A stretch of DNA of 64,000 nt from Paraspadella gotoi (taxonomy: Eukaryota > Animalia > Chaetognatha): the NCBI GenBank assembly GCA_051294375.1, contig JBJCIZ010000239.1, positions 6,743,545-6,807,544 of the forward strand, written 5' to 3'. Position 1 is the first letter of the stretch. Every line of letters begins with the position of its first letter. This document shows, piece after piece, positions 1 to 64,000 of the stretch. Under the pieces are notes generated by a model. It searched no databases. It was not told the origin of the DNA and was given only the letters and a program-made list of their open reading frames with translations. Made by a program: the position numbers and the translations under genes.

Positions 1-2
1 CG

Positions 3-224
3 GAGAAACCTTGCGGCAACTGCGGGGAAATGAAGTGGTCGCGGTGCAGCATGCTGCGGGAAAAAGAAGGCCCGGTGCTGGAGAACGAGATCCTGCTGCT
101 GCGCGGCGAGGAAAGGGGCTTCGTCGGCGCCGACGGAGGCGTGACGGCGGCGCAGCGGCTGCTGAAGCAGAAACGAAAAGGCACGGCCATCGAGGAAGCG
201 GAAGTCGAGTCTAAAACTTTTTAA
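3..224 (+). CDS. MCM10: MCM10 replication initiation factor, last coding exon only (gene runs off the left edge)
   Basis: The frame from position 3 reads EKPCGNCGEMKWSRCSMLREKEGPVLENEILLLRGEERGFV. This matches the metazoan MCM10 C-terminal zinc-binding tail as recalled (human ...HCSNCGLYKWERDGMLKEKTGPKIGGETLLPRGEEHAKFL). Stop TAA at 222-224 overlaps an AATAAA (224-229). Confidence 0.85.
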   Translation, partial: EKPCGNCGEMKWSRCSMLREKEGPVLENEILLLRGEERGFVGADGGVTAAQRLLKQKRKGTAIEEAEVESKTF

Positions 225-423
225 ATAAAAACAATTTTTTTTCCGTCGTTCATTTTCTGACGGGGCTTTTGGGTTTTTTAACGTTTTTTCCTGCGTCTTA
301 ATCATGAATTATCATGATTTATGGCGATTTCTGTCGTTCGTTAGACCCTTTTTTATTAACTGTTATGATTTTATTTCTTTTTTTTTTAAGTTTTTTCCTG
401 CCTTGTTATAAAACCGAGTGGCC

Positions 424-3400
424 ATGTCTTCGTCGCCCGCCCGCGATGCCCCATCAGAGTTGATGGAGATGGAGGGTGATTTGGGGTTAAACTCGGACCT
501 CCTCGAGCCCCCGTCGGAGCTCGTCGCACCTTCGAGCCCCATCGCGATCCCGCCCTCGGAACTGGGACCGCCAGTCGGGTAAGCGGGTTTTATTTTTGTT
601 TATGGGGTGTGGTCTGTCGGGGATGAAGTTTAGACTTTCTTAGTTTTGATATTGGTAAGTAGTCAAGGTATGAATTACTACTGGGTGTTGTTCTGGCTTA
701 TTGGTTCTTATTTTTTTATAAAACGCCACCTTTTATCGGTTTTTTTAATTACTGCCAGTTCGTCTATGAACCAAGAGCCAAAAAAAAGAGGTTATTTTGG
801 TCTCAAACTCTCCATTTTAAGCCTTAATGTAATGACCCCCCCTCACCTTTGCCCCGTCTCCTCTCCACACCCTCGCATCAGTTTTCCCCCTCGGCGCCAA
901 ACCGCTCCTCGCTCCGACCGCGTGCCCACCTCCGAACTGGACCTCAGTTCCCCGCTTCTCTACGGGACGCCGTCCTCGAACAAGTCGGTGGGCGGATCCG
1001 GCGGCGGGGAGACGCCGTTGCGGTTGAGGAGCGACTTGGGGAATCAAAGGACGTTGCGCCAAGTCAATCTCGCGCCCTCGTCCGATCGGGAGGGAACGGG
1101 TGAGATATATAGGGACGACGGGGTTGAAGGGGGGGAGGTTTACTGTTGTTTTTAACGCCTTCTCTCACTATCTTTTTATTAGTCGTTTTGTTTTTTGTTT
1201 TTTTTTCCGAAGCTTCATCAGCGCATAGTATAAATATAAATATAAAATAATGAAGAGAAGAATTTTATCATCGTGTCTCTTCTCTTCATGAATGAGAATA
1301 AAATTAAAATATAAGCGATAATAATTATATATAAAAAAAATATCCCTTCTTCCGCCTCCATCGATCTTCAGAACCTTCCTCCGACGGACACGTCCCTCCG
1401 TCCACCGACGCCCGCGACGCGCCGACGGAGCCGCCCTCGGCCGGCGACGCCGCGCAGCAGATCGTCATTTGGGGAACGGATGTCAACGTCGCTCAGTGCA
1501 AGGACAAATTCAGACAATTCATTCTTAGGTAAAAGGGATTAAATATATTTATTTTTTATTAAGGAAATTCACGATGTCTAAGTCTCGTCTGTATTTCCCC
1601 CTTTTTTTTTCTTTACGTATTTAATTGTTCATTTAAATTTAATTAGTGAAATTAAAACCCTCTTAAGATACATCGATCCCGATCTCGCTGACGACGAGAT
1701 CGAAGTGGGGATGAACAAGGACGAACCCGTCTACCTCCAAAAGCTCCACGAAATCTCCATCACGGGATCTCCTTACCTCCCCATCAACTGCAAGCATCTC
1801 AAGGATTTCGACGCGGATTTAAACCGGCAGCTCGTCTCTTATCCGCAGGTTCGTGGTGAGAACAGGCTGCTTTCACCTTGTCTTTTTTATACTTTTTACA
1901 GCTACAGGTATATAGCGATTGTTGATAGAGAAAAAGAGAGAAAAAGAGAAATAGAAATTAAGAAAGAATTGAATGAATGAATGAAAGAAAAATAAATCAA
2001 GAGAGAAATTGTAAAAGAATAGACGAAACGAATGCAAGAAAGTATGGTGGACTAAAATCCACCAACCGTTCATCAGCGGCCATTGGTGCCGGAGGCAAGT
2101 CATTCGCCTCCCAACCCAAAGGTCCGGGGTTCTAGCCCGGTGGTCGTCTGGCAGTTAAGAGGGACGGGGCGCTTAACCCGCCTGTAACACGGTGTTACAG
2201 CCTGATCCGAAGCTCAGGGACTGCTTATATTGAACGGTTCTGTCATTAACACTTATCAATAATTACGGTCTCTTCAAAAGTTATTGTTTAAAAAAGAACG
2301 AAAGTTAGAAAGAAGAAAGAAAGAAATCAAGAAAAAAAAAATTCCTTAAACAAGCAAAGAATTTAAATATAAAAAACCCCAGGAGGTGATACCGACCTTC
2401 GACATGGCCGTCAACGAGATCTTCTTCGCCCGATATCCTGACTCGGCGCTCGAGCACCAGATCCTCGTCCGCACCTTCAACGTGGACAAGACGATGAACA
2501 TGAGGTCCCTCAACCCAGAGGACATCGACCAGCTCATCACCATATCCGGTTTGAGAAAGAGGGAAACTTGAAATGCCATAATAAATTGTGAGAATGAAAT
2601 GTCTTGAGAATAAATATTGCGCTTTTAAAAAATCAAAGTAGTCTCTCATCATAATATTATTGTTATATTATTTTATGAAATTTGTACGACCAATATAAAA
2701 AAGCCATTTATTTAATAAATAAGCTATCTTGGCCCTGACTTTGGACAGGCTTTAGTGGTTTAAGGCCTTTTTCACTCTTACATGATAATCATCATTAATC
2801 ATTCAACTTGCCTCTAAACTAATCTAAGTACGCATTCAACTCTCTCATAAGAGCCAATCTCGTTCCATCCGGAGTTCGATTAATCCGATATTGTTTTCGC
2901 CAGGTATGGTTATCCGCACTTCGTCTTTGATCCCCGAAATGCGAGAGGCCTTCTTCAAGTGCGCCGTCTGCTCTCACTCTACATCCGTCGAGATCAACCG
3001 GTACACGGCAACACGCCCCCCCTTCCCCCAACCCACCTGCGTTTTGCGACGTCGAATCGGATTTTGTTGATCCTAACAATAACATAACATAAACTAACAT
3101 AACAGTAACATAATCTTAATTCATAGGTAGTTCATAACTTCATAGCTTCTTCCTACCAAAAGTTGTATCTAGTTTCGGAAAGCGTTTGTGTTTGTCAATC
3201 TGATGATATTTCCTGGTTTTCAATTTCAACGCTCTTACCTTATTTCCCCACCCGCACACTCAGCGGCCGAATCGCGGAGCCGTCCGTGTGCCCCCACTGC
3301 AACACCAACTTCTCCTACGCCCTCATCCACAACCGATCCCACTTTTCGGACAAACAGATGATCAAACTGCAGGAGTCGCCGGACGACATGCCGGCCGGGC

Positions 3401-6284
3401 AGACGCCGCACACCGTCGTCGTCTACGCGCACAATGACCTCGTCGACTCGGTGCAGCCGGGTAAGAGAATACCGAGTTTTTCACCAGATTGCATCCTCGA
3501 TTTTGCTTATGGACATGCTAGTCGCATCAATCGCTTAAACCAACAGGCGACCGCGTCACGGTTACCGGCATCTATCGTGCCACGCCCCTCCGTGTTAATC
3601 CCAAGCAGCGTAACGTCAAGTCCGTCTACAAGACCTACATCGATGCCATTCACTTTCGTCGGACGCAGCAGGATCGATTGCGCGAGCTGGAGAACGCATC
3701 GGACAAGGAGGGGTAACGAGAAGAGCCGGTCGATGATGACTCGTGTGGTAATCACTATCACTTCTTTAACTTTCCCTTCTCCCATTTTTCAGCAAAAGCC
3801 TCTACATCCCCGAGGAGAGAATCGATCGGGTCAAGAAGCTGGCGCAACTCCCGGACATCTACGAACGCCTCGCCGCCGCCCTCGCGCCCTCCATCTACGA
3901 AAACGACGACATCAAGAAGGGAATTTTGCTTCAGCTCTTTGGCGGAACGAGGAAGGACTTCTCCGCCACCGGTCACAGCAACTTTAGATCTGAAGTCAAC
4001 ATTCTTCTCTGCGGAGATCCAGGTCGGTATCTTAATCTCAAAAGTCGAGACAGAGGTGAGATATAGGCTCAGATCTTTAGCCAGTCGACATTTACTTACA
4101 TTCGAATCCCTCTATCAGGCACGTCCAAGTCTCAACTGCTCCAGTACGTCTTCAAACTCGTCCCCCGAGCTCAGTACACCTCAGGGAAGGGATCCTCCGC
4201 AGTTGGTCTCACCGCCTACGTAACCAAAGATCCCGAGACGAAGCAGCTCTGCCTGCAGACTGGGGCGCTGGTCCTGGCCGACAACGGCGTTTGCTGCATC
4301 GACGAGTTCGACAAGATGAACGACAGCACGAGGTTCTTGTCGGCGAATGGTTGAACCATCTGCAACACGAATTGATTTTGAATAAATTATTATGTGCAAG
4401 GGAAATGGCGGAGATCTTCTATGAAGGGGTTTCTCACCAACTGGTCTTTTGACTAAAAGTGACCGCCTCCTTCAGTGACGAGGATTGAACTCGGGACGCA
4501 TGGTTGAGACGAGATGATTTCGCCCGCTCAGTCATTGAGAGGAGGCTTCGTCTGAGGACGGACAATGGCGGCTTTAAGTCGTATCGCCATGCTGTCACTT
4601 TTTAAATGACCTGAGTAAATAACAATTCATATTATTCTTACTGCTCCCTCCCTTCCCGTTTTCTGCTCAGGTCTGTCCTCCACGAGGTGATGGAACAGCA
4701 GACTCTTTCCATCGCCAAGGCGGGGATCATTTGTTCCCTCAACGCGCGGACGTCCGTTTTGGCGGCGGCGAATCCCGTCGATTCTCAGTGGAACAAGAAC
4801 AAGACGATCATCGAGAATCTGCAGCTGCCGCACACGTTGCTCTCCAGATTCGATCTTATCTTTTTGATTCTCGATCCGCAGGTTCGTTTGAGACCAGACG
4901 AATTCGACTGCGAAAGTGACTGAAAAAATAATGAAACGATTAAATTGTTGCTTGAAGAAAGAAGTTGGTTTCAATATATGTTTCAGTTTATGTTTATTGA
5001 CCTTGTGGCTAATCCTAAAAAAATTCGCATACCCTATAACTTGGTGAAACTCGTCCTTTTGGCTTGGACTGTACTCGTTCACCAACTGTGAGTTCCGGGT
5101 CGCGCTGGTTAAGTTGATGGTGTCGGCATAAACACGCCATTGACATGGGGTGGTCACTGCAGATCCATGACTCACACCCCGGGCATCTCACAATTCTCCC
5201 CGTTGCCATAACACACACACACACACTCTCTCTCTGCACTACTTCCTCGCCCCCCCCCCCAGGACGAGCTGTTCGATCGACGCCTGGCCAATCATCTCGT
5301 CTCCCTCTACCACTCCGACTCGGGTGAGTCCGAGCTCGACCAGCAGCTCCTCGACCTCAACATCCTCAAGGACTACATTCTCTACGCGAAAACGTTCGTG
5401 GAGCCGAAGCTGAGCGAGGAGGCGGGGCAGTCGCTCATTCAGACATACGTGGAGATGAGGAAGACGGGATCTGGGAGAGGGCAGGTGTGTGAGGAGGAGG
5501 AAAAATAAAGAGCGAAATTGATGATCATTATTGACAATGAAGTAATTTTATTATTCGAATCACAAAAAAACAAATCATATTAATGTAATTCACATGTTTA
5601 TCGAAAGTTTGTCTTCTTGGCTAGTTAGATTTCATTGTATGGGTTTATCACTACATCGTATGAGGTTAAGGCTGCCAATTATTTCATTGGACATTGTTTC
5701 AGGTGAGCGCCTATCCCCGCCAACTGGAATCGCTGATCCGCCTTTCGGAAGCGCACGCCAAAGTCCGTCTCTCTCAGGTCGTGGAACAGATCGACGTCGA
5801 CGAAGCCTACAGGTTCGCTTTGCGGGGTTTTCGTTTATTCGTTCAATTCACTAATTATTACTAATAATGTTTTTTATTTTCGCTAAAAAGGCTATACCGG
5901 GAGGCGTTGAAGCAGGCGGCCGTGGATCCGTCGTCGGGAAAAGTCGACATTTCTATCCTCACTACAGGATTAAGCAGCGGAAACCGGAAGAAGCGGGCGC
6001 AGGTTTTTCTTTAAATATATAATATTTATGATTACACTAATTTTACATATATCATTAAATAAAGCTCTCTCCCTCAGCTGAAGGAGGAAGTGTGGAAATT
6101 GATCCAAGGAAAGGGAAAAGTGACGTCGCTCAACCTCCGCCGACTCCACGAGGAAATGAAGGCCAACTCGGACGTGATGATCCCGCGGGAACTCTTCGAG
6201 GATGTCGTCAAGGATTTGGAAGACGAGGGAAAGATCATCCGGACCGGACAGTCCCTCCGGCCCTGCGCCCCCTCGTCCGCTTGA
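424..6284 (+). CDS. MCM4: DNA replication licensing factor MCM4, ~16 exons
   Basis: Exons splice at GT-AG sites in phase where checked (e.g. 424-578 to 882-1099). Features: S/P-rich N-terminus with [21 protein letters not shown], zinc finger (FFKCAVC...CPHC), [25 protein letters not shown]4-type Walker [12 protein letters not shown], Walker [10 protein letters not shown], arginine finger [27 protein letters not shown] and a C-terminal winged helix. Confidence 0.97.
2041..2286 (+). mobile_element. tRNA-derived SINE-like interspersed repeat (family A) in an MCM4 intron
   Basis: Closely similar copy at 39752-39989. tRNA-like head at ~2076-2147 (GCGGCCA...TGGTCGT acceptor-like stem, TGGTGCCGGAGG A-box-like, GGTTCTAGCCC B-box-like), followed by several hairpins. 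Confidence 0.65.
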
Positions 6285-6290
6285 AGGAGG

Positions 6291-6330
<40 letters not shown>

Positions 6331-6532
6331 AAGTGCCATGGAACCGATTTTAATTTTTTCGAATTTCCCGTACATTCATTCCCTTTATACATTCTTTTTT
6401 ACGAGCTTCTTTTGGTACACTGTTTACAGTTCGTTATGTTTTGGTTCTTAAAAAAATATATTTTCGTTAAATAGTTTTATGAAATGTTTCTTTTTACGTA
6501 AAGCCTTGTTCAGTTATATCGCGCGTCAAAAG

Positions 6533-9500
6533 ATGTCGCTCGATTCGTTTTTAAAGAAAAAGGGGGACGGGACTTCGAGTCTCGGCGATAAACAAAAGAC
6601 CAAAGTTCGAACGGAACCGCAAGTGACTAAAAACGTCCCTTGGGTCGAGAAGTACCGTCCAAAGGTGAGCCGAGTGGGAAGGGAAGGGAAGAAAGGCCAC
6701 ATTCGATATTTAAAAAAAAACATTAAAAGAGTTTGAAATTAATTTTCAAATTCTTCTAATCATTACACAGCGAAACGAAAGGATTACACCACAATGTCTA
6801 AAAAAACATTAAAAAATGACTTCCTTTTGATTTGTTTTCTCTTTCCAGACCATTTCGGATGTGGCGCACCAGGAAGAAGTCGTCAACGTGCTCCGTTCAA
6901 CCTTGGAGAAAGGATCTGATCTCCCCAACCTTTTGTTTTACGGTCCGCCAGGAACGGGGAAGACCTCGACGATCCTAGCGGCGGCGAGGGAAATCTTCGG
7001 ACCCGAAATGTATCGGTCAAGGACCCTCGAGCTCAACGCCTCCGACGAAAGGGGAATAGGTGATGAGAGAGAGAGAGAGAGAAAAGAGAAAAAGAAAGAA
7101 AGAAAGAGTATGAGATTTAGATATACTGTGCTACGTGATATTTGATTAATATATACAACTTGCATTTAATTTAATATAAAAAGAAAAAGAAGCATAATCA
7201 ATTAGTGAAACAGGTGTTACATTTAAACTCATTTCAACTCAGACAATTTCATCGAAACTTGATTTCCAGCATAATTATTTATCATAATTCGATTTTCTGA
7301 CATGATATAAGTGAATGCCCGACAAGATTGGGCGGGCGGACCGACAAAGTGAATTATAGACTAAAAACTGTCTTAATATCTAAAATCGATTTCTTTCAGA
7401 ATTTAGATATATTAGCAATAACGAGGGAAAAAATATCCCCCTATTTCTCACCCCAACCCCTGCCAACCCCTTTCCCCCCCCCCTTTCCCCCCACGACGCC
7501 TTCAGACGTGATTCGCTCTAAAGTAAAGACTTTCGCTCAATTGACGGCCTCGGCTTCGTCCCTTCGTCGATCGGACGGAAAACCCGTCCCGCCTTTCAAG
7601 CTCATCATTTTGGACGAGGCGGACTCCATGACCAACAGCGCCCAGGTGATTGGAAACGCTTTGTCACCGCGTTTTTTGTTTTTTTTTTGGGGGGGGGAGG
7701 GGAGGCGGAAATATGGAGGGATCGGAGCGGGGTAGTTGAGTAGTTAACTTTCTTTGGGTGAACCCCGAGTACTAGCATTTTTGTTTTTTTTATATTCAAG
7801 AAAATAAATTTGGTATAGTAATTCATATAAACAAGAAGAGAGCTTCTTTTTATCACTTGACAGGCGGCGTTGAGACGAACCATGGAAAAGGAAAGTCGCA
7901 CGACGAGATTCTGTCTCCTTTGCAACTACGTCTCACGCATCATCGGACCTCTCACCTCCAGGTCTGGTTTTCATCCAACGTTTGATTTTCTTTGACATCG
8001 ACGAGTTTTCAATTTACTTTTCTTTACTTTTTACTTCCTTTGTCTTGTAATTAACTCTTTTCTATCCGTTTTTTTAACTTATCTTTCTTTCTTTCTTTCT
8101 TTCTTTCTCTCTCCTTTTTCTTTCTTTTTTCTCTCTTTTTCGTTACACCCCCCTTTTTTTCTCCCTATCCCCATTCTCCGATCTTCCCTCCCATCCTTTC
8201 CCATTTACTTTTGTCACGCCCCCTCCCCCCTGTTTCCTTTTCCTCCACCGACCAGATGCTCCAAGTTCCGCTTCAAGCCCGTCCCCGCCTCGGTGCTCGA
8301 GTCCCGTCTCTCTCTCATCGCGGTGGAGGAAGGGGTGGAGATCGAGCCTCGCGCCCTCACCGCCCTCGTCGAGGTCACGGAGGGCGACATGCGACAGGCC
8401 ATCACCACCCTTCAGAGCGCCGCCAGGCTCAAAGGTCAATTCAAATGTCGTTCCATGACTGTGTCGGCACCAATGTTGTATGTTAAATTAAATATATTTA
8501 CGTATATATTTTAACGTCCGTCTTTGTTACTTTTAGAAGCAGCGTGATCAATAATCGTTCTGTTAATTTTTTGTCTGCCTGTCTTATGATTAAAATCTTT
8601 AAAAATCATTTTTAAAAATTAATTAATTTCTCTCTAAAAATGACTTCAGGATCGTCGAAACCCTCTTCTCCCACGGCCTCCTCTTCCTCCGCCCCATCCC
8701 AAACCTCGGCCGTGACGGAAGAGGACATCCTCGAGATCTCCGGCGTAGTTCCCGCCAAACTCGTCGCCAAACTCCTCCACGCCTGCGCCTCTGACTCTTA
8801 CGAGAAGCTCGACGACGTCGTTCAGGAAATCATCAGGGAGGGTTACAGGTGAGGAGGCCGGCAGCGGGAAACGCTCGGGCCAGCTCATCCTTTGCTCTGT
8901 TTATGCAGGTTTGGACATCCGCGATTCGGTATCGCTTTTACCTCGTGATGCGATTTTGTCCACTAGTAGTAAAGGGGATCAAGAAAGAGATTTTCAGAAA
9001 GTAAATGCAACGTGTTACTGTATTACACGGGCTCTCTTTCCCGATGCCATGAACCCCTTTTTCTCATTGGTCAGTTCCGATGGTGATTCATCCAATTTAG
9101 GTTTATTTCACCCGAGTCACTGATCCGATTCGATTCCGATTCGATTCCGATCTGATTCCAATTCCATATCTTTGATGATATTTTAGTTGTACTTTAAATT
9201 ATAAACGTGATCATCGGGTAAAATAAAAAAGCGGCGCAAGACCTTGGAACTTGCTAGTTTTTTCTTGAAGAAAAACTTTCTACTTTCTACTTATCGATCA
9301 GGATTAACTCTCCCCTTAACCCATCCCTTAACCTTCTCTCAACCCATCCCACAAACAATCTTCCCCCTCCATTCAGCGCGGGTCAAGTCCTCAACCACCT
9401 CCACGATCAGACCCTCGCCTCCGACGAGATGAGCGACAAACAAAAGGCCATTATTTGCGAATCTCTGGCCGTCGGCGACAAGTGCCTCGCCGACGGCGCC

Positions 9501-9566
9501 GACGAGTATCTTCAACTCATGTCGGTCTGCTGCGCCGCCATGCAGACTCTCTGCCGCTCAGATTGA
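6533..9566 (+). CDS. RFC4: Replication factor C subunit 4 (p37; yeast Rfc2 orthologue), clamp loader
   Basis: Motifs: [16 protein letters not shown]...[103 protein letters not shown]. The C-terminal [29 protein letters not shown] points to RFC4 specifically. Confidence 0.96.
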
Positions 9567-9941
9567 GGCTCCCGACGTCTTCTCGTACCTTCTTTTTTTT
9601 AAGACGTGAACTGTTTGGCGGCGCTGATTAAACGTCTTAACGTTGCGTATCGCTTCGTGATAAAAAAAAAATTGTGATACCCAGTTGACGATTTTTTGTT
9701 TTAATTTTTTTTTGTTCACATCGGATAAAAAGAGAGAGGCAAACGAGAATGCTTATTAGCGGAGATATTTTTTTTTACTTGTTATTCTCCCACTGATCCT
9801 GTTATTTTTCTCCCCTTTTGTTATCTTAAACCTAAGTCCGCCTTATTTTTCATATTGGTACATACAATTTTAATTCATCTCCAGTTGCATTTTAATTGTC
9901 ATTGTGAACGGGATAGACCCTCTTCATTTCGACCTCCGACC

Positions 9942-11497
9942 ATGTCGTTTTTCGACGGAGGTGGTTTCGCCTCACCCGGCGGCGGCGGCGGCGGCGGTGG
10001 CTTCGGTTCGCCCAACGCTAGCGCTCAAAAGTCATCGCGCACGCGAGTGCAGAATCTCGTTCCCTGCACCATCAATCAAATCAGGACGGCCGGGAAGGAG
10101 GACGATCGCTTCATGATCGGCAGCATGGAACTCGGGCAGGTTGGCGATTTAGAATTTGTTCCACCAATGTAGAAATAATAATTCCCTTTCTCAAATCATT
10201 TTTCCCTTTTTGAGGTGGAGATCTTCGGCGTCATCATGGACTCCCGGGAGGCGACGACGAACATCACCTACATGATCAACGATTTCACCGGCGAAGACAT
10301 CGAGGTGCGCCATTGGCTGGAAGAAGCCGACGACGAGGCCGGCCCGACCAAGGAGTCGCAGATGCTGAAGAAGCACACCCTCGTCCGAGTCTGCGGCAAC
10401 GTCCGCGAGTTTCAGGGAACAAGGAATCTCGTCGCCTTTCGAATTTTTCCCGTTCACGACTACAACGAGTTTTCGTGTCACATCCTGGAAGTCATTCACA
10501 GGTCGTCAGGGTCTACTTTTGTCTGAGCCGTAATTGTTTTTGTTTTTTTACGTTGAATTGTATTTCATTACGGTGCAAGTCTAGAAAGTTATACTTTAAA
10601 CCTGTCTCTTATGGCAACAGCCGGGTTGCCTGTGATGCCCATTGGGATGGGGCATCTCACTGTTGGCTTTGGGGGCTTCCGACCCTCAGTGACGCCTCCA
10701 GTCACTGGCGCGGTTACCCTAGGACGGTCTCGCTTTGCCAACGCAGAGGGAAGTCGTTAGGACTGTGGATGGAACACTACACTTGGGATGGTGTGTTCCC
10801 CCTCTGAGCCAATGGATTTGGCTGAAGGATGGTGGACGTGAGGCGGTGTGAATATACCGCCACACTCTTTACTTAAATGCTCCTTAAGAAAGGAAAAAAA
10901 TATTGAAGCAGTAAATCGACTAACGATAATATGCAAATGAAATTAAACTCGATCCTTATTTTATTCTCAGTCAATTGATGCATCACGTGATGGAGAAAGG
11001 AATAGGCGGGTCCGTGGTCGTGGATGGTCCTTCTACGTCGGGTTATTCGACGATAGGATCGACTCCCGCCGGTGAGTATCAGTTATCTATTGACTGCAAT
11101 ATAATAAAAATAAATGTACATAAATGTAATCACTGTTTTATATTGATAATTGAATATTATTCACATTGTTATAAACAGGACCTGCTCCCGTGAGAGGTTT
11201 ACCGAAAAATCAGGAGGACGTTCTGAGAGCCATTCAACAGGTTAAATTCATGAAAAGGATTGATTTCAAAGATCCCCGCCCCCTGCTTTCGCTTACCCTC
11301 CACTCAACCCCCCCCCACCTCTCCCTTATAAACAGGGTTCGGTGACGGAGAGCGGTCCCTCGATCGCCGAGATCCGTTCCAGTCTCGGCAATCGACTCAG
11401 CGAGGCGCAGATTCGTGACGCCATCGAGTATCTCTCCGGCGAGGGTCACATCTACTCCACCCTCGACGAGGACCACTACCGCGCCACCGACGCCTAA
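9942..11497 (+). CDS. RPA2: Replication protein A 32-kDa subunit, 5 exons
   Basis: Gly/Ser-rich N-terminus (GGFASPGG...GFGSP), then QNLVPCTINQI, an OB fold (TNITYMINDFTG, VRVCGNVREFQGTRNLVAFRIFP...NEFSCHILEVIH) and a C-terminal winged helix (IRDAIEYLSGEGHIYSTLDEDHYRATDA*). Confidence 0.95.
10609..10864 (+). mobile_element. Hairpin-rich interspersed repeat (family B) in RPA2 intron 2
   Basis: Second copy with internal deletions at 16740-16946. Its 3' half forms the arms of the element at 36651-37051. It ends in the hairpin GGCGGT-gtgaatat-ACCGCC followed by ACA. Confidence 0.7.
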
Positions 11498-11670
11498 ATA
11501 TATCAACATTAAACAAACAAAAAAACCACATTCCGCCTCGCTCTGTTTTCGTTATCTTTTTTTTTTCTTTTGTCTTCGTCGAGTGCACGATGATGAACGT
11601 TAATTTTTTTAAAAACCATTTACTTGTTTGTTTGTTTTTATATACCAGTTTCTAAGCTGTTTCCTTAGTC

Positions 11671-14123
11671 ATGTCCGAGATACAGTACGACCCGTCTCAA
11701 TTTCCCGAATATTTGCAAGTTTATTACAAGCGACTTTTCCCCTTCGGTCCCTACTACAAGTGGCTCTCGTACGGACTGGCGCCGCAGGTTCGTTCGAAAG
11801 CGAAAGGTTTTTCCAAAGTCACCGCATAGTTCTTGAAGTTTTTGTTAGGAAATTTTCAGTAAATGGGAACGATTTGATTTTTTTAAATTTAATTGCATAT
11901 TAATTGTGGACAACCAATATGAAAAATCATCCATTTATTTAATAAATATGAAACTTTGGACAGGTCATGGTCGGTTAAGCTAGTAACAAGACTCGGTATC
12001 TTGCTTTCCTATTAATGAAGTGGTATAACGTCTCAAACTTTCAAACATTCAATTATATAAAAGAACCACTCCCGTAAGTATTAGATCGGAGAATACCCCG
12101 CACCATTTAATATATCAATTGTTTAAAAAACGGACAGAAATACTTTTCGTTGCGCGAATTCTCCTTCACTCTCCAAGATGACATCTACGTCCGATATCAG
12201 TCGTTCAACGATCAACTAGAAATGGAGAAAGAGATTGTCAGGAAAAACCCTCACAAGATCGATATTGGTGAGAAAAGGAAGTGGGGGCTGGGGCTGGGGT
12301 GTGGTGGAAATTTCGAATTTGGGCGATGGGGGCGGTTTTCATCTCGACAGCTTTAATATTTAGTTATTTATTAGTAGTTGACGTTAATATTATTTTCGCA
12401 CTCCCGCCGCGATGATAGCGATACTTAACGTTAGTGCAAGACTTAGCCCTCTCGAGTATGAAAGATCTGCGCATCATCCATCTCGTTTAATCCGATTAAC
12501 TCACTATTCCTTTCCCCCTTCCCCTCTCTCTCTTCGCCCGACTCCCGTCAAACAGGCGCGGTATTCAATCACAAACCCCGCGAGCAGAAAATGATCGGCC
12601 AGGGTGGTTTCCAGGCGCAAGAGAAGGAGTTGGTCTTCGACATCGATCTCACCGATTACGACGAGGTGCGGTTCTGTTGTCAAGGCGCCGACATTTGCGC
12701 CAAATGCTGGCCCTTCATGGCCGCCTCCGTCAAGGTCTTGGACAAGGCTCTGAGGTGAGATTCTTTTGTAAAAATAATTATTATATTTATAAGTTAACTT
12801 ACATTAATTGATATAGAAATTACTTGATCTCCTCTCACTCCCATTCCCGTCATTCCACTCCAGAGACGACTTCGGCTTCGACCACCTCCTCTGGGTCTAC
12901 TCGGGTCGTCGCGGAATTCATTGCTGGGTCTGCGACGATTCTGCCCGCAAGTTGAAGCAAGAGGCGCGGACGGCCATCGTGGAATACCTCAGCCTCGTCA
13001 AGGGCGGAGCGGATCAGGTCAAGAAGGTCGCGCTCAAAGACACGCTGCACCCTTTCATTCAGGTCGGGGGAGGGGGCGCACACGAGTAAATTTTTTAGCA
13101 ATATAATTACGAATAGAATTTATTAGTTCCTCCACCCCACCATTTTTTTTCAACTCAGCGTTCCCTCGAATCGTTGAAGCCCTACTACGAAAGCCTCTCG
13201 CTCGGAGCTCAAGACATTCTCGGCGACGAAGCCAAGTACTCGGCCGTCTTGGCGCTGGTGCCGGACGAGGCGTTGCGGAAGGAGATCGAGGATCGATTCA
13301 AGGATCCCAGGTCGCCTTCCGATTCGGAGGTAAGGCGGGTCGTGTGTGTTGGAGGGGGTAAAAGCGGCGAGAATCGGCGATTGTAATTCCAGTTAGACGC
13401 TCGATAATTATATATTTTTTTTACATTTCTCAGTCTCGTTGGAAACTTTTGTGCGACAAGTACAACGACCGATTGAGTCGCGGCGGAAAAATCGGCAAGG
13501 GAAAGCGTCTTCTCGAGGAGATCCAGCTGCAGTACGTCTACCCGCGTCTTGACGTCAACGTCTCCACCGGTGAGCCTAACGGCTCTTTGGGGGGGTTGGG
13601 GGTGCAAAGGGCTTGGCCGTTTGTCATCGAACACTTACTTATTTTCTCCCCCTTTGCAGGCGTTAACCATCTGCTCAAGTCTCCGTTTTGCGTCCACCCG
13701 AAAACCGGCCGCGTCTGCGTGCCCATCGACCCTGACCACGTGGACAAATTCAAACCCGAAGACGCCCCGGTCATTACCGATCTGCTCAACGACCTCGACA
13801 ACGCCGCCAGAGGTTGAGGAGGGTGCCATGGGCGTGTTTGAGTGTTGACGGTTAAGAGCAGCGGGATTTTTCCTACAATTTCAATTCACCCTTTTTCAGA
13901 AGAGGATAAGCCGGAAGCGATGGACACGACTCAGGAACAAAGTTCCGATGACAAAGAGAACGGACCTGACTCGGCGCCGAGCAAGCGGAAATCCCGAGAC
14001 TACAACCGGACTCGTCTCAAGGGCGCCGTTCGAATTTTCGAGGATTTCTTGGAAAAGCTCTCGGCCGACTGGAAAGAGAAAAGAATCGAAGAGAATGAGA
14101 AGACTGGCTCGCTCAATTTTTGA
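11671..14123 (+). CDS. PRIM1: DNA primase small (catalytic) subunit
   Basis: Motifs: [46 protein letters not shown], catalytic [77 protein letters not shown]. Confidence 0.97.
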
Positions 14124-14325
14124 AAGGGGAAAAACTCTCTTTTGGCTCCTGTCGCCACGTTGGTTTCCTCACGAAGTTGTTTTGTTATATACTACTATTA
14201 TTATTATTAGTCGTTACATGCTTTTTATTTTTATATACATAAGTTTACATTGGTTATTATTTTCATTTTTCTTTCAGGCATCTTAACTAGAATAAGTAGA
14301 TTCGTGGTTCGTCATCGTCATTATC

Positions 14326-15595
14326 ATGGCAAAGACGGAAAGGATCGATAATAACCTTTCATCTCCATCGCTCCTTCGCGACGTCGTCTCCTCACTCGAA
14401 TCCTGCGTCCAACGATTTCGGAGTCTGCAGGATTTCGTGGAATCTCCCGCCGCGTGCGCCGAGTGCTCCCCGATTGTGTTAAGAGATGTCGCTCGCCGGG
14501 TCCGGGATCTGGAATCTCTCGTCAACAGGGACGACTTTTTGCTGCGCTGCGAATGCGTCGGCCGAAGGGTCGTGCTGGACGCGCTGCCGCAGCGTGTCTT
14601 CAAGTCGCAGACGGACAAAGCGGCCCACTCGGAAATGTTTGTCAAGTCGGAGAAGAATTCGGCCTTTTTTGATATGAGCGACGATTGGGTCTCCCACGCT
14701 TTGACCGGTTCGTCTTTCGCGCGGGCCAATTTGCCGCCGCAGACAGCGCGGATAAAGGACGAGGTTTTTCCGGCGTCAAAGAAGCCGCGACCGGATCGAA
14801 ACTACAAAAACATAGTTTCGCCGGAGATACAGCGAGGGCACAGTTCCTTCGAACCGCAAGGTGACCTTCAGTCTGGAATGTAAAGTTATAAAGTGTCGCG
14901 TTTTTTGTGTTTTTTTTTTTTTTTTTTTTTGCACAGGACTGTAGGTCAGTTAAAATTTCAAAAAAATCTAAGATGAAACGCTTTTTGTTGTATTGTTGCT
15001 ACGGTTTGCTTCGAGTGGTTTGTACCATTCAATTTTCGTTTCTGTTGTTGTCGAAAGTGTTTTATCAATTGTTAGCATGTGGTTTTGTTTTGATTCTACA
15101 TATTATTCTGTATTTATTGTCCCTCCGCCGTCTACAGTTTCTACTTCGGCGAACAACATCCCGCAACGTCGGTTCCAGTCAATTCATTCCATGCCGCCAA
15201 CCCATTTTCCCCCTTTCTCTTTCTATTCGTCGTCTGGCCCGGCTGCATCCGTCTCCCAGGCGTCCTCCGCCCCGCCTGTGCCGGCCGGGGACTCTTCGAT
15301 AAAGCCGCTTCCCGTCATCTTCTTTCCCAATCGAAATCTGGCGAAACCGACGTCCTCTTTCAAGAAGCCCAACCTTCTCAAGGCCGCCAAGGCTCAAGCC
15401 CTCCGGCTCGTCAAGATGAGGGGAGGAGCGCCGAAATCCGGCGCGCGCCGTCCCGTTATCTCCGACGGGCGCTGCGGGAAACTGGGGGGCGCCGGAAATT
15501 CTGGCGACCGCATTGGTGGGCGTGGAGTGCCGACGCGGAATGGAGGAGTCGATTCGGGAAGAGAGAAGTCCTTGGCGAAACGCGAGAGAGACTGA
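14326..15595 (+). CDS. Unrecognised 2-exon gene (~330 aa) embedded in the replication gene cluster
   Basis: Exon 1 is 14326-14860 (donor CAAG|GTGACC, phase 1) and exon 2 is 15138-15595 (acceptor TCTACAG|TT, phase 1). They join in frame to 993 nt. Both have the same GC-rich exon composition as the neighbours, with an AT-rich intron between. No family recognised. Confidence 0.7.
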
Positions 15596-15990
15596 AGCGA
15601 AGGCCACGAGAGAGAAGAGGAGGAGGAGGAGGAAGAAGAGAGGGTTGAAAAAAAATATTTTGTTTTGCAATACAAACGTTTACTTACAAGTGAAATACGA
15701 TGTAAATACTAAAAGGCGGAATTTTAATTCATTTCAATTTCATCGTGATTACAAAAAAAAAATACTTTTTTTAAAAATTTGCTTCGTTATTCGCTGGAGT
15801 CGGTTTAATTTCGAAATCGCTCCGACATGCTTTTCCTCTTTTTCTTTCAGTCTGTTTGCCGATAGGCTTCCGTTTTTACATCGCCATGACTGCCAAGTAG
15901 CAGATTTTATTTTTGTTGCATCTCGCGTCCTTTTTCCTCCCCCATTTTATATTTTATCCCCGTATTCATTGCCATCTAAATAACGTCATC

Positions 15991-17578
15991 ATGCCCGAAA
16001 TACCGATGGACACTTCGGAAAACGAAGATCCAGGTTGGCGCCATTTCACTTTTAATTTTGTTAAATTCCGAATCTTTACGAAACTTTTATCCCCTTCCAC
16101 AACCCCTTCCACAACCGCGCAGCCGTCAAAAACTTGGACATCTCCACCCTCTCCGACGACCACGAGCTGCTCGAGGGCGAAGAGGTTATCGAGGTGGGCG
16201 AATATCGAATCAAGATCCCGCTCCCGCCCTCGCTGGTGGTCGCCTCCGGAAAGGAGGGCGAGCCGCGACTCGTCATCACTCATATTGAAAACGAGAATTT
16301 CAAGTCCTACGCCCAGGTGAGGTTCGAAAGAGCGGGAGTTGTCAATGAGGGGGAGTATGAAGAGAGGAGCCGGGACTTTTACTCGGGTGAGATTTAATTT
16401 GTCAAAAGCTAAACGATTAACGATTCCAACTGTTTGTTCGGTCAAGTTGAACTGACCATCCAAGTGGTTTTTATTGTCGTGTTCGTAGGTTGCTAACTTG
16501 TTGCCTTCAGAATTAATTATAGAAACGAGAGGAGTGAACTTTCTTTCTCCAACACACTCCCTTCATTCCACGTTCAAGGTCCAAAGCCTCGGACCCTTTC
16601 ACAAAAACTTCACCTGCATCGTGGGTCCGAATGGAAGCGGAAAGTCCAACGTGATCGACTCCATGCTCTTCGTCTTCGGCTACAGATCCGCCAAGGTCAA
16701 TTGGGATGGAAATGGATCGTCTGGATTTATAAGATAGGATTATGGCAACAGCCGGGTTGCCTGTGATGCCCATTGGGATGGGGCCTCTCACTGTTGTCTT
16801 TGGGGGCTTCCGACCCTCAGTGATGCCTCCTGTCACTGGCGCGGTTACTGCCAACGCAGAGGGAAGTCGTTAGGACTGTGGATGGAACACAATGCTTGGA
16901 TTGGCTGAACGATGGTGGATGTGAGGCGGTGTGAATATACCGCCACGGGATGGTTTTTCTGCATCAGATTTTGCGTTTTGGGCATCTCGATTGGGCACTT
17001 AAGTAATGGACGACCGAATAGTAATATTCTAAGAATCTAAGAGATATATCTCTAACAAATTCCCTCCCCCTTCTCAGATTCGCTGCAAAAAGACTTCCGT
17101 CCTCATTCACAGCAGCGACCAATACAGCAATCTAGACAATTGCAAAGTCACCGTCCACTTTGAAAAGATCATCGACACTGGGAGCAAAGAAAACGACTTC
17201 ACCGTCGTCCCCGATTCGCAGTTCAAGGTTTCAAGAGTTGGCTACAAGGATAATTCCAGCCGGTAGGTGTTGAGCGTTTTGTTGTACTATGTTGCGTTTT
17301 GTCGTGTGTTGTGTTCGTTGTATGTGTCTGTCCTCGCTCTCAATTTTTTTCTTCCTTTCTTTTTCTTTCCCACCTCAGGTACTTCATGAACGACCGACCG
17401 ACCACCTACAAGGAGATCTCTCTTCACCTTCGCCAACAGGGCATCGATTTGGACCACAACCGCTTCCTAATCCTTCAGGGAGAGGTGGAGTCCATCGCCC
17501 TCATGAAGTCCAAAGGCGCCACGCCCCACGAGGAGGGCATGCTCGAGTTTCTCGAGGACATCATCGGCAGCTCCAGGT

Positions 17579-17656
<78 letters not shown>

Positions 17657-18346
17657 TGGTTAAAAAAAAAGTCACTTCAATAAAATTATTCTGATCTGAA
17701 CAGTCGGTTGCCACATTAATCATTAAAAACAAAACTTTTAAGTTGTTCCTACTATACATATTTATAACTGTATATATACTTATATATTATATATAATATT
17801 ATATATATATTATATTATTATATTATATTATATTATATTATATTATTATATTATTATATATTCGCAATCGCCTCGGCAGGTTTTTGTCGCCGATCGGAAA
17901 ATTAGAGAAGCTTCTCGAAGAGGCTGAACACGGAGAGGGGAGAGAAGATGAATCGAGTCAAGTTGGCGGAGAGGGACAAGAACGAACTCAAAGGTGAGAG
18001 TTTGGACTAATTATGCCTTTTAATGTATGTGATATATGATTTTATTTAATACATTATCAATCGTTACTTGCCGTTTTTTGAATTCTTTCCTTTTGTATTT
18101 GTAGTGTCTGAAAGTGTATTTTCTTTTAATCTGTCTTCTGCCGTCCCACCCACCCAACATCCCCAGGCGCCCGCGACGAGGCCATCCTTTACCTTCGCAC
18201 CCAAAACGCCTCACGCGAGTCTACAACAAACTCTATCAGGTGGTGAAGAACGAGACAGAGTTGGAAGTCCGCGCCACCGAGGAGAACGTGGCCGCCGCCA
18301 AGGAACGCGCTCGGCCTGTTCTCGAGGAGTTGGAGAAGATCGGTTC

Positions 18347-18410
<64 letters not shown>

Positions 18411-21400
18411 AGAGAAAAAAAACATCATCTATGAAGCATCGATAAAAAATTGAAGCATCCTTGAAACATCTCAATGAATAAATAAAGGATGCATGAGGCA
18501 TCTCAATAAATAATTAAAGCATCCTTGAAGCATCTCAGGTTTACCTTATATTTATTAGAATTACAGGAGTTATGGACTTTAAAACGTCAGTGTAAAATAC
18601 CGACCGACAAGTGGAGCAACTGACCAAAAAAATCCAAACTCCCTCTCCACCCTTTTACATTTTCAGCGAAGGAGAAGAAGGAGGAAGAGTCGGGCTACGA
18701 GTCGGCCGTCCTCGACTTCAAGCGGTTGGAGGCGGAGATCGAGGATTTCCAGAAGAAGTACGAGGCCTTCGAGAAGGAGGACATCGAGAAGCGAGAGGAC
18801 TACAAGCAGTTGAAGCTCCAGGGGAAGAAGAAAGCGCAAGACTTGGAGCGGGAGGAGAGAGAAGGAAGGAGCTCGAAGCAGAGCCGGAGATCAAGTAAGA
18901 GAGAGAGAGATAGATACCGTTGGTTTAAGATCACGCGTTGGAGGAAATTATAAAGCTCAATTATACAGGGTCCACTGACCTGGACTTTTTTTTGCTTTTT
19001 TTTCCTCAGAGCCAAGGAGCTGGAGGAGCTGAAAAAGCTCTTGGAGCGACACCAGGCTGACAAACGGCACGCGGAGGAAGTGCTGGAGCGAGCGATGGCT
19101 AGCATCCGGGACGACACGGCGCCCATCGTGGCGGAAAAGGAGAAGAAAGAAAACGAGCTCGTGCCTTTCAAGCAGCGCGTCAACCAAGCCAAGTGAGGAA
19201 AGGACTTTCTGAGATTAGATGGGTTAAATTTTAAAACAAGAAATTATGTATCTGCAATGTAAAGTTTGTATACTTAATGAAAAAATATGTCCAAAATCGC
19301 TGTCGACCCAAATTACTCCAGAAAATATGAAATTTTGTACTGGGTCACTACTCACTAGTTACGTATTTAAACAAAAAGAATTATCGAAGAAGTTCTAAAA
19401 CAAGTTACAGTTAAGTTACGAGTTTCCTATGGCCTCCACCTTTCTCTAAACTTCGGAGCTAACCAAGCATGGTCTTAAAAAAATCTCGTATCATTTTGTT
19501 TTTTAAAGTTAACTAATAAATTTGACGTATTTGTAACTTATCTCAGGTCCAAACTGACAATCGCCGAAGATGAACGAAATCTCTTCATCTCCAACCAGGA
19601 AAAGGAAAAGACGCGGCTCCAGTCTATAGAAGCACAACTGGAGCAGCTGGCCGTCAAACTTGAAGATCGAGGGCGCGAGCTCCACCAGCTGGAACGAGAT
19701 ATCCCCGCCGAACAAAAGGATTGCGCCGCTGCCGAGAACGATTTGAAGACCGTTCAGGTTTCATTGATAGTTTTTGAACTTGAAAATAAAATAAATGTAA
19801 AATAAGTAAAAAACAACAAGGCTCACGAGAATGCGCAACTCTGTTTCCCCCCTTTCCCCATCCTTTGATTTTCTTTCTCAGGAAAAAGAGGCGAGACTCA
19901 CCGCGCAGGTGCAGACAGAGCGTGGACAAGTGGAGCAAGCTCGCAGCGCCTTGCAGTCCACCACCAGTCGAAAGGGCGTCCTAGGCGCCTTGATGGAGCA
20001 AAAGAGAAAAGGGCATTTGCCCGGCATCTACGGGCGGCTCGGCGACTTGGGAGCCATCGACGACAAGTACGTTGTCAATTTAGCCCTTTTGTTCGCACGT
20101 ATTTTGTATCGCTTGTTCGTTTGCCCCATTCCTTTCCCCCCATTTCCATCGGTTGATTGGCTGCGATTTTTGAATCACCCTCCTCCCATTTCCACCAATC
20201 AAGGTACGACGTGGCCATCTCCACCTGCTGCGGCCCGCTTGACAACGTCGTCGTCGATACCGTCGAGACGGCGCAGCAATGCATCTCCTATCTCAAGTCT
20301 TCCGGCGTCGGCTCCGCAACTTTTCTTTGCCTCGACAAACAACAACGCTTCGCCGAAAAAGCTCGCGAGCCCAGGCGTGCCTGGCCCGAGGACGTGCCCA
20401 GACTCTTCGATCTGGTCAGTGTCAACAATGAGGAACTGCTGCCGGCCTTTTACTACGCGCTCACCGACACCCTGGTAAGAAAATTTGTTAGGGGGGGGCG
20501 CGAGGGGTTTAATGAAAAGTCTATGATGATATGTGAAGAATGTAGGCTTTGTGAGNNNNNNNNNNTTTAAAAGTTAAATCCTTCAGAGTTAGGTAGCGTA
20601 TACTAAATTTTGAATTATTATTTCGGATTGACCTGACCCGAAAATCCTTAGTCTGTATCAAAGAAACATGAACATTACACAATCATCAATCCAAACCGGA
20701 CATACATCTTCCTTTTCACTCCATCCGTCCCGTCCATCCAGGTGGCCAAAGACATGGACCAAGCTACCCGGATTGCTTACGGAGCGCGACGATACCGAGT
20801 GGTGACTCTCGACGGAGGAATCATCGAGGCATCCGGCGCCATGTCGGGTCAGTAGATCCAAGTGGGCGGGGCGTGGAGTAAAGGATGTTTTAAGATTGTT
20901 CTAATTGATTAAGTGTCAACGATATCTTGTAAAATCTCACCGGAAGAAAGATTGTCATGTAATGTAAGATAACAGTTGTTGCATTGTAACTTATCTCTGT
21001 TCAAAGACTCCCTTTTATTTTTTCCTCAGGTGGCGGGAAACGCGTGATTCGCGGTCGAATGGGGAATAAAGTGGTCGAGGAGGAAGAGGTGAGGTTTTTG
21101 CTACTCACCGTTCTTTCCGAGCTCGTCTCAATGCGAGCCCGTCAATGCCGTCTTACTTTATCTTTTTTCATCCAGAGTTCTCCCGACCTTTCTTCAAATC
21201 ATGTTTTCCCCTTTTCTCTTCCTTCTTCTGCTTTTTCTCTCTATTTTCTTTCTTTCCCTCATTTCTCCTTTCCTTTCCCTCCTTTTTACTTCTCACCTTT
21301 TATTTTTTCTCTTTTTCCACAATTTCCTCCCCTTTCTCTTTTCTTCCCTTTCCTTTATTTTTTCCTCATTCTTTTTGTTCCTTACCTCCTTTTCCTCTCC

Positions 21401-24058
21401 TTTCCCTTCTCCCTTCCACCCAGATCTCTCCCGACGAGCTTCGAGAGATGCAGTCCCACCTAGAGAGGATAACGGAGGAAGCGCGAGCCTGTCATCATCG
21501 ACGCACGCAACTTGAGACGAGCATCGAAACCTTGAGGACGAGCGTGCGCTCCAAGGAACTCACGCGGAAGAAGCACGAGAACGAGGTCAAGTCGTTGCGC
21601 GCTACGGAACCCAAGCTGCGTCAGCAGATCGAAGATTGCAAGGCGCAAATCAAGGTGCGTGGGTCAAAGCCAAGGGGGTTAATTTGATTAATCTTTGTTA
21701 CTCTTAATAATTATTTAAAATAAAGCAAAACTTAATCCATTTCAGAAATTGGCCCCCGACTCGAACCAGCTGGCCCGCCTGGAAGGTCTCGTCGAGAAAT
21801 ACCGGGCCCAGCACGAGGCCGAGGTGGCGGCCTCGGCCGATCTCGAGGCCCGGGTCAAGTCGCTCGCCGCCAAGCTCGAGGAGGCCGTCGAGGGGCGCGT
21901 CAAAGGCCCGCGGGGTCAGGTGGAGCGTCTCGAGAAGCAGATGCAGAAGACGAACGGGGACATCACCAAGACCAACGTGGCCATCAAGACGGCGGGCAGG
22001 AACATCGCCAAGGCCGTGGAGAAGATCGAGTCTTTGAAGAAAGAGATCGTCGAGACAAAGGAGAAGGGTGAGGGGGGGTGAAAAAAAGTACAATCGGTCA
22101 ATTGTCAATTATGCCCTTGGTCTTTTCACTTGATACTTCATTGATTAGTAGATAAACGGAAGGTTGTTTGAAGTGGTAGAGTCACGTGATCATCTGAAAC
22201 TGCACCCACAAGAAAAGTCACTGTCGGTTCTTGTTTTTTAATACAATTTTTTAACAAATAATAATAACAATAACTCCCCCCCCCAAAAAAAAAGTATATA
22301 TATCTAACTGATGCGTCGGTCCATCATCTCTATCTCTCTATGAGTAAAGTCAAAGGAAAAGTCCAAAAAAATAGGGAAACAAAGTATATTCTCTGAGAGG
22401 GAGCTCTCGAGTCGAAGTAGAACCCAAGACAGAACTAAAATCTCTCTCTTTGCTCCTTCTTCTGTCGTCGCTCGATGAGGAGGTAGTGAAAGGGAGGAAA
22501 AGAGGCGGAAGAGGAAGAAGAAAAAAGGTGTCTCGAGCGAGAATGGGGAATCCAGTGAAATCTACTCATCCCTCTATCTGTATATATAATTATGAAATTG
22601 GTACAACCAATATAAAAATTATCCATTCATTTAATATATATATAATTATATATTTCCTTATCCAGAATCTCGTATGAAGGCTGACTTGGAAGAGTTGACG
22701 GAGAAAGCGCGGGATTTGATCGAGAAGAAGGAGGAGATGGTCGAGTCGCGCAAAGGGATGAAGTCGAAGGTGCAGAGGATGAAGTCGGCCATCGACGCTT
22801 TGGAGAAGCGAGAGTCGGATCTCAAGACCGCGAGACAGGTTTACATCAGAACCTTTTTTTTTTTACATTTGATTGTGTTTATTACATGTATATTTTATTA
22901 TGATTATTTTCATCTGCAGGAATAAGTTTGATTTGTTTGTGACAACGATTTGTTTTATTTTCATCGTAATCTTTTACTCGTTATTTTTTTTTCTCAGTCT
23001 ATAGTAGAAAATAGTCGACTTTTTGTTTCCTCTCGTTTGTTTACAAATTTTATTTTTAATTAATAAGCAATAAAACATGACTTTGAAGCGACTATATGAG
23101 AATTGAACCAAAGTATTAGCCTCCTGAAAACGAGTCCATTTTTTTCCTTTTTCCCCTTACTTTCTCTTTTCTCTCCCCTTTCTTATTCTCCCTTTTTTCT
23201 TTCCCTTTTTTCTTTCCCTTTTTCCTCGCCCTCCTCCCTCACCCTCACCCCCCCCTCCCTCCCTCGCCCCTCCTCCCTCACCACTCCCTCCCCTCGCCCC
23301 TCCTCCACGCCCGCTCATCCCTCACCTTTCCTCCTCGCCCCTCATTCCTCACCCTTCTCCCTCCCCCTCCTCTCTCCCTCCCCTCCCTCCACCCCTCCTC
23401 CGTTTCCCAGACGGTGACTCACGAGTTAGAAGTCGTCGAGGGAGAACTCTCCTCCTTAAAGGAAAAGTTAAAGATGAACGGACGCCTTCTGTCTGGACTC
23501 AAACTCAACTTCATCGACCCGCAGATGTCGCAGTCTGTTCGACCAGGCGAGAAGCTTTGGTTGGGCAGGAAGAGAATGATGACAATGAAGGGGCTGGACT
23601 TATTGAATCGGCCTTTGAGATGATCTTTTGACTTTTAATAATAATTAATTTGTTATTTAACAGAGGCCGACGACGAAGACGACTGCACCGAGTTGAAGGA
23701 ATACGCCGTCGACGAACTCGATACCTTTGATATCAAAGTGAGACGAAGAAAAAAGTTTTTTTTACTTAATATCTCTCTCTATCTCACATTTTTAAACTTT
23801 TCATATCTCTCTCTCTTCCACTTCTTTTCCCCTTCCGGGTCAGACCCTGGACGCAGAGGTGGTGGCCAACAAACAACGCCTCGAGCAGATGCATCCCAAC
23901 ATGGCCGCCATCGAGGAGTACAAGAAGAAGAACCAGAGCTACATACTCCGCATGGATGAATACATGAAGTGCACGAGCCGGCGGGATTTCGTCGGGAAAA
24001 ATGGGAGGAGTTAAAGAAGCCGAGCCTCGACGAGTTTTTAACGGGTGTGTGTGTGTGA

Positions 24059-24133
<75 letters not shown>

Positions 24134-25143
24134 GGGGGGTGGTCTTAAGCTCGACAGGTCTGATCGAGGCCGGACACATATGATGAGAGAAGTGATAAGT
24201 GAGTCTCCCTCCCACGATTTTAAATTTCATACTTCTCTCTCCTCTTTCCCCCCCCCTTTCCCTTCTCTCTTCTCCCACTTCCGTCTCTCTTCTTTCTTCC
24301 CCTCCCTTTTTTTCCTTCCCCTTCCCTTCCCTCCCTCTTTTCCTCCCTAACTCTCCCTTCCCCTTCCCCTCCCCTTTCTCTCCTCTCTCTTCCCTCTCCA
24401 CCCTAATAGGCTTCGAGACTATCAACTCCAAGTTGAAGGAGATGTACCAAACCATCACCCTGGGCGGCGACGCCGAACTCGAGCTCGAAGACTCCCTCGA
24501 CCCCTTCGCCGAAGGGGTGAGCTTCAGCGTGCGGCCGCCGAAGAAGACGTGGAAGAAGATCACCAACTTGTCGGGCGGAGAAAAGACGCTCTCCTCCTTG
24601 GCGCTTGTCTTCGCCCTTCATCACTACAAGCCGACCCCCTTCTACGTCATGGACGAGATCGACGCCGCGCTCGACTTCAAGAACGTCTCCATCGTCGGAC
24701 ACTACATCAAGGTGCTCGTCGAATGTCTCTTCCGAGCCTCGCCGGGGGAAATGGTCGGGCGGGCTTCTCGGGACGATCGATTTCGGTTGGGGATTTTTTT
24801 TCTCTTTTTTTTTATATTTGAAACGTGGAACGTTTTTTTTCCTCGACCTGCTTTTCGCATCTCCTCTCTCTCTCTCTTTCTCTCTCTCTTTCTTCAACAT
24901 TCTTTCTCTCCCCCTTCTTTCCAGGAAAGAACGAGCAACGCTCAATTCATCATCATCAGTCTCCGGCACAACATGTTCGAGTTGGCCAATCGTCTCGTCG
25001 GCATCTACAAAACCTTCAACTGCACCAAGTCGGTCGCGCTCTCGCTGGAGGATGAAGAGCGTCCCAACGAAGAGCCTCTGGAGGAAGAGCGAGGGACGCC
25101 GGCGGAAAGACTCGTCGAAGAAGCGGGCGTAACGCCAGCTTGA
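15991..25143 (+). CDS. SMC4: Structural maintenance of chromosomes 4 (condensin subunit), multi-exon, with apparent single-base indels in this assembly
   Basis: Motifs: [73 protein letters not shown], hinge [24 protein letters not shown] and [23 protein letters not shown]-terminal [66 protein letters not shown] and AQFIIISLR. Confidence 0.96.
16740..16946 (+). mobile_element. Family B repeat copy in an SMC4 intron
   Basis: Direct similarity to 10609-10864 (TTATGGCAACAGCCGGGTTGCCTGTGATGCCC...GTGAATATACCGCCAC). Confidence 0.7.
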
Positions 25144-25886
25144 GATCTTTTGTAATTCTTTGATTTCGCCGTTTAGTACGGGAAACGCTGTTACCGTTGT
25201 ATGCCTTTTATTTTTTACCAGCATTCCGTTTATCACATTTACTTTGTTACAAGGTAACGTTAATGTTTCAATATATATATATTTTATTCTTTACATTTTT
25301 CACAACCGTGTTTTCATTTTTTGAGGGCTTCTTTTCCAGAGAGGAAATGAGAAAGCGCAGTTAGCCGCAATGAACTAATCTCCGAAAACGAGACAAAAGC
25401 TTCTTAGCAAAAAAAAATGTCAGGTAGAACATACGTTTAAAGTTATTTTTAATTATTACAATTTAACGAAAAATGTCATTTATTTCGCCGCGCCGAACCC
25501 TGGGTTTTTGTTTCTTTGTTCTGCTTCTGGCTACATTGATTACGATTCAGTTGTATATACATTTCACGGTTGGTCGATAGAGCGAAAATAAAGTAAAGAA
25601 GTCGTCTCATAGATGTGACCTGTGACCAAAGTTTTGGAAGAGAGCTATGTTGAAAATGATAACATATATAACAAGGCAACGGGTGGACGTGTGTGATACC
25701 CGGGTTGTGAGGCATCTCCCGACAGCTGGTGCATAGAGTTTTGCACCTGAAGTGAACACTAGAGTGGCACGGTTCTTTTTATAGGAGGAAAAAGAAAATG
25801 AAAAAAATATACCATCTCTGTATGCTGTCAGGACAAGAGCTTAGGCTAAGTTGAAAAAATTTTTCAAATTCAGTTTGTTTTTTTTT

Positions 25887-26739
25887 AATTGCAGTGGAAG
25901 TTTGTAAGTTAATTTTTGAGAAAATTTGTTAACTTTTGTACTAATTTTACAAAATATAGACTCAATTCAAACATCTATTTGTCAAACAATATCATTAAAC
26001 CGAGAGCTTTAATTTAAGACCACTCCCAACTTTCTCCGACTTTTGGTTAAAAAGTTATTAATCAAAATATATTATTTTTTATTTAAAAAAGTAATGAAAT
26101 GGTGAGTAAAAAATTGAGGATCCCAACGAGTTCTATAGACAGACTTAAAAATAAATTTTTTCTTCAAGCTTCAATATAGGTACTTACTTCATCCCCAAAA
26201 TTTTGAAAAAATATTAATTTTTAAATTTTTAAATAATTATCATAATGATAAGATATAAGTTTAATTAATATATATAAAAGACTAGAAACTATAGATGTGA
26301 CCTTCATTTTGAGACCATTGCCAGACCTTTATGATAAATATTTATGAGATACTACAAAAAAGCCCCAAAAATCTTTAAAAAATGTAATTTTTAATTTATT
26401 TTAAGTATTATCTCAGTTCATATATGTTTTATTTTAAGTAAATGATTTATTCAGCAGATAAAGTGTAAGGCAAATTTTAATTTCATTAGTTGTATTATTT
26501 TATCATAAATTTAATCAAGACACTTAATTTTCAGCAAATTTTGCAAAATACATTATTTTAATTTTTACAGCCAACAAAGTACTAAAATGGGTAAATTAAA
26601 GCTTAAATTAAAGCTCTCGGTTTACTAAATTGTTTTGAATATAGATGTTTGAATTGAGTAATATATTTGCACAAATTAGGTACAAAAGTTATCAAATTTT
26701 CTCAAAAAATTAGACTTCACCTAACTTCTTACTGCAATT
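25887..26739. mobile_element. Non-autonomous foldback/MITE-like element with ~130-bp imperfect terminal inverted repeats
   Basis: 25887-26020 (AATTGCAGTGGAAG...AAACCGAGAGCTTTAATTTAAG) is the reverse complement of ~26602-26739 (CTTAAATTAAAGCTCTCGGTTT...ACTGCAATT). The interior is AT-rich and non-coding. Confidence 0.7.
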
Positions 26740-29700
26740 CCCGGCCGATGCCCCACTTAGGAGTCTACGTACGTTCTTAAGAAATCGAGGAAGACTTTTT
26801 CAATGGAAGATTTTCGTTAAAATCTGAAACTACCAAATAATGTCACGCCCCTGGAAAATCCAAGATAAAAAATAGATGGTAAAAAACACTCGATTCGAAT
26901 CCTGTTACAATCTCAAGGGCTCGCATTTTTTTCTCTTGAACAAATAACCAACTTTTGACATCAAACCATCAGATTCCAAATGGACTGGTCCCGCTCGGGA
27001 AAAATCATTTTCCATGCTATTTTATATATAAAATAAAGGGATTTCTTAACTTCAATACAAGTCAACGCATTTAAGGTATGTTGTCATTTTACAATAAACT
27101 TCAAAACATTCAGGAATCCGATTAGCCTTATGTCTGAAGGGCTCGCAAAATTTTCTTTTTCTGTATTTAGTCATTTACATATCTAACGGTCAGGTATAAA
27201 GTGCAAATAGTCCAGTTTATTATCATTGCGAAATTTTTAATTTAACATAAAAATAAAGCAGAGAAGAATGAATTTTTATTTAATACGAAATCTAAAGGAA
27301 AATCCTTGATTTCCCAATCAGGTTACTAGCAAAAACGATGTTCTTATTTTTTTCCCTGTTTATCCTTGAATCAGCTGACAAGTGCAGCAGCGCTCGGACT
27401 TAAAGCGACAGCAGCAGTGGCAGAGGGGCAAGAAGTATGCAGAGCGAGATCATCGCGGCCTTCGGAAATGGAATCGGATCAGGAACGGTTCATACCGGGC
27501 CGAGTTCAACTGGCGGGTCAGAATATTTGGTCTCCTTGACAAAGTATCACGATGAGGTCATGGGCCGTTGAATGAAGAAGTGGGCATTACGGGAAGATCC
27601 GGTGAATTTTCCTTTCTGACGACCCGCCGAACTTGTCCCGGACTGCCGCCCCGATGCCGAACGCGCTTTGGCTGCAAGCCCTGCAAGTGCGAGATAGATG
27701 CCCTGCCACCGGTCAACGGACACGCCAGAGCTTAATCAATTTTAAGATGGTGAAACAAGGTAAAACTAAGGAGTTCTGTAATATATCCCTGTGGGATAAC
27801 GAAATTTTGGCGATCCCTGGAGGTTGAATTTCCCTCTGGAAGGCTTATGGGAAAACGAGAAAAGAAGAGGAAAAAATAAAGTTTGTTTTGTTTTAACGAG
27901 GAAAAAAAAAATTTAAGATCGTAACACAATGATAATTAAAAACGTTTTTTAAGCTTCACGAGCTAAGGATTTTTTTTAAAATTCTTTAAAAAATTAATTA
28001 TTATAATTCTTTTTCATGCCAATTGAATAGATAATTTACAAATAACAGGTTTTTATTTTTGTGAGATAACACACGATTTATTTTAAATAATTCGATAATG
28101 TTTTGGTTCTTGTTTTTTTGAACCTTTCATCAACCAGTTTTATAGTTTTAAGAAATATTTGGATACTACTTGAGAGAATGAGAGAGAGCGCAATTATTAA
28201 CTTTGATATATCTCACTAGATACCTCACTCGAGAGCCAATATTAGTTTAATTTTGTTTTATATATTTTTATGCCGGTCCCTGGGGATGATATCAATATTC
28301 ACTTTGCAAAAAAAAACACGTTTTTTTTATCGCTACAATGGTTTCCGAGATATAGTCCATAAACGTCAGGCCTTTAAACGGCAAAATTTTTGTCAGAATA
28401 AAATTTTCGAGTTTCTTCTTAGATTCTGACAAGCACTACGTACAAACTATTTAAAAAAATAGAGAAAACGTTTTGCTGAATTTTTCCCAGCATAACTCCA
28501 TTAATTGTAAGGAAACGATAGGTAAACCTTGAAAGTGATATGTCTCAACGAGGACGAAAAAGTTTTTCTTTAAGTTTTTATAATGTTAAAAATTTAGGTA
28601 ATTGTACCCGAATAGGCCTAATTAAATTGAGATACTCCGCGCTTGGTGCCGAAATTTTTATTTAACAAGATTTGACTAGGCGTAGTTTCAAATTCCTTAG
28701 TTCTCTCACGGTAAAGAAAAGTTTATTTTCTTGAATAACCCTTTGGAAAGAAAAGAGGTAGAAAGTGGGGTGGGTATGTAAATTAAAGCCCTAATCATGG
28801 GACACCTCTCTGAAATCAGGTTTATTAAAATTTTATCCAATCAATCTTAACAAAACAGCTTTTCATTTAAATCGGAGTTACAAGTATAACATTTTTTGCA
28901 TTAAAAATTTCAATGAAGGCATGTGAAATTTTTTTTGCTTCTTTTGTAATTTGAAAAAGGAAAGACTAAATTACATTTTGATTAAGCCAATTAAATTAGC
29001 TCTACTTCTATAAATTTGCTTGTATTTTTTAGTTAAAAAGTAAAAAACAAAGCAAAATTTTATGAAGTAGCGGTGGATAAATGTTTTTTAAAAATATGAA
29101 AAAATGATAAAATACATAAAAAAAATATTTTAGATTTGATATAAACAGTTCTTGGACATCTACCTTCTTGTCTTGAAAAAAAAATTGTCCAATTTTTCCA
29201 TTATCTTCAACTGCAAACAAAAGCTGAACACGAACTGCTTTGTTTTCATAATAAAATTAAAAAATTAGCATAGCTGGTGACATATTTGACAAAGCAAGAA
29301 CATCTATTGTGTTTTTATTTGTAATTGATAATTTTCCATTTTAAATATAACACCTTTATACAAGGAATTTTAATTCCTAATTACTTATCATCCGTTTTAA
29401 ATTAAGAAAATAAAAATTCGCGAAATAGGCCCATTGGAAAGGGTTCATTGACTGAACTTAATGATCAAATTTTGTTAGGTTTCTTTACTGCCACCCTTTT
29501 CACAAGACATAAAAGGTCATGATAATCATGTCAAGTATGTCCATATTATCTGTACCTCTTTCTGCAATCCTGCATTCTGAAAATTTTCTTTTTTTCCCTT
29601 TCAAATGTATTTAAATAAAAAAAATTATTGAGAGATGATTGGCGTGGGAGGATGCCATTGGTAAGCCTTAGTTTACCTCCACTTCCCCGATCGAATTTTA

Positions 29701-32700
29701 AAACGAAAGGTTTTTTTTCCATCTATTCGAGACATAGACATACCTATGGTACTAATTAATTTTTTATTTTTTCATGAATTTTGTGTAATCCAGAGAAACG
29801 TTAGCGTGTCAAAAAATTATGGAAAAAAAAGAGATAAAAGTTCTGAACAAATTTAGGGAGACATTTATCGGAGGAATCTACTCTCACTCCTTCCGAATTA
29901 TTAAATGGACATTTTAATCAATAAAATAAACTCTGTTACTTTGGTAAATATTATTTTAATATTTTTAGAAGATTAATATTAATAATTTAAATATTATTTT
30001 TGAAATGTTAAATTATTGTATTATTTAAGGCCGAAACTTAATTTTAAATTTAATCTCTAATTTACCGCTAACTTTAACCCCTAACCAAACTTACCCCTAA
30101 CTAAACTTACCTCTACCCCTAACTTACCCCCTAAACCCAAACTTAACCCCTGAGCGCGACTTACGCACTGGTCCCATCTCTAAACCCTTCCTCTCTCCTC
30201 TTTCTTCGAGCCGGTCTATTCCACACGGTCACTTTGCCCTAGCTTTGGCATGAACCTTAGATTGACCGGACACAGTAATAGGGCCGAGGAGACGCGTAAA
30301 GGTCAAGGTTGGTCCGGCGATTGATTAAAAGTGGATCAGGAGAGAGCTCGTCTCACTTCTTTCTAACTTCTCTTACATCGTCACAATTCTTCCACTCTCC
30401 TTCATATTTATTATTACAGATTCTTCTCTTCCTACAATACCCCTAACCTTAAACTTACCACCAAGCTTTTTTTAAACCCTTAAATTTTGTTTTCTAGTTA
30501 TTCCTACACTTTATTCGAATTTATTTTTAACCATAATTTATTTGGTAACCTTAATTTAACTCCAAATATTATATTGGACTGTACATTTCATATAACAAAC
30601 AATAAAAAATATTTAAAACAAAATTATATCTGAATTCCTTTATTTTTTTTTTCCTCAAAACGTTATCCTCTTCCGTTCCATTCTCGTTCCTCTTCTTTTT
30701 TTCCTTAATTATTTAAAAAAAAACTGCTGCTTCGTTTTCCCCCAGAGGCCTCCAGAGGGCATTGATCTCCAGGAAGGCCGATTATGGCATTAGTTATAAG
30801 TATAAAAATAAAAAGTGTTTCAATTTTTGGCCCGCCCCTAAACTATATTATTTATAATATATACTGACACATTTGAAACCGACAATATTTTACTTTGAAA
30901 TAACCAGTCTCCGGTGTCATTCTGTCGTTTTTTCCAAGCTTCTTCCCAAGCCTCTCTTAAAAAAAGTTTTATTTAAAAAAAACTTTTTTTTCCGCNNNNN
31001 NNNNNNNNNNNNNNNNNNNNAATATTAATTTTAATTTTTAAATAATTTATCATAATGATATGATATAAGTTTACTTAATATATATATAGACTAGAAACTA
31101 TAGAATGTGACCTTCATTTTGAGCCTATTGCCAACACTTTATGATAAATATTTATTGAGATACTACAAAAAAAGCCCCAAAAAATCTTTAAAAAATGTAA
31201 TTTTTAATTTATTTAAGTATTATCTCAGTTCATATATGTCTTATTTTAAGTCAAATGATTTATTCAGCAGATGAAAGTGTAAGGCAAATATTAAATTTCA
31301 TTAGTTGTATTATTTTATCATAATTTAATCAAGAACTTAATTTTCAGCAAATTTTTGCCAAAATTACATTACTTTTAATTTTTACAGCAACAAAGTACTA
31401 AAACGGGTAAATTAAAGCTTAAATTAAAGCTCTCGGTTACTAATATTGTTTGACATATAGATGTTTGAATTGAGTATATATTTTGCAAAATTAGTACAAA
31501 AGTTATCAAATTTTCTCAAAAATTAACTCTCACCAACTTCTACTGCAATTCCCGGCCGATGCCCCACTTAGGAGTCTACGTACGTTCTTAAGAAATCGAG
31601 GAAGACTTTTTCAATGGAAGATTTTCGTTAAAATCTGAAACTACCAAATAATGTCACGCCCCTGGAAAATCCAAGATAAAAAATAGATGGTAAAAAACAC
31701 TCGATTCGAATCCTGTTACAATCTCAAGGGCTCGCATTTTTTTCTCTTGAACAAATAACCAACTTTTGACATCAAACCATCAGATTCCAAATGGACTGGT
31801 CCCGCTCGGGAAAAATCATTTTCCATGCTATTTTATATATAAAATAAAGGGATTTCTTAACTTCAATACAAGTCAACGCATTTAAGGTATGTTGTCATTT
31901 TACAATAAACTTCAAAACATTCAGGAATCCGATTAGCCTTATGTCTGAAGGGCTCGCAAAATTTTCTTTTTCTGTATTTAGTCATTTACATATCTAACGG
32001 TCAGGTATAAAGTGCAAATAGTCCAGTTTATTATCATTGCGAAATTTTTAATTTAACATAAAAATAAAGCAGAGAAGAATGAATTTTTATTTAATACGAA
32101 ATCTAAAGGAAAATCCTTGATTTCCCAATCAGGTTACTAGCAAAAACGATGTTCTTATTTTTTTCCCTGTTTATCCTTGAATCAGCTGACAAGTGCAGCA
32201 GCGCTCGGACTTAAAGCGACAGCAGCAGTGGCAGAGGGGCAAGAAGTATGCAGAGCGAGATCATCGCGGCCTTCGGAAATGGAATCGGATCAGGAACGGT
32301 TCATACCGGGCCGAGTTCAACTGGCGGGTCAGAATATTTGGTCTCCTTGACAAAGTATCACGATGAGGTCATGGGCCGTTGAATGAAGAAGTGGGCATTA
32401 CGGGAAGATCCGGTGAATTTTCCTTTCTGACGACCCGCCGAACTTGTCCCGGACTGCCGCCCCGATGCCGAACGCGCTTTGGCTGCAAGCCCTGCAAGTG
32501 CGAGATAGATGCCCTGCCACCGGTCAACGGACACGCCAGAGCTTAATCAATTTTAAGATGGTGAAACAAGGTAAAACTAAGGAGTTCTGTAATATATCCC
32601 TGTGGGATAACGAAATTTTGGCGATCCCTGGAGGTTGAATTTCCCTCTGGAAGGCTTATGGGAAAACGAGAAAAGAAGAGGAAAAAATAAAGTTTGTTTT

Positions 32701-35700
32701 GTTTTAACGAGGAAAAAAAAAATTTAAGATCGTAACACAATGATAATTAAAAACGTTTTTTAAGCTTCACGAGCTAAGGATTTTTTTTAAAATTCTTTAA
32801 AAAATTAATTATTATAATTCTTTTTCATGCCAATTGAATAGATAATTTACAAATAACAGGTTTTTATTTTTGTGAGATAACACACGATTTATTTTAAATA
32901 ATTCGATAATGTTTTGGTTCTTGTTTTTTTGAACCTTTCATCAACCAGTTTTATAGTTTTAAGAAATATTTGGATACTACTTGAGAGAATGAGAGAGAGC
33001 GCAATTATTAACTTTGATATATCTCACTAGATACCTCACTCGAGAGCCAATATTAGTTTAATTTTGTTTTATATATTTTTATGCCGGTCCCTGGGGATGA
33101 TATCAATATTCACTTTGCAAAAAAAAACACGTTTTTTTTATCGCTACAATGGTTTCCGAGATATAGTCCATAAACGTCAGGCCTTTAAACGGCAAAATTT
33201 TTGTCAGAATAAAATTTTCGAGTTTCTTCTTAGATTCTGACAAGCACTACGTACAAACTATTTAAAAAAATAGAGAAAACGTTTTGCTGAATTTTTCCCA
33301 GCATAACTCCATTAATTGTAAGGAAACGATAGGTAAACCTTGAAAGTGATATGTCTCAACGAGGACGAAAAAGTTTTTCTTTAAGTTTTTATAATGTTAA
33401 AAATTTAGGTAATTGTACCCGAATAGGCCTAATTAAATTGAGATACTCCGCGCTTGGTGCCGAAATTTTTATTTAACAAGATTTGACTAGGCGTAGTTTC
33501 AAATTCCTTAGTTCTCTCACGGTAAAGAAAAGTTTATTTTCTTGAATAACCCTTTGGAAAGAAAAGAGGTAGAAAGTGGGGTGGGTATGTAAATTAAAGC
33601 CCTAATCATGGGACACCTCTCTGAAATCAGGTTTATTAAAATTTTATCCAATCAATCTTAACAAAACAGCTTTTCATTTAAATCGGAGTTACAAGTATAA
33701 CATTTTTTGCATTAAAAATTTCAATGAAGGCATGTGAAATTTTTTTTGCTTCTTTTGTAATTTGAAAAAGGAAAGACTAAATTACATTTTGATTAAGCCA
33801 ATTAAATTAGCTCTACTTCTATAAATTTGCTTGTATTTTTTAGTTAAAAAGTAAAAAACAAAGCAAAATTTTATGAAGTAGCGGTGGATAAATGTTTTTT
33901 AAAAATATGAAAAAATGATAAAATACATAAAAAAAATATTTTAGATTTGATATAAACAGTTCTTGGACATCTACCTTCTTGTCTTGAAAAAAAAATTGTC
34001 CAATTTTTCCATTATCTTCAACTGCAAACAAAAGCTGAACACGAACTGCTTTGTTTTCATAATAAAATTAAAAAATTAGCATAGCTGGTGACATATTTGA
34101 CAAAGCAAGAACATCTATTGTGTTTTTATTTGTAATTGATAATTTTCCATTTTAAATATAACACCTTTATACAAGGAATTTTAATTCCTAATTACTTATC
34201 ATCCGTTTTAAATTAAGAAAATAAAAATTCGCGAAATAGGCCCATTGGAAAGGGTTCATTGACTGAACTTAATGATCAAATTTTGTTAGGTTTCTTTACT
34301 GCCACCCTTTTCACAAGACATAAAAGGTCATGATAATCATGTCAAGTATGTCCATATTATCTGTACCTCTTTCTGCAATCCTGCATTCTGAAAATTTTCT
34401 TTTTTTCCCTTTCAAATGTATTTAAATAAAAAAAATTATTGAGAGATGATTGGCGTGGGAGGATGCCATTGGTAAGCCTTAGTTTACCTCCACTTCCCCG
34501 ATCGAATTTTAAAACGAAAGGTTTTTTTTCCATCTATTCGAGACATAGACATACCTATGGTACTAATTAATTTTTTATTTTTTCATGAATTTTGTGTAAT
34601 CCAGAGAAACGTTAGCGTGTCAAAAAATTATGGAAAAAAAAGAGATAAAAGTTCTGAACAAATTTAGGGAGACATTTATCGGAGGAATCTACTCTCACTC
34701 CTTCCGAATTATTAAATGGACATTTTAATCAATAAAATAAACTCTGTTACTTTGGTAAATATTATTTTAATATTTTTAGAAGATTAATATTAATAATTTA
34801 AATATTATTTTTGAAATGTTAAATTATTGTATTATTTAAGGCCGAAACTTAATTTTAAATTTAATCTCTAATTTACCGCTAACTTTAACCCCTAACCAAA
34901 CTTACCCCTAACTAAACTTACCTCTACCCCTAACTTACCCCCTAAACCCAAACTTAACCCCTGAGCGCGACTTACGCACTGGTCCCATCTCTAAACCCTT
35001 CCTCTCTCCTCTTTCTTCGAGCCGGTCTATTCCACACGGTCACTTTGCCCTAGCTTTGGCATGAACCTTAGATTGACCGGACACAGTAATAGGGCCGAGG
35101 AGACGCGTAAAGGTCAAGGTTGGTCCGGCGATTGATTAAAAGTGGATCAGGAGAGAGCTCGTCTCACTTCTTTCTAACTTCTCTTACATCGTCACAATTC
35201 TTCCACTCTCCTTCATATTTATTATTACAGATTCTTCTCTTCCTACAATACCCCTAACCTTAAACTTACCACCAAGCTTTTTTTAAACCCTTAAATTTTG
35301 TTTTCTAGTTATTCCTACACTTTATTCGAATTTATTTTTAACCATAATTTATTTGGTAACCTTAATTTAACTCCAAATATTATATTGGACTGTACATTTC
35401 ATATAACAAACAATAAAAAATATTTAAAACAAAATTATATCTGAATTCCTTTATTTTTTTTTTCCTCAAAACGTTATCCTCTTCCGTTCCATTCTCGTTC
35501 CTCTTCTTTTTTTCCTTAATTATTTAAAAAAAAACTGCTGCTTCGTTTTCCCCCAGAGGCCTCCAGAGGGCATTGATCTCCAGGAAGGCCGATTATGGCA
35601 TTAGTTATAAGTATAAAAATAAAAAGTGTTTCAATTTTTGGCCCGCCCCTAAACTATATTATTTATAATATATACTGACACATTTGAAACCGACAATATT

Positions 35701-35806
35701 TTACTTTGAAATAACCAGTCTCCGGTGTCATTCTGTCGTTTTTTCCAAGCTTCTTCCCAAGCCTCTCTTAAAAAAAGTTTTATTTAAAAAAAACTTTTTT
35801 TTCCGC
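26210..35806. repeat. Tandem direct duplication of ~4.8 kb (26210-30995 and 31021-35806), probably an assembly artefact
   Basis: Identical ORFs recur at a constant offset of 4811 (27633/32444, 29029/33840). Both copies end on the same base (...TTTTCCGC) just before a 25-N gap. Only the first ~500 bp differ, mostly by indels. Confidence 0.9.
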
Positions 35807-35955
35807 NNNNNNNNNNNNNNNNNNNNNNNNNTTATTAATTATATGTCCATTCCATAGGCAGCAAAAAAAATCAATCTTTTCATCACTCCACCCTAGTGAA
35901 CACCCACTTTTAACAATTTGCCTTATCGGCCAAATATGTTGGGATATAAAACAAG

Positions 35956-36985
35956 GGCAAGAGTGAGGCTATTGTTACCCAAGCCTCAATTATCAACGAA
36001 ATCACGGATAACTTGGCGTCGACAATGGAGCCGTCGTCTTCCGCCAATGTCGGCGATAAGGCGTCGCCAAGCGGCCACGCGCTCTCCGTACATCCTTGCC
36101 ACGCTTCCGTTCGCGACATATCCGCTTCTCTCCTTTCGAATCTCCGCGCCTCTGGTGTCAAACTTTTCCTCCTCGAGACGCGCGACATCTTGAGAGCGGC
36201 GACGTCGCCGGACAGTTTGACGCGTCGGTTTCTCGACGAGGACGTCGTCTCTCGTTTTGGTGTTTCGTCCTGATACGTCGAAAAATTGTACGAAGCTCTG
36301 GCAGCGTTCGAGCCTGTGCGGCAAGGTCAGCGTGCTGAGGGTCGTGAGCGCAACGTAGATACGAGTGTCTTCGTAGTCGTGGGAAATCAGCAACGACACT
36401 CTCGGCGGGTTGCTCAAGACGCCCAGAATTCCCTTTTTTTTGGTGGAAGCGGTTCCATTTTCGCGTCTTCCATCTTCGCGGAAGAAAAGGTTTATCTCGT
36501 TATTTGGAATGAAAAGAAATTGAAATGAGGAGCGGTTGAGCAATTTTTTTTATTTTTTTTTTTTGAATTGAGTGTTTGCTGGCCGTAAACCCCGAACTAT
36601 GTAAATTTTAACCAATTCTTTATTTAATTCCTAATTTAAAACTATGACCCTGTGGCGGTATATTCACACCATCGGTTTATATTCACCATCGTTCAGCCAA
36701 TCCCATTGGCTCAGAGGAAGAATGCACCATCCCAAGCGTTATGTTCCATCCATAGTCCTTACGACTTTCCTATGCGTTGGCAAGGCGAGACTGGCACAGT
36801 TACCCTAGGACAGTGGCAGGCAGCGCAAGCCCAAGGACAGTCTCGCTTTGCCAATGCAGAGGGAAGTCGTAAGGACTGTAGAATCTACAGTGTAGATGGA
36901 GCATAACGCTTGGGATGGTACATTCCCCCTCTGAGACAATGGTATTGGCTGAACGATGGTATGAAATTGGTACAACCAATATAAA

Positions 36986-37016
<31 letters not shown>

Positions 37017-38588
37017 TGTGAGGCTGTGAGCGGTGTAAATATACCGCCACAACCCTGACCTGAAGGTATTCCCGTGGCTGTCGCCGTTGACTAACCAAAC
37101 AAAAATAAATCTAATCAACACAAAACACGAAAAATTATGAAAACTACAAAAACAGATTTCAAGTATCGATGGACGGGAGAGGAGCGGGACGAGGAAGACA
37201 AATTCAACCTTCCGGCCGAAGCCTTCGACGACTTCGCTCTGGCGCCCGTCTCTCCGAACGAAGCCCTCTTCTTTCGACCAGAAGACGTGGACCTTTTCGT
37301 CTGGCGGAAGGAGGCGTCCGAGTTCAAGGAATGCAACGAGGAGAACATGAGGACTCCTCAGAGCTTACCCAGAGGACGAGTTCTTAAGGATGAGAACAAG
37401 TAAAAAGAGAGAGAGAGAGAGAGACATACAAGAGACCGAGAATGAAACATTTGATGAAAATGAAACATTGGGTGATATCAGAAACGAGAAAGAACCAAGA
37501 CGAACCCTCCATTTTCCCGCCACCACCCTCGACTCAATTATTACCCTTTTAAAAAATATAATATAAAAATAACAATTAAAATAAATTTAAAACAATTATT
37601 CGAACAAATAATACGAAATATTCAAAAATATCTTTTATTCAACTAAAGAAAAATGAAGAAATAAAAAAAATTATATTACTGCGTAAACGGAAACGACGCT
37701 AGAGGGAAAACAAAATTCAATGGATTAACAAACTACCGACCGGTGGTAGCTAAGGGTGGTTGCGGACGAAGAATAGTAAAGTTACTCAAATATCAATTAA
37801 AAATATCTTAAAAGAATAGGATCGAGCCTACCTTCAATGATAACCAAATATTGATGCGATGATAACCAAAGATTGATGCAATGATCACCAAATGATTGAT
37901 GCGATGATAACCAAATATTGATGCGATGATAACCAAATGATCGATGTGATGATAACCAAATGATCGATGTGATAATAACCAAATGATTGATGCGATGATA
38001 GTCGGTAGGCTCGATAATAAAATAATTATCAATTTTCTCAGCATAACTTCTTCCATGAACGCCCTTTCCGCGGTCCGACGGTTCATGGCCGAGTTCCGAA
38101 TTCGCTCCTTTCTCAAGAAGGGCGCCTTGTTGGGCTGGTGGCGCCAGTGCAGTTTGATTCCCGGCGACACTGACGTCGACTTGAGCCAGTGGAGCAGCGT
38201 GGTCGAGTATCCGGGCATGATGAAAGCCCTCGTCCAAAGGGGGGATTTTATCCCGACATTCGTGGGCAACGGGCTCCCGGCTCCCTTCGGAGACGAGAAC
38301 GTCCCAGGCGAGAGCATCGGATTTTTCCTCAACCTCAATCATGGCGGAAGAAGTATATTCATCGACGTTTGGTTTCTTTATCGAAAAAACGAAACTCGCA
38401 AAGTGAAGGAGAACGATGGCCGCGTTTTCAGTCACTCGGGAGACGGCGCCCGTCTCTACTTCAGCCTCTGCTCCGCCGATCTACATGGACATCTCGTCCA
38501 TGTTCCATGTTCGGATCATGTCATCCATCGGTTATTTATTGATCAATACGGAGAAAATTACATGGAGCCGGACCTGCCGAACAAATGA
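35956..38588 (+). CDS. Fukutin/LicD-family nucleotidyltransferase-like gene (5' end probably lost at the gap; in-frame TGA in the first visible exon)
   Basis: Exons ~35956-36489, 37164-37399 and 38042-38588 splice in phase. Motifs GALLGWWRQCSLIPGDTDVDL (G.LLGW.R.C..IP...D.D), FIDVWFLY, FSLCSADLHGHLVHVPC, YGENY and AFDDF...RPEDVDLF...SEFKEC resemble fukutin and nematode W02B3.4-like proteins. Confidence 0.75.
36651..37051. mobile_element. Palindromic MITE with TGT...ACA termini and a 4-bp target duplication (ACCC), Ginger-like
   Basis: The left arm TGTGGCGGTATATT...GGCGAGACTG is mirrored by the right arm ...TATACCGCCACA. ACCC flanks both sides (36647-36650 and 37052-37055). The arms are family B sequence. 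Confidence 0.65.
37837..37999. repeat. Minisatellite, ~7 copies of a 22-23 bp unit (GATGATAACCAAAT(G)ATTGATGC)
   Basis: Direct tandem copies are visible in the intron of the fukutin-like gene. Confidence 0.85.
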
Positions 38589-38855
38589 ACATTTTTTTTG
38601 GTTTTTGTTCGGAGGAAACTTTTAAATTTTGGACACTTTTGCATTTTCAGTTGAAAATTAGAAGATAAAAAAATAATTTTAAAGCTTTTTTGTTGTATGT
38701 GGACAATGGATTGTAGCAATATGAGTGAACAGGACAATTTGCGGCATTTTATTTAACGTTTTCTAAGATATCAAAATATATTTGAACGGTACTCGATGGA
38801 TAGATCAGCGTCCTCTACAGACTAAATTCTAAAAAAAAAGTCATCGATGTCAGCC

Positions 38856-41800
38856 CTACTTCCCGAATCTCTCGTCGATCCTTCGACTCAGCAGCGCCCT
38901 CAGCTCCCGTGCTGCGACGCCCCTCCGGTCCACCTCGTAGCAGCAAGGGACGCGCTCCTCCATCCGAGTCAAGCAGTAGCGGTACATGTACTCTTTCTGT
39001 TTATCGTTGAAGGCTCGATCGACGTAGGCGCGGCTGATGCCGGCCACCCAGTTGAAGCGGGGTCCCTCGCAGCCTGGACGAGGGCGGAAGGAAGAGAGAG
39101 AGAGAGTCATCTGCTAATTTAAATAAAAAAAGGGTGTTCGTTTTACATTCTTCGATTAGGGGCAGGGGGATTGTTTAGAGTTAAGGACCTTAATAAGTTT
39201 AGAGAGATAATTTAAGTAATAAGAAGAGAAAATCCTAGTTGATCCATAAAAAAAGACAAAATTTACAATTGCCGACTCCCCCGCTCTCCACCGACGAAGA
39301 ACCACGGCTCCTATTTTGTCCGACGCGCCGTCGGCCTTCATCAAAATCGGCGCCGCCGCCACGGCGTCTCGCCCCGCCGCGCCTCTCCCGAACGACGGCG
39401 CCGTTGAGGTTCCCCGAAGTCGTCGGCCCCAATCGTCGGTTTTCGCTTGACCGATGCGATGAGTTCTGATCTATTGTTTCGTAGGATCGCCTTTCGTTTT
39501 CGAATCGAGCGGAAGAGGAGGCGGGGAGGGAGAAGGCGTGGAAAAAGAAAGGGTGAAGTGAGCGATGAAACTGACTTGTTGAAATTTTTGAATGAAAAAT
39601 TGCAAAATTATTATCGTTAAATTTTTAAATTAATATAAAAAGTTGCGTAACAGAAAGTTTATTAACAGGCGACGCTAACCTCCCACAACACCGACAACCT
39701 TCACAAATAAACTAAAAGTATATAATATGAAAATCTTAAAATATATTAAAAAGTATGGTGGACTAAAATCCACCAACCGTTCGTCAGCGGCCATTGGTGC
39801 CGGAGGCAAGTCATTCGCCACCCAACCCAAACGTCCGGGGTTCTAGCAGTTAAGAGGGACGGGGCGCTTAACCCTCCTGTAATACGGTGTTACAGCCTGA
39901 TCCGAAGCTCAGGGACTGCTTAAGTGCTTATATTGAACGGTTATGTCACTAACACATAACAATTATCACTGTCTCTTCAAAAGGTTATTAAGAAAGTTTT
40001 TTCTTTAACAAAAAATATTAATATGATGAAATTTTAACTAATTTTTTGAAATTTTTTTTCAAAGATAGGATTGAACAAGTAATTGTGTAACTTTAGTGAG
40101 CATTAAATTTAATTATTAGATTTATTTCATATGTTGATAATGTAATGGGATGTTAGTGTTTTCTTCTTAATCTCTTCTTAATCTATTATCCCCAAAAACG
40201 GACATTTATTTCAAGTTTGAGAAACAAGTATGAGAAAAAAAACAAGTATGAGAAAAAAAAACCTTTTTTTAAAAAAATTTAAAAAATCTATAAATATTAA
40301 TCAAAGATTAATTAATGATTATAATTAATATTAAATACGTTAGGATCTATTGATTTGTTGGTTCAGCTTTAAAAAAAAAAAGAGCATCCGCATTTCCTGA
40401 TCCCTGATCCCTGACCTTTTTCATCCCCCCCTATCGTTCTCTACCTCTTTTCCTCCGTCTGCGTCTCCTTTTCCTCCACTTCCGGTTCAACTTGGACGCC
40501 GGCGTCGCGCCGCGCCACGCCCGACAGACTCGCCGCCGCAGCGCCGCCGCCTCCCGCTTCGTCCGTCGCGACGGAGAGATCCTCGACCGGCGGCGTCGAC
40601 CGTCGATGAGAGGCGTGGCCAAATTCGCGTTTTCCCTTGGCGGCGTCGAGGTGTCCGCCATCCCAAACGTCGTTGGCGGCGTCTCTCGTCGGCGGCGTCT
40701 CTCTTTCCCCAAAACTCGAAGGCTCCGCTCGGAAGCGGATCTTACGAGGCTTCGTAGACGTTGCCGATGCAGCCGCCGACGTCGGAGCTAACGATCGAGA
40801 ATCGGGGCTCGCGCCTCCGATCGGCGAAAGCGATCCCTTCGGCGGAGAAAATCTGGCTGAAACCGCAGCATCCTTGAAGAGTGGCGGCGGCGGTGACCTG
40901 TTCATGGATCGAGAGGATCGTCGAGAGATGTTCGTCGAGTGTCGCGCATCTGATGTGAGAAGTAAAGTGGGTCACGATTCGTAACTTTTTACTAGTTCAC
41001 CGAGTTCAGTCAAATACAAAATTATGTAAAAACTTTGGCCTTTAAAAATTAGAGTTGAAATTAATGTCAGTGATTAAGGAATATAAATGAGACCCTTTCG
41101 GAAAAGAGAGCCCCTCTATATCTTTTGTCATTTTTTGACCCTCCCAAGTGTCCCTCCCATAAAATTTCATCCTCCGTAGTCCGTATTCACTATTCATATT
41201 TCTTCCTCCCTCTTTTCTCACCGTCCATAATCCCTCCGAATTCTCGGTTCACGTTGACGACGGTTGACGCTGATTTCTCCGTCGCCGCGTCTTCCGGCGT
41301 TGGCGCGGTTTCGGCTGCAACTGGCGCCACGACCGGCGCCTCGCTCGGAGGGGTTGGCTTTGCTCCTTTCGTTGACGATTCATCTGTTTTCGCCGCAGAC
41401 ACGGTGGATTTGGACAATGCTTCGTCGGACTTCGCTGCAGAGACCCCGGATTTCGTCGCTGCTTCGTCGGGCTTCACCTCGGAGACCCCGGGTTTTGCGA
41501 CTAATTCGTCAGACTTTGCCGCTGAGACTTCAGGTTTCGTCGCTAATTCATTCGCGACTACGAGGCTTGCCAACGCATCGTCGGACGCTGACGCTGTGAC
41601 CGCCGGTTTTGCGAGTGTATCGTTGGACTTCGCCGAAGGGACTTCGGCTTTCGCGAGCGTCTCCCCAGACTTCGCCGCTGCTACGTCCGGTTTGGCGCCC
41701 GGCGGCTCTGGAGGTTTCGCAGCGACGGCAGTTTTGAAGCTGATTGTAACGGAATTTCTTACTGATGATCTGGAGAATACAAACGACTATATACGTAATA

Positions 41801-44073
41801 TATATATAAATATATATATCTCACTCTTCGCTCTTCTTTGCCGACAAATCTTCGGATGATTTTTGCCCCTTTGGTCCCAGCTCTTTAATCGAATCGCCCG
41901 CCTTAAGGGATCGATTTTTCACAAATAAATATCTAATATTAATTAAACTATCAACTGTCTCTCGCTATCTCTTTCTATCTCCCTCCAGAGACGTTTTTCT
42001 AAAATTTCATTAATAAATTATATTTTCTGTAAGAGTAATGGGGGCCTTAAATAATCATAGCCTGTCCAAATTAGGGGCAAGATAGCTTATTTATTAAGTG
42101 AATGGATAATTTTATATTGGTTGTATCAATTTAATTGAATAAAAGCCCGTTGGTTTTTTGCTATCGCCGCAAAGACTTAAAAAGTCCCTCTCACCACTGA
42201 TTTATTTACCAACTCGCAACTGGCACATCCTAACTACAATTTAGGTTCAATCTCACTTTTTTGGCAAAGTTGAACAAGGCAAGTATAACCGTTTTAATGG
42301 CCTGTGGCCACCACCGGGGGTCTGAATCGGTCCAGAATCAATAATGATATGAAATTGTTACAACCAATATACATTATACCATCATACTAATATCCAATTA
42401 TCCATTCATTTACAAATAAATAAGCTATCTTGCCCCTAACATTGGACAGGTTTTGATGGTTTAAGGCCTCCATCACTCTTACAAGATAATGACATAGCAG
42501 GTCCCCGCAAGCTTTCAATCAAGGACTCTCTCACAGTCTCGTTTATTCACTCCCTTCACCGTCTCGTTTATTCACTCCCGAAGTATTATAATTATTATTT
42601 TTGCGTCGTAAATCATTCTATTCCCCGCCCCCCGTCCAAGCCTCCACTCTCCTTCAGCGAAACGTTCTCCTTGGATTTGACAGGCGACGCCTCGCCCTCC
42701 GTTTCCGCCGTCGTCTTCGACGATCTTTTGGCGAACAAACTGGATTCTTCTTCTTCGTCATCGCCGTCAACACCTCCACCCACGGATTTCTTCTTCTCCA
42801 AATTTTCCTCGGATTTTTGGCGAAAAATTTCAGAAAAGGGAGATTTGGGTTCAGAGTCAGCGTCTCCCGCGACGTCTTTCTCGGTCTCGGAGCGAGTCCG
42901 GACGAGCGGTTCCGCGGCTGAGAAATCCCGACGTCTTTATCGTCGGCCGAGGCTTCGCGAACTAAAAAGGGGGGGGGGGCGGATCGGAACCCAAATGATA
43001 AATGTGGACAAATGCAAATGGCTCAGCGGGGAAACGCTCCGTTCCGAGTGTGTGCTAAAAAAGCAAGACGGTCGCAATATAACCCGCGCCAGTGGCAGTG
43101 GGCGCCACTGAGGGTCCGTAGCCACTAGGGCCAACAGGTTAGACGCCTGACTCAGGTGGACATCACAAACAACCCAGTTGTTCTCATACATACTGTAAAT
43201 AAATAAATGAATAAATAAATAAATAAATTTAGAAATAGTTAAGTAATTTAACAAACAAATTTAAAAAAAAATGATGAAAAAAATAAACATTAAATTCTAT
43301 TAAATAGTATAGTAATATATATATATATAGTAATATATATAGTAATATGTAAACATAGAAATAGGTAATTAATTAATGAATAAATAATCTTCCCTTTTTG
43401 CATCCTCTCCTCTTCCTCATCCTCCTCCGGAACCGGCGAGCCTCGACGCTCCGCCGAAGGGATAGCGATCTGGGACGTGATCAAGGTTGGTAAGTAAATT
43501 TAAAATTAGTGTCTCAATAAAATCACTTTATGGCTGGCATCGATTGGCAACGGGCCACGCCACCTCGGATTCGAAAGATCGTGGTTTTTTTTAAACTGAT
43601 GTCACTGCTATAGTACTATACTGACGCTATATTGCCCCAATGTCCTAAGTTTCCAAACTTTTGACAGCAAAATTAAAATCTCTCACACAAGGAATTCAAA
43701 ATTTCAAATCCAGTCTTTAAGTAATTAAAGTAATTAAACGTAATAAAATACTTGATGAAAATTTGATGTTTGTCAAATGTAAATACAATCTTGTTGAATT
43801 TTTTTCTTCTAAATTTGAAAGAGTTTTCCTATTTTGACTTTAACTCTACGGAGCTGACAGTTCTCGACGCCACCACGCGCCATTCCCCCCCCCCCGCCCA
43901 ACCTCGCCAAACCCCATTTTCGAACTCACGGCGATTTCGCTCGATGAGTCCGCAGCACCTGCCGCGGAGGGGCGGCTGTCGTCGTCGTCGCTTTTTCCCC
44001 GCTGCGGTGGAGGTAGGAAAGTGACTCCCTCTCCTCGCTTGGTCTTGCGACCTTTTGTTTTTATTTGAAAAGG

Positions 44074-44133
<60 letters not shown>

Positions 44134-44583
44134 TAGAGCTCACTTAGTGCGAATACACTAATTAAATTTAAACAAAAAGAATATAAAAACCCAAGTAAAA
44201 CAAAACAAATCGCTTTAAATTAAAAACGAAACTTAACACAAATCAAATAATCGAAATAAAACAAAACAATAAAAAAAACAACAAAAATTAAAGAAAAAGT
44301 TTTATAATAAAAAACAAAAACAAAAAACAAAACATACTGGAACATAAAGCAGACGCTTCAAATGAATCAAACAAATAAAACAAAACATAATAAAACAAAA
44401 AAAAAACAAAAGCAGAACAAAAAAGAACCGTATGTAACTCCGTCGGTCTTGAAACTGAGTGGAACGACTTCGGGTTGATCCGGAATATAAGTCTCATGCT
44501 TTCGCTGCAGCCCAAGGTAACGATACTTGGGTGGAGCTGGCCGCCGGGGCTCTCGGACCCACTTCGTGCCCGACAACAGCCCT

Positions 44584-44631
<48 letters not shown>

Positions 44632-46924
44632 CGATTTTCTCAAAACGCCCCATTTCAACTTAAATTAGGCACTGAGGTTCAGGGTTATTATTTAGGGTGA
44701 AGGTTAACGAGAAAATATTAAGGTTAAGGATTAGGGTTAAGGTTAAAAGTTATATGTTTGTTAAACAGATTATGTTAAAATATTAAGATTTATGGAAGAT
44801 AAAATTTTAATTGAATGGAGACTCGCAAAAATAAAAGTTAAAACATGTATAAATATAAAGTATGATTATTTAATATGATCTTAAATGAGATTGAATTTTT
44901 CAATCTCATTTATATATTGTAGTATTGAACTTAAATTAATACATTTTCATTTTGGATTTCAATATTAATTCTATTTTTTGGTTTTTTAATACATAATTAT
45001 AGTCTTTATCAATACTGGTGATTAACAGTACTTATAGTAATATATTAATTGATTAATTATTATAATTTAGTATTTTAATGCTTAGAGATTGACTTGTTCA
45101 TATTTGGTTCTCTTTATTAGTTCAGAAGTTGAACCATAATTCAGTTTTGGTTTTGGGGAAGCATACTCTCTTACAGAGTCTATCAGCAAAAGGTTAACAT
45201 CCTAAACAGCTAATCACTATAGTGTTAAATTGTATTCAATAAGTGAAAGATATTTTGTTACTTTGCGTTGGGTCATTCTTTTTTAATCATTTAAGTTAAC
45301 CTTGCCTGACATTATTTTTTCACCATTCTAGTAGCTTTCTCGTGGCTTTCCTTCGGCCGAAAACTTTGTCACTTTTTAGTAGATCAGAATCATTTTTAAA
45401 GAAAATATCGGCCATCTGGAAACATAGTTTATACGGAACCAAGGATTTATTACAAACATTTATTCGACATTTAATTGATATACCATGGATTTATCTTTAC
45501 AAAAATACAAATAATTTATGATTTATTCTACATTTTTTTACGTTTTCTTTACGCTTCAAGATTTAGCAAGATACTATGAAATCCTTGATCCTTGTCAAAA
45601 TCTGTTCATCTGACAGCTGATGCCACAAACACGTGACCCCACAAACATAGAAAATATATAAATTAATTTTAATTTATTTTTTTTATTATGTTGTAGGATT
45701 GAACCCGCCACAATGTTTTTTTTTGTTCAGATTTAATCTATCTTTATTAATTATAATTTTACTGAATTAACTTTGTAGTATTGAAATAAAATTGCATATA
45801 TAGAATATAATCATTGTTTGTATCAAATAAAACTTTTTTAAATTAACAATTAAATCAATTTTAAGTTAAATATTAGGTTGGAGGTTATGGGTAAGCATTA
45901 GGTTAGGGATTAAGGTTAGATACTTGAGTTTTAGGTTAGGTTTAAAAATTAAGATGGTTACTGTTCAAAATTAGGATGAGATTCGGGATTAGAGTTAAGC
46001 CTTAAGGATACGGGTTATAGGTTGGGTTAGAACTTTTAAATAAGTAATACATTTAAGCTAATTATTAAGATAAAAATAAAATTTCGGGTTAAAGGGAACA
46101 CAAATAGGGGCGCTTTGGGAAAAGAGAGCCCTTTTTTTCTTCTCGCTTTTCTCACACTCTCTTCCCATCCCCTCCCCTCTCTCTCATCTTTTTCTTCTTT
46201 GGCTTCTCGTAGTCCATTGACTTTCCCAAATTCGGATCATTGTAGTGTCCCTCAACTTCAGACAACATGTCCGTCAGGAAAGTATCCGCCTATATAAATT
46301 AAGGGGCAATGGGGGAGGGGAGATGAAGAGTGTTAAAATTGGGTTTCAAAATATCATGTTTTTTTCAAAATTTTATGTAAATTATAATGTAAAAATGTAT
46401 CATATTTTCAAATTTTATATTAAATAAAGATACATGTCCATATTATATTGTCTTGCCTGTTGTCTCTCACTGCCTGTCAGTCTCCCCGTTTTTTCTGCCT
46501 ATCAGTCTGTTTATCTGCCTATACATATGGTTAGTTTAGTCTCTATGCCTACCATGCATAGCGGTTAGCAGGTCTCTCTTTAGCTCTGGCTGTATCTTTG
46601 TCTGTCTGTCTGTTTGCCTATTGAGAATACTTAGCTGGTGTACCCAACCCCTGAGATAAAGTTTGTAATAGAGGCATGACCACTGACCAGCAGAAGCGCC
46701 TAACCTCGGATTTGTTTTCTTTCTCCGGCGGCGGTGGCGGCGGCGTTGGCTCCGGCTCAGGCTCCGGCATCGGTTGCGGCGGAGCGGATCTGTTGGGGCG
46801 AGTGCCGAATTTGGAGTACTCGTCGCTGAAGTTGCGGGAGGCGAGAGAGAGAGCGAGAGAGAATGAAAAAGAAGAGTGACGATAAAAAGAGAGTGAAAAG
46901 AAAAAGAGAGAGATTGAGAGAGGG

Positions 46925-46960
<36 letters not shown>

Positions 46961-49293
46961 ATAGTGAGAGGTTGTTAAGAGAGAGCGAACGTCAATGGGA
47001 ACTATCATCACTAAGAGGTCAATATGGCAAATGTGAAGTCGAAAGGGCAAACGTGAGGACAAAACAAAAATGTATGGTCAAATGAATGAATAAAAAAACA
47101 AATCAAATAAAAAAAGAATAAAATTGAGTCTCTTTTTCAAAAGCGTACCATTTCTGTTCCTAAATCACTAAATTTAATTTTAATATTCATATTTAACATC
47201 AACTTAAATTTAAACTTATCTTTAATCGCATTCTTATTCTCTAAACTTTAACTGTAGACCTGGTTCTTAACCCTTAACCCTAACTCTAATCTTTAACCTT
47301 AAACCTTAAAATTAATTTAATTCTGAATTCAAGATGAAATGGGGCATCTTGGGAAAATGAGGCCAACGTATTGACAAGAAAGGTTCATTCACTCTTTATG
47401 AAATTTGGAGGTCCCTCCGTAAACCATCCAGGACGACGGCGTGGAAATGTTGTCCCTAATGTGAAATAAAGCTTTAATTTTATTTTAACTCAATAAGTCA
47501 CTTTTCGGTCAGTCGGTCTAATGCTAATACTAATACTTCATCAATTAAATTCATATTTGGTAGAAAGGTAAGATACCAAAAGAATTTTAAAGTGGATACC
47601 GCATGTGTATCTTCTCTCAATTCGTATGATTATGTCAGCGATTATCTTACGTCATTGCACATCAGTGTTTCTCCACAAGTCTTGGTAAATATTTTATCAG
47701 CGGCTGACACAACTCTCACAAACCTGATATCTGCTTCGGCCATTTCGTCGACGAAAACCGCAGAAACGCTCTCTCCTTTGAAGCTCTTTTTTCCTCCTCC
47801 TCCTCTTCCTTCTTCTTCTTCTTTGCCCAACGTTTCTTCTCCCCCTTCTCCCCCTCCTCCTCCTCCTCCTCCTATGATATCGTCTTCTGGCAGAGCCAAC
47901 GAAACCCTGAAGTCAAGGAATGTTCTTGTCTTTATTTGCACCGCGAGTACAATCATGTGGAAAAAAAAAGCCCCACTTTATTTCAGCCTTTAAAAACTGT
48001 ATACTTGGTTTTTAAAAAAATTAGTTTTCAAAAATTTAAGTTTATTAAAAGATAAAAAGTTAGATATAAATATATTAGAAATCGGGCTATCTATTTAAAA
48101 ATAAAATACTCCAAAACAAATCGAAATATGAAAAAATTTACTTTAATCAAAATTAATCTTTTTTTTTAAATATTTTGTATTCTTTATAGTAGATTAAAAA
48201 TGAAAAAAATTGTACTGGATATCAGGAAGGATAGCTGGATAACTGGATTGACCCAGATCCATAAATAAAAATTTTAAGATTATTTAAAGATAAATAAATG
48301 ATTAGTCATTAGTTTTTTTTTTTTTTTTTTCGAATTACTACAAAAAAGACCTGGCTTCGATTGATTTTATTAGACCTGGCTTCGATCCATTTTTCGTCGC
48401 TCGTGACGTCGTCATCGTCGTTGTCCTCGTCGTCGTCGTCGTCGTCTTCTTTATTGGCGTTAGCGTTGACCTAGATAGTTTGTTTATAATACGTCCTTTT
48501 ACGAATGTTCGCAGTGGTAACTCTTAGTGCAAGTACAGTACAGGTCTATTAAAATGGTCAAACATCACTTAAATAATTGATGAATCGATCGATGGACGTA
48601 TTTCACTCACCCATTTCAATCAATCCATGGATAAAATCGAAACGTAAATATATATTTTTAAATCAATCATTAAATCCACCATAAATGAAAATATGAAATT
48701 TTATCTATCAATCAAATTTATAAAATAAATGGATGAATGAATTAAATCGAATCAAATCCATAGATGAATTTAATTAAATTTAAATAAAATTAAAATCTAT
48801 TCAACTTAAACCAAATCAATTTAAATCAAAATCAAAATCTCATCAAATTAAATCAATCAAATCAAAATAGAATAAAAATAAAACCCAACCAATTAAAATA
48901 ACAAATAGTTAAAAATATAAAATAATGACTAACTTTTTGATTCCTCCATCTTTTCGGCCTTTGAATCTTCCAAGTCGACAACGACAGCTGAGGAAATGCC
49001 ACGTAATCGTTGACGCTCCTGTCGGTTGGGCGTGGCGAAGGTAAAACCTCTTTTATTAATTATCTTTTTATTTGGCCTACGAATAAATTTAATATAATTC
49101 ATTTAATTATTTATTAATTTTTTGAATGTTTATAATTTTTTTATTTAAAAAAAAAATTCATTAGATCAGTTTATTATTATTACTTTGTTTTAGTTAAAGT
49201 AACTTTGTTCACAAACAATTTTATTTCTATAAACTGTGTACAATCTATTTTTAGATCAAAATCTACCTCCAAATCGTCTTTCCCGCCAAAACG

Positions 49294-49334
<41 letters not shown>

Positions 49335-52300
49335 TTCCCCGTAGCGAGACCCGCGCCAGTCTCGATCAACCGGCGCCATCTTCTGCTCTTGGCGACTGCG
49401 AGAATTCAGCGACTTCACACGGCCGCCGCCGTTTCCTGACTTTGCAGGCGGCGCCATGTAGGCGTGGTCCAAAACGACGCCGCTTTTGACGACGGCGCCG
49501 TTCGCAAAGTCTTTTCTGACCGCTAGGGCGGCGTCGTGGCCTTCGCTGACATCCTTGCCGGCCTTGATTACGCCACGACGGAGATTGCCATTTACGAAGC
49601 TGCATCTTTTACCACTAGAGGCGTTTCCATCCTCTTTGCCACTTAAAAAGTCGCTTCCACGATTGACAATAAGGTCGTCGTGTTTGCCATCAAAGACGCG
49701 AATGCCATCTGAGCGTGAATCGATGGCGTCGTCGTTGCCATCTCTGTTTCTTTTCCGAATCTTTTCTCTCGTTCTCTCTTCGCTATTCTGTTCTTTCGTT
49801 CGTTCGCTCTTTCGTTCGCTTCTCTGATTTTCATTTTTCCCCCGTTGTTCGTCTCCCCTTTCTTCTCTGTTCATTTCAACCATCGGTTTTTCGTTTCCTT
49901 CTTCTCGCAGATTTTGTTTCTTTTTTAGTTTGTTGACATTTGTTAGAACATTTTCTTTCTCCTTGATAATAATCTCTTTTTCTTTCTTAGCTCCTTCTCC
50001 CTCTATTTTGAACCATTTGTCCCGGTCCGTTCTAAGCGAGGCCTTTTGTTTGTCGCAAATGATCATTCTCGTCTCGTTCGCAGCGACCTCTGGCCTTAAC
50101 CGTTGACTCCCACGAGAGGAATCTAAAAATTAACAAAAGATTCCAGTATAACATCTGGCCCATAATTATTGAGACGGCTTCCGGGGCCTGTAGGATGTTT
50201 GTCTACCAATTGGTGAATTTTTTTTTTATCGGCCCGCGCGTTTTCAAGATGCACTCAATTTCCTCTGAAGCGCGCCGTCAAGTCATTGCCAAATTCTACC
50301 AAAATCATGAACAAGAAGGAACAGCATTTACTTTACAGTGTTTTTTGAAGCTAAATGTTAGCCATCCATCTATATATCGCGTAATACAAAGAGTAAAGTC
50401 TGGAGATACTCTCAAACACAAAAAAGGCGCAGGGCGGCCAAGAAAACTCACGGCAAGACAGTTGCGCACCATCGTGAAAGGAATGGAAAATAAAGTTGGG
50501 TTTTCTACGAAAAAGCTGGCGTCTCGATTTAAAGGTCCATACGCCACATTTCACTAGAAAATTGTGACTTTTTTTGGTTCAACTTGTTCGTCTGTATTTA
50601 GTTACCGTTATTAGTATTAAAAATTATATTTTGTATTTATATTTACAATAAAATGTTATAAACTGTAACACATTCAATCTTTTGTCTCAATAATTATGGG
50701 CCAGATGTTAGGCGTGACCGCGTGAGAGACTTCTTGAAAAAATCCTCAAAAGTTAAAACGGTTAAAATCGTTGCTGAAATATTTAGTTCTAAATCATTAC
50801 GTGCTTATTAGTTACTCAAGCATGAAAAATAAGGTACATAAGTATCAAACAACCATCAAAGAAAATTCCCCACGTTTTCGTATATCGAAAACATTACTTA
50901 AATGTTCTCGAATGAAATTTTTCGAAATAAAATGAAAAAAAAAATATTGCGTTGCTATCGATCAATTTCTTTTCCGTATTGTTTAACAATCGTAGAAAGA
51001 ATTTTATTTCGAAAATTTATTTCTTTTTAAAAAGGCTTTCATTTTTTACGACATAAAAACAATTTTGAATATTTCTTTAAACGCTATCACAAGCACAGGG
51101 AGTATGAGCATAAGATTCATTTTCAATATGAGAAAAACTGTGCTACGTACAAAACTTTTTTTCATATATTTCGTCATAATTGATGATGGAATATAATTTA
51201 TGCCGAAATATATGGAAAAAAAACTTTTGTACGTAGCACAGTATTTTTCATATTGAAAATAAATTTTAAATATTGTTTAATGTAATTATTATTATTTTTT
51301 TCCATTCTTTTCAATGCATTTTCCAGACTCATGTAGAAGTTTTTTTCTGTGTTCTGTCTTTGTTTTTTGTACGGAATCATTGGAATAAAAACGCTTAAAA
51401 TATTCGTTGAGTCGATTTTATAAACTTTTTATTTATTTATTTTATTTTTTTGCTGAATCATATTCAAGCATTCTGTCGATCTATTGAGTCCTTCCACTAA
51501 CGTTAATACCGAATCGGATACCGGATACCGGATATCGGATACCGGATACCGATTCCAATAGAAAACCCAATAAACAAAATCGATTTCTATCTTTTTTTCC
51601 TCGGATCAAAACGGACACTTTTCACCAGAGGTCATCCAATTCTCGATCCAAATCTCAATAGAAATTGACAAGTTGACAAGTTTGGTTCTGTTTACAAAAA
51701 CAAAAACAAAACAAAAAAGACAGATTTATAAATTTTTTTAATTATATTTTTAAAAAAATTATTTAAAATACGTTTAAAGATACTTAATACAATTTATACT
51801 ATATACTAAATAAACTTAAATTTTAAAGTAATCAACAACAAAATCGAGTCGTTAATCATAAACGTGATGAATTTCTTTATCAATTTAATTGTCTAATTAT
51901 TTATATATTGATTTTTAATTTCGCTATTAAATGAACAAATAAATGACTCGGTTAACCGCCTGTTTTAATACTCAATCGTCTGAACTTAATTTTAACTTTT
52001 TATAATCCTTAATTCTAATCCTTAATTCTAATCCTTAATCTTTAACCATAATCCCTAACCCGGTGATTCTTAATCCCTAACTTTATCTCCTAATCCTAAA
52101 ACCTAATCCCTAATTATAATCCCTTAGCTTAACCTGAACCTAAAACTAACTTGGATTCTAAATTTAAACTGAATCGGGGCGCTTTTGGAAAATAAGGCCC
52201 TACGCCTCGGCCTGTTCTTTTGTTTACCAAAATTTCCTCTATCGAATTTTGCCGACGTCGCCCTCTTCGTTTTATCACGGTGAGATCCAGCGCTTAGCCG

Positions 52301-55063
52301 AGGGACCTCACCGACGCCGCCGCCTCCGCTACCTCCGCCGACGCCGCCGCCGCCTCCGCCACTTCCGCCGACGCCTCCGCCTCCGCCCACGTCACGAATG
52401 AGACGTTCGCCGTCGTCGTCGTCGTCGTCGTTTTGCGACGTGGTTTTTCGTCCCACGCGATCTCCCGTCAAGGATTCTCTCCATCGCTTAATCCTCCTCA
52501 TGTCTGGAGGAAGGAAGTCACGATAAACATTTATAAAAAATTATTAAAAAAAACAAACAATAAACCTAAAGCTAAAAAAATATTTTTAGCATACCACCAC
52601 GAGATGGTTAAATGTAAAATCACGGAAGACGTACCTTCTTTTTAAAAAAAAATTGACGGTAATCAGAAACTTTTACAATTATGCGATGGCAAAGAAAAAA
52701 ATTTTTTTAACATAAAGTTATGATTTTCTGGAATAATTTTAAAAGGACTTTTTCTTTCGATTTTAATTCCGTGCTCTGCGTATCCAACAAAATAAATTGC
52801 TTTACAAAGCGGGAACTCCTTGAAAGTTAAAATAATTCCCGCAGGTTAGGTACCGGGTTGGGATTGAACCCAGTACCTAGTGGTCATGAGCTTACGGCTT
52901 TACTCAATGAGCCTCCGTATCACAACTGAAAGAGTCATGCTTATAGGCGGGGAGAACCTAGGCAATGCCCGACTACATATATGCGTAAAGTAAATAGAAT
53001 TTGGCATAATGTTGAAATAATTAAACTCCCTATTCTGCTTTGGCAAGGATTAGCAGTCTTTTATTTTATTGTTGATAGATTTAGTCGGGTTTTCTTACTA
53101 GAAATATAAAAAATATTAACAACTTTTTTTTAGGATTTTCAAAAAAAAATTATTTAATCTATAATTATTTATTTTTTGTATTTTAGGGGCCCGTCCCGAG
53201 CTCACCATAGAGCCCGGGTCCCTCGGGTTTCTGGAGAGTTTCTACCCCTCTGCACGCCCCTGCTGAAACCCCTCTGCACGCCCCTGCTGAACCCCTCTGC
53301 ACGTCCCTGCTGTACCCCTCTGAAAGCCCCTGCTGAACTCCTCTACACGCCCCTGCTGAACCCCTCTACACGCCCCTGCTGAACCCCTCTGCAAGCCCCT
53401 GCTAAACCCCTCTACACGCCCCTGCTGAACCCCTCTGCACGCCCCTGCTGAACCCCTCTACACGCCCCTGCTGAACCCCTCTACACGCCCCTGCTGAACC
53501 CCTCTACACGCCCCTGATCACAACTTTTGCGAGGACGACTAAATAATATTTAGTTTATTTATAGTAAATATAGAACATCGATCGATTGAAACAGAGGATC
53601 TTTCAATTGTTTGGCCTTCTTTTCCAAAAGCTCCCCATTTTGTTCTCTTAATCCCTAAACTAATTATATTTAACTTTATTTAATTATCAAATCTCTAACA
53701 ATAATCCCTAGACTTAAACCATCATCATTAACCCATCCCCTTAATTCTTAATCCTTAACCTTAACCCATAAACTTAACCCTTATCATTAACCTGATCACT
53801 AAATATACCCAAAACTTAATCCATAACCTAATCCATAACCTAATCCATAACCTAATCCTTTACCATAAACTTTTACCTAATGTTTTAATCCTACAACCTA
53901 ACTACAACTTAATTCTGAATTTAATATAAAATAGGTCGCTCTGGAAAAATAAGGCCAATTGCTTCTAGTAACGACATAATTATTTTTTCTCAACGGAAAT
54001 CAAGGCAGTAGATGTGAATGTCTCGTCATCTACCGAAAAAAAATGAAAACGACAACAACAACAACGACATTTGTTTTGATCTTCGTTGCTAAAATCGCTT
54101 TCTCTCTTGAATGTTTATTCTCTAAAGGTCAGTGACCCATCACTACCAAAACCAACATAAAAATCTTGGTAAAATTTTATTAAAAAAAAAAATTAAAAAA
54201 GAATTATTATCTAATTACCTAAACCCTAAATCACTCTTAACCCCCCCCCCCAATCCCGGTCGGCAAAAGTACTATCTCGGAAAAAAGTATATGACATTGT
54301 TAATAAAAGATATCTACTCAAAAACCTATTCAATTTTTAAAAAATCAGAATGTTTCCGAATTTATATTGAATTTATTTTCTGTAGCTTCCTTTTATTTTT
54401 TTGTATGTCAAATCGTTTAGAAGTTACAAGCAAAAAAATATTGTTACTTCAAATAAAAAATGATAAAAAAAAGATTTAATTTTTTATCATTTTTGAAATT
54501 TAATTATTTGTTTTTATTTTAAATAGAGTTAGTTATTTTTTTAATATTTTTTTAATTTGGCAATGCTAAAGGCCTTGCACCTTTTTCTGGTTTAAAAAAA
54601 ATATTATTATAGCTCTCAGAAAAGAGGGAAAGATAAGCAACATTAATATCGGGGCTGCGCAGAATTGCGTTAAAGATGTCGAAAAACATTTTACTGTCAT
54701 ACCTCAATTTGCTGTATAAGAGCATACCCAGACAAAGGCAGGCACTAATTGAAGCCGAGAAAGGGTATACCAAATATTGAGAATATTATCATAATGTTTT
54801 AATGTTATTGAATAAATGAATTATGTCATATACTTTTTTCCAAGATAGTAAAGTTATGCCAAAATCTTAGCTCTTATGGTAAAGTCGTTCTGGCTGATTG
54901 GGAGATTTTCCATGATCCAACCGACTAAACTCTCATATTGCCCCCCCTCTCCCCCTCTCCTCCTCGTTCACCCCGCATTACATCTTCAGAAGCGACGCGC
55001 AACTCTGACTTCCATCGGGTCAAGATTTGCCCTGACTCATTCGATCTCTGCGCCTTCAACATG
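38856..55063 (-). CDS. Large multi-exon gene (possibly more than one) encoding a mostly low-complexity, disordered protein
   Basis: GC-rich minus-strand blocks, several with plausible GT/AG edges, at about 54983-55063, 52227-52503, 49266-50120, 47690-47960, 46704-46826, 44430-44580, 42650-42950, 41250-41770, 40444-40950, 39270-39570 and a last exon 38856-39073 (GCEGPRFNWVAGISRAYVDRAFNDKQKEYMYRYCLTRMEERVPCCYEVD...GK*). The full exon chain was not verified. Confidence 0.5.
39752..39989 (+). mobile_element. Family A SINE-like repeat, second copy
   Basis: Matches 2041-2286 with a short internal deletion after GGTTCTAGC. Confidence 0.65.
42028..42483. mobile_element. Inverted pair of a ~110-bp short repeat (family D), MITE-like
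   Basis: TGTAAGAG...CCTGTCCAAA...GCAAGATAGCTTATTTATT...ATTGGTTGTA is mirrored at 42349-42483. Solo or partial copies lie at ~2674-2781, 11905-11965, 22591-22635, 59962-60050 and 62070-62152. Confidence 0.6.
44630..46130. mobile_element. MITE family C (GGCC..TTTTCCAAAAGCGCCCCATTT-type TIRs, telomere-like hexamer interior), long copy
   Basis: Left end GGCGATTTTCTCAAAACGCCCCATTT, right end AAATAGGGGCGCTTTGGGAAAAGAGAGCC. Degenerate TTAGGG/GGTTAA hexamers lie next to both ends. Confidence 0.55.
50151..50708 (+). mobile_element. Internally deleted Tc1/mariner element retaining the transposase N-terminal HTH region
   Basis: Perfect 25-bp TIRs ACATCTGGCCCATAATTATTGAGAC (50151-50175 and 50684-50708), each flanked by TA. 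The internal ORF (50195-50557) has a paired-like HTH and the GRPRK motif, but no DDE domain. Confidence 0.88.
51119..51260. repeat. ~140-bp AT-rich palindrome (hairpin MITE-like)
   Basis: ATTTTCAATATGAGAAAAACTGTGCTACGTACAAAA... is the reverse complement of ...TTTTGTACGTAGCACAGTATTTTTCATATTGAAAAT around a short loop. Confidence 0.75.
53246..53517. repeat. Minisatellite, ~12 copies of 23-bp CCCCTGCTGAACCCCTCTACACG
   Basis: Contiguous tandem units with no unique spacers. Confidence 0.9.
53613..53956. mobile_element. MITE family C, compact copy
   Basis: GGCCTTCTTTTCCAAAAGCTCCCCATTT ... AAATAGGTCGCTCTGGAAAAATAAGGCC with a CCTAAT/CCATAA/CTTAAC hexamer interior. Related copies at 47126-47364, ~51955-52199, ~57945-58114 and ~62515-62792. 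Confidence 0.65.
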
Positions 55064-55726
55064 ATCGTCGAAGACGATGCGGCCGCAAAGTCTTCAAAAA
55101 CGACGACGCCGTTCGGGTGTGCCTCCACCGAAGGCAACGTCCAACCGGTTCGTCGCTCAGACTTTCAAAGTTGAAATGACTTTTTTAATGGAGAATTATA
55201 TATCCAGAAAGATACGATTTGCTATATATTGATTAAAATTATGTTAAATATGAATGATTCAGCATAAACTTTCTGGTCATTCGATCATATTTTCAGGTGA
55301 TCTAGAAACTGTAGACTACAGTGCAAAACTATGAAGCATAATAGCTTATGCGCATTAAACAGGTCCTTTTAAGTAATATCAAAGATTATGCATGATTAGT
55401 TGATTACCCGAAACGTAAGAGGAAAGGACCAACTGACAGACGGACAGACAGACCGTCTTAACAAATTCTTGGCAAGCACTGGCGGAGTAAATAATAACAC
55501 CGAAATTTCAACGAGCAGCTCTTTGCTCTTCTGTTTATTGTAATCTTCCCTCCCTCCACCGATAGGGGCGCTGCTACGCGACGGGAAATATCTCGGAGAA
55601 CAAATTCATCTGCTTTTGCGAGCAAAATATGTGCAACGAGGGAATAATGACCTCAGAACAAAACAATTTGTTTTTTATGCTCATTTGTTTTGTTTTGAAA
55701 CAGATGTCGCTACGAACTTGAGAGTA

Positions 55727-56552
55727 CCTCGTGAGCCAGAACGGATGGCACTAAGTAAAAATTTATTACACCGAAACTACTTAATAAAAGTTAACTTATT
55801 ATATGTCATTTGATAGAAAAGTCCTTGACGTTTTTAAAAAGCACCATATTTATGCAAAACTGACTTAGGGTATGCTCATTATGTTCTCCTTTTGTAAGAG
55901 GCAAAAAATTTGATACCTAAAATTCAATATGATTGAGAAAAAAACGTTGCCAGTAATCTGCTGCATTTTTGTTTCTACAATCTGATTCAGCGCAGTTAAC
56001 GACTTGGGTTTTTGCCAACACATCTAATTAATGTTACCCCAGTACCAAAAATAAAATAAAGACGTCTAGGCTTGATGAGAGCGAATTTGTTGTTGTTGAG
56101 AAGGTTGTTCCATTTGTTGTGAATCATCTTGGTGTACCATCCTGCCACAACCATCTTTTTAGTGTAAAGGTGGTTCTTTCAGCCTCTGGTCAGCCCTACT
56201 CCTCCAACTTCTGCACTTAGGAGCCTCCGCTTATCCTGGGTGAACCTTTCCACACGCTGGTGGATTTTCGAAATCTGAGATTTGTTGAAACAGAATGCAT
56301 AGATTGCCTGATCTTAGGCGGCAAAAACCTTTTTCCTCAGAACTTAGTGCTTCTGGTTCCCATTAATGTTTAACTTTTGATACAATTTTCCTCTCATCTT
56401 GGATGCTGAATGGCAGGTAATCGCCACGCGGAATTTTTGGTGAAAGATTCAAACTGACGATTTTGAGATTTCAATATGCTTCATAAAATTTCATAGAATA
56501 CATAGAAGAATGGCAGCGATTTTATTAGTGCCATTCGTTCTGGCTCACGGGG
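55727..56552. mobile_element. Degenerate Tc1/mariner-type non-autonomous element
   Basis: Imperfect ~28-bp TIRs (CCTCGTGAGCCAGAACGGATGGCACTAA / TTAGTGCCATTCGTTCTGGCTCACGGGG), flanked by TA on both sides. Confidence 0.65.
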
Positions 56553-57617
56553 TAAAACGGGACGTAAAATAAGTAGATTTGATTCACGTGTCACTATTAA
56601 GCTACAATTTGTTACGTACTAATTATTTCAACTTGTTCGCAAATTATCTGGTCTTGTTTATGGCCAAAGATTATATTCTGCTTATAAGTTTATGTAAGAG
56701 CAACTTTTCGATAAATTTGGACTATTTATTTTAATCACCTTAAGTACCAAAGACGAAAAATTAGCAATAAAATAACTCCGAATTTTTAGCTACTATATGA
56801 GAAATTCGATTTTTAAAATAACGAATGAATGAAATCGTTTTTAGAAAAAAATGAAGGATTGAAATAAAACAAAGAGTCGTCATCTAGATAATTTGTGCTC
56901 AAAGTTTTAGTATAACGACTCGAAAATGCCCAACTATATAGTTGCTATCATTATAGGAAGATAGAAGTAACTTTTTTACAAAATTAATCATGCGGGAAAC
57001 ATTTTATGAGTGGGCGATATCTACTAAGTTGTGAAAAATTATTATGTAAACATTTTGACGAAAACAGTAGCTATTGGACTAGACGAAATTTTTTGAAATT
57101 GTTAAGAAAAAATAAAACGACGAAAAATTAAAAAGAGTCACTGATAAAAATTATATTATGTGATAAACGACATTGCAAGTGAGAGAAAAAGCTAATTCAA
57201 TGTCAAATTATATGTAATGATAAACAAACAGACGTATACGCAATCATTACTGAATCGTTTTAATATCCCCGAGTAATATTTTTTTTTCTAGATAAAAATG
57301 ATCAAAGTTTGACAATTTTTTGACACCATTTTCTAAAAGCGCTAAATCTATTGTCACTAATCCCAAACTTAAGTCCTAACCGACTTTTTATCCTCAACCC
57401 TAATTCTAAACCTTAGTCCTCAACTTTAAAATTACAATTAATTATTTAGCTTAATCATTAACCCAAATCAACTTTAATAATTGAATATAAAATTGAAAAT
57501 GGTAATTTTTTTAAATTTTTTTGTCTCGGTAATCGGTATAATTTTTTTTTCCCCCCGACATTCATTGATGTCTCGAAAAATGAATCAAGTTTGGACTCGT
57601 CCGCGCCAGATATAAGA

Positions 57618-58354
57618 TTAATTTTTGGGCGTGTCGGCCGCTCCCATGCTGCTGATTCCTTTGCCGATGTCCGTCCCTGTTTTGGGCAGTGGAAGCGACG
57701 GAACCAAACCGATTCCCTGAGAAGTTTGGAAGAAAAATTCATTTTTAATTTTGATTTAAGACAATGAGCTCCTTGACGAAGGCAGGTTGCGTGACAGAAG
57801 AAACTTTGAGTTTGACAATATTCCCTTTCATCCGAATTGCTACTTTCGGATATATAATTCTTTCCCTCGTTCGAATAATATTGCAGGTTTCTTCGAACTA
57901 TTGCCCGTTTTATCTTAACTTGCTTTTTCGCTGTTAACAATACTGACTAACTTTTCCAAAAAGAGCATCTGAATTTAATTTTAACCCAAATCTGTTTAAA
58001 AACTAAAAACCCAATCTAACCTTAATTCTTAACCCTGATCTCTAAACTAATCTTTAAAACTTAAACTTTATTCCGAATTTGTAATGAAATGGGACGTTTG
58101 GGGAAAATAAGGCCAAAATACTTTTGTTTCCCCCTCAGACTTATCTGCAAGAAATACTGCAATCTCTCTTACGTACCTGCAAGAAATACTGTAATCCTTC
58201 GGCGAGCTTGACAGGAGCTTCAGCCAAAATATTGGCCACGTCCGAAATTTCTAGGAGAGTCGCCTTCTGTTTGTTGTCCAACTTGTTGTACATTGTGTGG
58301 ACCTAAGGGATAAAAAAAAACGAAAATTACGTCCTGCACCTCGAAAATTTTAAC

Positions 58355-58427
<73 letters not shown>

Positions 58428-60508
58428 CGAGAGAGCGAGGGAGCGAGCGCGCGCAAAGAATCTTCGGTCCAAAATAGATCATAATTTTAACGTTTTTCAT
58501 TACTTTTGTAAGTATGCGCCAATTTGATTCGTGATCTGAAAATAGCGCCGACTCTAACGCATGTTTAAAATATAACCAATTTTACAATAAACTTAAAAAT
58601 TTAATTTAAAAGTAATTTTTGTTGTTGTTTTAATAGCGTTAGCCTTATCAATTCACAGTCACAACCGTCCCTCCGTCTCACCGTGTGATTGAAGGATGCT
58701 TCCTTTCCCGTGACCAGCAAGACGTTGGCCCTCATCCCGTTCAACTCGGCGGCCGTGAGTTCCGTTCGACGCTTGAAGGATTCGACGAACGCGCGGAGGT
58801 TGTGCGCGTTGCGTTTGTGGTAGAGTCGATCAGTGAAGTTCTTGATGACGGCGTCGATCTCGCCCGTAGTTTTGGCGCCTGACGACAGAGGGACTCGCCT
58901 CTCAATTCTTCTATATATATATCTATCTTTCCCATCTTTAAATTCTTTTTTTCCCCTTGACTCAGTTTGCTCTCTTTCTGTATCCTTTTCCTTTCTTTTT
59001 TCGCCTCTCTTCTCCCTTTTCTCCCTTTTAAATTCCCCCTCCGCCCCCACACCTTGGATCTGATGCGTGCCGAACCGGTGAAGCACCAAGTAGCTCTCAA
59101 CCGAAGGGTCCATCCCGATGTGATCCAACTTCCAGGTTAGTACGGAGTCTCTCGCCACTTCCATGAATCCCGCCGTCGTGGAGGTGCAATGGATGAGGCA
59201 GAGGCCGAGGCACCTGTCGGGGTGCAACAGGCCGAACCGAGCCAGGATGTTGGCACCTGGAAAAATAAAGGGAATTCAAATCCTTCGTCGCGCAGCGTAT
59301 TTTAGATTCGCGCGGAATTTGAAATCGTCTTTTTTTGGTTCCATTGGGATTCNNNNNNNNNNGTAGCGCTGGTAGTCGTTTAGATTGGAATCGGCGAAAA
59401 TAACAAAAGAGCAACCAAATTTAAACGCATTAAATTAATTTAATTTAAATAATTTACGTTATACTTCCGTAGTTTCTACGACCATAGTTTTGGCGAAATG
59501 TGTCCGAAAAAAAATAATTAGAGTTGTTCCCTTTGAAACTATTGTATTTTTGACTGTCGTAATTATTTGTAATTTGCGACCCATGGCCTTCCGGCCCGTC
59601 TAAAGAAATAAAACCAAACCTAACCTAAATTTATGGTCTTGATATCGCTTTTTAAGTATTAATCTACAGACCGACCGACCGACAAGTGACTTATTGAGTT
59701 GCTATTTAAGTTTATTTGAGTATTAGTGGCGCAACTAAAAATAAAGTTATACGATTTCTGAAGATTATATTTTTATCTCTTACGCTTCGTTCGATTCCTT
59801 TAGGGCCCAAAGTAATTAGGAAGAAAAAGAAAAGTGGGGGAAAATAATCAATATTGAAATATTAAAATATTTACTTCAGTGATACTGGTAGGGAAGCCTG
59901 GTACTCTGGGAGTGAATAAACGAGACTGTGAGAGAGTCTTAATTGAAAACTTGCATTATTTTGTAAGAGTGTAAGCCAGTCCTAAGTCAGGGGCAATATA
60001 GCTTATTTATTAAAGGAATGGATAATTTTGTATCAGTTGTACAAATTTTATTAAATATTCATTAATATCTAATATCTAATGATATGTTATCAATTATATA
60101 TTCAATTATATAATATATATATTAATCAACGTTTACGAGACAATGAGACATCCCCAGAGAGTTGCCTCACCCTATTTTTTGTACAAAATCTACACGTTTC
60201 TTTTTCTTTGCAAATCCCTCCCCTTTCTCTTCACCCGTTCATCGTAAAGCCGCTCCCCCCAATTTACCCTCCCTAACTACCCCTCCCCCAACCCCGTCCC
60301 CGCCTCACCTGCTCCTTCCCCCAACCCGACGGCGGCGGCGACATTGAAATAGTCTAGGACATCCTTGATGGCTCCGCCAACTTCGGTGATGGACGGGAAT
60401 CGGTGAACGTCGGGGGCGTCTTCTTCCTGCCCGGGCACGTCCACGTGGATGAAGGTGACTCGTTGGCGGATGCCCGTCATGCAATCGTGATCCGTGAACC
60501 ACTTCACG
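57618..60508 (-). CDS. NDRG-family alpha/beta-hydrolase-fold protein (ZK1073.1/CG2082-like), 3' five exons; 5' exons not identified
   Basis: Spliced translation: ...FIHVDVPGQEEDAPD...VLDYFNVAAAVGLGEGAGANILARFGLLHPDRCLGLCLIHCTSTTAG...YLVLHRFG...NLRAFVESFKRRTEL...VLLVTGKEASFNHTVHTMY...ATLLEISDVANILAEAPVKLAEGLQYFLQ|GIGLVPSLP...SSMGAADTPKN*. The last exon is 57618-57716. Confidence 0.88.
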
Positions 60509-61390
60509 CTGGCCGGGGGGGGGGAGAGGAAGCGAAGGAGGGGGAGAGTCAAGAAGTTGGGAATATTGAACAATTTTCAAAATCTTTAAAAACATTCCGT
60601 ATTTAACTATTAGTGATCAAACGGGTTGCCTGTGATGCTCAGCGGAAATGGCACGAAAGAAAGAGCATTCAAGGTTCCACCCGATATCAATCTTTATGGG
60701 TCGAAAAGACCATTTTCTACGGAATAGCTTTTCTTTTTCCTTTTCTTCTCCTTTCATTTCATTTTTCTTTCTTTTTCCTTTCATTTCATTTTTATTTCTT
60801 TTTCCTTTCCTTTCATTTCATTTTTCTTTCATTTTCCTTTCCTCTTTCCATTTCCCATTTTTCTTTCCTTTTATTTCCTTTTCTTCTCTCAAGACACTTG
60901 GCTTCCCGTGTCATTTTCTCTTAAAAGGTCATTTCCTCTCAAGTTCGACCAATAAGACTCGTGTCATTGAGCGGAGAGAGAGAGAGGGAGAGAGAGGGAG
61001 AGAGAGAGAGAAAGAGAGAGGGAGAGAGAGGTCGAATTTCATTCAAGTGACACGAGCTTCTGCCATTTCGTCACGTCTTTCCTCCCCCGGATGTGGATTG
61101 AAGAATCCAGGATGTAATTGAAGTGAAGAGGCATAGCGCGGAAACTGTCAAACAACTGCGACTAATTGCGGTAGAGGAGAGAGGGAGAGGGGGAGAGAGA
61201 GGGGGAAAGAGAGAGGGGGAAAGAGAGAGAGGGAGAGAGGGAGAGGGGGAGAGAGGGAGGTGAAGCGACTAAACAAGGGTGGAAGGAATGGACTGAAGGA
61301 GGTTTAAAAAGAAGATAAACCTGAGAAATTGTGCATATGAAGCGGGCATTACCCACGTTCACGCCGCAATTAATCATCGTTCCCTTCGAC

Positions 61391-61463
61391 GTGACCCGGT
61401 AGCTAATTGAGCAAAAGCTTCCGCTCATGACCACTAGGTACCGGGTTCAATCCCAACTCGCCA
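61391..61463 (+). pseudogene. tRNA-like (Met/CAT) pseudogene or SINE head
   Basis: GGTAGCTAATTGAG (A-box-like), CTCATGA loop and GGTTCAATCCC (B-box), but the stems are imperfect. A related inverted copy lies at ~52850-52915. Confidence 0.45.
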
Positions 61464-62435
61464 CGAGAAGAAAATATAGTAAACTGTAGAGCAGGAAATG
61501 TGTAGGGGATGGATTAAAGTACGGACGGAAAAAAGTAAGTTTAAATAATGAAAAGAATCAGAAATATAAAGTAGGATGGAGAGTGAAAAAAAAGTATATC
61601 GGGGATTAAGAGGGGTTTAAATAAAGTTGGGAAGAGGGATAGAAGGATAGGGGAAGAGGGATAGAAAGATGGGAGAAGATAGATAGAGAGAAAAAAAGTT
61701 CGCTCTACATTTTACATCGATTTTCGAAGTCGTTTGTCGACGTCGTCTTCGCAGAGATAAAGTGACGCTGATGATTGAGCGAAAATTCGGTCAACTCGGT
61801 TTGTGAAGCGAGGTTAAAAGAAAAAAAAACAAAAGCATTCTGTTGAGAGAAATATCGAAATTTGACTTATATTTTTATGTTTAACGCGAAGATGATAATG
61901 GATAAAAAAAAAGGTTCATTGATTTGGTCGAAACCGATTCGGGGCCTGTAAATAGATATTATATATCATATTATATTTATTATTATTTATTTAATATTAA
62001 ATTTATATTTATTATAATATATATAATATAATTTGTAATTATTATATACAGTTTATACACCAAACCAAAACCTGTCCAAAGTCAAGGACAAGATAACTTA
62101 TTTATTAAATGAATGGATTGAATAATTTCTATATTGGTTCAACCAATTTCATACAGTATACTTACTCTTTTCTCTCTTCCTTCTCTTTTTCTTCCTCCCC
62201 CTTTCTCCTTCCCTCCACTTTCTCTCCTTTCCTCCATTTTCTTTTCTCACGCTGTGACGACTCGCTTCCCTTCTGTCTCACCGTCTCCTCCGATCTCACT
62301 TGTCACTTTTCACTCTTCAGTGACTCGGAACTTTTTGATCCCTTTCCTGTTCATTCGTGACTTGACTTGCAACTCAACTCGCTCTCTCTTTTTCTCTCCC
62401 TCTCTCTCTCAGTCTTTGTTCTTACTATGAGTATA

Positions 62436-62473
<38 letters not shown>

Positions 62474-64000
62474 GAATCAAAACACATTCGAAGCAGAGTA
62501 AACAGTTGATCTTTCGTGACATTTTCAAATTCACTTTTTAGTTTTTGAACCGAGAGATTCTTAATCTTTCATCATATTTAAAATTTAATATCTAATTTAA
62601 ATTTAAAAAAATATAATCTAATCCTTTACCATAATCCCTAACATAATACCTAACTTGAATCCATAACTCTATAATAACCTTATTTTCTAACAAACCCTTA
62701 TCCTTAACTCTAATATCTAACAAAACTTTAACCACATCTCAAATCAAATTAAATTCCGGTTTAAAGTTGATTGAGGCGCTATCGGAAAGAGGCAACGTCT
62801 GCTACTTTCATCTATCTCGGACTCGCGCTGCATCGACGCTTTTCTTCTCTCGAAAAAAAAGGGGGCGGTGGGGTGGCAGGTAGGGGGCGGCGGGCGTGCG
62901 GGCAGGGGTGGTGGGAGGACGGGTAAGGCGGGTGGGAGGGACGGGCAGGGGGCGCGAGAGATAAGCAGCATGGGCAAGCTTCAAACTGCTTGAAATAAAT
63001 CGTTAAGGACAAACGCACAAATAATTCATCCCGCGGAAATAAAAGAATAAACAAATACAAGACGAAAAGGATCGAACCCGGCGACCACAACGAAAAAAAC
63101 CGGCCGATTTATCTACTGAGCCACAGTTCAGCAAAATGAGGAGGAGCGCCAGGGAAAAGGAGAAGGGGGGGAAGCGTAAGATGAAGGGAAATGCGGTTCG
63201 TCCTAGTTTCACCGGCATTCGTCACTGTCGACCATTGCAGATCTCTCTTTCGCTCTATCTCTCTTTCGCTCTATCTCTCTCTCTCTCTCTCTCTCCTTAA
63301 TGACACGCCGCGTATTGCTATTGGTTAAATTTGAGAGGATATTGCCTTTTTCTCTCTCTCTCTCTTTCCCTCTCTCTTTCTCTCTACGTCGTTTTTTCGC
63401 GCTTACTTTTTCTGTCCGTCTCGCTCTCTCTCGTTCTCCCTCTTTCCCTCTCTCCTTCTCTTTAAATATTTGCTCAGATTCTGAATATTTTTCAATTAAT
63501 CATTCTTATCTTACGCCTCTACTAACTTACTAAGCCGCCTCAGCTAATAGGATCTTTCTCAACCCTACTTTTAAAAAGGCCTCTCAGCTGCCTTTCCGTC
63601 TTCCCTAGTTCATCCACGGCTACTTTTACTATATAAAATATACTATATCTAAAAATAACTTGCGTAGATTTTTAAAATTCCCAAAAATGATCGACTGCTT
63701 GGTTGTTGTTTCGATGAATTTTGTCTTGGTTGAAAATTGAAAATTGAAATTCAATATTCGCTCATGAACCTGCACACCAGCGACAATTGTAATGAATAAT
63801 ATACTAGAAATATACTAGAAATAACTTTACATATTGCGAGAATTTTTCTTAAATCTTAACAATGTAACATCCTCCGGGTTTATAAATAGAAATGATCCGT
63901 CGCTTTTATGACGTCATTTATCGTCTCTTTGCAGATGCGCGACACACACACACGCTCTCTCTCTCTCTCTCTCTCTCTCTCACAGTACATTAAAGGCCTT

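What the first reader, a model, noticed from the sequence alone, without database searches (positions are those of the whole stretch)
1..25143. Co-oriented 'replisome operon': MCM10-MCM4-RFC4-RPA2-PRIM1-(orphan)-SMC4
Seen in sequence: seven consecutive + strand genes with stop-to-start spacers of 199, 248, 375, 173, 202 and 395 bp. The other 39 kb of the window holds only about three genes and much repeat DNA. Established knowledge: six of the genes are unrelated families acting in S-phase and mitosis (helicase activator, helicase subunit, clamp loader, ssDNA-binding protein, primase, condensin), so tandem duplication cannot explain the cluster. These genes are dispersed in vertebrates. Known animal operons (nematodes, tunicates, flatworms, chaetognaths) are enriched for housekeeping genes but are rarely this pathway-pure. 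Inference: a bacterial-style, functionally coherent operon or selected co-regulation cluster that turns on the proliferation machinery from one promoter.
Basis: partly seen in the sequence, partly recalled or inferred. Interest (0 to 1): 0.93.

Follow-up and report, generated by a model that had tools for sequence, protein, structure and literature searches.

The report
An animal DNA-replication operon
Five unrelated DNA-replication genes, an unknown gene and a chromosome-condensation gene sit head-to-tail in a marine invertebrate genome, and RNA covers or abuts the gaps that could be tested, so they likely form one transcript cut up by leader trans-splicing: an animal operon unusually devoted to one pathway.

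Summary
The cluster is real. MCM10 (3' end only), MCM4, RFC4, RPA2, PRIM1, a 330-aa orphan and SMC4 lie on the + strand with spacers of 199, 248, 375, 173, 202 and 395 bp. In one public RNA-like run, a single contig has all 11 tested introns removed, crosses the RPA2/PRIM1 spacer, and by arithmetic starts in RFC4's last exon. It ends at 14276, on the A of a strong unpaired splice acceptor; the orphan's contig starts at 14278. [quoted passage not shown] No SL letters were seen, three junctions were not tested, short-read contigs do not prove single molecules, and the promoter lies outside the window. The host is probably a chaetognath (inferred), a phylum with known operons. The mechanism is therefore a known kind. 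What looks new is the content: five consecutive replisome genes, far beyond simple chance, and not found in my literature searches. SMC4 has at least four frame breaks (assembly error or decay, untested).

The parts
3..224 (+). MCM10, last coding exon (gene runs off the window start)
   Evidence: Pfam Mcm10 E=1.2e-16
424..6284 (+). MCM4, 15 exons, 880 aa
   Evidence: open frame; Pfam MCM; all 7 PDB hits are MCM4
6533..9566 (+). RFC4, 7 exons, 382 aa
   Evidence: best PDB hit human RFC4, 103 bits vs 58 for RFC5
9942..11497 (+). RPA2, 5 exons, 269 aa
   Evidence: Pfam RPA_C; 4 of 4 introns skipped in the RNA contig
11671..14123 (+). PRIM1, 8 exons, 442 aa
   Evidence: Pfam DNA_primase_S; 7 of 7 introns skipped in the RNA contig
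14326..15595 (+). Orphan gene, 2 exons (14326-14860, 15138-15595), 330 aa; helical N-terminus predicted at low confidence, rest likely disordered
   Evidence: RNA contig on exon 1 with one synonymous difference; codon score favours this frame of six in both exons; no homologue for exon 1 and no Pfam family for either exon
15991..25143 (+). SMC4, 22 exons, at least 4 frame breaks in this assembly
   Evidence: Pfam SMC_N and SMC_hinge; PDB SMC4
14258..14278 (+). Pyrimidine tract and AG (14276-14277): likely trans-splice acceptor and zero-gap cistron boundary
   Evidence: PRIM1-side contig ends 14276, orphan contig starts 14278; acceptor score 13.0, reached by 1 of 300 shuffles
15831..15851 (+). 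Strong acceptor 140 nt before the SMC4 ATG, predicted trans-splice site
   Evidence: score 11.0, reached by 5 of 300 shuffles; not tested with RNA; a donor-like site scoring 5.8 lies upstream at 15690
11498..11670 (+). RPA2/PRIM1 spacer, covered end to end by the spliced contig
   Evidence: one unbroken piece 11331-11784
9567..9941 (+). RFC4/RPA2 spacer, inferred to be covered by the same contig
   Evidence: the contig has 636 nt upstream of 10010; colinear start = 9374, the first base shared by RFC4 exon 6 and the intron end

Best explanation
Seven intron-containing genes, five of them consecutive replisome genes, lie head-to-tail and likely form one operon: RNA polymerase II would read them from a promoter upstream of the window, and spliced-leader trans-splicing would cut the precursor into single-gene mRNAs. 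Shown: gene order and identity, splicing of 11 of 11 tested introns, unbroken RNA cover of the RPA2/PRIM1 spacer, and RNA edges on both sides of one acceptor AG between PRIM1 and the orphan. Inferred: cover of the RFC4/RPA2 spacer, SL addition, 3' ends made at or near the next acceptor (Ciona-type), membership of MCM10, MCM4 and SMC4, the single promoter, and a chaetognath host. The grouping is likely kept by selection, because it would switch on helicase, clamp loader, ssDNA-binding protein, primase and condensin together in dividing or germline cells (untested).
For:: one 3,033-nt contig of run X1 skips all 4 RPA2 and all 7 PRIM1 introns, with lengths equal to my models, and has no break from 11331 to 11784; two mostly intronic bins have depth 0 and 4.1 against 234, so this is not genomic DNA. 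It ends at 14276 and the next contig starts at 14278; bin means are fully explained by these two records. The 636 extra 5' bases land on 9374, where spliced and unspliced RFC4 RNA would merge. The same architecture is published: poly(A) site abutting the acceptor in 19 of 19 mapped Ciona operons, with 3' ends sometimes 2-6 nt upstream (PMC1488885); 3 nt gap in the Spadella RPS14-PCNA operon (PMC2481426). In five of six spacers every upstream ATG lies 5' of a candidate acceptor and would be removed. No AATAAA lies wholly within 1,592 nt of spacer, against 1.6 per kb in introns. Host clues: RPA2 relatives at about 55-68% are unnamed, apparently marine-plankton transcriptome proteins, with named animals at about 33-41%; exon CpG o/e is 1.23, as expected without gene-body methylation, which P. 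gotoi lacks. 18% of P. gotoi genes are in operons.
Against: No SL or poly(A) letters were seen on any contig end listed (tables are truncated). A short-read contig across two genes does not show one molecule, as the tool warns; overlapping UTRs would give the same picture. One run, one study. Three of six junctions are untested. Acceptors before RFC4 and PRIM1 are no better than shuffles (196 and 150 of 300), those before MCM4 and RPA2 only modest (24 and 41 of 300). An AATAAA overlaps the MCM10 stop and ATTAAA follows the RFC4 and RPA2 stops, so ordinary 3' ends are possible there. One ATG (15886) lies 3' of the predicted SMC4 acceptor. Two spacers (375, 395 bp) exceed published operon cut-offs of 250 and 300 bp. 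A relative's PRIM1 contig (X2) has only 38 nt before its ATG and does not reach RPA2. No synteny evidence. The host phylum is not shown.
Confidence: 0.7

Rival explanations
1. The operon is real but its pathway purity is a by-product: operons collect housekeeping and germline genes, and a scan over many windows will meet a pure run now and then.
For: Operon genes dominate germline markers in P. gotoi. With a loose 200-gene class, 3,500 operon genes and 200 categories the expectation is 0.15-0.41 per genome. Ciona operon members are not tightly co-expressed.
Against: C. elegans operon genes are described as rarely related in function (PMC2776167).
Confidence: 0.15
2. The genes are packed and co-oriented but each has its own promoter inside the upstream gene's 3' end; overlapping UTRs join the contigs.
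For: No SL seen; weak acceptors before RFC4 and PRIM1; poly(A)-like hexamers after three stops; one E2F-like site in the RFC4/RPA2 spacer at 9614.
Against: The orphan RNA starts exactly after a pyrimidine-AG with no upstream exon attached, and PRIM1 RNA stops one base short of it. E2F-like sites are at chance level (21 vs 23.1 expected; 1 of 6 spacers) and DRE is absent (both motifs recalled).
Confidence: 0.1
3. RFC4-RPA2-PRIM1 persists as a spliced, stable polycistronic mRNA that is resolved late or partly, with acceptor strength setting stoichiometry.
For: The contig is fully spliced yet unbroken across the weak PRIM1 acceptor and cut at the strongest acceptor. An RPA2 relative (P0046) is recorded on a contig of up to 3,055 nt, whereas most are about 1,000-1,200 nt.
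Against: Assemblers clip short SL and poly(A) tips and can join resolved mRNAs through a small precursor pool (my knowledge of de Bruijn assembly); contig depth is flat by construction; most relatives' RPA2 contigs are single-gene length.
Confidence: 0.1
4. The order is an assembly artefact.
For: Frame breaks and an N gap in SMC4; no genome or DNA run was available.
Against: A spliced RNA contig reproduces the order RPA2-PRIM1 and, by arithmetic, RFC4-RPA2; the spacers hold no N and are not among the repeats found by self-comparison.
Confidence: 0.03

Closest known systems
Chaetognath operons (Spadella cephaloptera RPS14-PCNA, PMC2481426; Paraspadella gotoi genome, PMC12460157)
   Same: Co-oriented genes with short spacers, upstream 3' end abutting the downstream acceptor, a replication gene (PCNA) already known in an operon, up to nine genes per operon.
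   Different: Reported content is nitrogen and protein metabolism (ribosomal, ubiquitin, proteasome genes); 'DNA replication' occurs 0 times in the main text of the P. gotoi paper. Its operon spreadsheet could not be read and may list this or an orthologous operon.
Ciona intestinalis intercistron-less operons and C. elegans SL1-type operons (PMC1488885)
   Same: Zero-gap poly(A)/acceptor junction; AATAAA mostly absent (16 of 18 Ciona cases); unresolved dicistronic cDNAs occur.
   Different: Mostly two genes and not pathway-pure. Ciona has gene-body methylation (recalled), whereas exons here are not CpG-depleted.
C. elegans SL2 operons and flatworm operons (PMC2776167, PMC12582326)
   Same: Short spacers between co-oriented genes; in flatworms up to nine genes.
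   Different: SL2 operons keep an intercistronic gap, absent at PRIM1/orphan; C. elegans members are rarely related in function.
Prokaryotic replication gene clusters (recalled, not tested)
   Same: Functionally coherent replication genes in one unit.
   Different: No introns there and one mRNA is translated whole; the genes here are ordinary intron-rich eukaryotic orthologues, so this is convergence, not transfer.

Membership tests
SL-resolved animal operon | Adjacent co-oriented genes with short spacers | tested here: met
   173-395 bp stop-to-start; 4 of 6 are under 250 bp even with UTRs included
SL-resolved animal operon | RNA continuous across cistron boundaries | tested here: met
   RPA2/PRIM1 shown, RFC4/RPA2 inferred; contig-level only; 3 of 6 junctions not tested
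SL-resolved animal operon | Downstream mRNA begins at an unpaired splice acceptor | tested here: met
   orphan contig starts at 14278, right after the AG; 1 junction only
SL-resolved animal operon | Non-genomic spliced leader on downstream mRNAs | tested here: inconclusive
   no leader letters on listed contig ends; contigs can drop them; no raw reads held
SL-resolved animal operon | Single promoter upstream of the first gene | not testable with these tools
   window starts inside MCM10; no genome held
Intercistron-less (Ciona/SL1-type) operon | Upstream 3' end abuts the downstream acceptor | tested here: met
   14276 and 14278 at PRIM1/orphan; poly(A) itself not seen
Chaetognath genome | Chaetognath SL sequence or named chaetognath orthologues | tested here: inconclusive
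Bacterial-type operon | Intronless cistrons translated from one mRNA | tested here: not met
   all six complete genes have spliceosomal introns; RNA is discontinuous at PRIM1/orphan

The most novel reading that the evidence does not exclude
An animal lineage gathered its scattered replisome and condensin genes into one selected, pathway-specific operon, a single S-phase switch, with trans-splice acceptor strength tuning how much of each subunit is made; by position the orphan is an unrecognised replication or mitosis factor.
Probability: 0.4. Interest if true: 0.88.

Novelty: new variant of a known kind. Interest (0 to 1): 0.74.

Why it matters
Animal operons are usually read as by-products of trans-splicing that collect housekeeping or germline genes of unrelated function. 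A run of five replisome genes from five unrelated families plus condensin would be a clear case of functional clustering by selection in an animal, and makes a long-debated question (do animal operons co-regulate pathways?) testable at one locus. It also nominates an orphan protein as a candidate cell-cycle factor and suggests mining such operons by guilt of association.

Tried and rejected
No whole genome was held, so the upstream extent, copy number and a real permutation test were not possible. No listed run is on record as RNA; X1 behaves as RNA by its splice joints. RNA could be laid only on 10010-14890, so MCM10/MCM4, MCM4/RFC4, orphan/SMC4 and the SMC4 frame breaks remain open; X3 laid nothing (no proof of absence). 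A metagenome scan for RPA2 relatives found none. A scan with a PRIM1 exon gave 250 relatives, of which 80 loci were kept (46 of at least 5 kb); none is a close relative and 0 of 80 carry another cluster gene: no synteny support, and only a weak control on distant eukaryotes. Orphan: no hit in Pfam for either exon; for exon 1 only, none in the homologue search (313-2000 aa targets), the Atlas or 1.84 billion representatives; the single-sequence model had pLDDT 50, so no fold search was run. A single-exon orphan ending at 14883 and an 8-nt mini-exon were rejected because the contig leaves the genome at 14860 and the two-exon frame is open. Rfam found nothing in the window. E2F and DRE motifs are at chance level. 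Earlier scan findings: none returned. Horizontal transfer and tandem duplication were rejected: five unrelated families with ordinary introns.

Full report
Observation. Reading 1-27 kb and building models from coordinates gives seven + strand genes: the last exon of MCM10, complete MCM4 (880 aa), RFC4 (382 aa), RPA2 (269 aa), PRIM1 (442 aa), a two-exon orphan (330 aa) and SMC4. Spacers are 199, 248, 375, 173, 202 and 395 bp. Pfam confirms the families (24 segments scanned) and PDB sequence searches pick RFC4, MCM4 and SMC4 over their paralogues. SMC4 has frame breaks in four exons (17880-17993, 18167-18342, 18667-18894, 23844-24044), mostly near long GA tracts, one uncertain donor, and an N gap in an intron. 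Assembly error is my guess; decay is not excluded. After SMC4, no recognisable gene appears for about 10 kb (ORFs of at least 70 aa only).

RNA evidence. One run (X1) holds 59% of the sampled words of 5700-15690. Laid on 10010-14890, one 3,033-nt contig skips 11 of 11 modelled introns with the predicted lengths and runs without a break through the RPA2 stop, the 173-bp spacer and the PRIM1 start. Two mostly intronic bins have depth 0 and 4.1 against 234, so the cover is not genomic background. The contig carries 636 nt upstream of the laid stretch. At its 3' end the contig crosses the PRIM1 stop and ends at 14276, the A of the AG at 14276-14277. The orphan's contig (depth 72) starts at 14278 with no letters before it. 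The bin mean of 100.8 is reproduced by these two records alone. That AG is the best acceptor of any spacer (score 13.0; 1 of 300 shuffles reach it), and the best donor-like site in that spacer scores 3.9, below the tenth percentile of true donors and downstream of the AG. Limits: one run of one study, contigs rather than reads, truncated tables, no SL or poly(A) letters seen, and a contig across two genes does not show a single molecule.

Spacer anatomy. The spacers are T-rich (41% T). No AATAAA lies wholly inside them (0 in 1,592 nt; 20 in 12,470 nt of intron), but one overlaps the MCM10 stop and ATTAAA follows the RFC4 and RPA2 stops; one AATAAA lies about 445 nt after SMC4. Acceptors are strong before the orphan and SMC4 (1 and 5 of 300 shuffles), modest before MCM4 and RPA2 (24, 41) and unremarkable before RFC4 and PRIM1 (196, 150). 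E2F-like sites number 21 against 23.1 expected and DRE sites 0 (motifs recalled).

Host. RPA2's ten nearest relatives (77-82% over exon 2; best about 65-68% full length) are unnamed JGI and Logan proteins mostly on contigs of about 1 kb, which suggests transcriptomes; named animals of several phyla are at about 33-41%. Their marine-plankton origin is my inference from the sources. Housekeeping exons are not CpG-depleted (o/e 1.23). An unannotated plankton group without gene-body methylation and with zero-gap operons fits chaetognaths; I put this at about 75%. It is not shown.

Mechanism. Most likely a promoter upstream of MCM10 drives one precursor; introns are cis-spliced; SL trans-splicing at unpaired acceptors gives each downstream gene its cap, and at PRIM1/orphan the upstream 3' end forms at the same AG, as in Ciona and Spadella. 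The spliced contig is unbroken at the weak PRIM1 acceptor and cut at the strongest one, which hints that resolution differs by junction; assembly behaviour could also explain it. The Ciona paper notes that zero-gap junctions may make upstream and downstream mRNAs mutually exclusive per molecule and that members were not tightly co-expressed, a caution for the 'one switch' idea.

Is the purity beyond chance? With assumed class sizes, five of five neighbours from a 60-100-gene replisome class is expected 4e-9 to 6e-8 times per 20,000-gene genome, and 4e-6 to 6e-5 times among 3,500 operon genes; allowing 200 post-hoc categories gives 9e-4 to 1.2e-2, and a loose 200-gene class gives 0.41 (six of seven). 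The result is strong for a strict class and weak for a loose one, and the scan's many windows are not corrected for. No synteny was obtained: 0 of 80 distant PRIM1 loci carry another cluster gene and no close relative's DNA was found.

Orphan. It is transcribed (exon 1 laid), its codon score favours the annotated frame of six in both exons, GC3 is 0.67 against 0.71-0.78 for its neighbours, and the one RNA difference is synonymous. No homologue or family was found (the homologue searches used exon 1 only). The model is low-confidence, with helices over residues 14-86. A cell-cycle role is inferred from position only.

Literature. Seen: PMC12460157 (passages, sections 9 and 10, term search of 3 supplementary PDFs; the operon spreadsheet was too large to read and may bear on novelty); PMC2481426 (passages, section 13); PMC1488885 (passages, sections 14 and 17); PMC2776167 and PMC12582326 (passages). 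Nine searches returned no listing that describes an animal replisome operon; other listed papers were seen as titles and abstract starts only, and the library lacks most subscription journals.

Verdict. The operon reading has RNA support at three of six junctions (two shown, one inferred) and belongs to a known kind of system. Its pathway-pure content appears undescribed and is the part worth following: new variant of a known kind, interest 0.74.

Noticed in passing
window 10609-10864, 16740-16950, 36650-37050: MITE-like repeat with terminal inverted repeats in RPA2 and SMC4 introns; summed contig depth in run X1 is 31,000-50,000 against 234 for exons, so it is very abundant in the genome or in RNA.
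   Followed up: partly
run X2, PRIM1 contig matching window 11699-11787: The relative's contig has 38 nt before the ATG, 2 shown and 36 hidden; 36 nt is the length of the published chaetognath spliced leaders. May be coincidence; the letters were not visible.
   Followed up: no
protein P0046: An RPA2 relative recorded on a Logan contig of up to 3,055 nt, close to the 3,033-nt multi-gene contig here; could be the same read-through in another species. DNA not obtainable.
   Followed up: no
window 17880-24044: At least four frame breaks in SMC4, mostly near GA microsatellites, with splice sites largely intact.
   Followed up: partly
window 35950-38588 (+): Multi-exon gene with a weak LicD (fukutin-like) match, E=0.0055, below Pfam's cut-off.
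   Followed up: partly
window about 38860-50130 (-): Exon-like GC-rich ORFs of a probable large minus-strand gene with no convincing Pfam match.
   Followed up: partly
window 50063-50554 (+) and about 58600-60600 (-): Transposase-like HTH fragment, and exons of an NDRG-family gene.
   Followed up: no
window 2039-2285 and 39750-39989: A 250-bp dispersed repeat, 86% alike, one copy in an MCM4 intron.
   Followed up: no
window 15886-15900: A four-codon upstream ORF between the predicted SMC4 acceptor and its ATG.
   Followed up: no
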